64,000 bases of DNA from Moniliella sp. 'wahieum' (GCA_003971905.1 RSEE01000155.1:1-64000); one strand, 5' to 3'; shown: positions 1 through 64,000, counted from the stretch's first letter. Numbers and translations are program-made. Notes: generated by a model from the letters alone, not told the origin.

Positions 1-1813
1 GAAGCGACTCGCAGGGCTGTGTACCTAATCCCTGTCCCGTATGTTCCCATTCATTTTCCACTATGAATTCGACTGCTCTCGCATCTTCTTTGTTTTCTGT
101 AGGACTTCATAATAGATAGCACTTGTAGCATTTGACGATATAGTCGATTGTAGGAGGGCGTCGCCTCCACGCTGTGCGGGACTTGAAGCTGCTACCACAC
201 TTATGGTCTCGCGGTATATCACAGTCTCCTCTCTCTTAACGACCATGCGGTTAGAAATTCATCCATCCTGGGCCGCTGCTCTCATATATCCACATTTTTG
301 CTCTACTCACATATGGAACCGGTCCAACTGGGTTGATCTTCTTCCCATATCCAAGGTGGTGTACACCTCTCTTCATCTCACTCCAGTATGGGCGTATCGT
401 CCGGCTTCCTTTGCTGTTTTCTAGCCCCCGGAAGATGGAGAGAGTATCTGATGGTGACGATGCCGGACACCACCTCGTACTTGAGAATATCCCTCAGCTC
501 AGTCCGTGCTAGGGAGTCACCTGTCGCAGCTCAGGACGAGCGAGGGTTCGGTACTATACACGGATGACATTGTACTCAGGAAATAATCGCGGTATGAGAG
601 GTCAGCACGCCCAGTTGCGTTCATCGCGACATCGAGATGCACTTGTCCGAACCCAAAACGTCCTCTACGTTTGGATGATGCGTCACCTGCACTGACTCCC
701 TTCTCTTTCCGGTGTCCGTACTTACGGTCGGACGTATCAATGGCGTCCCAAATTCGCCGGCTACATTTTGGCTCATCGACTCCCGAGGCTCTCATCGGGT
801 GTTCCAGGTTCCCGCGGTTGCGCCTACAAATCCCATCCAGGCCCACATCTAAGAGACCACTCTGACCGCTTAATTGGTCGAGCTTCCTCTCCCCATTCTC
901 TCTAGTATGCTGACGATAAGACTCCGACGGACGGACGGATTCTGCACTGTCTAGTCAGTAAAAGCCACAAAGCGCTAGGCCCTGATGTCGGCCGTCACCA
1001 GCGCGAGTGGCTAATGTCGGCTGTTCAATATATATGTCCCCCAAAATGCACAACAACACGCTGAGCCTGGGATCCGTTTCCACATGCACGGTACCCAATA
1101 AGCCGGTTTCCCACGCACGCGTATCGTATTGCCCTCGCTCGCCTTCACGAATACCAGGGAGGTGAAGAGGTGAGAAATCATTAATCGGAGGCCTCCAAGG
1201 GGGCTGAAATAAGGGCCTAAGACCTCATCAAAGGGAGCAATGCAATCTGTGCTGTCACATTTACGTGACCTTTGGTACGTTGAACGCGTTGACTCACTCG
1301 CCCTTCAATTTCCAATTCAGCATGCCGTGCATCTTGCTCTTGTTGCCTTTGCCTTTGTCCTTGTCCTCAGCTCGGTGTCTGTTACTGTTTCCTCCATCCC
1401 AGAAGACCACAATCTTACCATTCCCCATTTATGGACTGAACCTTGGGCGCGGAGCCCCGACTGCGATGGTCCCTCCGCCCACACCAACGTGCTGATCCTC
1501 GCCGTCCTCTGCCACAAAACCCGCTCACCAAGATATAGCAAGCACCACAATTCCTGAACGCACGCCAGCTTGTTGCTGCCCCCCCAGGTCTGGGAAGGGG
1601 CAAGATTTCCCCTTACCCCACACTGGCAGAGACGATTCTTCTCCCATTGCATCGCGGATATGGATAGTGAAGTGAGTGGGACCCCATCAAGGGATCTTTC
1701 CACGAAACAAAATACGATGGGACATGTGTCGGGGGCGAGCAAGGCATGGGAGCATGTCCAGGCAAACCGAGGGCTGCGAGCTGAGATGAGAGTTGCGACT
1801 CAGCACTCAGCAC

Positions 1814-2995
1814 TCAGCACTCGGCGCTGAGACAGATGCACGATGGGCTTAGGGGGGGGATAAGAAGGACGATGAGGAACGGATGAGGCTCCATGCGGAC
1901 AAGCGGCGTGGAGGCCCCAGTGCGTAGGAGGATCAGGTTCGTAGGTCCATTCCGCCCTGCCTGCGTAGCCGCCTGCCTGCCGACGCTGCCACCTCCCCCT
2001 CGGCCAGGGGCTTCTTGGGGGATAGGATGGGGCGGCCGACGCAAGCTGGGCAGTCGCGGGCCTGGGGCGTACCGCCTGCACGTCCGGCTGGCCCTGTCGG
2101 CGCAGGAGGCACGGCAGGGTAGCCCGTTGGCTCCACCCCTGAGGGGGCGGATAGCCAGAACGCGAGTATCCGCCTCCGACCATCGAGGGATGTTCGAGAG
2201 GCGGAGACCGAGGGTGAGCATGGGAGAAGGGTTCGAAGTAAGGCTCGGGGCGGTCGCTGCCACGTTCCCCTGCTCTGCGCCGTTGTGCCCCAGTAGGCCT
2301 CGCGGCGGTCGCTGAAGGAGTAGGCGCGGTGCGTTCGGGCCCGGTAGGGGGCAGTGGTGGGAGAGAAGACGGGAAGGATGGAAGCGAGGTGCGGTAGGAT
2401 GGGGACGAGGCCAACGGCGCAGCGCTTTCGTACCTCCCTCTCCCTCTCTCTCTCCCAACCATACTCGGCTGCATGGCGTGGTGGTGGGGAGTAATGGGGC
2501 GGGGCGAGCGGACGATGGCACGGGGGTCGCCCGGCGGGTACTCGGCCCAGTAGGGGCAGGAGGCGGGTAGGTGTACGTGTACGGCGAGCCGGAGCGGGGC
2601 GCGGGGGCAAAGGGAGAGGGCTGGGGAGGGGGGTAGTCGTCAGTCGACGGCGCGTGCAATACCGAGGCCGAGGTGGAGGCCGAGGTGGAGGGGTTGAGGT
2701 GGCAGTCGAGGGAAACGCCGAGTCCTGCTGCAACTGTCGACGCAACTTGCGCACTGCCCTGCCTTGGCGGCGGTGCAGGCGCGGCAACGTATGGTGCAGA
2801 TCTTCGTTGCTCATCAGCGGCGGCACTTCGTCTCGTCGTTGGGACTGCAAATGGCAAACCCATTCGCAGCAGAGCGTGCACCTCCGGTCCCGTACGGATC
2901 GGTCCCGGCCTTGCTCTCATCTGGGCCGGTCACACGAGCGCTTTCAAGCGCCGGCATGCCGAACAGGACGTCCCGGGTCGATTGCGGATGGGCAT
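1814..2995 (-). CDS. Zn(II)2Cys6 fungal transcription factor with Pro-rich C-terminus (frameshifted; 3' end approximate)
   Basis: Manual translation from ATG at 2995 gives MPIRNRPGTSCSACRRLK. Adjacent frames continue RSCDRP...RRCT..LRMGLP, i.e. a CxxCxxxKxxC...C pattern broken by small indels. Pro/Tyr-rich low-complexity ORFs follow (1814-2920, 1800-2474). Confidence 0.62.
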
Positions 2996-5900
2996 TGCGC
3001 TGCCCTTGCTGCTCTCGCGCCGCACGCGCCGCTCCTTGCGTCGCTGTGGGGGGGGCGATAGGGCGGGGTCGGACGGGATGGCAGTGGTGTGAGTGTGCCG
3101 GCAGGGAGATTAGTGCCAACGGCGAGGGCGGACGCAGGCGCATTGGGCTCAGACTCAGACTCAGGTTCGGCCGCACTCCGTTCGCGCTCGTGTTCGCGCT
3201 CGATGTCCTGGTCCGGGTCGGAGGCAACCGAAGGCGGGTCGGAGGCAACCGAAGCGGGTCGGAGCCCGAAGCAGGCTGGGATCTGGAGGGGGTGGCGGGG
3301 CATGGGCAGGCGCAGGCGGGGGGGCGAGGGGGGCGAGAGGGGTGGGGGGGGGAGGACGGGCACGGGGATGGGGATGGGGACCGGGCGGGGAAGCACAGAC
3401 GGCGGGGAGGAGACTGAGGGACATGCAGGCAGGCCAGCGCGTGCGGAGCGGCTGGTGGGCCAGGGCGCGGAGAGCGGAGAGGTGGGTTGAGGGCAGGGCT
3501 GCACTGGGCTGCAGACGGTTGCGTTGCGTTCGGAGGGATGTGGCGGGGAGCAGGGCCCATCGGAGCAAAGTGGAAGCGTGTTGCAGGCTATGCTGGAACT
3601 AATAATGGCTGGCGCGAATGCATGACGAGCACACTGTCCGTGGGCGGCGTACCTGGCGAGTGCACTACTACTATACTTGCTACATGGCAGACCGCGTCTC
3701 CTGGGTGAGCGCCAGCCTGCGACAGGCTGCGATGAGCGATCTGCCAGCCGCCACTGGCCAACGCGCCCCCTCGACCCCGGCTGCGCTGCCGCGAACCGCA
3801 CAAGCCCCTGCCGACGGACGGACGCCGGCATGGGGGCGCAGGCGCACAGGTGCCATCGCCACAGCCTGCCCGCGGACCGCAGTCGCCAGCACTTCCAAAA
3901 GCCCCGTCGACTGTCCCAGGCAGACCCTGGCAGAGCCCTCGGGGATACGCGGTTGCACTCGGCCGCGGCGCTTGCCAATTTGCCCAATTCGGCGGGGGAA
4001 GGGACGATGGTGTGCTGCCTATACTGCGGGAAGGATCGAAGAGTTGCTGGGTGCCACGAAGCATTAAGCGCTGTTAGCGCTGAGCCTCTCAGATTCTCAG
4101 ATCTCAGATTCTCAGATCTCTCAACTGGCACAGCGACATAGGTGACTCAGTGGTCGGGATGTGGGGAGTATCCCCCGTCACACGTCACGCGTCACATGTC
4201 AGTCTTAGGCCAAGAGAGGGCTCAGCGTCAGGCTTCGGGGGAACGGGCAAGGGCGGCAAATTCATTGTTCAACTGAACGTTCATACGTCTCTCCCTGCAT
4301 CATAATGCTTCTGAAGTTCTGCCGGCTCAGCCTAAATTCTTAACCCTGAGCGCTGAGCGCCTGAGCGCCTGAACCTGAAATGCCTACATCCTAAGACTCT
4401 TCGGGGCCCAAAGGCCAAAGGCGCCCCATGGGGGGTTTACGCCTGCGAGTTACTAGTTACTGACGGCATGGTTTCGGCTATAGCGTGTCTCGCCCAGGCA
4501 GTGTGCGTGCCGAGGGAGGCGTACGGGGCGTACGTGCCCGCCGAGCCGAGAAAGGGAGCAAAGGCAGCGACCGAGTATGTAGTGCTGCTTTGTTTCCGCA
4601 GCCGCCGCGCTTTCTCGGCTCGCCTAACTAGGACCTGTGCAGTTCCTCGCTGTCCTGGCGTTGGCGTCCCATGCACCGTGGCCGATGCGCATGTCCTCCC
4701 GTGTCCAGGCGCACCGCCGTGACGCGTGACTGATTAATCATTCAACATGTGCCCCGCATCGACACGTGAGCGCGTAAGCAGCGCCCGGCGCCACGCCAGT
4801 GTGAGCCGCCACCTGCCGGTGTGTCTGGGAGGCACTCCGCGGCACCCGTGTGCACCCTGTGCACCCTGTGCACCCTGCCGGGAGACCTCCCACCTCCGAT
4901 CCGGCCCAGCGGCTCCCTCGCCGCCCGCCCACATCCAACCGAACGCGGCAGCCACCGCCAGCAGCAGCCAGCAGCAGCCAGCAACAGCAGCCACGCCTCA
5001 CGTGGTACGCTGCCTGCCAGCCTGAGTGCATTGGCGTTGCAACCGGCCGCATCTTCCTCACGCCTCACGCGTCCATGTCTTTTCACGAGTTGCACAACCC
5101 TGCGGCGCCCCGGTTCAGCCGGGCAGCGTCGCCACCCATGGCATTTGTCAGCTGAGACTCGCTTCAGCGCTTCAGCCGAGCAGCACAATCGTGCACCACC
5201 TCGACCAGGGCTCTCCATAGACGATAGACACGGCCAGAATGCATGGTGTCCAACGCTAGTAAACGAAAAGTAAACATGGTAGACTCTACTCGGCTGCTGC
5301 AATAAGCACTAAGCCCCGCTCCCTCGAGACTCGGATCCACCACTCCTGGTTCTGCTCTGCTCGGATCGCTCGTCTTCGGAACTCCGGGGGTCTCACCCGG
5401 TGGAGGGCTTCAAGCATCATGCAATCATCGACCATCGGTCACCGGTCCGGTCATCGATCATCGATCATCCGCTTCATCTACAAGTTAAACACGGTGATAA
5501 CCGATAACCTTATCAATCCACACCTGGATCGAATCCTTTTCCCGAAGGGCCTAAGGCCTAACAGGCCTAACATGCTAGCAGGAAATAAATTTGGGGGTTG
5601 TTTTGTAACAGTTGAGGAGGCTAAGCGAGGGGCCCAACAACAAAAGGTCCTCGGGTCAGAGACAGTGGGGAGAACGGCCGTGGCGCGGGAGGGAGCAGGA
5701 TGTCAGAGGCATCTCAGATATCATGCGTCAAGCAGGGAACAAGGACCAGAGGAAGTAGGGAGGAGCGAAATAGACGGGATGTAGGATTGGAAATTGGAGC
5801 GAGCTTCATGTCATTGAATCGGTAGCAGTAGCCTCTATTACGTACCAATATATAGCCAATGAGGAGACGTTGAACGATGTCCATCCCAACGCATCTTGTG

Positions 5901-6961
5901 GTCGCAATCCAGCCAATTTTCTCTACCTTTTCCTTACCGCCATGGCATGTACACCTGACAGAACCATATTGTATGGGACGCACTACATCCTCCAGAATCC
6001 AATCGTTTGTTTGTATTGCAACCAAGTCCGAACGAGACTATCCCCTCAAGAGACATTCCAGTTCCTCCGCTCCAGTCGCCACGCACAGCCAACACATCCG
6101 GATATGAACAGCGTGAACTACGTTTCTGTCGCTTGAGCATTCCTGCAACTGATACGCCGTGACCAATTGGGCCGCGATCAGAGATGAGATGGTCCTTTCT
6201 GATTGAAAGAGCTATAAGGAAGTTGATCGCCAGCACAGAGGGTGAATAGTAAGGTATGAAGTGGAAGAGTTGGACCAAGGAGCAAAGGGGACGTGCACAC
6301 AGATGAACAAACGAAGGCGCAAGCGCGGAGACGCGAACAGAGCAGTGACCAGTGTTAGTATCTCAGAGGATCTTTCTAGGGAAACAATTATCTCCATCAC
6401 GTCACAACGCGACGGGCCCGAGATGATTCTTCCGCAGTGGAAGCACAAGTTGTTTCATACCTCATTTTCCCCTCTATCCTGATCTCGAACGGCCCTTTTT
6501 GCTTGGTGCGGCAATAGTCAGTACTCAGTAAGGATGCTGAGAAGACAACGCCCCAAAGCGAAAATTGTTTCGACATAACGAATAGCTGGCTATCCATAGA
6601 GGAGCGGACTAGGTACGAGAGGATAGGCTCACTTCTCACCGTCATTATACGACCTCATGCACAGCTGGGTATTCTTCTTGGTGTGGGCGCAGAACAGTAT
6701 GCCCCGAATGGATTCATCGCCTCGTACCTACCCGACAGAAATATGCGGTGGCCATTGTGAACGGGTTGTGGTCCGGGACCTGGTACCATGATGCATAACG
6801 TGAACCCAACAGTCCGTAAGGCAGAAGAGTTGAGGGCGGATGCAATTGATGGCATGATTGCCGGTGGCCGCATGCAACGGAGAATGGTGCTGCTATGCCT
6901 TCACTACCTTGGCGATGGCCTGTGGAAGTTTGGAGCTTTCTGGGTCACTGCATCCTCTCGT

Positions 6962-8480
6962 TTATTCGCCGGTTCCGCTTAATCTTGGTCTCTTTTGTCT
7001 CCTCTGCTCTTCGTTCTTCCCCTCGTAATCGTCACCCCCGATCTCGCTCATTTTGGCTTTGCTTCCAGGCCGTCGCAGTGTGTCCGCAGCATCCAGCGCA
7101 CCGGTCGCCACAACTTCTGACCTCTGCCTTAGCCCCAGTGCCTCGTCCTGTTCCCAAGTACGCACATAGTCCTGGACTTGCAGCTGGCTGTCCAAACCTG
7201 TCGCACCGAGCGACTGGATGTAGATCATGGCCAATCCGTCGTCCAGAACCACAGTGAACGGCACCTGCCCCGCTGCCACCGCCTCAGCTGCGCCAGGAAC
7301 AGGGTAGCACCCTCCTCGTGGCCACCGTCACCGGCACCAGGACCAGGACCAGCGCGGTCACTGTCAACAACACCAGCGTCGGCGTCGGCGCCGGCCCCTC
7401 CAGCTGCCGCACGGCCCAGCTCATGTACTTGCCCCAACAGCGCCTCCAGAGTCGTCAGTTGCGCCTGCAGCGTGCCCGGAAGAAGCTGTAGCCCCAGCTC
7501 GGGGATCTCCAACAATGCCGAGGCCGAGGTGATCACTTCTCTCTGCAAATCCTCCGCCCCGCGCACCTGCAGCGCCACCCGTCTTCCTTGCGGCGCCACG
7601 CTCCCATGCGGCCTGACCTCCGTAGCCTCGTACCCACATTGCCCACACCAAGCCCCCTCAGCTCTACCGCCTGGCACTGCGTGGGATGCAGCGTTGGACC
7701 ACTCTTTATCTCCCTCGCACCGCATTGTGGACAGCTGCTGCCCCATCCCGCAGTATCGGTGGGGTGTTGGAGTTGGGTGCCGGGCTCGTTAGGGGTGGGG
7801 CGATGCAGAGCCAAGTCCTGGGCCATGGTACGCGCATATTCCCGGGCCGTCCAACACGGATCCTCTTCCGTGTCGGGAGAGGCTGGAGAAAGCTGTTGCC
7901 ACTCGGGTCATCGAGCTGAATCGAGAGAGAGGGCAGGTTAGTTGTCACCTGGTCTGAGTCTGCGTTGGTGCTGGCGCCAAGGACAGTTCGGAGGGTGCGA
8001 CATAGGCTGTCGATCCGGGCCCATGCAGGCGGGGCAACAATTTGCCGAACCGGTTGGGCCAATTCCAGATCCTCCACAGTTTCGAGAAGGAGATGAGCCA
8101 GGGTGGTAACCGCGCCGCGTTGCCGCGGGATCTCCAGCTCCAACTCGGGCACACGCACACACGCCCAGGGGGACTTGACCACCTGTCGCGCCAGGTCGCT
8201 GCGGGTCCTGAGACGCACGCAGTACTCGACCCCACCCCGCTTGGGAGGCTGGGGTTCAGGATCGCTCGTTTTCCGCCACAAAGGGCACAGGCGAACGACG
8301 TAAAGACAAGTGTACCGAATGAGGGGATCGAGGCCCGCTCCACTTTCCGCACTCCTCTTCCGCCACAGCCCACACATTGATCTTCTTGTTCCTCCAGAAC
8401 CTCACTCTCGATCAGATCAACCAAGCGGGGTGGAGATCTTGGCCTGCCTCGCCGGGAGGATCGAAAGCGGTTTGGCTCAT
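6962..8480 (-). CDS. ZPR1: ZPR1 zinc-finger protein, two ZnF+A/B modules, divergent (frameshifted)
   Basis: Motifs across ORFs 7945-8424, 7706-8377, 7225-7746 and 6962-7279: CVGC...IPSFG..FTSFACALCG; RSDLARQVVKS..VRVPELELEIP; LDDPSGNSFLQ; CGQCGYEATEV; DLQREVI..LEIPELGL; PFTVVLDD; YVRTWEQDEALGL. ATG at 8480 (MSQTAF). Confidence 0.85.
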
Positions 8481-8622
8481 CTTAGTCGCAGCCCTTGAAA
8501 AGCCCCAAGACCGGACCTGCGATGGTTGCTGCCGGCCACGAAGTAATCGCAATTGGACTTGGCTTCATTTTGTGGGTTTTCGGTTTGGGTCCTGTGAAAC
8601 TTTGAAACTCCCTTAACGGCAG

Positions 8623-8882
8623 GTGCCAAAGTGTGACTTGAGAGCACACTCGGCGATCCTATCAGGGGATCAGCTGCAAGCTGCCTTCAGACAAGGCGTG
8701 AAGGCAAGGTGGTGAGCCACAAGTTTTCAAGCACCATCTGAAGGGAATGAGACGGGAGAGAGATGAGAATGGAGATATGGAGCGCGCAGGGGGTGCGCGG
8801 CCCGCGAACGCAACTCTTCCACCTGGCTATACACAAGCGAGCGTCACCGATCAACTGAGGGCAGTGCAGAAGAACCTAGCAC
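8623..8882. repeat. Dispersed ~255-bp repeat, copy 1 (MITE-like)
   Basis: Colinear with 31481-31730. Shared blocks include GGATCAGCTGCAA, TTCAGACAAGGCGTGAAGGCAA, AAGCGAGCGTCACCGATC and CCTAGCAC. Confidence 0.8.
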
Positions 8883-9901
8883 TTTACCTTTCCCGGGAGC
8901 GCCTGTCGCAATAACTTCCCCTCTCTTCTATTGTTTCCCCCATTCTCTCTCTACTGTGTTACTTCCTTTAATCATCTCTGTCTGTAAGCAATGCTGGCTC
9001 TCATGGTCACGATCCATTGGCGTTTTCACCTTGGATTCGCCAATCGATACAGTATATTAGGCAACCTCGTCTCCTCTTGGCCGCCTCTCCTCGCTATCAG
9101 TCCTCGTCTCTCAGTTCTCCATCAGCGTCCATCAGTCGCGTGGATGCTCTCCCCGCCCCGTCGAATCAAGTCCCAGTCCAGACCCAGTTGAATGGAAAGT
9201 GGTTACGCACGCTGAAGAATCTGTGACAGCTACCCACAGTCTGTGGACAAATTGTGGGTCGGCAAAGGACGAGGATGGGTAAACTCGAGTCGCACTTTTT
9301 GTCTCGGTACGCGGAAAGGGTCGGAAGCTGGTTTGGGGGAAAGGTTTTGGCGGATCAGTTGGAGTAATTGCGCATTTTCTTGATTCAGAGAGCAAGCGGA
9401 CTGCCAAACTCGAAGCTCCGACCGGAACATAGCTTTTGCTCAACTGGAAGACCTCTCTGCTATTGGCACAACCAGACCTCTGACCTTACTCGATTAGCTG
9501 TGAGAGTCAATGCCAAGCACACTACTGCACCGGAGTTAGCGGGGAACCAAAACTGAACAAAGTGTGGCGAACCACTTGGGGAACCTCGATGAATTCTTGA
9601 CCGGCCAGCACAGCAGCAACAAACTCTTCGAACTCAACGACATCGACTCCCGGTTGGGTCCATGCCTGACAGCCAAAAGCTCGACACAGTCGTCTCCTCA
9701 GTTCCGCGCAAGGAGGGCCCGAACATAGCAAACTTATTCTTGTCCTTCTGCTCCACACTGGGTCCGCCGGCTTGACGGGACGAAGAGATGGGTCGATGAT
9801 GTTTCGAGGCGGTTTATTATATTCGGGAAGGAAGGGAGTGGCCGGTAGGAGGGCGCGTGAAGTGTGAAGCCCTTCATGTGAAAGGGTGCGATAGTATGAG
9901 G

Positions 9902-10598
9902 GGTAGCTGAAAAGGAGCGTCTGCGTGCACGTACGTCTATACTAGGAGAATGGACGCGCTAAGACTCAGTGCCGGTGGAGAGCAGACAGAGGGATGCCCT
10001 CAGTGGGATAATATGCCTCACATCGTCGCCGCGTCACCCCTAGAGGGACCGATGGTATCAATGATGCCATTAAGCACAATGCCATGCCATGATCCATGAA
10101 TCATGTGAGGCGTGAGATCTGAGAAGCCTATGGTCCTCGGGGGAGTCTTGGCGCACTGCCAGGGTGCCCATCAAGTTTAAGCAGCCTACGTGGATGAATA
10201 TTGCATTAGGAGAAATCGAGGCGTGAGAGCAGTCTCGGATGAATGGCCCTTGGTAGCTGAAAAGGAGCGTCTGCGTGCACGTACGTCTATACTAGGAGAA
10301 TGGACGCGCTAAGACTCAGTGCCGGTGGAGAGCAGACAGAGGGATGCCCTCAGTGGGATAATATGCCTCACATCGTCGCCGCGTCACCCCTAGAGGGACC
10401 GATGGTATCAATGATGCCATTAAGCACAATGCCATGCCATGATCCATGAATCATGTGAGGCGTGAGATCTGAGAAGCCTATGGTCCTCGGGGTCTTGGCG
10501 CACTGCCAGGGTGCCCATCAAGTTTAAGCAGCCTACGTGGACGAATATTGCATTAGGAGAAATCGAGGCGTGAGAGCAGTCTCGGATGAATGGCCCTT
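9902..10598. repeat. Near-perfect tandem duplication, 350 bp + 347 bp
   Basis: GGTAGCTGAAAAGGAGCG...GAATGGCCCTT occurs at 9902-10251 and again at 10252-10598. The differences I found are a 3-bp indel near a G run and one T/C substitution. Confidence 0.95.
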
Positions 10599-11051
10599 CT
10601 TGTCCGGACCCTGGCCCACCGGGTTTTCATCTGAAGGAACACGGGTTGGCAAAGGCGTGAGGGGGGCGCTTTTGGGTTAGCTACTCCTAGTTGCTATTAG
10701 CCACTCTAGTGTTGCTTGTTTCTAGTTAACGTTTGACGTTTCCTCCGCCACCGGGCTACTCGTTGCGGGTGGAGAGGAGAGCGGCTGACACTGCCGACGT
10801 GCCGGCGTGCAAGAGAAGTGCGAGGCACCCGTGCACTGCCGCTGTGCCTTATCCAGCCGCCGATCGGGGGGGGGTGTGATCTGCGGCAGCGCAGTAAGTG
10901 GCAGGCCGTGCCTGGCCTGGCATTATGCATTATGGCCCGGCGAGTTCCCATCTCCGATACAAGGCAAGGAGGCCGCGCCCATCACGCAATTGCGACCCGA
11001 CGGCAAGCAACATCGGCCGTCTTTCCGCCACCCCCACCTTCGTTTGTGCCC

Positions 11052-12075
11052 ATGCCGTTCCAGGTCGGCAACTACACCGGCCTGTGCGAGGAGGTGGCCC
11101 TCCTGCCCTGCCCGCTTTCAACAGCGAGACAGGGATTGTGCCCACATGCTATGCACGTAGCGTGCAGCTCGGCAGCACCCTCGTCTTCCAGTGTGGTACG
11201 TCCCTGTTTGCTTTCTGGATGCGCCGGCGGCCCGAGGTTGACGCGATGTGCGTTCTGGGACAGCTACCTGTGTGATGCACATCTTTGCTGTCTTTATGGT
11301 GCTCATCATGCTCTACCACATTCGCTCCAAGTACACGGCCGTTGGCCGGCGCGAGATTAGCCTCTTCTTCTACCTCTACATCATTGAGGAAATCCTCGGC
11401 GTCTTCCTCGACTCGGCTGCGATTCCCACCTACTCGGGTGCGTACCGTGGATTGTATCCGTCCACGTCGGTCTCGTCCTTGCCCTGAGCTGGTGTCTTAT
11501 GGCCAATGGCTTGTCGGTTTCAGTTCTGGGAGGATGGTACACGGCAATCCCTTCTTTCTATGTACGGCTCACGCTCGTTCTTTGGGTCGTCGGTTTTGTC
11601 GTCGCCGCGGCCACTTTTAAGGATGGGGAAACAGTCTTAACCCGCAACATCATGTTGGGCTCTATGTGGTCCATATGATCATTCCACTGATCTTCATCCT
11701 CATCTGGCTCACCACCCAGGTATGGATCGTGTTCGTACCCTCGACACTCTCTGGCCCATTGGCGACCTTTTATTTGCCACCATCTTTTACGTCGCGGGGC
11801 TGGTGCTGATGATGGGGGTGTCGACCGACGTGTGCACCGGGACAAAACATTATGTCGATGGCCTCTTCTTTGGCACGCTCGCCATCCTTTTGCCATCATG
11901 ATGGTGTACAAGTTCTGGGATGATATCACAAAGGAGGACCTTGAGTTCAGTGTGGGCTCCAAGGCCGCTGCTTGGGAAGTTACAGACCCCTACTGGGGAT
12001 CGGAGACGGACTCGTTCACATCTAAGCCTTTTGGTGGACATGCACGAGTGACCAAGACGGGATATCAGGCGTTAG
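11052..12075 (+). CDS. CHS7: Chitin synthase export chaperone Chs7, copy A (1 intron ~11196-11262; frameshifted)
   Basis: [75 protein letters not shown], all characteristic of the Chs7 family. Confidence 0.92.
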
Positions 12076-12838
12076 CCTTTGCCCGCCCTGCATCCCACTC
12101 CTGTCTCGACTGTCTATCATGTCCCGCAGAGACCTCGTGCAGTCGAGCAAACATGTCATCATCACACCTAGAACATGGATGGGGAGGGGTGGGGGACAAG
12201 GTCACCTACAATCTCGGCTCCTTTTTTTCCTTATTCGCCCTGCCTCGACTCTTTTTCTCCCCACCCCCCATATTGCGTCCTCGCCGCTTGTTATCAAAAG
12301 TGATCGTCTGTGTTTCGGGGTATTTATTCGGTCTCCTCGTCTTCTATGTGGAGGTTAGCCCTGCTAGCTTTTTCTGTAACCTCTCCACCTTGCTCTTGCC
12401 ACACGATGGAGGAACCAGCCGTGTCCTTCTCCATCTTTTCTATGAGCCTCATCGTCGGATCATCACCACATTTCATCTTCACCTATAGGACCATCTCCTC
12501 GCCTCTGTCAGGCCTATGTACAGAAGGAAACTATTAAGTCCGTTTGTATACCCTGACCAGTGACTCAGTGGGACGTTTTAGTTACCTGCAATCGTCCTGA
12601 AGCTCCTCATGTCGGAAAGAGGATGCGTTATAATCTTCCAAGTCGCAGGACCGCAAAGAACAGTCAAGCTTCAAGCTACTAGTCGGCATAAATGTGGTGT
12701 GACCGGTGACCGGTGACCAAAAGACTTCACTCCCTCATGAAACATTTCAAAGACAATGGTGTATTTTTATTTTTTTCCTTGTTTCACAATTACGCCGCCG
12801 CGTTCAAATTTTTCTTGCTCTTCACCATCACTAGCACC

Positions 12839-14558
<1,720 letters not shown>

Positions 14559-14682
14559 GCCTGCAGCAGATGGACTGATACTGAGGTGGCATCATGTCAT
14601 TGGCTGTGTAGGAAATTGAATGATTGTCAAGGGAAATGTTATAGGGGTATGCAGCGAGGGGCGGGCGGCGTCATGCCATGCA

Positions 14683-17580
14683 TCATGCCCGCCCGATCTT
14701 CTCGACACGGGAGGTGAGTTGAAGCAGGTCGGCCTTGAGGGTGAGAATCTGTTGTTCTTGCAACTGGAGGAGCAAGGTCAGTCGCTGCACTTCGCTCCCG
14801 GGCGACTGGGCGTCCAGCGACTCCGCAGCAGGGTAGAGCGCTTGCCGCAGGGCCTTGCGCAAAGCCTGGCTTAGCAACACTTCGTCTTGCCACGGCCCAG
14901 CGGCCGTGGTGACGGGGAAGGACGCATCGCACGCATTCAGCACCAGGAGCACCACCACCGCCCCCACAGCAGAAGAGTGGTAATCGATGCTTCTCCCACC
15001 TGGTCTTGCACACTCGACCACATCTTTGTCGCGACCTCCCAGACGGGGTGAGCTCGGACCCCCTGGTGTGGTGGGCAAGACGGCACCCACCACCTTGGTA
15101 GGTGGAGGGATCCACGCCATTCTTCCGCTTGGCCTTCGCTCTCCTCACCTTCGCCCTCCTCACCCTCCTCGGGCTTGAACTCGTTTGCATGGTCTTTCAT
15201 GTACTTGCAAATCTCGAGATTAAGCGCCTTGTAGTACTCTTCTGGCCGTCAATCGAGGCTCGGTCAATCACACCTGCGTTCGTCAGTCCCTTCTGCACTC
15301 TATGCAACGAAAAACCAAAAGGACGTACTGCGGAAAGCTACGCCCGGTCCACTCCACGGTGCAGGTGTGAAGGCGCGTGTTCCACCCCCCTGCCCATGTG
15401 AGGCAAGTGCGAGTCTTGACCGAAAATGAGCCGCCAGAAGGTACGTCGGGGGTCCGTGGGTGGTCAAAGTGGTTGTGTACGTCTCAAAATCGGCATAGAG
15501 CATGCGTCGGTGATCAAACATTGGTCTGCTTGGGACCAATCGAGCCATTCAAAGGCTTGATGTACGACACATGCGCACCATCTCATCGCCTTCCTTCTCC
15601 CAGTCTCCCTGCTCGACATCCAACAAAGCTTGGTTGCCCACCAAAAAGTCGCGGCCAAAGCCGGTAGTAAAGAGAAGGTTATGCAGTGTCTCCACACTGG
15701 TCGGGTATGTGACGTCGAGCACAACATTGGGATAATGCTCGCCGCGCTGACCATCGGCACATTCGGTCGCGCGCTTCTTCCTTCCCCTTTGGACCGTTGA
15801 CTTTTTGTTACTTCCGCAGATCTGCTCCAGCCTTCTTCGTTTGCCTCTTCGTCCTGTCTGACGTGGACGAATCGGACACCTCATCTTCCTCTTCCCCTTC
15901 GCCGAGGGCGCGTTTCTCCTTGCGCTCCATAAACTTGCGTCGAACCGGGCACGCTTGCTCATCCGGGCCTTCATTCGCCCTTCCGCCGTTTCGTCTTCCG
16001 ACGAGTCGGGCGGGACGAGCGAAGGGTGAGATAGGTTCCAGATGTTGACAATCACACCATATGTTGCATCGCGGGCGAGGAGGAAGGAGGCAAAGGTATG
16101 CTACAGACGACAGAAACCCATTGTTAGCCAGTTTCTTTCGCTAGCAGCAACAAAGACAGATATACAAGCATACTTGGCGGTCAGCGTGGCAATGTGGATT
16201 GCGTTGGGGATGACAAGAGCCGTGTTGCGTTTTTCAATCGCCACAATGTCGGCGAAGGGGACAACGAGGTTTGTGACCCAGCCGAAAATGTTGGACTGGA
16301 AGCAGAGATGGTTTCCGACACATAGAGCGGCCCTGTAGAAGAATGTCACGGACCAACGCACAGCCATAGTCTGGGTACTGTCAGTAGGATATAGGGCAAG
16401 CTGGAGAAGGGAGAGAAGGGCCTACCTTCAATCAAGTGTTCCTCGGGAGCGTCAGGGAAAAGGGCGTGGAAGTCCGCATTGCGCTTGGAGGACGCGACGG
16501 CAACCCGGTGATCTGGGGCTCGAGCGTATCGGGCTGCTCCCAATTGCGTGCCCAGGCCCCGTCCGAGTCACTCTCATCCGTCTCCTCGGGAGGTGGGGAG
16601 GAGCGCATGGCCGTCCCCAACGCCATGCCCGTATTCCTACCGAAGCCGCCTGTCTTGCTGTCTTGAACCCTGGCCTTGAATTTGGCTCTCCACCGCCTGG
16701 GCGGGTGCGAGACGGCTAGTGTCGAGTGCCGTGCTGAGCGCCGTGCGCAGCCCTTCGCTAATACCCCTGTCCTCGAGTGGAGCGGGGGTGGGTGGAACTG
16801 GTACGGTGTGCCACATGTCAGCCTGTTGATCCAAAACGCAGCCCCACAACGCTACAGCGCCTCAACCGCAAGTACAGGAAAAAACCACCTACGCAATTTG
16901 GACTCGCCCTCGCCAAACAAGCTCTCGGCGTGAGCGTTGGCCACGTGAGTCGTCGTCAGCAGGCGCGGTGTGATAGCAAAGAATTCCTGCATTTGAGCTG
17001 TCATTCGGCGCCCTCAGCACGCCATACACACCGTTGTTCCGCTGCCGTTGCCGCTGCCTCTCCATGCGGACTGTGACCGCTGGCTGACGCAGCCGGATGA
17101 GTGCCTCGGCTGGCTTGGCGGGACTGGCATTGCCATTGAGCCGATGTGGCCCCAGAGCTAGGCTCGGCGCATTCCCATATGGCGCAACTGGGCCGGACGC
17201 AGCGGCAGGTGTGGATGGCAGAGCGGCCTTGGTCGCAGCAGATCGTCCAGGCGCAGACTGCCGGGTCGGTGGCCCTCCGAGTGCGTACAAGCCTTCCGAT
17301 CGGCGGTTGCCTCGTCGAATGCGGGGACGGGGGGGGAAGTTGGGGCGGGCGCGGCGATGAGCTCGGAGGGGTCGAGTGGGTCGTCGGGGTCGTGGTCGTC
17401 AGCGAAGGAGGCATCGTACGAGAGGTCGCCGAGGGCAAGGCGCATGCGCTCGTGGCGGTTGGGCACATGGGGAGGCGCGTCGGCGGGCGGGCGGGGCGGC
17501 GGTGGGGGCGGCGGAGGCTGCTGGCGGCGGAAGAGGGAGGTGCTGTGGGCGTCGTCGTGGGGGCGGAACATGGACGACAT
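14683..17580 (-). CDS. GRAM + VASt/StART-like sterol transfer protein (Lam/Ysp2 family), copy A (3 introns; heavily frameshifted)
   Basis: VASSKRNADFHALFP; intron 16371-16425; NHLCFQSNIFGWVTNLVVPFADIVAIEKRNTALVIPNAI; HYPNVVLD..YPTSVETLHNLLFT; C-terminal hydrophobic segment and coiled coil. Confidence 0.88.
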
Positions 17581-20500
17581 GGTGGGGGTGGGGGTGGGGG
17601 GGGCGGGGGGGGTGCTGGCTAGCTATGGTGCACGTATTATTGCCGCGCCACAGCAGGCTGCCAGCGCCCGCCAGCCACGGCGGCCCAACCCTACTGACTG
17701 CGCCACACTGCACCCGCTCCCCTTACGTACGCCGCTTGGCGGCCCAGTGAGGAATGTACTGCGGTAAACTCGCGCACGCAGAATTGCATTGCGGGCCTCC
17801 GGACATGGAACCAACACCTACCAGACTACGCACGCGTGGTCGGCGTCATGTATTGGATGGTCAAATTTTCCAACAGAGGGAGCGAACCATCACACGAAAG
17901 TCTCCGAGACGGCCGCATATAAACAGCACGCACGAGGCAGCAGGTAAAGCGCTTCATCTGCTCCTGTCTAATCTTTGCACATGCTATGGATTCAGAGAGG
18001 GCCAAAAGATGATCGACTGATATGCACTGATGAGCGTTCTCACAGGTTAATGTGCTTGGCTATAACGAAATCGCCCTTTTCTTATCTGACGTTTGTGCTC
18101 CTGACAGAAGAGACGCTGAGAAAAACAGTGCCCAGATTTGAGAGTTGGAGTCCACACCCGTGATTGTGAAGTGCGGCGGCCGACGCAGACGCCGCGGTCC
18201 CGAGCACCCGCGAGAAAGCTTCATATAAACAACGGATGTGCCACAGTTGGAGAAAAGGAGAAGGGGTATAGGAACCCTACTATTCTCGCAAGGAGGGCGT
18301 GCTGGGGACGACGAGACAGCGGGGGGGCAAAAATGGGGAGTGGCGGAGACAATGCAATCACTACTAAAGAAGAAAGTTGGCATCCGGCCAGTACCACACA
18401 CTCATTTGGCTCTTTCTCCCCAATACGATTGTACCGAGAGGGCCGGACTTCCAACACGGATACTAATGAGCTCTAAGTGACGCAGATGATATCGTTGGTA
18501 AGGAGGGAGAGTATCAAGCTCTACCATCCAAAGTAATAAACATCAAAAGGTTAAGACTTCTCGCATACTGCTAAATAGTAGCTGACAAGTGGGCGCCTCT
18601 CTTTGGGGCTGAAGACACTTCCGACGATCTCCAAGCAATGAGATGATGAACCAAAAATTGCTCCATTTGCACGTAAAACAGCATTTGCATTTCAGAGACC
18701 TCACAGCAATAGAACGTACGAGATTGTGCTAGGGTATGACACAAAGTAAACGCGATACAAAACAATATTTCCTCCCCCATCACAAGAGAGGGAGCGAGAG
18801 TACATCTCAGTCTCCCAAGGGATGAAGTGCTGTGAAAAGGGAGGTAAGGCTGAACCGTGAGGCGTGAAGATTGAGGAGGGTGAAAGAAGGGTGACCGGGG
18901 AAACTGTTTGGAGTTCTTGAAAACGACGAGAGGAACCTTGAATAGGGGGAGGTGAATGGCGGTGACGCTTAAAGGCGTAATCAGTGGAGGAGACAGCGTA
19001 TGAACATTGAGTCGTAAGATGCGAAACTAATTCTAGGGCCAGTACTCGTCGCCAGAGTCTTCCCAAGAGCGTTGGCTCTTCCCATCTGCAGACACGCCGT
19101 GGTGCAGAAGTACCTCCTGCAAGGTATTCTTTCCACGCTTAACGTTCCAAAAGAACTTGGAGACGGCGCTGGCCGGAAGTCGGCCCTGGGCCACGATGCT
19201 AATAGGGAGAACCCCAGACTGGGTACGCTCGTCCTTCATCCGGGGACGTCTGGAGCTGACTGTGATCACACTCCCGTTCGTTCCGCTGGCACGGTCAATG
19301 AAAACCAGTGTGTCGACGAGGGCATTGGGGTTTGTGGCGTTGCAGTAAGGGTGGTGCATAGTGTAGAAATGTCTTCCACTTTGCCGTCCTCTTCCTCCTG
19401 TAGGGTGAGACGGAGACCGTTCATGTTTAACGCGATTAGCCATCAGCAGGACAAAGCAGAAACCGGGACACCTTCCAAGGTACAAAGACCCATTCGACTG
19501 GATTGGGCCGGTCGCCAGTGCGCTTGAACACGGCAAGGCTCTCCCGGATGGCCATATCGGCCTTTGGAGAGAGATGTTGAGTGAGGTAAAATGCGTAGCA
19601 AATGGTATTAGAGCCAGAATTGGTCCATTTGGACCAAATGCTGCCTCGCCGGGATTGGAACGATACCATACCTTTAAGACAACAGAGAACACAACGAAGA
19701 AGAGTAACGTTGCTGCAGGCCCAAATAAATGAAGATATGTATCCGGCGATATGGAAAAGTATATAAGGTCGGAAAGCGGAAGTGGGCGGATGAGTTGAAT
19801 GAGGAAGAGGGCGCGAGTGAAGAGGAGCTAGGAAAGCAATCGTGGTGCTGGAGAGGGGGCTCGGATGAAGCCTTGGAGAAGAGGTGGTGGTTGAGTGGAC
19901 GAACAGAAAAGGGAGAGACCGCCTGTAAAGTTCGCGGGCGGCCCGATCCATCCGTTGCAGGGGGTACAACCGAATACCCGACTTCATTATATACACCCTG
20001 TGACAGTCCTCACATGCCCTAGCAATGGGACGCTGCTGTGGTTATACGGAACACTGGAAATCGCTGCGAACCTGAGAACGCCTGATGAGTGTTCCTGAGG
20101 CCTGAGGCTCAGGCCCGATAGGCAGGTAGACCGGAAACGAAATCGATGCGCTTTTACACACACGTTTATTCAACAGTGTTTTTGTGGTTATCGATTATCG
20201 GTCTGTTTCCATGTGGTATACACGCGATGGGAGAGCAGCCAAGCCCTCTTTACGCCGTTGAGGACGTTGAGGGCCCCCACGCCCTCGCTGTCGCTTACTT
20301 CCTCGCACGTACTTTTTCGTGATCGACTTCAGCTTCATGCGGCCTCTATAGTACTAGCTCCTGGTGTCCACCATGCACCGCCGGCCATCGGCCGTCTCTC
20401 TGATCTAGAGAAAGTGAGACACTCGAACCAAGGTATGTACCGCAGTAAAATCCGTATCAAGCATAGGCGTCATGCAATGCATCCGACAGGGCCCCTCAGC

Positions 20501-21366
20501 AGTCTCGGCGGCTGCGCCTCAGCTCAGAGCGCAGTGTAGTGAATGTTGCGCGTGAACGTCGTGACCCGTGCGAACAGTGAACGTGAAATGACTTTGTCTG
20601 GGCCAGGCCTGCGCATAGCGCAGCTGCTCGGTTCGACGTTGGGCGTGCTCAGTATACGTTCAGTGTTCAAGTTGAACGTTGAAGTTCAACGTTCAACGAG
20701 CTTCATGCATCATGCATCATGATGCTGGGTGTCGGTACACCGGGGCTTCTTTCTCTACTTGGATCTTGGATCTTATCGATTATCGCACTGGTTCTACGGT
20801 GTTGCATGTTACACGTTGTCCACGTTGTCCACGTTGCCACCGGTTATGGATGGACGTGTTGACCCTGATTTCACTCAATACTGACGGTTATACTTTTGCC
20901 ACTGTGAATATTGAATGCACGTTTGGTAAGTATTGGTTGGTAAAAGTAACACGGTTTCGTGCACAGCGCCATCGCGTCCGACATACGCGTTACTAGGAAA
21001 CCAAGGAGAATTGGGGGTAGCCTTCGGAGACGCATCTGAGCAACGATAAGATCTAAGACCCAACTGTCACATGTCACACTAAGGCCGGCCTTAGGCCTTA
21101 TAGGCCTTATAGGCTTTACTAGCTTACTTCAGAGTGTTGCAGCCTACGTACGGGATGGCAGTTACCAAAAAGCACAGATAATAGGAACGAATGGCGGCCA
21201 TCTGAAGGTCTTGATCGACCTGATATCCTGGCAATTCCCCTGATTCCTTAAACGGGGTTGGCACTAACAAGCAACATACGCCGGATGAACGGGTCGATTT
21301 ATGTGCAGCGTTTCTTTGTCTCAGCCTTGAGCTCTGTCAATGATATGGTTACAGAATAGAGATAGG

Positions 21367-22196
21367 TGTCATGGGGGGGGTCCCGACCTCGGGACCCCCC
21401 CTGTAGTTTAGGGGTATAAAAACGTTAAACGTTAAACCCCTAAACAGATCAATCGGGGCCTCGTACGTTGGGTCCTGCTTCAGATGCTGGTCGAACCGAG
21501 CGGGTGTAGAGGCGAGGGAGAGACCCTCTAGTTTATTGGGCGGCTGCCTGGGTGCAAAGGCCGCAGTCCAGACCCTCCGAGGTATTAGGAGCCGCGTACG
21601 TAGGTCGTTAGACCAGTTGAAGGGGTCCCGGAGCTCCGAAGTTACTCTGTTCCTGGAAGCGTTATCACACTCGGTACGCTGTAGCTGGCGGGAACAGACA
21701 GAGTCCTAAAGCAGAGCAAGCGCTACTGATGTGAGTAAACGCGGCTTGCAGTGCACTCGACGTAAGTCATAAATTCGTAAGCGTAAGGGTGGTAGAAGGT
21801 GGAAGGACTAGAGAGGAACTGGTAGTCGGGGAGACCAAAGGTAGAAGACAGGATGGTCGACAAGGACCACAGCGAGCAAGCCTTAGACATGGCTGCTTAT
21901 ATATAGCAGAAAAGGAACCAGGCCTCAAGTGCCTCATGAGATGTGACAGGTATAGACAGAATGTGCTGCTGCGGGTGCAGCAGGAAGGGTTCTGACAAGA
22001 CTGGACGCAATGGGCACAAAAAGCATCGTACCGATAAGCCCATGCGACCATGGCGGGCCGCGGATGACATCCGCAGCAAAGATAAGGTGTCTACTGGCTC
22101 TCTCTCGCTAGTCTAACCGGACTGACGGGTGTTGGGCTGAGATGTCTACGACATGCGGGGCTCAGCGTCCGGAGATAACCGGAGCGCCCCGTAACA
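21367..22196 (-). mobile_element. Solo LTR (830 bp) of an LTR retrotransposon
   Basis: Starts TGTCATGGGG and ends CCCCGTAACA (imperfect terminal inverted repeat, TG...CA). Flanked by identical ATAGG at 21362-21366 and 22197-22201. On the minus strand a TATATAA (~21897-21904) precedes AATAAA (~21532-21537). Confidence 0.88.
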
Positions 22197-22436
22197 ATAG
22201 GCAGGGACATAGGGGAAACGTTTTGCTCACACCAGGGACGTTTAACCGTCATATTTTCTACTACTCTCACGCCCGCCCACCACCGCATCTGCAGGCCCGG
22301 GCCTTTTTGGGCCCGCCACATTCATACCCAAAAGAGTTTCGCGTTTCGCGTTTTCGTTGCTGCCATGGAGGCTGATTTTATCTGGTACAAGTTAAAGCTC
22401 CCAGCGACCAAAAATGCGGCTGTTCAGTCCGTTCCA

Positions 22437-23678
22437 TCACTCGGTTAGCGGGCGCCAGGTTTCTCCACAACAATGACCAAGACAAAACGTACTCAAACAC
22501 TGCCATCGTCGTCCACTTGCGGTTCGCGGCTTCGGGAAGACAAGCGAGCGGGGGCCATGGAAAACAGCATCGTCGACCTCTTGTGGTTTGCGGGGGAGAC
22601 AGTGCATAAACTTCCAGTCCGGGTTTGCCCCACCGCGACGAGCCAGGTCATCCGTGATCTGGAACCCTTCAAAGTCGCGCAGGCGCTGCTCCTTCGACGC
22701 CTCGTCGCCCATGCTGATCCATGTGTCGGTGACCAACACATCCGCCCCGGCCACAGCCTCCTCGGGACTGTGGGTCCAAGTCACAGTACCAGCACGGTAG
22801 CCCCCCTTGACAAACGTTTCGTCCTCCGGCAGTTGAGCCAGTAGCTTGTCGAGTGTAGCGAACACCACTGGATCCTTTGCGTACATTTTCCCTTTCGGGG
22901 CCGGTGCAGCGACCGCAACGTCAATGCCCAGACGTGGGAATGCGACCAAGATATCGTTAAGAATGTTGTTGCTGTCTCCGATCCAGGCAACCTTGAGCCC
23001 TGCCAGGGCACGAAGGGAAGTTCCCGGGGGACTGGTCAGCTGTGCATTAGACTCGCTGTTAGGGAAGTGCTCGGCCATTGTGAGAAGGTCGGCCAAGATC
23101 TGAGTGGGGTGGTAGCGTTCAGAAAGCGCGTTCACTACCGGTACAGCCGAGTTTTTGGCTAGAACCTCGATATCTTCATGCGCCCCGACACGGGCCATGA
23201 TTCCATCCACCATGGAGGAGACGACCTTGGTCGTGTCATAGAGCGTCTCATTGACGCCAAGCTGAATGTCAGAGGGGGCAAGGAAGAGCGGATGACCCCC
23301 GAGCATGTTGATCGACGTCTCGGATGCCAGACGCGTACGAGTTGATCGCTTGGTGAAAAGGAGGGCAATGGTCTGCCCGGCCAGCGACTGGGGGACCACA
23401 TCGTTCTCCTCGAACCCGTCGTTCTCCCTTAGACCAGCCGAGTCCGAATCAGCGAGGGAAATGGCCTTGCTGATTTCCTTGAATTGGCTGGCTGTGTCGA
23501 TGAGACTCTGGATCTGACCAACGTTTAGATCGGCAAGAGTCAGGAGCGACGGGGGCTTGCGGGGTTCGAAGGCAGTACGGGACGAGGAGAAGGCACGCGC
23601 TGAGGCACGAGTGGTGTGCAGCACAGGAGAGCACAGGCGGGCCGCGGATAGGGAAGAGCGGAAAGGCAGCGAAAGCAT
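22437..23678 (-). CDS. ARG3: Ornithine carbamoyltransferase, probably mitochondrial (one frameshift near the C-terminus)
   Basis: KRSTRT, HPTQILAD, WIGDSNN, TDTWISMG and FMHCLP motifs. Arg/Ser-rich presequence from ATG 23678. The shifted frame continues FPEAANRKWTTMAV. Confidence 0.96.
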   Translation of the reverse strand: MLSLPFRSSLSAARLCSPVLHTTRASARAFSSSRTAFEPRKPPSLLTLADLNVGQIQSLIDTASQFKEISKAISLADSDSAGLRENDGFEENDVVPQSLAGQTIALLFTKRSTRTRLASETSINMLGGHPLFLAPSDIQLGVNETLYDTTKVVSSMVDGIMARVGAHEDIEVLAKNSAVPVVNALSERYHPTQILADLLTMAEHFPNSESNAQLTSPPGTSLRALAGLKVAWIGDSNNILNDILVAFPRLGIDVAVAAPAPKGKMYAKDPVVFATLDKLLAQLPEDETFVKGGYRAGTVTWTHSPEEAVAGADVLVTDTWISMGDEASKEQRLRDFEGFQITDDLARRGGANPDWKFMHCLPRKPQEVDDAVFHGPRSLVFPKPRTASGRRWQCLSTFCLGHCCGETWRPLTE

Positions 23679-23820
23679 GGCGAAGCTGTGGCCGCGAGAC
23701 GATGGATGGAGATGGTGGTGGGAAGAAGAAAAACCCGTTTTCGTTTGTGCACGGACGGACTTGGACATTTCACGCGTCCCTCTGGACAGTCATGCTGGGG
23801 TCACCGGGGCCACCGAGCCG

Positions 23821-24061
23821 GAGTCATAGCTGGGCGTGCTAGTCATGCGCATCGGCGTTCAGACGTTCAGCGGCTCAACTCAGGGTCCCTCTAGTAGCTC
23901 TAGTCCACACATGCGTACCGGGTTACGCTGACTAGTGACTATAACGCAACGGAAAAGCCGTCTGTGCCCCGGCCTGGTCTGGGATAGATCCAAGATCTAT
24001 GATCTAACCCGCACTCTGACTCGGTTGCTAGCCCCGCTGCTAATGGGCAGCAGAGTGACTC
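23821..24061. promoter_or_regulatory. Three TGACTC (Gcn4/Cpc1-like) sites upstream of ARG3
   Basis: GAGTCA at 23821 and TGACTC at 24017 and 24056. Amino-acid biosynthesis genes are typical cross-pathway-control targets, but TGA-rich motifs are common in this window. Confidence 0.3.
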
Positions 24062-24639
24062 GATCGCAGCTGCCACTGGGGCCTGAGACGGATCGCTGTG
24101 CTTACGGCAGGGGCCCAGTACGCCAGATAACCAGCAAATCAGCAATCGATAAGCCCGTAATTGATGCATGACGCATCATGCATCATGCATCATGGCACAC
24201 TACCACCCCCTTCGTTCTCCTTGTTTTTCACCCTTTCCTAGTAGTACGATGCATCCAGGCGCTTCGCGCAACCCTAGTTGCAGAGGCCATCCAAATTCTG
24301 ACAAGAGGGGAAAGGGAAGAACCGATGGTGACAACAGGATGAGAGGACAGGCAAGGCAAGAAAAACGCTATTGGGCTTGCTTTCTCCTCACGTGCAACAT
24401 AATGCCGTGTTGGCAAAAACGCGATGAGGCTGCCTTTTGTTTTTTATCGTGCCAAAAGGCCTCCCTCCTATAACCCTTCTGGCGCTGAAGATCGTGGAGG
24501 ACGGCCGCAGCGTTGGTTGCCCACTACGCTTGTCATTGCCTATCGAAAAATACTTCATGTAAAGTTGGTTCATCACGAGATTGGTTCGCTCATTTTCGAG
24601 ACGAGAGAGAAAGATAGAGAAAAATTAGGAAGAACCACA

Positions 24640-27600
24640 TTAGTACTGCCTGGGCCTGCCCACGGTCGCTCGCAGCCACGGGGGTCGCGATGGCGCAGCG
24701 GAATGATCCCCGAACGCAGCTTGGCCACGAGGAGAATTGAACCCCCTCGATCCTGCCGAGGGCATTTGGGCCGACCGCAGTTCCCGGAGCAACATGTCGG
24801 GGGCCACAATCGGACCATTGTAGGTAGCAGCCGGAACCAGTTTGGCCACCAGTTCCCATACCGAGGGAGGAAGGTTGACGGCATCTTGGGCTTGTCCCAG
24901 TGCACGTTCGCGTTCGCGCTCCCTTTCGCGCTCTCGCATGGCAGGCGGCGGACCTCCCAGCTTGATGCGTTTCGGACCGAATCCCATCTCCTCTCCGGCC
25001 CGCTTGAAAGGCACAAAGGGTATGGGGGAGTTTGACCGAGCTCTCGACGCAGGAAGGGGCTCTTCCGCCGCCGCCCCACTAGCGGGAGGAGGTTGCACGA
25101 CGGGCGGCGGTGCGGACCGCTGCAGCTGTTCTTCTTCCTCAGGTGTAGGGTGGCCCAAGTCACGGTGATGAATCGGTGCGTCGTCGGCCCACACGACAGC
25201 CTCGACAGGGCTTCAAGCGGAGAAACAGAAGGGTACATGGCCAAAAAGCGCGAGTCCAAGGACCCAATAGCCGCTGCATCGCCGTACTGGTGAGTGAACT
25301 CTCTCCACCGTTCCCACAAAGGCTTGGTCAGCTCCGGCGACAAGGGACTGGACACGATGCGCTCAAACAGCGCACGGGCATTGTTCTCGTCGTTGATGGA
25401 GAGAAGAAATTCGAGGTAGCGAACCGCCAGGGCCGCTGCCGCTTCTTGGGAGGCTTGCATGGCCGCCGCTCCCCCCACGGAGGGAATCGCGCCTGTGCCC
25501 GTGCCCGACGAAGCCACACTCGGTTCCCCCGGGGTAAGAGCCAAAACGGCGGGAGAGGCAAAAAGTTTGCACGCCAGCTCAAACACATTGGTGGCAACGC
25601 GTGTGTCCTTCGAAGTGTGGTACTCAATCAGCGCACTCGCCTCGTACACGCGCCACGTCGTATGGGCCGACTTGCGCGCCCGGGCAAAGATAGCACGCAT
25701 AGGCCGTAAGCCTTCGATACGACGGATAGCCTGCATATACTTGATCCACACCACCGTCAAGTCGTTGCGCAACTTGGTCGTGCCCTGCATATAGGCCTCG
25801 TCCAACCGTGCAATTTTGCGATCCCGCTCTTCCTTTGCTCTCCGACTGAGCGCCTGCGGCATTCCACCCTCATCATCCGAATCTTCATTAGCAGCCTCAG
25901 CTTTTGGCTCTTTGGGGGCTTGTTGAGGGTCCAAGGCCTGAATGGCCTTGGTGTGAACGCTAGCCCGAGTGTCCAATTGCGCCGTTAGGGCCTCGATTAA
26001 TGCATCAAACACTTGACCCACTCGAGGCTTGGTCGGCTCCGGGACAGAGAAGGCTTCCTCCTGTACTGCATCGCCAGCCTGGTTTAGTCCTGGAATAATT
26101 TGGGCTGGAGGAGGGGGCAATGAAGCCGGCTGTCCATCGAGAAGAATGCGTTCCACATGCTGCACCTGAGCCAGACCCAAGAGGAAACTCCGCGGGTTGG
26201 CCTGGAAGCCTTCGTTGCAACTTCCATCCATCAGGGATCTTACCCGCCGAGAAATAGTACGTGGCAGCACGGTGCCTGCAGTGGGCTAAGTTAGCTACTT
26301 GGCCCTCATCCCAGGCTACAGAACAACATCGCGTTGGTAGAGAGCCTGTCTAGGGAACAAGAAGGTAGGACGTACCACATCTCAGGGTAAAACGGCAGGG
26401 CGGCCAGCGCATGGTGCAGCACATGCTCCACCCGGTCCACCAAAGCCGCCTTCTGTGCTGCATCATTCTCATCCAGTTTGAGGGGGTTAGACAATTCCCA
26501 ATCGATTAGTGCGACCCATGCGGCCGCTAAGCTGCGGTCCCTTGCCGCCGCATGCGGATCAGCCACCCCGTCGATGCGGGCCTGTGCTGGAAGCGGATCC
26601 CAGGCGGGCGGGAAAGGCAAGAGTGCAGGAGAGGAGGCGGAATGGATGCGATCAAAGAGCGCATCCGATGCCTTTGACACCTCTCGTGCCGACATGTAGG
26701 CTGCAGATCGGTCCCCTACTAGCTTGCGCATCGTTGTGCGCGAGGTGGCGGTTTCGAACGCATTGTAGTCTCTCCAGAGCACCTCGACTCCCGCAGTGGG
26801 TTGAATAACAGCTTGATGGTAAGCCCTTCGGACTGCATCAAGTCGCTGGGCCTCCTCCCAGGGTGAGTGGGCCGGACGCTCTTTCAAGAGAGTAATGTAC
26901 TCCTGCCATAGCATGCCTGCCCCTCTCTCGCCCCCCACGCGCTTAAGAACGTATTCATAGGCACCCTCGGTCACTCGGCGAGCAGCGGCCGACTCGGATG
27001 CTGCCGACAAGTCTGCTTGCACCACCGCAGCAGCGGGGAGAGGGTGGATCCTCCGCACATACGCCACATAAGCTGCACACACGTTGACCGAGACTGTGTG
27101 TTTGAGCGCACGCACTAGAACTCTCTCCACCTGGGCAAACTCGGACATGGACGAGAGAAGCTCAATGTACTTCACCCAAATGCTCTCGGCACAGGGAAGG
27201 AACGGAGGATCTTTTCGTACAATGCGACTTGGTCGCCCACATCTGCGTTTCGTTCCACCTCTGCATCCAAAAGCGCTATCCACGCCGGCCCATCCCTGGC
27301 ATCCGCCTCAATACGAGCGCGGGCTAGGCTGGCCTTGTTCTCAGGCTCCAGTTCCTGAGGTTTGGCAGGCCCGGACTGAGCTGGCTCCGTCGATGGGAGC
27401 GAGGATGGAACACCCGAGACCGCAGGTGAGGAGCGGTCAATGCGAGGGTCTTGAGGCGTGGTGTGGGCTCACTCTTGACAGGGTTGCCCTGGCGCTTGGC
27501 GTCCTTGGGAAGGTCGTCGATGGGGGGGAGGTTGGGCTCGTCGTCGTCAAGGAAGCGGACACCGCGAGCGCGGGTACCGTCACTGGCAGCGCGGAGAAGG

Positions 27601-27866
27601 CCACTCGGCGCATCATTGTGCGTGTCCGATACTGGACCCATGGAGGGATCTGCGGCATCCAGGGCCTGGGCACCATGGGGGGGGGACAGGTTCGTTGGAA
27701 GAATGGCCGTTGGTGGCATGGGCAGCGGCGGGTTCGCCTTGACCAACAGGGCCCGTGGCCAGTGTCAGACCGGGGGCGGGCTCGGTGCCCTCGGAGCGCT
27801 GGGGATGGCTGCAGCGGAAAGCCGGGGGTCCGGGACAGCGGCGGTAGGCTGCTCGGCAGCCGACAT
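24640..27866 (-). CDS. RNA14: mRNA 3'-end processing factor Rna14/CstF-77, HAT repeats (intron ~26277-26374; frameshifted)
   Basis: WVKYIELL; LWQEYITLLK; RRAYHQAV; LWRDYNAFE; WELSNPL; FYPEMW; VWIKYMQAIRRIEG; YEASALIEYH; INDENNARALFER. ATG at 27866. Confidence 0.9.
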
Positions 27867-29189
27867 GGTGAGGGAGGGGGGGAGGGCCGGGTGCTGGAGG
27901 AAAAAACAGGGCGGTGGATTTGGGTTTGGCTCGTCGGGCTGGGTGGTGGACGGGCGGAATTGGGGCGGAATGGAGTTCGGCCGCGGGGAGGCGTGGGGAG
28001 GCAGGCAGGCATGTGTGATGCACTGTGATGCATGATGCATGGCACCGATGCTTTTGGGCCAAGAAATCAAATCAGGCAATCCTTGAGAAAACCAGAGACA
28101 AAGACAGAATTCCGGGGGCATCCCAAGTTGACCGCTGGGAGATGGAAGTGCAGCGTGCATGGTGGATGGAGGACACGGGGCGTTGGCACAAAAACATAAT
28201 GTGCTTCTGAAGAAGCGACTCTTCTGGTCAAGATTGTCATCCTTGTGCAGGGACCATGCTAATCTTCTCTGTATTGTTCCAAGTTTAACGATAGCAAGCC
28301 GAAGCTTGCGATACTAACTGGGAGGCCGACATGTTATTGCTAACGTAGTTGTATATTCGTCGCCACATGAAATTAAAAGGGCTTTAATTGACTTGCGGAT
28401 TCTTGCACTGCGCACACTATATTAAACCTAACTAGCTACAAGTCGACCTCTCAGCCTCTTGACATAGAGCGGCACACGGTGGTCCAACACCGCACTTTGC
28501 ATCGTAACCCAGAGCATACAGTGCAGCCGAGACGGAAAGAGAACCCGCATGGCGGTCCAGGCGAGAAGGCGCACCGCCTAGTACAAGATTATGATGGCTC
28601 ACTGAGGGATGAGGAGCGTCGACATGAGCGAACCCAGCCTCTCGGTGAGGACCGTCGGGGAATCTCTCCACAGAAGGGTAATAGAGGGTTACTATCGATG
28701 TCCCCCTCCTACAGTCTTTTGTCTGGCCGAGAAGACTGTATTAGTAGAGAGGGGGAGGCCACAAGCCAAGCGTTCCGTAAAGATCATGAAGATCATGCGG
28801 GATGTCGCAGTTCCAATTGAACAGCCACGTTTATATAGCACGGATGCAGTTGGGAAGGGCTTTTGCATATTTCTACGTTGTTCCTTATCGGCTGTTGCGG
28901 ATGGAATAGAAGCGCAAGAGTTTGATTGTCCAAAGAGAGGGGGGATGAGAAAACAAAGAGAGGATCACAGGGTTCAGAGTGACCAAAACGCACAAAAGGG
29001 AAGACGAATGGTGGGGCAAATGATAAAGTGTCTCTTCGCGGATCACACGTACAGGGGTCGCACAAGAGGAATGCAAGAGAAAACGTCGTGTGCGGGCAGA
29101 GATAAGTGGTAGCAAGCACGAGAGTCGCGTATACAGGTAGAAAACGCTGTCCTAATAACGGCCGTGAGGATGACGTATAGTAGTAGTGG

Positions 29190-30253
29190 TTAGATAGAAT
29201 GCCGGGTGGGGCCATTGGTGGCCGAGGCGTGGTTGCGGCAATTGGAACTGCGCGGGGCGCGGTGAGCAGAAGGAGTGGCGCCTTGGCTCTGGTAAAAAGT
29301 GGAGGTGCTGCCGTTGATAGTATAGATGCCCGGCTTTTCGCCCGAGTCACCGTCACACTCCTCAAAGACACCTTCGTCGTACGAGGCAGGCATGACCCAC
29401 TCGCATCCCATCTCGTCGTAAATGTGCTGACAGTACTGCTGCGAATCAGTTGTCTCGCCCCCAGTGCAGGCACGAACACAGAACTCCGAGTCGGACATGA
29501 AGCTCATCCACTCGGGCAAACGCTGGTAGCTTCCCGACACAGCAGTGGAGTAGACCAAGCCGCCAATGGGGTTGCCCGAACCGGTCGCACCGTGGGGGTC
29601 GAGCTCACCGCCCTCATCGCCTGACTGGATGTTGATCTTAGTAAAGTCACCCGTCCCGGTTACCTGAGAAGAGAGGAAGGCATCGGCATATAGTTAGTAC
29701 ATTGTAATGCAAACAATGGATATATGCGAAGGAATGGAATGAAGATGCACAGCTGGTGCACTCGTATCCATCAGTGATCGATTCGAAGCATTCAACGTAC
29801 CTGGATGAAGTTGGGCGTCTTGAGGAAATGAGCACCGCTGATGGTACCCTCAGGAATGAGGCGGGTACCGTAACCGTCCTTGAGACAGTAGGAGATCACG
29901 GTCGCTTCCGAAGCACCTACGGTCTCCCCGCTCTTCCGCAGACCCCACAAGCAAAAGTCGGCAACGCTGAAAACGAAAGGGGAGTTAGTCACAACAGTCT
30001 TTGTGCGGCACCCTACCGAGGAAAAGAAGCGGGGAAGGGAAGAGTCATACCTGTTGATGAAGAGGTTGGTGCAGTCAGCGCTCGAGCTGGAGGAGCCATA
30101 GCGGGAAGTGCAGTCATTGTATCCTTTTTGGCCGTTCTTTCCGTCGACCTTGGCGGGAAGGTTTTCCGGGGTGGAGTACTGGCCATTGTACTGGTCCTGA
30201 GCCCAGACGGCGGCCGCCGAGAGGAGGGGAATGAGCGTGGTGCGTGCAAGCAT
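29190..30253 (-). CDS. Secreted Cys-rich protein resembling Cryptococcus MP88 mannoprotein; introns 29967-30050 and 29664-29800
   Basis: Signal peptide MLARTTLIPLLSAAAVWA. The spliced ORF is open: DFCLWG, YGTRLIPEGTISGAHF, QV|TGTGDFTKINI..DEGGELDPHG..GNPIGGLV, CQHIYDEMGC. Both introns have GT/AG ends and a CTAAC branch site. Confidence 0.82.
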
Positions 30254-31480
30254 AGCGAGCGACAGGGATGTAGGGAAGGAGGGAGAGATGTGTCGGCGAG
30301 GAGGAGGATGTGGGAGGAAAGAGAAGCGAGAGGAGAGAGAGAGAATGGCACCAGCTGGGTTTTATACCCAAGTGGGAGCCCTGCACAGCACTCGAGCGGA
30401 CCAGAGCATGTCGAGCAAGAAGTTGGTCCCAAACAGCAGCGCGCACGAGCGAAGCGCCTGACACGGCAGACTGCAATACTCGAGCAACCACAAATCAACT
30501 GCGTTGCAGCGGGCCAGTCGCTGTAAGCTTCCCACGGCGGCCTGCGCCTGAGGCATTATTAGCGCCGAGTGGCCTGGGATGGCAAGAGCGACTTGGTCAG
30601 GATCGCCGCTCGATCGCAGCGCTGCAGCAGCCGCACGAGGCCAGTGCTGCCACTGCACCACTGCCGCCAGAGCGACTGCAGCGGGCATCTCAGCACAGCG
30701 CTCCTGCGCCGCCGCCCCGCTCCTCTCGGGCCCTGTCGCTCTTTAGGCTGCAAGCCCCGCCACTGCTTCGCCCGCGTCCCCGCACGGCGCCTGCCAAGGC
30801 CAGGCGGAGATCGACGTGTTGGGCCGTGCGCACTATATCAGTGTGGGTAACGCAAGGCGCTGCATCAGACATCATGCATCAGACATCAGACGTCATGCAC
30901 CAGGTCTTCGGGCTGCACCAGCAACCTTACCCGCAAAAGCTGAACGAACGCAGGTCCTTTGTTTTCACCGAAAGGCAGAGAGGTGTGCCGAACCACAGCC
31001 GACCCACCCCTGAACCGACGTGACGAACGAGGCAAACGGCAACTGCGCAGACACGGTGTGGTGTGGTTGTGTCATGCAGGCGGCCACAGCTTCTTCAATC
31101 ACAGTAGTGATGCTGTAGAAACCACAGCCATCCCCTCCTTCCGTGGCCCCATCAGAAGCGTGCCACCACTAGTCCATCAGCTGCATCACTGCTACATTGT
31201 TATCCGGGCAGACGAGCGTTGCGCTGTTGAAGGTATACACTGTGAGTTGCGGTTAGAAAAAGAAAGCACATTTGTATTGACTCCCACAGCGGCAGCGTTA
31301 CCCACTGATGTAACTCCCAACTCTCTTCTTCTTCGGTGTGTCAGTGTGTGTGATGGGCGGACCCCGGACTGTAGCCCCACTCACCGTTATTTAGAAGGGT
31401 ATTTTCTCTTGGAGAAGAGCCCACTCATGGTTTGCCGAGCCTGAACGCAAATGGCGGATCCAAACGACCATCAGCAATAT

Positions 31481-31730
31481 GTGCTAGAGTGCGACTTGGG
31501 AGTACTCGCGATGACTGATATGGATCAGCTGCAAAACAGTATTCAGACAAGGCGTGAAGGCAAAGTGGTGAACCACAAGTCTTCCAGCAACGTCTGAAGG
31601 TAAGGAGACAGGAGAGAGAGAAGGGAGATGAAGCGAGCAGAACATGCGCTCTGCCTGCGAGCGGAACTCTTCCGCCCGGCTAAGCGAGCGTCACCGATCC
31701 ATTGAGGGCCGTGCAGAGGAAGCCTAGCAC
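31481..31730. mobile_element. Dispersed ~250-bp repeat, copy 2, bounded by a 7-bp inverted repeat (MITE-like)
   Basis: Begins GTGCTAG and ends CTAGCAC. Homologous to 8623-8882. No convincing TSD. Confidence 0.55.
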
Positions 31731-34596
31731 TACCCTCTAACAATATAGAGACGAGGTGAACACCTCTTATTGGATCTGGGCGTCAGCTCGCGTAACAAGA
31801 TCACGTCTCTGTGCGCCGGAATGAGAGCCAAATGTTTTGCTTTGTGTACTCTCCAACCCTGATGAAAGTTTGGCCGGAAAGGCTGACATGGCAACAAGAC
31901 AGGTGTATAGAATAACTCCAGTCGCCGAAACTTCTCAATTCTGGCAGGATCGCAGCGGGATCCATACGGAGAAAAGGCTGGATCTGAAGAGACCGACGGT
32001 GTCACGGGCGGCCCCCGCCAGGGGGCTCACCCAGGTTCTTCTTGGGTACAATCCCTTAGGAGACCGAAGGACGACTCACGGTAGTTTCGTGCTTGGGCTA
32101 GTTGGTGAATCCGTTGACCGGAGCTAGGGGCGAGGAGAGGCCTTTGGTGGGGCGGCTGCATGTGTGGCAAGGATGCGTCTGTACCGGCTTGGGCCGTCTG
32201 AAACCTCCGGGACTTAGGGACGGGAGGAGGCAGAGGGGGACAAACACTGCCTCAACTAAGACTTGATAGATACTGGAAATCGACGCGGCCAAAGGAGGGC
32301 TCGCGGGACTGGACTGACGGATTGCTGTAGGACGAGGCCGGAAAGGAAGTCGGACGCCAACAAGAGAAGGCTGCCTGTACTGGATCAATTGGCTGGAAAA
32401 CGGACAGGAGTCGGACAGGATAGGCGGGAAAGGACAAGAATGGAGTGTAGGGAAAAGGATCCCCACACCGACCAGGGGTACAGGCTAAGTCAAAAAGGAA
32501 ACGGACACAAGAGGGGGTGTAGAAAGGAAGACACGTCAAAAGAGAGGTTGATCGCCACAGGCGCAGCGGTTGAAAAAGGAAAATAAGTGGTAACAGGGCG
32601 ACGGACGTCGCGAAGATACTGAATACTTGCTCTCCTTATTTGGGCCAACCGACTTAGACTTGGGCAGAGGGCGACTACTGTAGCGCGTACGCATAGCTAC
32701 TCGCGCCACCGTACATGGTGCAACCAACCATCGTCAAACTTGGTTGGGCTTGGGGGCACGCTCCACTGGGCATGTGCAGAGCAGGCGGGCTTTAGCTTGT
32801 TTATTAGAGGATCCAAACCGCAGCGGCGCTCAAAACCGTATGGAAGGAAGTCAGGGAGGCCTTTCCCGAGGCTTGACCTCGATCCAGACGCTCCGGGCAC
32901 TAAGGATGACCCCACAGTGCCCTTTGCTGCCTTCTGTGTCTCTTCCGTCGGTCCTTGATTCAGCTCTATCCCGTCATCCACTGACCACTCTATTGTCTGA
33001 GCTCATCTCAAACAGATATCTTTACATCTACCTACGCAAGTTCGCTTTAGCGAGCATGCCGATCACCCTCTCCTCCCACCTCTGCTCCCGTTGCAGTGCC
33101 TATACCTCTCCTCCCACCCCTGCGCAAAGTAGTTTCAGGCTCCACAAATGCGGGAATAGGAATACGAGAGAGCTTTCCCCATTCCTGTGCTACACTGATC
33201 CCGGATCCCTCCGCCCCACCGCATGCTTGCCGTCCATGCGTTCGCGACGAAGTCCACATGCGACTATATAGGGCGCCCACCAGGTCGGGGCAGCCCGAGG
33301 AGCAGACGGCTGACCTCCCTACTTCCACTAGCAATGCTTATTGCATTCGACTCCACAGCCCCTAACCCAGACCCGATCATTCGAGGCTCCTCTGGCCTCG
33401 CTCCCTTTTGTCGTGATTTCAGCCTACAAGGCGCCTCGTCTCTTTTTTCCGAAAACACGATCTTGCCCTCGCCTCCCCTCGACTCTTTTCCCACCGGTCC
33501 ATGAAATCCACACCCAAAACTACTCCCAAAAAGCGGGCTCATGGGCTTGATCCAGTCTGGTTGGTTCCACTCCCATTCTCGTAGAGACGGAGGGGCGATC
33601 AGATCTCCAATGATATGGCTATAATGCATGTAATGTACAAGCTGGTCAAGGGCCACGCCTGATAGACAGGCAGAGGATTTATATTGAAAGCGCAATAGGA
33701 GAACCGCTAAAATGGGAGTGCATGATTCGGATCCACTGTGGGGCTATACAGTAAGAAAGAGACGGAGAATACCATCACATGCATCACATCTCATTATGTG
33801 CGGGGCGCTCCCTTGGGATGGAAAAAAGTCGCCGGGCGCGCACACAATTAGGACCGAGAGGTGTAAGCGTGATGCCAATTTGCGTAGCCGTCTCCGTGCC
33901 CACACTCGGGCTTTATTGCTGGGTGCCGTGCGGTGCGCATGCACGTACTTAAAGACCAGCCCAACAACGTTTTCAGGTGAACGTTCCTCTCACAATTGGT
34001 CTCCTTTCACCAAAAAGCCGAGAACCATCACATCTATCACACCTGCTCCGACTCTGTGGATACGTGCATCAAGTTATGGGGTGTTCGGGGGCTAAGCGCT
34101 AAGCGCTAGGCGCTAAACGACAAGACGGCACATTATATCATGGTCGGTCGCGTGTGCGAATTGGAAAAACGGTGGAGGAGAAAAAATAGGCATTGGACAT
34201 GGACCAAAAGTGAGAAGCAGAGACGGAGAGACGCAGTATGGGATTCACACCAACTGCGGCGGCCCATCACATGTCACGTGCATCCCACCATGTACTTTGG
34301 GCGACTGCATGACGAAGGACTTGCGTTCGGCCAGGATGTATGGCGGCAAGGCCATAGGGTGTGTAGGAGGTAGCGACGGTAGAGGAGACTGGAAGAAGAG
34401 CGCCCTCAGATCTCACACCTAATAATCATCACATGCAAGAGTATACAGTCCCTCTTTGCTGGGTCAGATATAGATATGGGGGAAGAGAGGGCGGGCCGAA
34501 AAGGGGACGATGCGAGGGCCCCAACTGGGCCACATTATATAGGCCACCTCGCCGCGATTCCCGCATGCGTATTGCATTGCTTCCCGACCAATTCAT

Positions 34597-35085
34597 GGTA
34601 ACCGGTAACCGGCAACCGAGGCTACGGAGGACAACTTGGGAAAGAGTGCCTGGCTCAAATACAGATCATCGATCATCGATCATCCTAAATGGCCTAAAGA
34701 CCTAAGGCCCTAAGGCACAGTGCTTGCAGATATGGATATCTGAGAGATCTGAGATCTGAGACTTTATCTTAGAGAGCTTGAATCGGTGAGCCGGGGCAGG
34801 CACTGGCTAGGCCCGGCCTCGGCCTGAGGCTGCTGAGACACTGCTGAGATACTGCTCAGACACTGCCGAGACTGATGCATGGTGACCTGTGACCGGCCTG
34901 ACCGGTGACTCGGTGACTGTGACTAGGTGACTCTTCTAGTGAAGCTAGTGACCGGTGATCGATAATCGATGATCGATCAGATCTCAGATCGATTGTATCC
35001 AGACGTGCTCATCCGCACTGCGTCAGTGCAAACGTTCAACCCCGACGCAGACCGCTGGTCGGTGACCGGTGACCGGTGTCGGTGA
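34597..35085. repeat. Dense cluster of period-7 quasi-palindromic arrays (TNA + 4-bp palindrome)
   Basis: GGTAACCGGTAACCGG, GATCATCGATCATCGATCAT, AGATCTGAGATCTGAG, ATCGATAATCGATGATCGAT and GGTGACCGGTGACCGGTG all lie within 490 bp upstream of the bHLH gene. Confidence 0.8.
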
Positions 35086-35362
35086 AGGGACCGGGTGGAG
35101 GAAACGTAGCAACCGGATCCGCGAAACGGCCAACGGTACGCGCGTTGACGCTTTGCCATTAACCGTTAACCATCGGTGGTGCCCGGCACCTGTCGCGCCC
35201 TCCCCTGCCGGCGGGCGACATCGTCACCAGCGTCCCTACTGTCGCGACGCGATCATCACCGCCATTTGCTCATTGCTCATTGCTCATGCCCATTGCCCAT
35301 TGCCCATTGCTCATTGGCTCATTGCCCATTGGCAGAACGGTGTGTTTGTCGGCACGTTCGCT

Positions 35363-36993
35363 ATGCTTTCTTCGGCCCTGGGCCTCTCGTCCCCTTCGCG
35401 CACGGGCACGATCTACCCACCTACGATGGACATGACGGTCCCGCGCGCTCTTGCACCTGCACCTGCTTCCGGGGCAAGTCTCCCCCCCATGCCTGTTCCA
35501 TACGAGGGTACGCACCGCTTCCCTGGCTCTGGTCTCCGCCTGCGTGCCTAACCTCGCCTAACCCGCTCTGCAGACTTTGAGATCGACCTTGGTCTGCCTG
35601 AGCAGGTATCTTTCGCTGAGCTCGAGACCGTCCTCGCCCGAGACGCCGCGGCAGGCGAGGCTGATGTGCGCATCGGCTACCCCCATCTGGGCACGGATGG
35701 TGCGTGGTCGGCTGCTCCCCCCCGTTCCCCGTCCGCCTCGGTGCACCACGGGGTTACGTCCGTTGTCCGACCAAGTTTCGCGTCCTGCTTGCGCGGCTGC
35801 CTCGCGCCCGGCTTCCAGCCCAGGAGGAGGGGGACACTTATCTCTCGCCCCTGGTACCCGCGACGATCCCGTCCCCCCACCCTCTCTGACTACTTGCACG
35901 GCCGCACCTCGTGATTATGTTCCTGCTCCGCACCTACCCTACCCGTTTTGCCCTGCTGCCCCACCAGGCGCAGGCGTGGCAGGGGCACGACGCTCGCACC
36001 CCGGACCCCACCTAGCCGGACCACGCTCACTTCCGCTGAGTGTGCCTCGGGTGGGGAGCGTACGTGGCCGCGCCCGAGCCGCTTTCAGCGCCCGAAACGG
36101 TGCACGTGGACGGGGTACCGGAACTTGGCGCTTCTCTCTCGCCAAGCGCCGGGCCAGCGGTTACTTCGTCTGGCTCGGGGGGCCGCGCGCCGGCTGCGGG
36201 CGGACTGTTCAATGCCCAAGAAGAGCAGTTGCTCCACACTTTTCTCACTGAGTTGGAGTTGGAGTGGCTTTCCAGCCCGACTTGCCGGCCCATTTGCCAG
36301 CGTACACCCTCCCTGTCCCCGCCGCGCCGTCGCAGGTGGCGCTTGCCAACGGCGCCCCCCTCGCCTGTGCCCAAGCCCATGGAGCCAGAACCGGAACCGG
36401 AACCACAACTGGAACCGGACAGCAGTAGAAACGCCGGCCGAACCTTTCGCCGCCGCGTGCACACCCGCGGACCAGCCCAGGCGGTTCGGCGTCCAGCATG
36501 GTTGCTCGTACGACGGAGCGCGCGCCAGCGGCCGCGCGCGCGCTCGTTGCACGTCGCCTCGGAGCAGCGCAGAAGGGAGAACATTCGTGCTGGCTTTGTG
36601 GAGGTGGTGGAGTTGTTGGAGCTAGGGCGAAAGTATGGTGCGCGCGCGCTGGGGTTGGCGGCAGGCGCGGGGACCGGGTGGAAGAGGAAGGGTTGGACGA
36701 TCGATCGGAGGACGAGGGGTGCGGGTGCGGTCGGCGCGGTCGGTCGGGCCACAGGGCACAGATGGTGCGTTGGTAGGACCGGTGGATCGGCGGCATTGGT
36801 CGCAGTGCCGATTGCTGCGTCTAGTCGGCGGAAAAAGCGCTCGCGGGAGGTGGATGAACAGGCTGGCAAGGGCCGTGGTCGAGGTGGCAGCACGGGCGGC
36901 GAGGCAGGCAGCAAATCTGCCGTACTCTTCCAAGCGGTTGACTTTCTTGCCTGGCTCGAGGGCCGCAATGCGCTGCTGGAACACAGTGCCTAG
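35363..36993 (+). CDS. bHLH transcription factor with a long loop insert (frameshifted; ends approximate)
   Basis: Basic region/helix 1 HVASEQRRRENIRAGFVEVVELL; helix 2 SKSAVLFQAVDFLAWLEGRNALLE. Confidence 0.78.
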
Positions 36994-37495
36994 CCTTGTC
37001 GGCCTTGTTGCCGGACCCGATGCGTGCATCGTCGTTTCTTGAGGCTTGCACCCTGAACTCTGGCCCGAGCTGGCTGAGCTGGTACGGGAACGACGCTTCT
37101 GCGTTGGACAGTGCGTGTCCTTTTTTCTGTTCGAGTACCCTCTATCGCAGCTTCCTTGAGCCATCCTCTGCCTGTGGGCTGTACCTGGTGTACGTAGGCG
37201 AGTGGTGCGGTAGGCACTTGAGTGGTCTGTGACGAGGGACTTGGTTCGGATTCCCGAGGTGATCGATTGGGCGTTGGTCTGGAGACGGCTACGAGATGGA
37301 GGAGACAGGGCCGCGAGGGTGTGAGATGTGGCCGGTGTTGTGGTTGGGCGACAAACATTGGCCAGGGGGTGTACATATGTAACCGAACTGGAGGAGCTAG
37401 TTGAAGTTAAAGCTTTACGCCTGAGGCGCTCGGGGATGAGTCTGAGAAGATGCGAGAGCGTAACAAAGACCAGCTCTGCATAAGCTCATCGCACA

Positions 37496-37519
37496 TGACG
37501 CGTGACGCGTCACGCGTCA
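37496..37519. promoter_or_regulatory. Perfect 24-bp palindrome containing three ACGCGT (MCB-like) cores
   Basis: TGACGCGTGACGCGTCACGCGTCA equals its own reverse complement. It lies ~700 bp upstream of the RasGAP ATG. A regulatory function is inferred only. Confidence 0.45.
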
Positions 37520-37690
37520 CGTGCTTCCACGCTTAGCTCAGCGGGGGCAGTGTGGCAGGAGGGGACTGAGTGTGATGGGCGTGACCTGGCGCGGCGCGGG
37601 AGGTGGAACCCTAGAGGGAGGCTAACGCGTGTGCGCCGCCTGGGCCGGCGGGGGGGAGGCCGTGGGGCAGCACGGGCTGGGCACTGGCGG

Positions 37691-37748
37691 CAGGCCAGAG
37701 CAGGCCAGAGCAGGCCAGAGCAGGCTAGGGCAGGCCAGGGCAGGCCAG
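37691..37748. repeat. 10-bp minisatellite (CAGGCCAGAG-like) x ~6
   Basis: caggccagag x3, then caggctaggg, caggccaggg, caggccag. Confidence 0.85.
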
Positions 37749-38221
37749 TTGGTGCTTGCGGCCAATCGAGGGCGGCAGGCGGACGCACACTGGCGCGGTG
37801 CCGGGCGGGCAGGCGCACGGGGCTGGCATGCTGCCACCTGTCGCCACCAGCACGCAGTACGCAGCGCACAGCGGCCGCCCGCAGCCGCGCACAGGCGCGC
37901 TGGGCAGTACTGGGTACTGGTGCCTGCGCCTTCCGCGTGCCGCCCCGAGCAGAGGCGCCTGGGCGAGCAGAACGCAGCCTAGCGCAGTCCAGTCGCAGCG
38001 TAATCCCAGCGCAAGCGCAGCCGCAGCCCAGCCGCAGCCGCCCCCCCCACACCACGCCTCGCACTCCGCCCGCCACGTCGCCCCCCCGCCCCCCCCCGCC
38101 CCCACCACCCCACCCCCACCCCACTCGCCGCTGGCGCTGTGCCCATGGCTTCCTCCCCCCTCCCGCGCCTGCTGCGCCCACGGCCCATGCGCCGTCCTCG
38201 GCGGCGCGGCGCAGTGGCCTC

Positions 38222-40622
38222 ATGAGCGCCCACTTTGGCCGCGCCAACCGGTACAGCGTACCGCGCTCTACAGCCTAGCTGCCGAGCAAGACGTGGATGT
38301 GGAGGACGAGCTTGCGCGTACCCAGCGTCGTCTGCGTCTGCTCAAGGCGCGCATCTCGGCCCAGAGCAAGAACAACTTTATGCTCGAGCGCGACGTGCGC
38401 TTCCTCGACTCGCGCATTGCGCTTGATTGCCAACCGCATGGCGCTGGATGAGCAGACGGATGTGGCGCAGACCTTGGACGACCCCGATGTCCAGTCGGGC
38501 TATGCGCTGGACGACCGCAAGACCCAGCAATACGCCAACTTCTTCTTCCTCCTCCAGTCCGAGCCACGCCACATTGCCGCCCTCTGCCGACTGGTGTCGC
38601 TGGCCGAGATTGACACGCTGCTGCAGACTGTCATGTTCACCCTGTATGGAAACCAATACGAGAGCCGCGAAGAGCATCTGCTGCTCACCATGTTCCAGGT
38701 GCGTCGTCCCCCCTTCCCTTGTTGCCCGCCCGCGCGGCTGCTGACCTGGACCGGAAACATCTTCCTCCCCCTCCCCTTTGCCGGTTCTCGGTTCGGTTTG
38801 CTCGGTTTGCTCGGTCCTGTCTGCAGTCCGTCCTCTCGGCTCAGTTTGAGATGGCGACCGACTTTGGCTCGCTGCTGCGTGCCAACACGCCCGTGTCACG
38901 GATGATGACCACCTACACGCGCCGTGGACCGGGGCAGAGTTTCCTAAAGCAGGTGCTTGCGGAGCGGATCAACAGTCTGATTGAGCAAGGATCTCAACCT
39001 GGAAGTGAACCCGCTCAAGGTGTACGAACAGATGATCAGTCAGATCGAGGAGGATTCCGGTAGTCTTCCGCCCAACCTTCCGCGGGGTGTGCCGGCCGAG
39101 GTGGCGGCGGCCAATCCGGATGTGCAGGCGATTGTCGCGCCGCGGCTGACGATGCTGATGGAAATTGCCGGGAGCTTTTGCAGACGATTATCAATTCGAT
39201 TGAGCTGGTTCCGTATGGGATCCGGTGGATCTGCAAACAAATTCGGTCGTTGACCAAGCGCAAGTACCCTGATGCCAGTGACGCTTCGGTGTGCTCGTTG
39301 ATTGGCGGCTTCTTCTTTTTGCGCTTCATCAATCCGGCCATTGTCACGCCGCAGGCGTACATGCTGGTCGACGCTAGTCCCGCCAAGCATCCGCGTCGGA
39401 CCTTGACGCTGATTGCCAAGATGCTGCAGAACCTGGCCAACAAACCGAGCTATGCCAAGGAGGAGTACATGCTTTCGCTCAACCCGTTTGTCGAGGCAAC
39501 CAACCGCGGATCAACCAGTTCCTCAATGCGCTCTGCGATGTCGGTGACTTTTACGAGACACTAGAGATGGACCAGTACATGGCGCTGAGCAAGAAGGATC
39601 TGCAGATTTCCATCACGCTCAATGAGCTGTACAACACGCATACCCTTGTTGCGCAGCACCTCGACGTGCTCGCGCCAGGCGACAAGCATCACCTTCGGAT
39701 TGTGGTGGATGAGCTGGGCCCTGCGCCGGCCCAGGTCCCACGCAACGAGAACCGGAGCATTGAGTTGCCTCTGTTTAGTCGGTGGGAAACGCCGATTCAG
39801 GACTTGACAACGGCGCTCATGTCGAGAACAATGTGACATCGAACGAGATTTTGTACATGGAGACCAAATCGCTGTTTGTGCAGATGCTGCGGATTGTGCC
39901 TGCGCTAGCGGAGCCACGACCGTTGGCGCTGCAGCTGATTGCCGAGCGGGCGGCAACGAGCAAAGACGCGGCAATGGTCCGCCGCGGGATCAAGACCAAG
40001 GAGATGCTGCGCGAGTTGGAGGAACTGAAGATTGTGGATCGGCGGGACGGGTATGCGCTGATGGCGGACGAAGTGGAGGCGAGCTGGCCCACCTGGGCAA
40101 CATGCGAGAAAAAATGGTGCAGGAAATGGCTTCGCTCGAATCGGTGTACCGGACAATTGGGGAGCACAATGCGTATCTGCGCATGCAATTTGACGCCTAC
40201 CGCTCTTACCTACACAATGTGCGTCTCACCTCCTCAGCCGGCAAGGACGGCAAGGCAACGGCAGCCGTGGGCGTGGTCGCGTTCAATGGCAAGGAACGAC
40301 GTGCGCACAATCGTCGGCCCAAGGTCCTTACCGCTTCACCCATGCCCAATTGGAAAAAGACGGGACGATCGTCGAGTCGTCCGTGCCGGAACCGCGTCGG
40401 GCCAATATCTTTTTCACTTTCCTCGCCTTCCCCGCAGCGTTTTTGATTGCGCTGCACTACAAGGGAAGGGAAAAAGCCATCCTGGAAATGGACCTCAAAC
40501 TGGACGACCTGCTGGAGAAGCAGAAGGACGAGGTACAGTGGCTCGATTTGGAGTACGTCAAACTCGATGTTGGCAAGGTTCTCCACTTGCTCAATCGGAC
40601 GTTCACCAAAAAGGGCCGATAA
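38222..40622 (+). CDS. gap1: Ras GTPase-activating protein, Gap1/Sar1 type (intron ~38699-38826; frameshifted)
   Basis: [103 protein letters not shown]. Confidence 0.93.
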
Positions 40623-41183
40623 CCCCCTCCCCCTCCCCCCCCCCCTCCCTCCCTACCCCCTAACCCACGTCTCGACGCACTCTTCCCCCCCCGCCCCTTG
40701 GAGAGGGAAGATGCGTGCATCTTGCTCCCTTGTGCTGTTGGCCCCCCGATACCAGTCTTTATCGACTACCCCACTCTCGCCTGCTCTTGTGCCTGGTTTT
40801 GTACTTTCATTCCCCCGTCTCCCTTGTCCCTTGTCCCTTTCCATCCCTTATAGCACGCTTAACGTTCATACCCATCCGCCTCGCTGCCTCCCTCTCTTCC
40901 GGCCGGACAGTCTGCCCTCCCTGACCCCTAACCCCTTCCTAGCTTGCTTTACAGCCCATTCATTCCCGGCGCTTCCCTTACGAAACGGGCGATGATCTTT
41001 CGTCGCCAGCACAGCGCAGCAGGCGTGCGTGCCAGCACGACAGGCAGTTGGTCGAGTCGTAGTGGTAGCGGTACTTGTAGATGTATTTAGATTTGTAGTT
41101 ATAGTTGCAGTTGGGGGCAGCGGGGTGCAGGTTGCAGGTTGCAGGTTGCAGTTGCGGGCGGTAGATTGGGAGTAGTTTCGTGG

Positions 41184-43170
41184 TTAGTTGCGCCCGAGGA
41201 ACTGGTACAGCACGCGGCGGACCAAGCCCGAGAGGTGGTCAGGCTGGGCATAGGTGCCCATGACCAAGCTCATACCGGCCATGGCGAGGAGCAAGTCGCC
41301 ATGGGGCAGTTTCGGAGCCCAGCCTTGAGTGCGAGCCACGCGCCAGGCCGAGTCGAGCGCTTTGGGCAGCACGTACGCCGCCAGCTCAGAGCGACGTCGG
41401 GCGTCATCGACAAAGAGCGAGAGACCAGTGAGCATGCCTGCCGGGCCGGCCCAGTGCGGGCTGCCGAGCATGAGGATGAACGAGGTGGGCAGACGGTCGC
41501 GCAGCGCAGGCCGGGCCAAAATAAAGTGCTGCACGACGCGCGGGAAGCAAAATCCAAATTGCCACAAGTTGACAAACGCAGCGAGGAACAGCGACGAGCG
41601 CGCCGAGCCAAAGAGCGAGCGCAGGGTGATTTGCAGCGGCGTGCGCACAAATGCCTTGGTACGCAAAAAGAGCGCCGGGACAAAGTACAAGACGAGGTAG
41701 ACAGGCAAGATCCACTTGGCTACCAAGTAAGTCCGTAAAACCGGCTCCCATAGATGGTTCGTCGTGCGCGGGTGCATAAACGCGCACGGGAGATGGAGGA
41801 CCTTGTCGAGCGGGTCGACGGCCGGACCCTGGCCCGCTTCAAACGCCGCCGTCGCAGCTCGCACACGACGACTGGTATCCAGCACCTTGCGAAGCGCCAG
41901 TACGTTGCCAGCGGAGATGCCGACCACGTTCTGCTTGTTGGCTGGAACCGGGGCGTAGATGGGGTCGGAGGTGGCTGTGCCGGGCACCAGGGGCTGGGGG
42001 AACTCGCCGCCAGGGAAGAGACAGAGGATGTTTGGTCCGGCACTTGGCCCGTCGCAGTAACTTGGTCGATGGTGGTGAGCGCATTGCGGCACGCCTGCGA
42101 CGCATCGAGGATCCACTTGACGTAACCACGGTCCAAACTCGGTCGCGCATTGACCCAGGCCCACATGATTTGGCCACACGCCAAACCAAACACCAGCACC
42201 GCACCGTGGGGGACGTGCACGCGGCCCATATCTTCCAGGATGTTGTACGAGCCCTCGAGGCCGCGGACAAACAATTGTTGGCCAATCGACGTGCGCGTCG
42301 AGGAACTTTCGACGAGCAAGGCCAAGGCGCTAAGGGCACCAGCGACATAGGCGTGCCACACGCGCGCACGCGGGTCACGGAGGTACACGGGCCGACGCTG
42401 CCACAGCCGACGTTCGCGTTCCCTTTCCCATTCGCGCTGCTTGCGCTCCCCGCGTCCGATCGCACGCAACGTGGCCACTTGGTTGTCAGCATCGGATGTG
42501 GCGCGGGACCGCGCCGTGTCGCGCCGTTTGCCCGTCGGCGGCGGCGGCGGGGTGAGCAAGCGCAGCGTATTGCTCACCAGCTTGTACAGCAACGCCCACA
42601 GGCCCAGCATCGTGCCAAAGCGCACGTTGGCCGCCGAGGTGTAGGCGCGGAACAGGGTGCTGAAACGCACCTTGCCCCGGCGCAGCGACCCAATCAGAGC
42701 CAGCAAAAAAGATGGTCCCGCGCAGACCCCAGCTGACCAGCCCGGCACGCAGGCCGCCGCGCACGACATGCACCAGCAGGCGCTCCCAGTCGCCGGGCTC
42801 GCGCGCATTCTCCCCGCCCGGGCGCCAGATCTTGGGGGTGAGGGTGCGGTGGAGGCCCTTGGCAGCCTCGGCGAGGGAGACGGTGAGGCGGAGCGGGGGC
42901 GAGCTGGGGCGGAGGCGTGCGGGGTGCCGGGGTGGGTGGCGGGCACGGAGAGAGAGTCGGAGCGGCGGAGGTGGAGGGCGTTGATGGACAGGCTGCGGCG
43001 GATCTGCTGGGCGGTCTGGGCGAGGCCGGGGGTGGGCGGGCCGGAGAGGTAGGCCTGCAGCGCTCGTGCTCCTCCTCGTCCGAGTCGGCGGCGAGGGCCG
43101 CGGGGGGGGCGCGCGGGGGCGGCGGCGAGGCGGAGGGCGGGCTGACACGCAGCGTCGAGGGCGCAGCCAT
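41184..43170 (-). CDS. TMEM135-family membrane protein (frameshifted)
   Basis: HAYVAGALSALALL; QQLFVRGLEG; PHGAVLVFGLACGQIMWAW; PCAFMHP; RRSELAAYVLPKALDSAW. ATG at 43170. Confidence 0.85.
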
Positions 43171-43320
43171 GGCCAGGAGGGGGCGAGAAGGAGCAGCGAG
43201 CAGCAAGCGGTGGGGGGTAGACGTTCGACGTTGCACGCAGCCTGGGGAGGGTGGGGCCCAGACTGGCGCGCCGCCTCCTGCCTCGCATCTGAGATCTCGG
43301 CTGTCCGATCGGTCTTCGGT

Positions 43321-43381
43321 CTTCAAGCTTCAAGCTTCAAGCTTCAAGCTTCAAGCTTCAAGCTTCAAGCTTCAAGCTTCA
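43321..43381. repeat. (CTTCAAG)8 heptamer microsatellite (AAGCTT + C)
   Basis: Eight perfect units plus CTTCA, upstream of TMEM135. Confidence 0.97.
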
Positions 43382-43903
43382 CTCGCATGGGCCATTGGTC
43401 ATCGGTCACCGGTCATCCGCCGTCCATCCCATGCACTCATGCGCCGCCCCCTCGCAGCCCAGACCGAAGGCCGAGACCCTGCGCAGACGTGCCAGAAGCC
43501 AAAGCCCCCCGCAGGCGCGCATTGCAATGTTGAAATGGGCTCGGCTGTCGGCTGGTGCCCCACGGCGTCTGTCTGATGCATGATGCCGATGATGCAGCGT
43601 TGCTGACGCATTTCCTGACACCCACTGCCCACTGTCCACACCAGCCGCAGCACATAGATACAGCACAACAAGTACATCACACGTCACGTGCCCTAACGCC
43701 TACCGCCATCGCGGGGCAAGCGCCCCACAAGCACAGCACGCCCCTCAGCTCAGCCTGGCGGGCTGGCACGCCGACATGGCGCGCCTCAACTAACCCTCAA
43801 CTCAACGCCCAGGCGCTGAGGCTCAGCGCTGAGGCTCAGCCCGCTCAACCCGGGCCAGGCCCTCCCGCTCGCCCCGCTCGCCTGGCAGACCATCCATCAT
43901 CCA

Positions 43904-45476
43904 TCAGGCGGTCACGGCCACTCGCGTCGTAGAGCTCTTCATAGAACCAGAAGCGTATTCTGGGCAACGAGCAGCGCCCCCGCCCCCCCCATCGTCGCTT
44001 CCAACCTTTCCGCTTTCATCAGCAAACCTCAGCCGGGCAAGCCCGGCAGGATGGCAGTCCCCGTGGGCGCACGATTCCTCGTCCACGAGGGCACGAAGGA
44101 ACCGTCTGTGTCTTGTGCTTCGCCCGCGGCGGGGCGAACGTCGAGGCGAGGCAAGCAGCCAGATAGTGGTGGGTCCTGGAGCAATCCATCGGAATGCCTG
44201 GCGTGCGCGTGCGACAAGGACATAGAGTGGGTCGACGACGGCGACACGCCCGCCGCCTCGTCGTCCGAGATAAAGTCCCCCGGTCCCAACCCGAGTTGCG
44301 AGCGCGCCTTGTGCACTTCGTCGCGCCTCCACTGCGCCGTTGCCTGTTTGCCCACGGCGCCGCGACATGGTCCTCAAACGCGGTGTGGGCGTGTCCATCG
44401 GGATCCTGCTTGCGCGCCAGGGCGGCCAGGTTGCGCATCCGAGTGCCCGCTCGCACAGCCAACACGGCAGCGCGTAACCGTCTCCGATGGTTCGCGTGCA
44501 GCGCCGAGGAGATATCGGTGGTGGCTGCGCGCCCGTTGTCGAAAGCCAGGGATGAGCGAGCGCTTGGGCAGCCGTGATGCGTTGGTTCGGATCGAGGGTG
44601 AGGCAGCGCTGGGCAAACTCTTTGGCTGGCGAACTAATGTGGGACCAGTGGCGCGGGTGGAACGGGATCTTGCCCGCCTTGGTCTCGGCTGCGAGCAACT
44701 TGGGGTCGTCGGTACGGAATGGCGCGTAGCCGCATAGGAGCGTATAAGTGATCACGCCTAGGCTCCACAGATCCACCGGCGTGCCATGGCCTTGGCCCAA
44801 TAAGATTTCCGGTGCGGCATAGCCCAACGAGCCGGCGGCCGAGGTGAGTTGGTCCGTGGCGAATGCAGTGCCCTGGCAATGCCAAAATCCACCAGGACGA
44901 CATTGGCGTCGTGTGCGGGGGAGCGGAAGAGGATGTTCTCGGGTTTGACATCGCGGTGTACCACGCCATGTGCATGGAGGTAGGCCAAGGCACTCGCAAT
45001 CGATCGCACAATGTCCGCCGCATCGCGCTCGGAAAATTTGCCCCGCGCCACCAGGCAGTCAAACAGCTCCCCATCAGCCAACTCAAATACGAGGTAGTAC
45101 TTGGTCCGGCTGCTGAACCAGTCCAGCAGACGCACCACGTGCGGGTGCGGTGGCGAAAGGGAAGCCAAGACGCCAATTTCCAGCTCGACATAGTCCAGGT
45201 GGCCCTTGAGCACTTTTTTGGAATCACCTTGACCGCCACTTTTTGCCCTGGGACAACATGCGACTCTCGCGCGCCAAACGAGCGACTGTCCGTGCGCACC
45301 GTCCCCTCCGCGGGGGGCGTGAGGCCTGCAGCGAGAGGCAAACTGGGCGAACCGATCCGGGTGGCAAGACGCACAGCGCCAAACGTGCCCTCCCCGAGGG
45401 TAGGGCCAAAGACATACTCTTTCTTGCGGCTGTAGTTTTCAGGCTGGCGACCGAGCAGGCTCTTGACGTTGACCAT
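43904..45476 (-). CDS. Ca2+/calmodulin-dependent protein kinase (CAMK1/Cmk-like; frameshifted; 3' end approximate)
   Basis: QPENYSRKKEY..LGEGTFGAV; VAVKVI; GELFD; HRDVKPENIL; DFGIA; GYAAPE; DLWSLGVITYTLLCGY. Confidence 0.9.
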
Positions 45477-46495
45477 TGGTTGGACAGAAAATAGCGACGC
45501 GCATCGGCCGGCGATGTGTCCGTCTGTTCTGGAGACGAAAAGAGAGCCCGATCCCTCCCTCGGTGACCGTACGCTGCTGTTGGTTGCCGTCGTCTGCGCA
45601 CTGAACGAGCAGCGCCTCTCCAAACCTGAGGCCTCAGGCCCTCAGGCCTCCGGGCCTCACTGGTCCTGGTCCAGCTAGTCCCTAGTCACCGTCACCGTCA
45701 CCTCCGCTGGGGCTTGGGTAGGCGCTAGCTCTGGCCCACGGATTGGGGTGGGCGCTGTGTCGCCCTGCGCTGGCTGGCCGCGGCGCGCCAACGTCATGCA
45801 CGTCATGCTCGACTCAGCATTGCGCAGCATCCATCATCCATCCCGTGCATCCCCCATCCCCTCGTACGGTATCACATAGCCCATGTCACATATCACACGG
45901 GATGTCACGTGTCACGTGGTACGTCGCAATGTCGCATGTCGCATGTCACACCACCCGTCGCTGGCTAAATTTCTGCCCCCGACCCGCGCCGGGCTCCAGC
46001 CATCGGCCGCAGCCAGTCCAACCGCGCGTGCGTGCGAGCCACTACCACCTGACCAGCAAACGCGATGCAACGCTTGATGCATGCGCGTGCCACGCATGCC
46101 ATGTCAATGTCACACGTCACATGTCAATGTCATTCGTGCCCGACGCGCCACGCCCCCAACGTCAACTAGAGCACAGGCGACGGCCTCGAGCTCCGTGGTT
46201 CCCGTGCAGGAAGCGTGCCTGGCGACGGGGGCTGTCTTCCCTCAGGCCTCAGGCCCTGCCTGAGGCCTCAGCCTGAGGACTGGGCCCCGCACGCGGATGA
46301 GGTTGGCCGCGGCCATCGGAAGACCAGGCCGCCTCCACCATCCTAAACAATACCAAAGGTGCAAAGGGGGCTAGTAAGCCCTCCACACCCCCTCGTTTCC
46401 CGCCTTGCGCCCCGGCCACGGGAGTGAGCTCAAAAGAACGAAAAAAACACACACGTCCGAGGCGGCCCGCACCCTAAGGCCTAACCGCTAACCCC

Positions 46496-47343
46496 TCAAA
46501 TCTCCTCTTCCTCCTCTTCCTCTTGCTCGTCGAACAAGTCCAGCTCGGGAAAGTCACCGACGCGGACCTTGTCCGGGCGGACAAACCCGCCGTACTTGGG
46601 CAGCGTTTCAAAGTACCGTTTGCCTGCGACGACCGAACCATCGTTCGCGCCCACCGGCTCGTCGTACTGCACCCCGACCCAAATGCCCGTGGCGCGCGGG
46701 CGCCCGGCCGCGGCGCAGGCATCTCAGCCTCGCCTACGAACCGCACCGTGCCGCGTGCAGGCCCCGTGGCCCGGTCCACCTCGCACCGGTCCCCGACGTG
46801 GATCGCCTGCGCAGCAGGTGCAGCATGGGGAAGTGGGAGCCTGCTGCGTCTGCTGAGCCTGGTGCGCCCGCACAGCCGCCAACTGCGCACGCACCGTGTT
46901 GCTCCGCTTCTCGTACTCTTCCTGGCTCATCTCGTACTTGGGAACGCTTTCGTCGTCGGCTAGGTCGGCGGTGCGAGCGGCTTGGAGCCAGGCGGGGGCG
47001 GCGCCTTGGACCTGCGCGAGTCAGTGGGCTGCGGGCTGCGGGCTGCGGGGGTGAGGCTGGGAGGGGGGGGGGAGAACAGGAAACGTACGATGATTACCGA
47101 ACCTGTTTGCACGCCGTAGTCGTACAGCGTTCGACTCTCGTCCGCGAGGGCTACCACTCCGGACGCCTGCTCCAGCAGCAACGTTTGCCCAGAGGGCGGG
47201 ATGCCGGTGATCTGCTCCAGCGTGCCCTGCAGTTGGAAGATGGGAACGCCAGCAGACAGGTAGCGTTCCATGTCGATGCCGACGCTGGGCGCACGCAGGT
47301 GCACCTTGACGCCACCGCTTCCCGACGACAGGATCTGGGCCAT
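46496..47343 (-). CDS. ALF1: Tubulin-folding cofactor B (UBL + CAP-Gly; intron ~46960-47088; frameshifted)
   Basis: UBL-like [66 protein letters not shown]; acidic end [13 protein letters not shown]. Confidence 0.88.
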
Positions 47344-48547
47344 AGTGCGGGCGAATGTGCTGGGGGCAGTCCGGCCGAGGAGGTGGTGGGGCGCAAAGCA
47401 CTTTGGGGGATTGGTCTTCTGTGCACGTGGCGCCAGGGGTGGATTGAATGTTTCATCGCCTGGCGCCACCGCTGGGGCAAATCCGAGGCTACAGCGTCAG
47501 AGGTGTGGGGCAAAAGGCACTCGGCGGTGTTGGAGAGACATAGCTCCAAGCGCACAGACAATACCCCGGCTGTCCAAAACGGATTGACCGATCAGAGTGG
47601 TACCCGTTACGAGGGCTGTAGGTATGGTGGTGGTACTGCTCTTACCTTATCTACAGCCCAGGTCGTAGCCAGGTGGTGTCCCGCCTGCAATGGCTTAGTT
47701 GACTCGGGCTGACACTGGCCAATCACCGTGCCGAGGAAAAGAACCGGTGCTATATATAGTTAGTACGCACGACGATCCTGCACCTCTCTCACATATGAAT
47801 AAGAGAGGCGGAGACGATGTGTGTTCATTTCTACTCCCCTTGGTCATGGGTATGTGATCGAGGCCACACTCACCTGGCCCCCCCACCCCTAATGCCCATC
47901 ACGGGAGGAAACATGTATGGCAAGTCTGATGGGATTATTCTTTTGCGCATTTGCATGCCGCACCATAGTATAGGAATGCTGCGCAGTAAGTCTCGGTGAG
48001 TGGAGCCGGTGCTGGCGCGCCCCAAGAATGAGGTTGGGCCGGTGGCCGCGCAAATTCGAGCGAGAGCCATGCAGGCGGGCGGGGGGAAGGGGGGGGGCGT
48101 GGATCAACAGAGTGAAGACGAGAGAGATGCGTGCTATGGTTCCACGGACGGAAGAAAAGAGCGAATGTAGAGGTCTGCTATCTATACTTAGCACAGCACA
48201 GGGGTATATTCCTGGGCCGAGGACGAGAGACAGCCGGGGGAGGAAAGGGCCGGTTGGGGAGCAGGCGATGGTTAATCCCAGTGATTGTGCCGGGGAGTGT
48301 GACGTGGCACGTGACATTGCCATGCATGTGCTGCCTGGGCTGATGATGTCATCCATCTGATGCCTGAGCAGGCTGAGTACTGAGTCCCGGCAGATTGAAC
48401 GTTTGCACTAATGCGGACGGGCAAGGCGCGGTTGGGTGCGAACGAGGCAATGGGTTCCATCAGCACCGGCCGAACTGAACCCATGCGCACACTACGCCGC
48501 CACGGCTCAGACGCATCCATCCGCCCCGCTCCCCCCCCACCATCCCC

Positions 48548-51500
48548 ATGTCCCTCTTCCGCCCCCACAATGATACCCCCAACGGCTCCTTTGTCCACAG
48601 CAACAGCCTCCGCCGCGCGCCCCGGCCCTCCACCTCCAAGTCCCTCCGCCGCCCGGCGGCCAGCACGCTGCCCAACCGGCACGAGCGCATGCGCCGTGCG
48701 CTCGACGATGCCGCTGCCCTGGACCGTGATTCTGCCGGGTCCGATTCGGGCAGTTCGGGCGACGAGGCACCAGCGCCGCCGCCATCACATGCCATCCCGT
48801 CTTCGCTGGCGCCCGATACGACCGCGCTGTATTCCCTCGATGCGCCGAGCCATGGCAGCTTGCGTCTGGACGAGGTGGAGCGGGACGCGTCGGCTGCGCC
48901 TGCTGTGGCGGCACCGCCATTACCTGATTCACGTGTCCCTGCCCGGGATCCAATCGCCCCGTCGGCTCGGCACCCGGCGCACCAGGCACCGAGGTGCTGC
49001 CGACCCAGTCGCCGCTCCCACTTGCGCTGCGCCAAGTCATCTCGACCTCGACCCAGCCCGCGTTGATTCGCAGTGCCAGTCCCGCCAAGCCTGCTCAAGC
49101 CTTGGTTTCTCCCGCCTCGGCCAATGGCCACAACCCCGTGACGGCCGCTGCGTCGGCAGCTGCCTTCCCCCTCGCCTCTGTCTCTGCCGGGTCTGCTTCT
49201 GCTTCCGGTGCCGAGTCGAGCGAGCGGAGCGAGCCTGCGGTCGCTCCTGTTGTCGCCCTGTCTGACCCTAAGGACGGCAAGGCGGACGAAGATGGGATCA
49301 GTGAGGGGCTGCGCAACGCGCTCTCCACGGCACTGGACACGACCCGTTTAACTTCGATGGAGCCAGTGGAGGATGAGAGCGATTCGGATGCCAGTCCGTG
49401 GGCCAGCACGCGCGCCTGGCAGACCGACCCGGCCGCAGTGGAGCACCAAATCACCGGCTTTGCCGTCGCCTCGTCCAAGCGCAACGCCGAGTTTCACGCC
49501 ATCTTTGCCGATGCGCCCGAAGACGATTATTTGATTGAAGGTGGGTTTGGGCGGAAAAACTTGCTTGGGCTGGCTGCGCCTAGCTAGCGGTTGCCCAACT
49601 GAGTGCCTGAGTGCTTGAGTACCTGAGTACCGAGTGTGAGACCTGAGATCTGAGTTACTGACCCCATTCATTGTCGTATCGTAGATTATGGCTGCGCTTT
49701 GGTCCGCGACATTTTGCACCAGGGGCGTCTGTACGTTTCGGAGAACCACTTGTGCTTCAACTCGAACATTTTTGGCTGGGTGACCAACCTGGTTGTGCCC
49801 TTTGCCGACATTGTCTCGATCGAGAAGCGCAACACGGCACTTGTGATTCCCAATGCGATCACTGTGGCCACATTAACTGCCAAGGTACGTGATGTGCTCT
49901 GTGGTTCCTCTCCTCGCTACCGATTTCGCTCTGCTTTCCTCTGCCTTTGCCTGCCTTCCTAACCCACCCCACCACCCTACCTGCCCGTGCTGATGTACCG
50001 AGCGTGCAGTATACGTTTGCCTCCTTTCTTTCGCGCGATGGACGTACGATGTGATTCGGAACATTTGGAAGCTGTCGCATCCGTCGCTGGCCACAGGGCT
50101 GGCGGGAGCGCGCGACACGGACGAAGAAAGTGGTGCGGAGGCGACGGCTGAGGCGCGGTCCAAGGCGCGCTGTCCAAGCGCGCCCGGCTCCGGCGTAAGT
50201 TTATGGAGCGTAGGGAGAAACGGAGGAGACAAGGCATGGGCTCGGACGAAGATGGCGATGCGTTGTCGGAGGACGGGTTGTCGTTGTCCTCGTCTTCCTC
50301 GGAGGAGGAGGAGGAGGAGAAAGCGACGCAGAAGGCAGATGGGCCTGCGGCGAAACGGTCACGTCGACGACTGCACCCGACCGACGAGTGCGAAGATGGG
50401 AAGCGCAAAGAACATTATCCCAATGTGGTCATGGACGCCATCTTCCCCACGAGTGTGGAGACGTTGCACAACCTTCTCTTCACCACGGATTTCGTACGGA
50501 CGTTTTTGGTGGAGAACCAAAAAGTGTTGGATGTCGAGATTGGCGAGTGGGAAAAGGGGGAACAAGGCATGACCCGCTCCGTGGCCTACATCAAACCGTT
50601 GAATGCGTCGATTGGACCTAAGCAAGCCAAGTGCGTCATCTCGGAAACGTCATTGCACGTCGACCCAGCCCAGTACACCACCACCCTCACCACCACCCGC
50701 ACCCCCGACGTTCCCTCTGGCGGCTCGTTTTCAGTCAAGACGCGCACCTGCCTTACCTGGGCCGGAGGCTGGCGGACCAAATTGCATGTGACCTGTGCGG
50801 TCGAGTGGACCGGACGAAGCTTCATTCGCAGTGCGTACCCTCCCCCCTTTTTTTTCCGCCATCACAGATGGCGTCAAAGCCAAAGCGTCAACAAGGATTA
50901 GTGAACTGACGCGGACGCAGGTGTGATTGATCGGGCGTCGATTGAGGGACAAAAGGAGTACTACAAGGCGCTGCACAAGGCGATTGAGGAGTACATGCAT
51001 GCGCATGCGAATGAGTTTAAGGACCAAGAAGCCGACGAGGGCGAGGAAGAGATGGAGGAGGAAGAGGAGGAGGATCAGGCCTCCCTCGCTTCGCGCCACG
51101 CGAGTGTGGCAAGTAGTGTGGAGCCGGTGGGAACGGGCGGGGGAAGCAGCTTGGGTGCGCGGTTCTGGGAGGGGGGGCAGGGTGGTGCGTACGCTGGTGG
51201 ATCAGGTACGCCAAGCGTCGCTTACCACCCTCGTCCTCTCGGCCATGGTGGTGGTTCTGCTGGGGCTGAATATCTGGGCCATGCGCTCGGCGGACCGAGG
51301 CGGGCGGGCGGGGGAACGGGTGGCCAGTGGAACGGGTACGACAAGATGAGGCCGTGCTGGGCCAGGCGTTGCGACAAGCGCTCCACCAAGCCCTCTTTCC
51401 TCCGGACCAGCTGCCTGGTCACCAAGCCGACTCGCCACGCGATCAGGCAACTCGCCTCGCCCTCCTCTTGGAGCGCCAGGAACGTCAAGTCCAAACTCTC

Positions 51501-51560
51501 CGTGCTGAATTGGCCCGGGTGGTGGAACGTGTGGTGACAGCGGAGCACCCAAGTCGCTGA
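48548..51560 (+). CDS. GRAM + VASt sterol transfer protein (Lam/Ysp2 family), copy B (introns ~49541-49684, 49885-50009, 50831-50920)
   Basis: ITGFAVASSKRNAEFHAIF; QGRLYVSENHLCFNSNIFGWVT; YIKPLNASIGPKQAKC; TRTPDVPSGGSFSVKTRTC; C-terminal hydrophobic segment and coiled coil. Confidence 0.93.
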
Positions 51561-51836
51561 ATGGTTCCGCCTCTGTCTCTCGCCTCGGTCGACCGCCCTA
51601 CTTGCCCCCAGGAACGCGCTTGCTGCAACCTAGCTCTCTGCATGCCCTTAATTACATGGTGAAATGGATGCTGTACAAAGAACGGGATCAAGGGCAAGGG
51701 TACAAGGATGATGCTAGAGACATGCCCCAACAACGGGGGGGAGGGGATGAGGGGGGTACAGGGTCATACGCAGGGAGGAGGAGGTAGAGGTAGAGGTAGA
51801 GGTAGCGGGGGAGGGGGGGGGGGGAGCAAGAGAGAA

Positions 51837-52920
51837 CTAAAATGCTTGGTAGCCCGCCTTGTTGGTTTTCGCTGGGGGTGGGGAAGCAGGTTAGGCTTGG
51901 AGGCGAACGAGTCGGCTTCAGAGCCGTAATAAATGGGTTCCTTGACTTGCCACGCGGCCACCTTGGTGCCGACGGAGAACTCGAGGTCTTCCCGGGTAAT
52001 GTCGTCCCAGAATTGTACACCATCATGATGGCAAAGAGGATGGCCAGCGTGCCAAAAATAGGCCGTCGACGTAATGTTTTGTGCCGGAGCACACGTCGGT
52101 CGAGACGCCCATCATCAGTACCAAGCCTCCGACGAAGAAGATGGTGGCACAAGCCAAGTCGCCCAGCGGCCACAATGTATCGAGTGTGCGCAACACAATC
52201 CAGACCTGGGTAACCAGCCAAATCGCAATAAAGATGAGGGCACAATGAGATGGACGACATAGAGCCCCACATGGTGCTGAGGGTTGAGACTGCCCCCCCA
52301 CCCTTTAAACGTAGCGGCGGCGACGACAAAGCCAACGACCCAAAGCACCAGCGTGGTGCCATACATGGACAAGAGTGACTGTCGCGTCCCGTCTTCCCAG
52401 AACTGAAAACCCGACAAAGCCATTGACCATCAGACACCACGACAGGGCCAAGACCAGGCCGACATGGACGGATACGATCCATATGTATCCGCCCGAGTAC
52501 GTGGGGATGACGGCCGAGTCGAGAAAGATGCCGAGGATCTCCTCGATGAGGTAGAGGTAAAAGAACAGGCTGATCTCACGCCGTCCCACCGCGGTGTACT
52601 TGGAGCGAATGTGGTAGAGCATGATGGCCACCATGAAGAAGGCAAAGATATGGATGACACAGGTGGCTGTCGGCGCAGGCAGGGCAGGTGGGCAGGTGGG
52701 AAGCCGGGGTCAGCGTTCCGCCACGTTCCTTCCTTGCCCATGGGAGGGGGTTAGGGGGGGGGGGAAGCAACGCACCGCATTGGAAGACGAGGGTGCTGCC
52801 GAGCTGGACGGTGCGGGCATAGCATGTCGGCACAATGCCCGCGTCCGAGTTGAGCAGCGGACAGGGCAGCAACGCCACCTCCTGGCACAGGCCCGTGTAG
52901 TTTCCCACCTGGAACGGCAT
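51837..52920 (-). CDS. CHS7: Chs7 chitin synthase export chaperone, copy B (1 intron, same position as in copy A)
   Basis: [53 protein letters not shown]; ends KAGYQAF*. Confidence 0.92.
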
Positions 52921-52950
52921 TGGAGGTGGGAGTGGGGGTGGGAGCGGGAG

Positions 52951-53022
52951 TGGAGGTGGAGGTGGAGGTGGAGGTGGAGGTGGAGGTGGAGGTGGAGGTG
53001 GAGGTGGAGGTGGAGGTGGAGG
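52951..53022. repeat. (TGGAGG)12 hexamer microsatellite just upstream of the CHS7-B ATG
   Basis: Twelve perfect units. Confidence 0.95.
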
Positions 53023-54047
53023 GGAGGCGCAAGGGCCGGGCAGGGCAACCAGCGGCAAGCGCAGCAGCACCACCAAACACGTACTTGTTTGGTCGATGAG
53101 CTGGGGCTGAGCGCTGAGGCTCAGCAACCCACGGGGGGTACTCTACTGCGCGACAGCGTCCATGGCGGAGAGACCGGCATGGTGCGCTGGGGGGGCTAGG
53201 CACTGGGCTGCCGCCGCCTCCCGCGTCGCCTGTCACATGTCACATGTCACGCGTCACGCCTGTGCATCATGCAGTTACCCATTAAGGATGGGCGTTGGGC
53301 ATCCGCCGCCTCTGCCGCCCTGCGCCTGCTCGCTTCGGCGCACAGCCGCTGCAGCACGGCGCCCCTCTGCCCCGCCCTCGCTCTCCCTCTGCAGGCCATC
53401 GCCATGAACCATGGCCATCGCCACCGCACTGCCCCCCGGCCACACTGCGCATCCGCTCGCCCCAAGCGGCCTCCCCGGTCGGCGCCCCTCGCTCCCACGC
53501 CCGCAGCCCACCACACTCCCGGCCAATCATCATCTCATCACCAGTCACTCACTCATCTTGCAAAATCCCACCGATCGTCTCCCCACCCCGCTTTCCGCCC
53601 CCGCACCCGGCATCAGTCGGGCACAGCCTGGCACAGCAGCCAAGCTCCCAGCCACCCGCATCCTGCCCCATCATGCATCAGACACCATCGTCATCATGCA
53701 TCAACATCCATCGAATCCACCATCTTGCTCCTCAGACAGGCCATGTGCACCGTCACCCCTTCGGTCAGGATACCATGCCCATCCTACTTTCCCATCCTGT
53801 TCCACGCCGCCTTCCTTTCTCCTGCCCATCTCTCCTCGATCCCCCACCAACCGATGGCACACAACCCAATTCTACCCAGTGCGTCATCTGGCCTATCCAG
53901 CCGAGCAGGCTTTAGCCGAGGGGGATGGGGAAAAGGAGCATTATACCACAAAAGGAGGGGGAAAAAAAAAAAAAAGAAGGTAGGGCAGCCCGCCCTGAAG
54001 CCTGAGAGAAGATCCATGCGCAGTGGCCAAGTCAGTCCGCGTCAATG

Positions 54048-55883
54048 TCAACTGTGGTGGGTGGCCCAGTACTGCTTCATCCAGTGCTCGGTCCACTGGA
54101 GAGCTTCCTGGTGGATGCGCTGGATGCGGCGGTTCGTGCGGCCAGTGAGCGAGTCGCAGCCGTGCCAGCAATCGGGGATCAACTTGAACGGCCGATCGAG
54201 CGTGTCCAGCCGGTCTCCGCCGTAGGCAAAGTCCTCACTCCACTGGCACACTGAGCGCCAAGGATCGTACTGCCCACCAATAATTGCCAGTCGGTCCGCT
54301 GCAATGTCCAGCGCGCCCCACTTGTTGACGCGCTGCGTGTCGGGCCGCTTGGGAAGGTGGTAGACTTTGCCCGGTGGGAAGAGCTCGGGGTCGCGGCAGA
54401 TGGAAGAGGTGTACTCATAGTCAATCAGCTCCGACAGCACCTTGGGCCCACGAATCACATCGCCATCCGGATGCGGCGTGCCGGGGGCAACCATGTTGTA
54501 GCCAAAGGTAGTGCATACGAGCCAGGTCCACGACTTGCCCGCGTCCATCTCGGCAGGCGCATGACCGGCAAACGACGTGCCGAAACAATAGTCCCCAGCT
54601 CGGTCGCCCAGTTGCGGCGTCATGGTCTTGACGCACGGTGCGGTCGCTGTGCTGGCACTGTATGCGCCCCAGAGGTAGACGGTCCAGTCCAGGACAAGAC
54701 CGTCCTTTTCGCCCTGGGTCTGCATCTTCTTGGCAGTCTTGGTCACATTGGCGCTGGGCTCGGTAAGCGCGGTGCAAAACTCGTCCCAGGGAGCGTTGGA
54801 GCCAGGCGTCCAATACTGTTCCTGGAACAATCCGAGCGGACTGGAAAGCGTGTTGGCCAAGTCTTGGATGTTGGTCAGGGTCTGGTTGGCACCGACGAAA
54901 ATGTCAATGAGCGCTTGGCGATCTTTCTTGACCTTGGCCGGATCCGCCACGGGTTCGCCCTTTTGCAGCGCCCAGACTGGCTTGGCTACGCGGTCAAAGC
55001 TCGCCATGGCACGTTGAATGGCTTGGGAACAGTACGCATTCGCACCGCGCGCAGCAATGTAATAGTACTCGGGGAATACGTCCTGCGCCAGCGTCACGCC
55101 CGAGGAGGAGATCGCGCCCCAGACCAAGTCGGGGTAGTTCTTGCGCATCCAAGCGGAGCGCGCACCGGGGTAGGAAGCACCATAGTAGATAACAGGTGTC
55201 TGGTGATGTTCGCCGCTCAAGTCCTCCTCTACCCCGGGCAATTTGAGCTGCTTGATGAACCGTGCCGAGTCCTCCAGCGCTTGCTCCACCGACAAAAACC
55301 GCATCCCATCCTGGTCCCACTTATTGGACTGCGGCCAAATCTCGCTGCGGTTCGGGTAGGACTGACCAAAGCCGCGGTGCTCGAGGATGACGGTGATGCC
55401 ACCTGTCTTGTTGGCAAGAACGTCGAGAATGCCCGACTCGAGGTAGCCGACGTAAAGCGACGCATCCTCCTCGCCCGCATCAAATAGGTACACAGGCAAC
55501 TTGTGGCCCTTGGGCCGCTGGGAAGGAGGCTTGTAGTGCTTGGTGGTGAACCAGTAGCGCTGGCCAAACGTCACATTGTTGTGCGGATCAAAGTGGTCCA
55601 GCGGCTGCTGGAACGTATGAACCGGATACGACTGGCGCCGAGGCAGAATAGGCGCACCTCGGCCCGAGCCAAGCGCAGCACGGCGGTGAGTATGCTGCAC
55701 AGCTCCCTTGGCGGCCGCTTGAGCTTGGGACGCCAGGAACTTTTCCAGTCCGGGGATGCGGCGAGGGGTGCGAGGGAGCACACTCTTGCCCGGCTGCACG
55801 CTTGCGCTGTAAGGCAGGGGCGGAGCGGCGGCCACGATGCCAGCGAGGGCAGCCAGCAGCAGCGAGACGGGTGCGAACTTCAT
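54048..55883 (-). CDS. Secreted serine peptidase, family S28 (611 aa, intact, intronless)
   Basis: Signal peptide MKFAPVSLLLAALAGIVAA; FQQPLDHF..TFGQRYW; LEHRGFGQS; EQALEDSA; GASYPG; DPW; WHGCD. Confidence 0.93.
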   Translation of the reverse strand: MKFAPVSLLLAALAGIVAAAPPLPYSASVQPGKSVLPRTPRRIPGLEKFLASQAQAAAKGAVQHTHRRAALGSGRGAPILPRRQSYPVHTFQQPLDHFDPHNNVTFGQRYWFTTKHYKPPSQRPKGHKLPVYLFDAGEEDASLYVGYLESGILDVLANKTGGITVILEHRGFGQSYPNRSEIWPQSNKWDQDGMRFLSVEQALEDSARFIKQLKLPGVEEDLSGEHHQTPVIYYGASYPGARSAWMRKNYPDLVWGAISSSGVTLAQDVFPEYYYIAARGANAYCSQAIQRAMASFDRVAKPVWALQKGEPVADPAKVKKDRQALIDIFVGANQTLTNIQDLANTLSSPLGLFQEQYWTPGSNAPWDEFCTALTEPSANVTKTAKKMQTQGEKDGLVLDWTVYLWGAYSASTATAPCVKTMTPQLGDRAGDYCFGTSFAGHAPAEMDAGKSWTWLVCTTFGYNMVAPGTPHPDGDVIRGPKVLSELIDYEYTSSICRDPELFPPGKVYHLPKRPDTQRVNKWGALDIAADRLAIIGGQYDPWRSVCQWSEDFAYGGDRLDTLDRPFKLIPDCWHGCDSLTGRTNRRIQRIHQEALQWTEHWMKQYWATHHS

Positions 55884-56949
55884 CCTGGCGGGGAGGGGAG
55901 GGAAAGAGAGTGTGCGAGGGAAGAAAGAATGTGGTGTGGGGGGGGAGGAGGGGAGGGGGGGAGGGAGACGAGGGGAAGGGAGACAAGAGCGAGGGGCGAG
56001 AGGGAGGGGGAGAGGGAGAGGGAGAGGGAGAGGGAGAGGAGGGGCGATGGAGGGGCGATGGAGGGCGAAACAAAAAGCCGGCGGCCTCCAATTATACTCT
56101 GCCGTGTTGCGACTAGCACACTGTGCAACCCAGAAAGCACATGCTTTTCTGGCTCGGTGGCATCTTTCAACGCTGCAAAGCGTGATTAATTCGTGATTGG
56201 CGCGAGCGAGCGGGAAAACGCCCCACACACTGGCCCCGTGGCATCGTGATCGGCAGTCTAGTCAATATTCAAACATTCAATATTCACGACATCCTAACGT
56301 GGGTGATGTTGATCGCCACGGGGCGACTGGGCACGGAAGGAAGCTTCACTAGCTCTTCACTTCTCCGCAGATGCATGTCACATGTCTATCATGCACCGTG
56401 TGGCGCTACGAGCTACGGACAATATCGATTGTAGCGGCCCGATTTGTCGCCTGTCGATTGTCGATCATCTCGATAACCCATCTCCTCAAGCTCTATCTCG
56501 CACGCGCTTGCAACCATTAATAGCTTCAGGCTGGCCTCAGTTTCTGTAACCATGTAACCGCCAAATACGTAGACTTCTAGTGACTATCTTTCCACCTCCC
56601 GGGGTCTACAGAAAGACGATGGTTTACATATATATTCCTATCTATGAGGCTGCTTGTTCTTGGCTACTAATCTTTTTTCCTTTCGAGGCTGGCGAGCAAA
56701 GACGATGCACAGCTGAACACCTTGTTGCAAGAGTTGGTCAACGTGCGTCGGTTCCAAACATACCAGGAGTTGCTTTCCTGTATTCAACAAGTCCATCGGT
56801 TTTCGCCTCCAACTAATGGGCAGAACGTTGAAATGCATCTCTATGTTGTGTGCATTTCATTGACAGAGCTTGAGGCTGGGACAGGGGGAACGCTACGTTT
56901 AAACCGAACCGTTCTCATCTTGCGGGGGTTATTTGAAAGCGCCACAAGA

Positions 56950-57330
56950 TCAAGGAACCAGGGGGATCGCCAGGATATCAGGACCCTCCGGCTCTCGCCA
57001 TCCAGTCCCGTACCCTAGGAAGCGCGTGTGGACACGGAGGAACGTGGTTGACATCCGAGCGAGGAACCATTTCCACTGAGACTTAGTAGCCGACTCCTTC
57101 CAAAGCGCAAACAACTTGCCCGCTGTCTTGGTGCCGTAGTATCCTCGCGTCGTCAAAACCAGGGGGGAAAACGGCTCTTGAGTGCGTCCCTGGTACTTGG
57201 CGTTCTTGTCGCATTCTGCTTGTTCAAGCAGCTGAAGCAGCTCCTTCTCCCGGCGTTCCAAGGGGGTTGCGGTGCTGATGCACCACCCTCCGGTCAACGT
57301 ACTTGGCCAATCCCGATGATCGATAATGCG
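56950..57330 (-). mobile_element. 3' fragment of an RLE-endonuclease non-LTR retrotransposon (CRE/Cnl1-like)
   Basis: LEQAECDKNAKYQG...FSPLVLTTRGYYGTKT...FLARMSTTFLR matches the E-x2-K-x2-KY...F.P.V.xT.G pattern at the end of the RLE domain. Recognised by eye, no search run. Confidence 0.62.
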
Positions 57331-57488
57331 CTTAAATTTCACATTTCACCGACCAACGAGATGGAAGATAGATGCAATTTGAAACGTGAAGCAGCAACAG
57401 GCACGACGGGGCCGGCGGGCACGGCGCCAGTACCCAGTCGGGCGTCTGCCGAGCGGCGGATCGGGTCGCACGTCGCGCGTCTTGGCCA

Positions 57489-57505
57489 ACGCGTCGGTGG
57501 CGCGT
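57489..57505. promoter_or_regulatory. MCB-like ACGCGT/GCGCGT sites just upstream of CDC8
   Basis: ACGCGT at 57489-57494 plus neighbouring CGCG cores. dTMP kinase is a classic G1/S gene in yeasts. Confidence 0.3.
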
Positions 57506-57520
57506 TTTTTCCCACTGCGG

Positions 57521-58355
57521 ATGCCCACCGCGACCACCACCGCGACTGCCATGGGCACCTCAGCTGGCCAGCGGCCTTTTGTCGTCGTCGAGGGCCTGGA
57601 CCGAGGGGAAGACGACGCAGGTGGACCGTCTCCGTGCGCGCCTCAGCGTCTGGCCCAAGCCCAGCACCCCGGTCCACGTAGCCAAGTTCCCGACCGCACC
57701 ACCCACCGGTCAAGTGCTCGATGCCTACCTCAAGTCCTCCACCGAGCTCGACGACCGCGCCGCCCATCTCTTATTTAGCGCCAATCGATGGGAAGCCATG
57801 TACGTCCCGGGACTCCTTTCATTGTTGCCGCGGACGAGGACTGACGCTTCCCAGGCCGCAGCTGCGCCAGACCCTTCTGTCGGGAAGCCATGTGATCGCA
57901 GACCGGTACGCGTTTAGGGGGTGGCGTATACCGCTGCCAAATCCAAATCGGCCACGACGGAAGATGCTGCGCGGAGCGTCGCCGGTCCTTCCAGGGCTTG
58001 GCTCATGGCTCCCGATACGGGCCTCCTGTCCCCCGATTTGGTCGTTTTCTCTCTGTCTCGGCCGAGGTTGCGGCGGCCCGGGGTGGGTATGGACAAGAGC
58101 GGTACGAGCGCGCTGCCTTCCAACAAGCTGTGGCCGGTGAATTTCAGGCTCTCAGCAAGGTGGTGGCACAAGGGGTGTACCCTGGGTAACCATCGACGCA
58201 AGTGGAACTCCCGAAGAGATAGAGGATGCGATTTGGACGCAGGTGGCCCAACTGCCAGCACCCAGCACCCTACAGATGGATCTGTTCCACTCCTAACTCT
58301 TTGGGAAACAATGTACTGGTGGATTAAGATACTTCTGAACCACATGGATGTGTAG
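57521..58355 (+). CDS. CDC8: Thymidylate kinase (intron ~57800-57861; frameshifted)
   Basis: FVVVEGLDR.GKTTQ; ELDDRAAHLLFSANRWE; IADRYAF; APDTGLLSPDLV; RGGYGQERYE. Confidence 0.9.
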
Positions 58356-58396
58356 AATTTGGCGATTGGGAGGCCCCAGGGAAGAGGCCCAGGCCA

Positions 58397-61300
58397 TTAG
58401 ACATTAGAATTGTAGGGGGTTACTTGTTGGCCTTTGTCGGGCTTCCTCCTGTCCGAATCTGGGCCATTAGGGAAGTAGTTACCATTCTGGATTTCTTCGT
58501 CGTTCATGCCTTCATCGTCCTCATTCACATCTGTGGCTGGTTCGCCCGGATGGTCGTCGGAGACACGCTTGGCGAGCTCAAGCTTACGCGTACCGAGGGC
58601 ATAGATCTGATCGTCAATTGTCCCTTTGGAGAGCAAGCGAACAACGGTGACATCACGCTTCTGGCCTAGTCGGTGGGCACGATCCACAGCCTGCTTGTCA
58701 TTGTGGGGGTTGAAGTCTTGATCGTACACACCACCCAGTTGGCCGCCGTGAGGTTGATCCCAACGCCACCCGCACGCGTGGTTAGCAGGAACACGGGAAT
58801 CGACTCGTCCTTGGTGAATTGGTCCACCAGCTTTTGCCGGTCCTCGACTCGCGTCGCACCAGTAAAGCCGAGGTACTTGATGCCCAAAACGTGCAAGGCC
58901 TCGCACAGAATATCGAGTACTGTAGTGAACTGGGAGAAGAGTAATACCCTCTCTCCCTTAGCCATTGCCTCCTTCAAAATCTCCTGCAACGCCTGGACCT
59001 TGCCGCTGTCGAGCCACGCGTCGGAGGGAAGAATGTGCTTCTTGGTATACTGGGCAAATATGATCGGTTAGTACCTGGTGCCTGACGCGATGAATTGCAC
59101 GTACAGAGTAGGAGCCCGCCATTGGCTCAGGGAAGCGTCCGAGTTGATCGCAAAGTCCTCCTTGACGTGCTCCAGAGGCTCATCGGCATGATCGGGTTCT
59201 TAACATAATCCCGCGCCAGTGCTTCGATCTTCTGCATGTCGAACCTGCGACGAAAGAGTAAGGGGTGATTCGCTGCCTTGCGCAAGTCCATTAGGATGTG
59301 ACCTGACTTGGCCGCGGCGGCCGCTTTGGCCTTGACTGTCTTTCCCCCGCCCCCTTGCTCTTCCTGGGCGCTTTCCGGGCTCCATCCAACACATCGGCGT
59401 ACACCTGCGCTTGGGCGGGCGTCATATCGCACCGCACCACCCGCTCAGTCTTACAGGCCAACTCGTGCGCAAGCACCTTCTCCTTTCTTCTTCGTAGTAC
59501 AAACGGCTTCATCAGCGCCTTGGCCCGCTCCACTCGCTCGGTGCTGAGAGATTGGAGTTGGATGAAGCAGTCGTAGCAGGCTTGGCTTTGAATATGGACT
59601 CAAGCAGCTCGGAATCGGCATCGCCAAAGTAGGTGGGCAAGAAAGTTGAGCAGCGAGGCAACTCCCCCAGGTGGTTCTGCAACGGCGTGCCGTGAGCAGC
59701 AGTCGGCGCTGGGCAGGGATCCGCATCAGTTTCTGGTACCGCTCCGAACGCCGGTTCTTGAGCATATGTCCCTCGTCAAAACACAGACGTTGAACTCGCG
59801 CTTGCGGAAGAAGCGGGCATCGTACTTGCCAGCTGAGCCCCCCGAACTGGCCATATCGTATGTCGTCAACACCACGTCCAGTTCGCCCGCATCTTGCTTG
59901 TCCGCAATCTGCTCACGCAGGATATCTCTCTTTCTGAGAACCCCAATAGACGGCCACATGCAGCCCGTTGGCGTTTGAGCTCGCAGCGACCTCGAGTTCT
60001 CTTCGCCAGTTCTCCAGCACGGATGAAGGGGCGACGACAAGGTGTGGGCCAGGCTCCCCCTTGCCTTGAGAGCCAGGAGAAAGGAGATGACCTGTACTGT
60101 TTTTCCTAGTCCCATTTCGTCAGCAAGGATGGCAGAGAGGCGGCGGTTGTACAGAAGACTGAGCCAGTTAACCCCCGTGAGCTGGTAGGGCTTCAACCGA
60201 AACTGTTCCGATAATCCTCGTGGCTGCTCAGACAGGTAACCTTCCTGACGTGCTTGGGCCGATGGGTTCCGGTTACCACCCTCTTGTTGATTATGCGGGT
60301 CTCCAATGCCCATCTTTGCATGTCTTCCAAAAGGCGTCGACCTACACCTTCAACTCGATGCAAAATCTGGTCCACTTGCTGGTAGCCAGCCATCACCTCG
60401 ACGCATGTATGGAAGAGGCGGGGGGTGACTCCCTTGGCTGCGCGGTCCCCTAGCTTGTCGTTCACCTCGTTTCGTCGTTGAAAGGGCGAAGCGCGCGATC
60501 GTCGCAGCCTGAGCGACACTGCAGCCAATCGTCTCGCACAGTGCATTCTCGCTCGCCGTGTGAACCACTCCAGCGCATTGGTCATCTTCCTCGAGCCGCA
60601 TCGTCGCTCTCCTCCCCGTATATCAATCTCAATCGCTTCCTCCTCGTCACTGTCCTCGGGGATAGCAACGGGGAGAGAAGGTGTTCCTTGGCTTTGCTCT
60701 GTGATGGCTTGTTCTCCGGAACGGCGCTGGCGACGAAGAGATGGAAGCCCTGAAAGAACTGACACCGGAGTGAGGCCAGGGCATTAGCGCGGAACCGATG
60801 GTACTAGACACACCGTGGTAGGGGGCGGAGGTTCTTTCGATACTGTCCTCGATGACGGAGGGGCACCACGGCGGAATTTGCGGGTCGGTACGATGTTCTC
60901 CACGTCCTCGTCCGCGTCCTCCTTCCCCTCTTCTTGCTCTTGCTCCTGCTTCATGCTTTGGGTTTGGACAGGGCAGAAGAAAAGTCAGATCGGGTTTGCG
61001 GCTCCCTGTTGACAGGAGGAGGGAGGCAACTATTATTCCTCACCGCCCTACACTGATGCAAGTGGGTCATCGTCTCGTCTTTGTCCCACCGCCTCCACCA
61101 ACCGTGGCCAAGATGCTTTCGGGACGGAACTCGTCAAAATGGAGGCAGAGCTGCTCATAAACTGCCCGGTGAGCAGGGGACAGTGTGTCGGGAGAAACCG
61201 CATCTCCTTGGAGCGTCGCCCCAGCTCCGACAGGGCATCGGACGCGCTACTGTTGTTCCTGGCCAACGTCTCCTGCACCTCTTCGAGGAGAACTCGGGGT

Positions 61301-61466
61301 ACAGCGCGTTGATGCGCAAGGCCTTGGTCCCGCCATCAGACGTGGTCTTGCGGGAGCCGGGACGCGCAGGGAAAAGGTTCCGTGTGCCAAAGGGCACTGC
61401 CTCGCCCGTCCGGCGCTTCTGGCCGGCAGCGGGGGGCCTTGAAGCGCGCCAGGTCGGGGAGGGCAT
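58397..61466 (-). CDS. FUN30: SNF2-family chromatin remodeller Fun30/SMARCAD1 (frameshifted; start approximate)
   Basis: [86 protein letters not shown]. Confidence 0.9.
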
Positions 61467-62067
61467 TGTCGGGTGGTGGGATAAGGTGGGTGGGGCCTGG
61501 TTGGGCTGAAGCTGGCAGATCAGTTGCCTTCAACGTTCAACCCATGCGCCCCCGTGCCTGCTTGCCCACGCGGTCGCGTATCGTTGCCAACGCGACGTCG
61601 AGTAGGGTTAACGTTGACCACTGACAGCGTTGATCACAACGCGCCCTTCTCCGGGTGTATATATCTCGCCCACATCCCACTCAAGGAAACCATCCTTATC
61701 CTTCCCCCTATCTCCATGTGCTGTGATCCAGCCTCGAACAAGTTCAAAAGGCAAGTAGAACCAAACGCCAAGTCGTTTGGAAAGGATTGTTATCCTTTTT
61801 CTGCCTCGATATCAGAGTACCAAACGCCGCGCTTCGATTGAATATGCAATCCCTTCGAGCTCACATGGAGCCATGCCGATTTTCTAGCCATTATATCTCC
61901 TGCATTCATTCCATCGCCATCCCATGGGGGGGACGAAACCAATCATCATGGGCACCTTACATGGCCACCACTGCCGCCTCGATCACGCCCACAACTTGGT
62001 GTGCGCATCGTCTAGACCAGCAAGGAATGCCTGAGTGTAACTGTCCTGGTCATCTTGCCTGAGGGTG

Positions 62068-64000
62068 CTAGCTTGGAGGTGCGACTTCCAGCTGTCCAAC
62101 ACATACTGTCCAGCAAGCCGATTCGCCCAAGTTTTCACCCGCAAAGCTCTTGCCTGCTAGGAAGCCGTCGCTTGTACCCGTGCTGACTGCCATCATCATG
62201 TGGTCTTCTGACTTGGGCTTGGGCTTGCGGGACTTCAATGCAACCGATTCCTTCGCCTGGGCTCGCCGCACAGCCTCCTTTTCTTGCCGGATAGTGCGAT
62301 AGCGCGCGCCCGCGGGACTTCCACCGCGCATGTTTCCCTGACCGACAACAAAGTACCCCGATACCTCCGTCGCCGAAGCGGTAGATGAAGAGGTGGAGAG
62401 ACTTGACGAGGGGCTCTTTGTTGTGTCTCCAGAACGATCGCCGGAAGGATTGAACTGGGGCACAACGGATGACGCCATAGACGGGACCGCAGATGGGAAA
62501 GCTGGGCTGAGGGGGAGGGAAAGGGTAATCTCCCCACTGAGCTCAAATGAGGTGGTGATCACCACTTCATGAGACCATTGCAATGTTACCGCTGAAATCG
62601 CTGGGGTGGGGACAGCGGTAGGGGAGATAGAGCTTCGACACGCTCTTGGAGTGGGTGGACCCACTCGCCGAGTTGCCGAGTGTGGCTTATCGGATGAAGA
62701 ACTCGAACTGGATTGCGAGCTGCTCCAGATCAAGGATGAGGAGCTAGAAGGGGCTGAGCTTGTCGACAGAGACATGGACGTCGTCGAAGAGACCTTCTCG
62801 CTCATGCTAGAACTGAGCTTGCTGGACGAAGCTGGTGTGTCGCTTGAGCTGATCTTCGTCTGAGTTGAGGACCGGGACATGCTGCTCGAGGTCGGAGAGG
62901 ACGAGTGGGGACGCGTGAAGGCGGTAGAAGACGGGTAGATTTGGGAACTGGAAGGGGTTGACGTTGGTACCAAGCGGGAAGGTACTGCAGGGACCTGGAG
63001 GCAGGAAACATTTTTGGCGATCGTCCCAGCGACAGCAACCTGCTGGGAAGCATTGAGGCTTCCCAAATGGCTGTAGGTGGCGCGTTAGAGATGTTCCAAA
63101 GCGTGAAAGGGCTAGTGAGAAACTCCTTGGCTGCAGCCTTGAAGCACCATCCCGCATTGTTCTTGCAATCCTCCATAGTGTACGAGACCAATATATCGTG
63201 CCCGCCGTCCGGGTACCAAACACCTGGTTCTCAGCTTCACAGAAGGCCTTCTCTGCTGCTTGAGGGTTTGCCTCCCCCTGGAGACTTGCGGCAGCTAGGG
63301 CGCAGGACCATTCCCCCACGACCACGTTTCCTCTGACCGCCGCGGAGCTAGCATTGAGCTGCACATCCACGGGTCCATCAATCTCTTCGTATGCACAGTC
63401 GCATTGGCCCTTTGGTCTGCACGTGTGTACACATAGTACAGATGAGTGTCATCGACGACGAAGTCTTGGCTTGGACGGCTGTTGATCAACTCTGTGCCTC
63501 GGGTCAAGTTGAAGGCATCTTGAAAATAGAGCGGGAACGTGCTTGCGCCCGGAACCGTGCGCAGCGTGTCGAGGGTCTCGTTGTACCATGTCCAAAGGGC
63601 TGGGACATTGATCGGCTCATTGAGGAGCTCAATTCCCACCACATTAGTCACATTAACCAACCTCTCCGTCAAGTTGGTAAGCAAAGCCGTAGTGAGAGAC
63701 ATGTTTCCTTCGCTGAAGAACCCCACCTCTCCATTTGACACACCACTAATGGGGCCAGCATTGGCAGCACCGTAAGCCCCATGGAGATCGAGCAAGACAC
63801 CAAGGTTATACTTGGCTGCCCATTTGATCCCGCGTACAAGGTAGCGCCAGCTGTTGGTGTACACCGTCGAATAAGGGGCAAAGGGAGTGTTGTCTGTCCA
63901 GTTGCTTCCCAAAGTCCAGTAACCAATTGGAATGCGAACGGTATTGACTCCCAACCCAGCCATAGTCTGGAAATCCTCTTCCTGGATCCATGTGTCCCAA
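62068..64000 (-). CDS. GH5 exo-1,3-beta-glucanase-like protein with Ser/Thr-rich tail (5' end outside the window; frameshifted)
   Basis: GVNTVRIPIGYW; LLDLHGA; IELLNEP (acid/base); DTHLYY; VVGEWS (nucleophile); long Ser-rich C-terminus. Confidence 0.9.

Follow-up and report, generated by a model that had tools for sequence, protein, structure and literature searches.

Mirrored 7-bp duplications centred on TNA in non-coding DNA of Moniliella sp. 'wahieum', probable excision scars of a cut-and-paste transposon

In the 64,000-nt stretch of Moniliella sp. 'wahieum' analysed here (RSEE01000155.1:1-64000; the window), many short tandem arrays differ in sequence and yet obey one rule, a 6-bp palindrome AxyyxT plus one further base, and the question is what wrote them. 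An initial annotation had listed such palindromes, and all 28 of its coordinates carry the named hexamer. We found a TNA triplet followed by a 4-bp palindrome and the same TNA 71 times in the window against about 2 expected (means of 1.71, 2.28 and 3.84 under Markov nulls of order 3, 4 and 5, with maxima of 5, 7 and 10 in 100 shuffles per order), which bears out the proposed enrichment. As had also been proposed, the excess is specific to A..T palindromes. The remaining 15 outer-base classes, counted in the same window, were not enriched (0.3-2.9 times their null), and among the complementary-pair classes palindromic cores numbered 71 for TNA versus 1 for ANT, 2 for CNG and 8 for GNC. No enrichment was seen in the window for palindromic spacers of 2 bp (5 vs. 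5.8 expected) or 6 bp (1 vs. 0.4) between TNAs, or for palindromes in general (51 with even-centred arms of 5 vs. 54.5). Successive A..T 6-bp palindromes were 7 bp apart in 26 pairs and 14 bp apart in 13, and pairs at distance 7 amounted to 4, 1 and 1 for the C..G, G..C and T..A classes. The preference for period 7 held as well, with 56 perfect tandem runs 14 bp or longer, where order-3 Markov shuffles gave 3.4, against 14 runs of period 8 and 12 of period 9; 28 of the 56 were of the AxyyxT+N type, one was of the C..G type and 27 were neither. The 14 of 16 possible cores reported before became 15 when any N was allowed and 13 when N had to be identical. The TGA and TAA stops noted at the junctions are real, but they follow by construction and require no separate explanation.

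The 64 kb hold 42 perfect loci and about 23 once-mutated ones; the raw count of once-mutated loci was 32, against 8.7 expected. For comparison, we used 38 unrelated metagenome contigs (307,882 bp) encoding relatives of the ornithine carbamoyltransferase (OTCase) of the window, the nearest with 60% protein identity. The pattern occurred there 10 times and, on these 10 matches in 308 kb of other contigs, it is lineage-specific. Literature searches found no description of a TNA 7-bp scar pattern, and gave nothing on the CACGATT/CGTGATT arrays of Ustilago maydis that the annotation had mentioned; in the window, these heptamers are present as scattered single copies only.

The structure of the unit is informative about its origin. 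In 48 of 56 chains the core fully mirrors a neighbouring dinucleotide (12% expected by chance, P = 5e-36), the repeat continuing into the right flank only in 19, the left only in 13, both in 16 and neither in 8. Thus 32 of the 56 derive from one-sided founders, in which the repeat does not extend into the other flank. Since the cores were copied from the flank, a fixed binding motif and left-over transposon ends are ruled out. The second TNA repeats the first in forward orientation: of 88 cases, N was identical in 71 and complementary in just 8. Larger variants, less frequent than the +7 units, were also found. Four types with two complete nnTNAnn copies were enriched, namely +8 with one mirrored base (6 loci vs. 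0.07 in the null), +9 with two mirrored bases (6 vs. 0.2), +8 with two mirrored and one lost (7 vs. 0.13) and +9 with three mirrored and one lost (4 vs. 0). For all four types TNA was the top one of the 16 centre classes, with 6/21, 6/18, 7/13 and 4/10 of the loci, respectively. Because these variants retain two full 7-bp copies around one or two mirrored bases, the event is a TNA-centred 7-bp duplication with a mirrored junction. As read from the sequence, the unit is evidently a 7-bp duplication of nnTNAnn in which the second copy carries, in place of k bases at the junction, the mirror of the last k of the first. Mostly k is 2, so that abTNAxy becomes abTNAxy.y'x'.TNAxy.

For the 54 loci that gained 7 bp net, k was 2/3 in 21, one of 1, 2 or 3 in 7, undecidable between 0 and 3 in 10, 0 in 6, 0 or 1 in 2, 1 in 3 and at least 4 in 5. 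This spectrum of mirrored lengths looks like that of hairpin opening. Of the loci that could be recognised, roughly 70 in number, about 54 gained exactly 7 net; footprints with larger deletions, invisible to the pattern search, do not figure in this proportion. Palindromic targets were over-represented, 13 of 29 right-matched single scars being also fully left-matched against an expectation of 1/16 (P = 6e-9), and partial left matches had no bias toward the base adjoining the T (3 vs. 3, read from the chain list). In neighbouring units, four pairs had different yet palindromic cores and seven were broken by one base; these four show that mutated units are re-mirrored.

The intergenic placement described before was confirmed, as the mask of likely coding DNA, which covers 40% of the window, contains only 1 of the 56 chains (P = 1e-11; Table 1). 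Such avoidance of coding DNA is expected of frameshifting insertions and counts against a sequencing or assembly artefact, which would neither spare coding DNA nor take its template from local flanks, and whose probability we regard as negligible. By tally, 28 of the 56 chains fall within three 2-kb bins. Some scars lie near gene starts, for example those at 23927, 53231 and 56262.

Table 1. Scars, arrays and variant units in the window (x, number of units; an empty cell means that no strand was assigned)
Position	Strand	Feature
4087-4123		TCAGA array: +7 unit (4097-4106) between two +8 units (TCTCAGA T TCTCAGA, at 4087 and 4102)
4178-4201		TCA lattice, CGCG and CATG cores mixed
4345-4372		TGAGC scar: +7 unit, then +8 units (CTGAGC GC CTGAGC)
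4448-4461		AGTTACT x2; palindromic on both flanks
4720-4740		TGACGCGTGA scar; TGATTAATCA with complementary N, mirrored tract at least 4
5449-5469		TCATC GA TCATC GA TCATC; founder right-type
5548-5572		TAAGG CC TAA scar and +9 variant CCTAACA GG CCTAACA (+), i.e. TGTTAGG CC TGTTAGG (-)
6518-6529		Single scar TCAGT AC TCAGT
10113-10124		Single scar TGAGA TC TGAGA, copy 1 of 350-bp tandem duplication
10463-10474		Same TGAGA TC TGAGA scar, copy 2 of the duplication
10921-10934		CATTATG x2, both flanks
12664-12677		TCAAG CT TCAAG scar; Chs7-like and DEAD-helicase genes on either side
12699-12718		TGACC GG TGACC GG TGACC
20094-20115		CCTGAGG x2, then mirror CTCAGGCC
20186-20199		TTATC GA TTATC
20257-20272	-	+9 variant CCTCAAC GT CCTCAAC: full 7-bp copies x2, 2 mirrored bases
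20671-20721		TGAACGT units abut TCAACGT units (27-nt odd palindrome); then TCATGCA x2.7
20771-20784		TTATC GA TTATC
20903-20916		TGAAT AT TGAAT
21045-21118		TAAGA TC TAAGA; TGTCACA x2; GGCCTTA x2; +9 units CCTTATA GG CCTTATA
21420-21437		AAACGTT x2.6
23927-23940		TGACT AG TGACT; OTCase start codon about 160 bp downstream
24162-24194		TGATGCATGA and TCATGCA x3
28024-28041		TGATG CA TGATG CA TG
30863-30903		Lattice CATCATG/CATCAGA; left-type scar at 30872
33773-33788		+9 variant CATCACA TG CATCACA
34091-34116		GCTAAGC x3.7
34267-34276		TCACATGTCA; decayed flanks
34406-34415		TCAGATCTCA; decayed flanks
34597-34618		GGTAACC x3.1
34664-34684		GATCATC x3
34693-34716		+8 units CCTAAGG C CCTAAGG
34739-34761		GAGATCT x2.6, overlapped by +9 variant (TCTCAGA TC TCTCAGA on -)
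34881-34990		Dense lattice: TGACCGG, TGACTCGG (+8), TGATCGA, TAATCGA and TCAGATC units; founder GA-TCA-GA used on both flanks
35060-35078		CGGTGAC x2.7
37408-37417		TAAAGCTTTA, N complementary
37496-37521		TGACGCG x2 abut TCACGCG x2: perfect 24-bp palindrome, three ACGCGT
43321-43383		CTTCAAG x8.7, longest array; boundaries left-type
43404-43417		Left-type scar GG TCA CC GG TCA
43572-43585		TGATG CA TGATG
43813-43840		TCAGCGCTGA, N complementary, within period-13 array
45625-45659		CCTGAGGCCTCAGG (mirrored tract at least 4) and +8 units CCTCAGG C CCTCAGG
45792-45807	+	+9 variant CGTCATG CA CGTCATG
46110-46126		Lattice TCACACG/TCACATG
46240-46278		CCTCAGG x2 and TGAGGCCTCA
46473-46493		Left-type scar CC TAA GG CC TAA, then CCGCTAA
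48372-48385		TGAGT AC TGAGT
49637-49653		Lattice TGAGACC/TGAGATC
53106-53125		GC TGA GC GC TGA; sole chain in coding mask, ORF edge
53231-53259		TCACA TG TCACA TG TCACG CG TCACG; mutated unit re-mirrored
53669-53705		CA TCA TG CA TCA, left-type scar x2
56262-56288		TCAATATTCA x2; S28 peptidase ORF directly downstream
56545-56559	-	+8 variant GGTTACA T GGTTACA
61528-61541		TCAAC GT TCAAC

Several known sources of short repeats share some of these features. Slippage of micro- or minisatellites also gives short head-to-tail units and probably lengthened the larger arrays, but it predicts neither a TNA rule nor a palindromic core, one-sided 12-bp founders (1.7 units) or re-mirrored mutated units; with 28 of 56 perfect runs obeying AxyyxT+N and 32 of 56 chains having one-sided founders, we rejected it as the origin. 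An array of sites for one transcription factor was discarded too, as there is no single recognition sequence (13 of 16 cores with the same N) and only TNA and the spacing are common. The footprint of Tc1/mariner elements consists of TA copies and constant bases derived from the ends of the element, and is likewise a small palindromic insert between two target copies; here, however, the insert differs between loci (13-15 cores) and is templated by the flank, with no constant element end. PIF/Harbinger elements usually duplicate TAA or TTA, and a T-N-A triplet is duplicated in both cases. Their duplication is 3 bp long (PMC12730594), whereas the unit duplicated here is 7 bp, N is mostly C or G (60 of the 71 same-N matches) and the 3-bp direct repeat TNATNA is not enriched in the window (76 matches vs. 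92; 35 loci vs. 46.5).

The closest likeness is to the footprints of transposons whose excision seals the flanks as hairpins, as described for hAT, Transib, MULE and RAG (PMC5499845). Like the footprints of Ac/Ds (hAT), MULE and Transib and the coding joints of V(D)J recombination, the scars keep the target duplication on both sides of a junction of short mirror-image (P) nucleotides templated by the adjoining flank, and their spectrum of mirrored lengths and small losses may be comparable to that of those footprints. Ac/Ds in Candida albicans leaves P-nucleotide footprints, 128 excisions having given 28 types (PMC5873905); compared with published Ac/Ds series, one product (two bases mirrored, two lost, net +7) is far more dominant here. 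The scars also differ in being dense enough to form tandem arrays, with no element in the window. The duplication usual for hAT is 8 bp (PMC12730594), against 7 bp centred on TNA in our case, but variants of 5, 6 and 7 bp have been published. Duplications of 7 bp are described for two groups of basidiomycete cut-and-paste elements, hAT7 of rust fungi and Kyakuja of Laccaria bicolor, hAT chemistry involving flank hairpins; the published passages on them (PMC12730594) mention neither a TNA-centred target nor footprints. A 7-bp duplication would fit only the hAT7 variant (PMC12730594), and the ORFs of the window gave no match to a hAT or KDZ transposase domain (Pfam, E <= 1e-5), which tells us only that the window does not encode the enzyme.

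We believe that the units are probably scars left by a cut-and-paste element that inserted and excised repeatedly, duplicating 7 bp of target and sealing the flanks as hairpins. Insertion, hairpin formation and the order of ligation are steps that we infer. The element would insert at a staggered 7-bp cut at nnTNAnn and, at excision, the transposase would close both flanks into hairpins, which a host nuclease would nick open about 2 nt from the tip. This would leave a 4-nt palindromic 3' overhang (xyy'x') on one strand and the 5' end of the other flank recessed by 2 nt; once the overhang had been ligated across the break to this recessed end and the other overhang trimmed, p = d = k would always hold and the locus would be longer by exactly 7 bp. 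With a palindromic target heptamer the two overhangs would be cohesive and repair easy, and the excess of palindromic targets (13/29) is predicted by this step. The scar, holding a palindromic heptamer, would again be a good target, and scars could thus build into arrays, probably aided by ordinary slippage. The responsible element and its transposase are not within this window: none of its 267 stop-to-stop ORFs (110 aa or longer) matched a transposase family (Pfam, E <= 1e-5), a search of the window for inverted-repeat pairs with a 7-, 5- or 3-bp TNA duplication matched only arrays against themselves, and a candidate element-end motif had no partner. The very high scar density would call for intense and fairly recent activity of an element with no copy in the window, and at the 8.7-unit array (43321-43383) the same site would have been visited many times unless slippage contributed. 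The outcome is also less varied than that of published hAT footprints. Moreover, plain 7-bp tandem repeats outside the rule are over-represented as well (27 of the 56 runs, 10 of them with a TNA as read from the list, which is about chance), so that the period-7 repeats are only partly explained.

A nuclease or transposase of the host, or a domesticated one, could also make staggered breaks at nnTNAnn, the +7 being written by repair with no mobile element, an account that we consider possible but rather unlikely. It would suit a window devoid of element and transposase, the very high density of the scars, their very uniform product and their clustering, but a lone break yields either a duplication (filled staggered nicks) or mirrored bases (hairpin ends), and the simplest way to obtain the two together is an insertion followed by an excision; we know of no host enzyme that breaks nnTNAnn in this manner. 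The annotation had left open a mutational process at TNA, by hairpin or template-switch repair, and a protein reading shape or TNA spacing; flank templating of the cores and the forward-copied TNA uphold the former. Template switching during replication, with the nascent strand folding back, mirroring two or three of its own bases and realigning 7 upstream before slippage extends the product, is nevertheless quite improbable. Mirrored bases do adjoin their template directly, palindromic left flanks (a 3-nt realignment homology) are over-represented and long perfect arrays such as 43321-43383 are slippage-like; however, ANT, CNG and GNC should serve equally and only TNA is enriched, palindromes in general are not in excess, +8/+9 variants with complete 7-bp copies do not fit naturally, and the partial left matches are unbiased.

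The data lend no support to the protein branch. That the arrays are selected cis-regulatory or structural elements, e.g. sites for a protein reading TNA spacing or DNA shape, appears very improbable to us, even if they are intergenic, stand near the gene starts mentioned above and include some units identical to known fungal promoter words, such as ACGCGT (37496-37521). Against it, 13 to 15 different cores are in use, set by whichever two bases flanked the founder TNA, and once-mutated copies are frequent. Flank templating, one-sided founders and +8/+9 variants reflect how the DNA arose and are not marks of a kept binding site. Secondarily, the arrays may have been co-opted.

Finally, it is conceivable, though unlikely, that the +7 events are the work of a hitherto undescribed kind of agent, possibly a transposon lineage that duplicates 7 bp centred on TNA by means of an enzyme that could not be recognised as a DDE transposase, or a domesticated hairpin-forming enzyme that repeatedly rewrites promoter DNA. 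If either were true, heptamer arrays and new AxyyxT hexamers beside genes would be a regular source of regulatory variation, since many sites of dimeric factors have the form of such a palindromic hexamer. As a minor observation, the 350-bp tandem duplication in the window carries one scar in each copy (10113 and 10463).

The palindromes named in the initial annotation were present at all 28 places it had listed, and the rule drawn from them (a TNA, a 4-bp palindrome and the same TNA again, or equivalently AxyyxT plus one base N with period 7) was enriched over Markov nulls of every order tried. We found 71 TNA-[4-bp palindrome]-TNA matches with identical N in the window, whereas nulls of orders 3, 4 and 5 averaged 1.7, 2.3 and 3.8 and no more than 10 turned up in any of 300 shuffles. 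The remaining 15 outer-base classes reached only 0.3-2.9 times the null, TNAs separated by a 2- or 6-bp palindrome were not enriched, and there was no general palindrome excess in the window. Consecutive A..T-ended hexamer palindromes stood at distance 7 in 26 cases, compared with 4 for the C..G class and one each for G..C and T..A. Perfect period-7 runs numbered 56 (3.4 expected), with 14 and 12 runs at periods 8 and 9, and 28 of the 56 had the AxyyxT+N form. Written as "five bases forward plus two mirrored" and starting at TNA, the pattern gave 90 matches at 42 loci (null, 0.45 matches and 0.4 loci), and non-TNA versions were rejected, most of the 53 non-TNA matches being second readings of TNA arrays. 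Using the ornithine carbamoyltransferase (OTCase) protein as query, we also collected 38 metagenome loci encoding its relatives (308 kb; closest, 60% identity), which contained 10 rule matches in all, as against 71 in the 64 kb studied here; these loci held no orthologous spacers to align and serve as a negative control only.

The 71 matches were merged into 56 in-phase chains, and the two bases beyond each chain were inspected. Continuation was on the right only in 19 chains (TNAxy.y'x'.TNAxy), on the left only in 13 (this form as read from the other strand), on both sides in 16 and on neither in 8. Since 48 of the 56 thus carry at least one full flank match (12% expected by chance; P = 5e-36), the palindrome is the mirror image of whichever dinucleotide adjoined the founder, that is, the original TNA site. 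Such templating by the flank excludes fixed transposon ends (Tc1/mariner-type footprints) as well as a fixed binding motif. Templating from both flanks of a single founder also occurs, as at GA-TCA-GA (~34975), with TCGA cores to its left and GATC cores to its right. The second TNA repeats the first in forward orientation, N being identical in 71/88 cases; an inverted duplication of the entire TNAxy was rejected, complementary N occurring in just 8/88, and covers only the minority class with four or more mirrored bases. By our tally, N was A or T in 11 of the 56 chains, compared with 29% of the unmasked TNA sites (P = 0.08), so that N roughly tracks availability, and outside T and A the founder sites displayed no strong base preference.

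We described all products by one general model: w (the seven bases nnTNAnn), then p mirrored bases, then w minus its first d bases. The main product, a single +7 unit that we call a scar, fits a 5-bp duplication with two added bases and a 7-bp duplication with two replaced bases equally, and the second is preferred because the minor +8 and +9 products discriminate between them. The enriched minor products keep two complete heptamers flanking the mirrored bases, and TNA was the commonest of 16 centres for each of them (6/21, 6/18, 7/13 and 4/10 loci, in table order). At the root of the pattern lies a 7-bp duplication with N at its centre. The +8 and +9 products also account for the arrays of period 8 and 9 reported at the same places by Tandem Repeats Finder. 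Products with p = d (net +7) made up 54 loci, for which the mirrored length k has its mode at 2: it was 2 or 3 in 21 (indistinguishable, since A mirrors to T), 1-3 in 7, 0 in 6, 0-1 in 2, 1 in 3 and 4 or more in 5, the palindromic heptamer making it undecidable in 10. Units in which N is complementary, and the two long perfect palindromes, are explained by the class with k of at least 4. Each of these palindromes consists of two abutting arrays of opposite polarity. Some of the palindromic hexamers, such as ACGCGT at 37496-37521, appear to equal known regulatory words. Pairs of TNA triplets at a 6-bp distance, in which N is complementary and the spacer an odd palindrome, numbered 13 against 5.4 expected. 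Two other models were rejected. A 5-bp duplication with 2 P nucleotides fits the main product only and fails on the full 7-bp copies and on the excess of palindromic left flanks; if only the 3-bp TNA were duplicated and hairpins formed, TNATNA, TNA-pal2-TNA and TNA-pal6-TNA would be expected, but these were not enriched, and two further expected products, TNA-pal4-pal4-TNA and TNA-pal8-TNA, had no match in the window.

Table. Duplication products and coordinates of individual features in the window
Feature	Position	Description	Loci observed	Loci in null
Product p = 1, d = 0		net +8	6	0.07
Product p = 2, d = 0		net +9	6	0.2
Product p = 2, d = 1		net +8	7	0.13
Product p = 3, d = 1		net +9	4	0
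+9 example	33773	CATCACA TG CATCACA
+8 example	4087	TCTCAGA T TCTCAGA
Perfect palindrome, 24 bp	37496-37519	TGACGCG/TCACGCG units, three ACGCGT; upstream of RasGAP-like gene
Odd palindrome, 27 nt	20671-20697	TGAACGT/TCAACGT units
9-mer TGAGGCTCA, five times	20103, 43817, 43830, 53115; 46268	reverse complement at 46268
Period-13 array	43813-43840	contains two of the 9-mer copies
Tandem duplication, 350 bp	9902-10598 (9902-10251, 10252-10598)	98.9% identical, 3 gap positions
Scar in both 350-bp copies	10113, 10463	same scar
Non-TNA unit in both 350-bp copies	10088, 10438	CATGA TC CATGA
Perfect period-7 runs outside the rule	1798-1822, 35266-35331, 41126-41151, 47026-47049, others	examples ACTCAGC x3.6, TTGCTCA/TTGCCCA x9.4, TGCAGGT x3.7, GGGCTGC x3.4
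Genes split over overlapping ORFs in differing frames	6965-8401; 12741-14555; 43907-45641	ZPR1; DEAD helicase; kinase
Inverted, collinear paralogous block	11028-17606 / 48521-52941	about 4.4-6.6 kb, 62-83% identity; both Chs7-like genes and their neighbours; DEAD-box helicase gene near first copy only
Dispersed short repeat pair	8623-8883 / 31481-31731	77% identity, direct
Dispersed short repeat pair	21219-21363 / 56837-56982	73% identity, inverted
Long near-homopolymer tracts	17581-17614, 38081-38122, 40623-40661	G-rich or C-rich
(TGGAGG)n hexamer repeat	52921-53034	about 110 bp; near 5' end of second Chs7-like gene, opposite strand

We somewhat favour the explanation that the arrays are iterated insertion and excision scars of a cut-and-paste element. 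Such an element would insert with a 7-bp stagger, and its excision would seal both flanks as hairpins, as has been shown for hAT, Transib, MULE and RAG (PMC5499845). A host nuclease would then open each hairpin k nt off its tip, mostly 2, whereby one strand would gain k mirrored bases and the 5' end of the opposite flank would be recessed by k. If one 3' overhang were ligated across the break to this recessed end and the other overhang trimmed, p and d would both equal k and every event would add 7 bp net, from which the dominance of +7 whatever the value of k would follow. For a palindromic heptamer both 4-nt overhangs would be identical palindromes and hence cohesive, and palindromic targets are therefore predicted to be over-represented among surviving scars. 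In agreement with this prediction, which the 5-bp duplication model does not make, 29 single scars matched fully on the right, and 13 of them did so on the left as well, as against 1/16 expected (P = 6e-9). A scar contains a palindromic heptamer and would be a preferred target of later visits, so that, with ordinary slippage, arrays would grow. In the array at 53231-53259, the y base of one unit has changed from A to G, and the next core is CGCG and not a broken one. Neighbouring unit pairs had differing but palindromic cores in 4 cases and cores broken by one base in 7; mixed arrays of this kind fit re-mirroring rather than slippage alone.

The scars are restricted to non-coding DNA: the coding mask, 40% of the window, holds 1 of the 56 chains (P = 1e-11). 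This mask combined ORF log-likelihood from codon usage with Pfam-supported ORFs and is incomplete, so that "non-coding" is approximate; an initial codon-usage threshold, which marked just 6% of the window, was discarded. By our tally half of the chains were concentrated in three 2-kb bins (4-6, 20-22 and 34-36 kb), and, with roughly 65 loci in about 38 kb of unmasked sequence, non-coding DNA carried a scar about every 600 bp. Perfect 12-mers numbered 42 (null, 0.27) and loci violating one constraint 32 (null, 8.7), while those with two violations showed no detectable excess (88 versus 85). Because the excess ends at one violation, the visible scars are young or still arising. Being present in both copies of the 350-bp duplication, the scar at 10113 and 10463 predates it. 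Among the paralogues within the window (the 350-bp duplication, the inverted Chs7 block and the two dispersed repeats) there were no informative 7-bp indels, the two 7-bp gaps found both disobeying the rule.

Several observations weigh against a transposon. No transposase family was matched at E <= 1e-5 in a Pfam search of the window's 267 ORFs (stop to stop, 110 aa or longer), no inverted-repeat pair flanked by a 7-, 5- or 3-bp TNA duplication was found in the window, and the one candidate end motif examined paired with nothing in it; moreover, the scar density would imply very heavy element traffic. Ac/Ds excisions in the literature are less uniform than the scars described here, 128 events in Candida albicans having yielded 28 footprint types whose mirrored tracts never exceeded 3 (PMC5873905), although footprints with larger deletions are invisible to our pattern search. 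Of the 56 perfect period-7 runs, 27 disobey the rule; by our reading, TNA occurs in only 10 of these and any 4-bp palindrome in 8, about as expected by chance. These runs are still about twice as numerous as those of period 8 or 9, and the rule leaves them unexplained. A host or domesticated nuclease acting without any mobile element would account for the missing element, but it would have to produce duplication and mirrored ends in one event, for which insertion followed by excision is simpler, and we regard it as unlikely.

The initial annotation had left the choice between a mutational process (hairpin or template-switch repair at TNA) and a protein reading DNA shape or TNA spacing. Flank templating, mirrored junctions and full 7-bp copies speak for the former. 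Within it, template switching during replication would account for the adjacency of the mirrored bases and for the palindromic-flank bias, but neither for the exclusivity of TNA (ANT, CNG and GNC gave 1, 2 and 8 matches) nor for the full 7-bp copies, and is quite improbable. The protein-reading branch found no support, and arrays of selected binding sites, which leave the flank templating unexplained, are more improbable still. That the units are a sequencing or assembly artefact is hardly conceivable, as an artefact would not spare coding DNA.

The closest known systems are the footprints of transposons that excise through flank hairpins and the P nucleotides of V(D)J joining. The scars work alike, but differ in their own 7-bp TNA-centred duplication, in having one dominant product, in their high density and in their growth into arrays. 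The window also gives the full product matrix, 7-bp copies seen directly in the +8 and +9 variants, the p = d argument for a constant +7 and the cohesive-overhang account of the palindromic-target excess. PIF/Harbinger (3-bp TNA duplication) and Tc1/mariner footprints were rejected on the defining test. A 2003 study of heterologous transposition in Ustilago maydis is said to mention footprints in that genome. Duplications of 7 bp are described for hAT7 of rust fungi and Kyakuja of Laccaria (PMC12730594), and for Galileo of Drosophila; the available passages give a TNA target for none of the three, and the window offers no element to place in hAT, KDZ or any other superfamily. T1 of Cryptococcus was likewise set aside as a match, the accessible part of its paper giving no target motif (PMC9942834). 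In the full-text literature we found no account of a genome-wide pattern of TNA-centred heptamer scars, a provisional result given the thin coverage of subscription papers. If the transposon explanation is correct, the movements of transposons have left a dense and readable record in this genome, from which target (nnTNAnn), stagger (7 bp) and the opening and joining of hairpins by the host could all be learned without experiment, and a concrete mechanism would be available for the birth of a class of heptamer tandem repeats and of new palindromic hexamers in promoters. Which element or enzyme is responsible, and whether it is still active, would then become directly testable.

The 64 kb have 58.9% G+C and, according to Pfam, carry ordinary housekeeping genes: ZPR1, two paralogues of the chitin-synthase chaperone Chs7, a DEAD-box helicase, OTCase, Suf/RNA14, a RasGAP, a protein kinase, a VASt-domain protein, an S28 peptidase, an SNF2 helicase and a GH5 glycosidase. 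Because Chs7 is a fungal family, the DNA is most likely of fungal origin. The split ORFs of ZPR1, the DEAD helicase and the kinase could reflect introns or assembly frameshifts.
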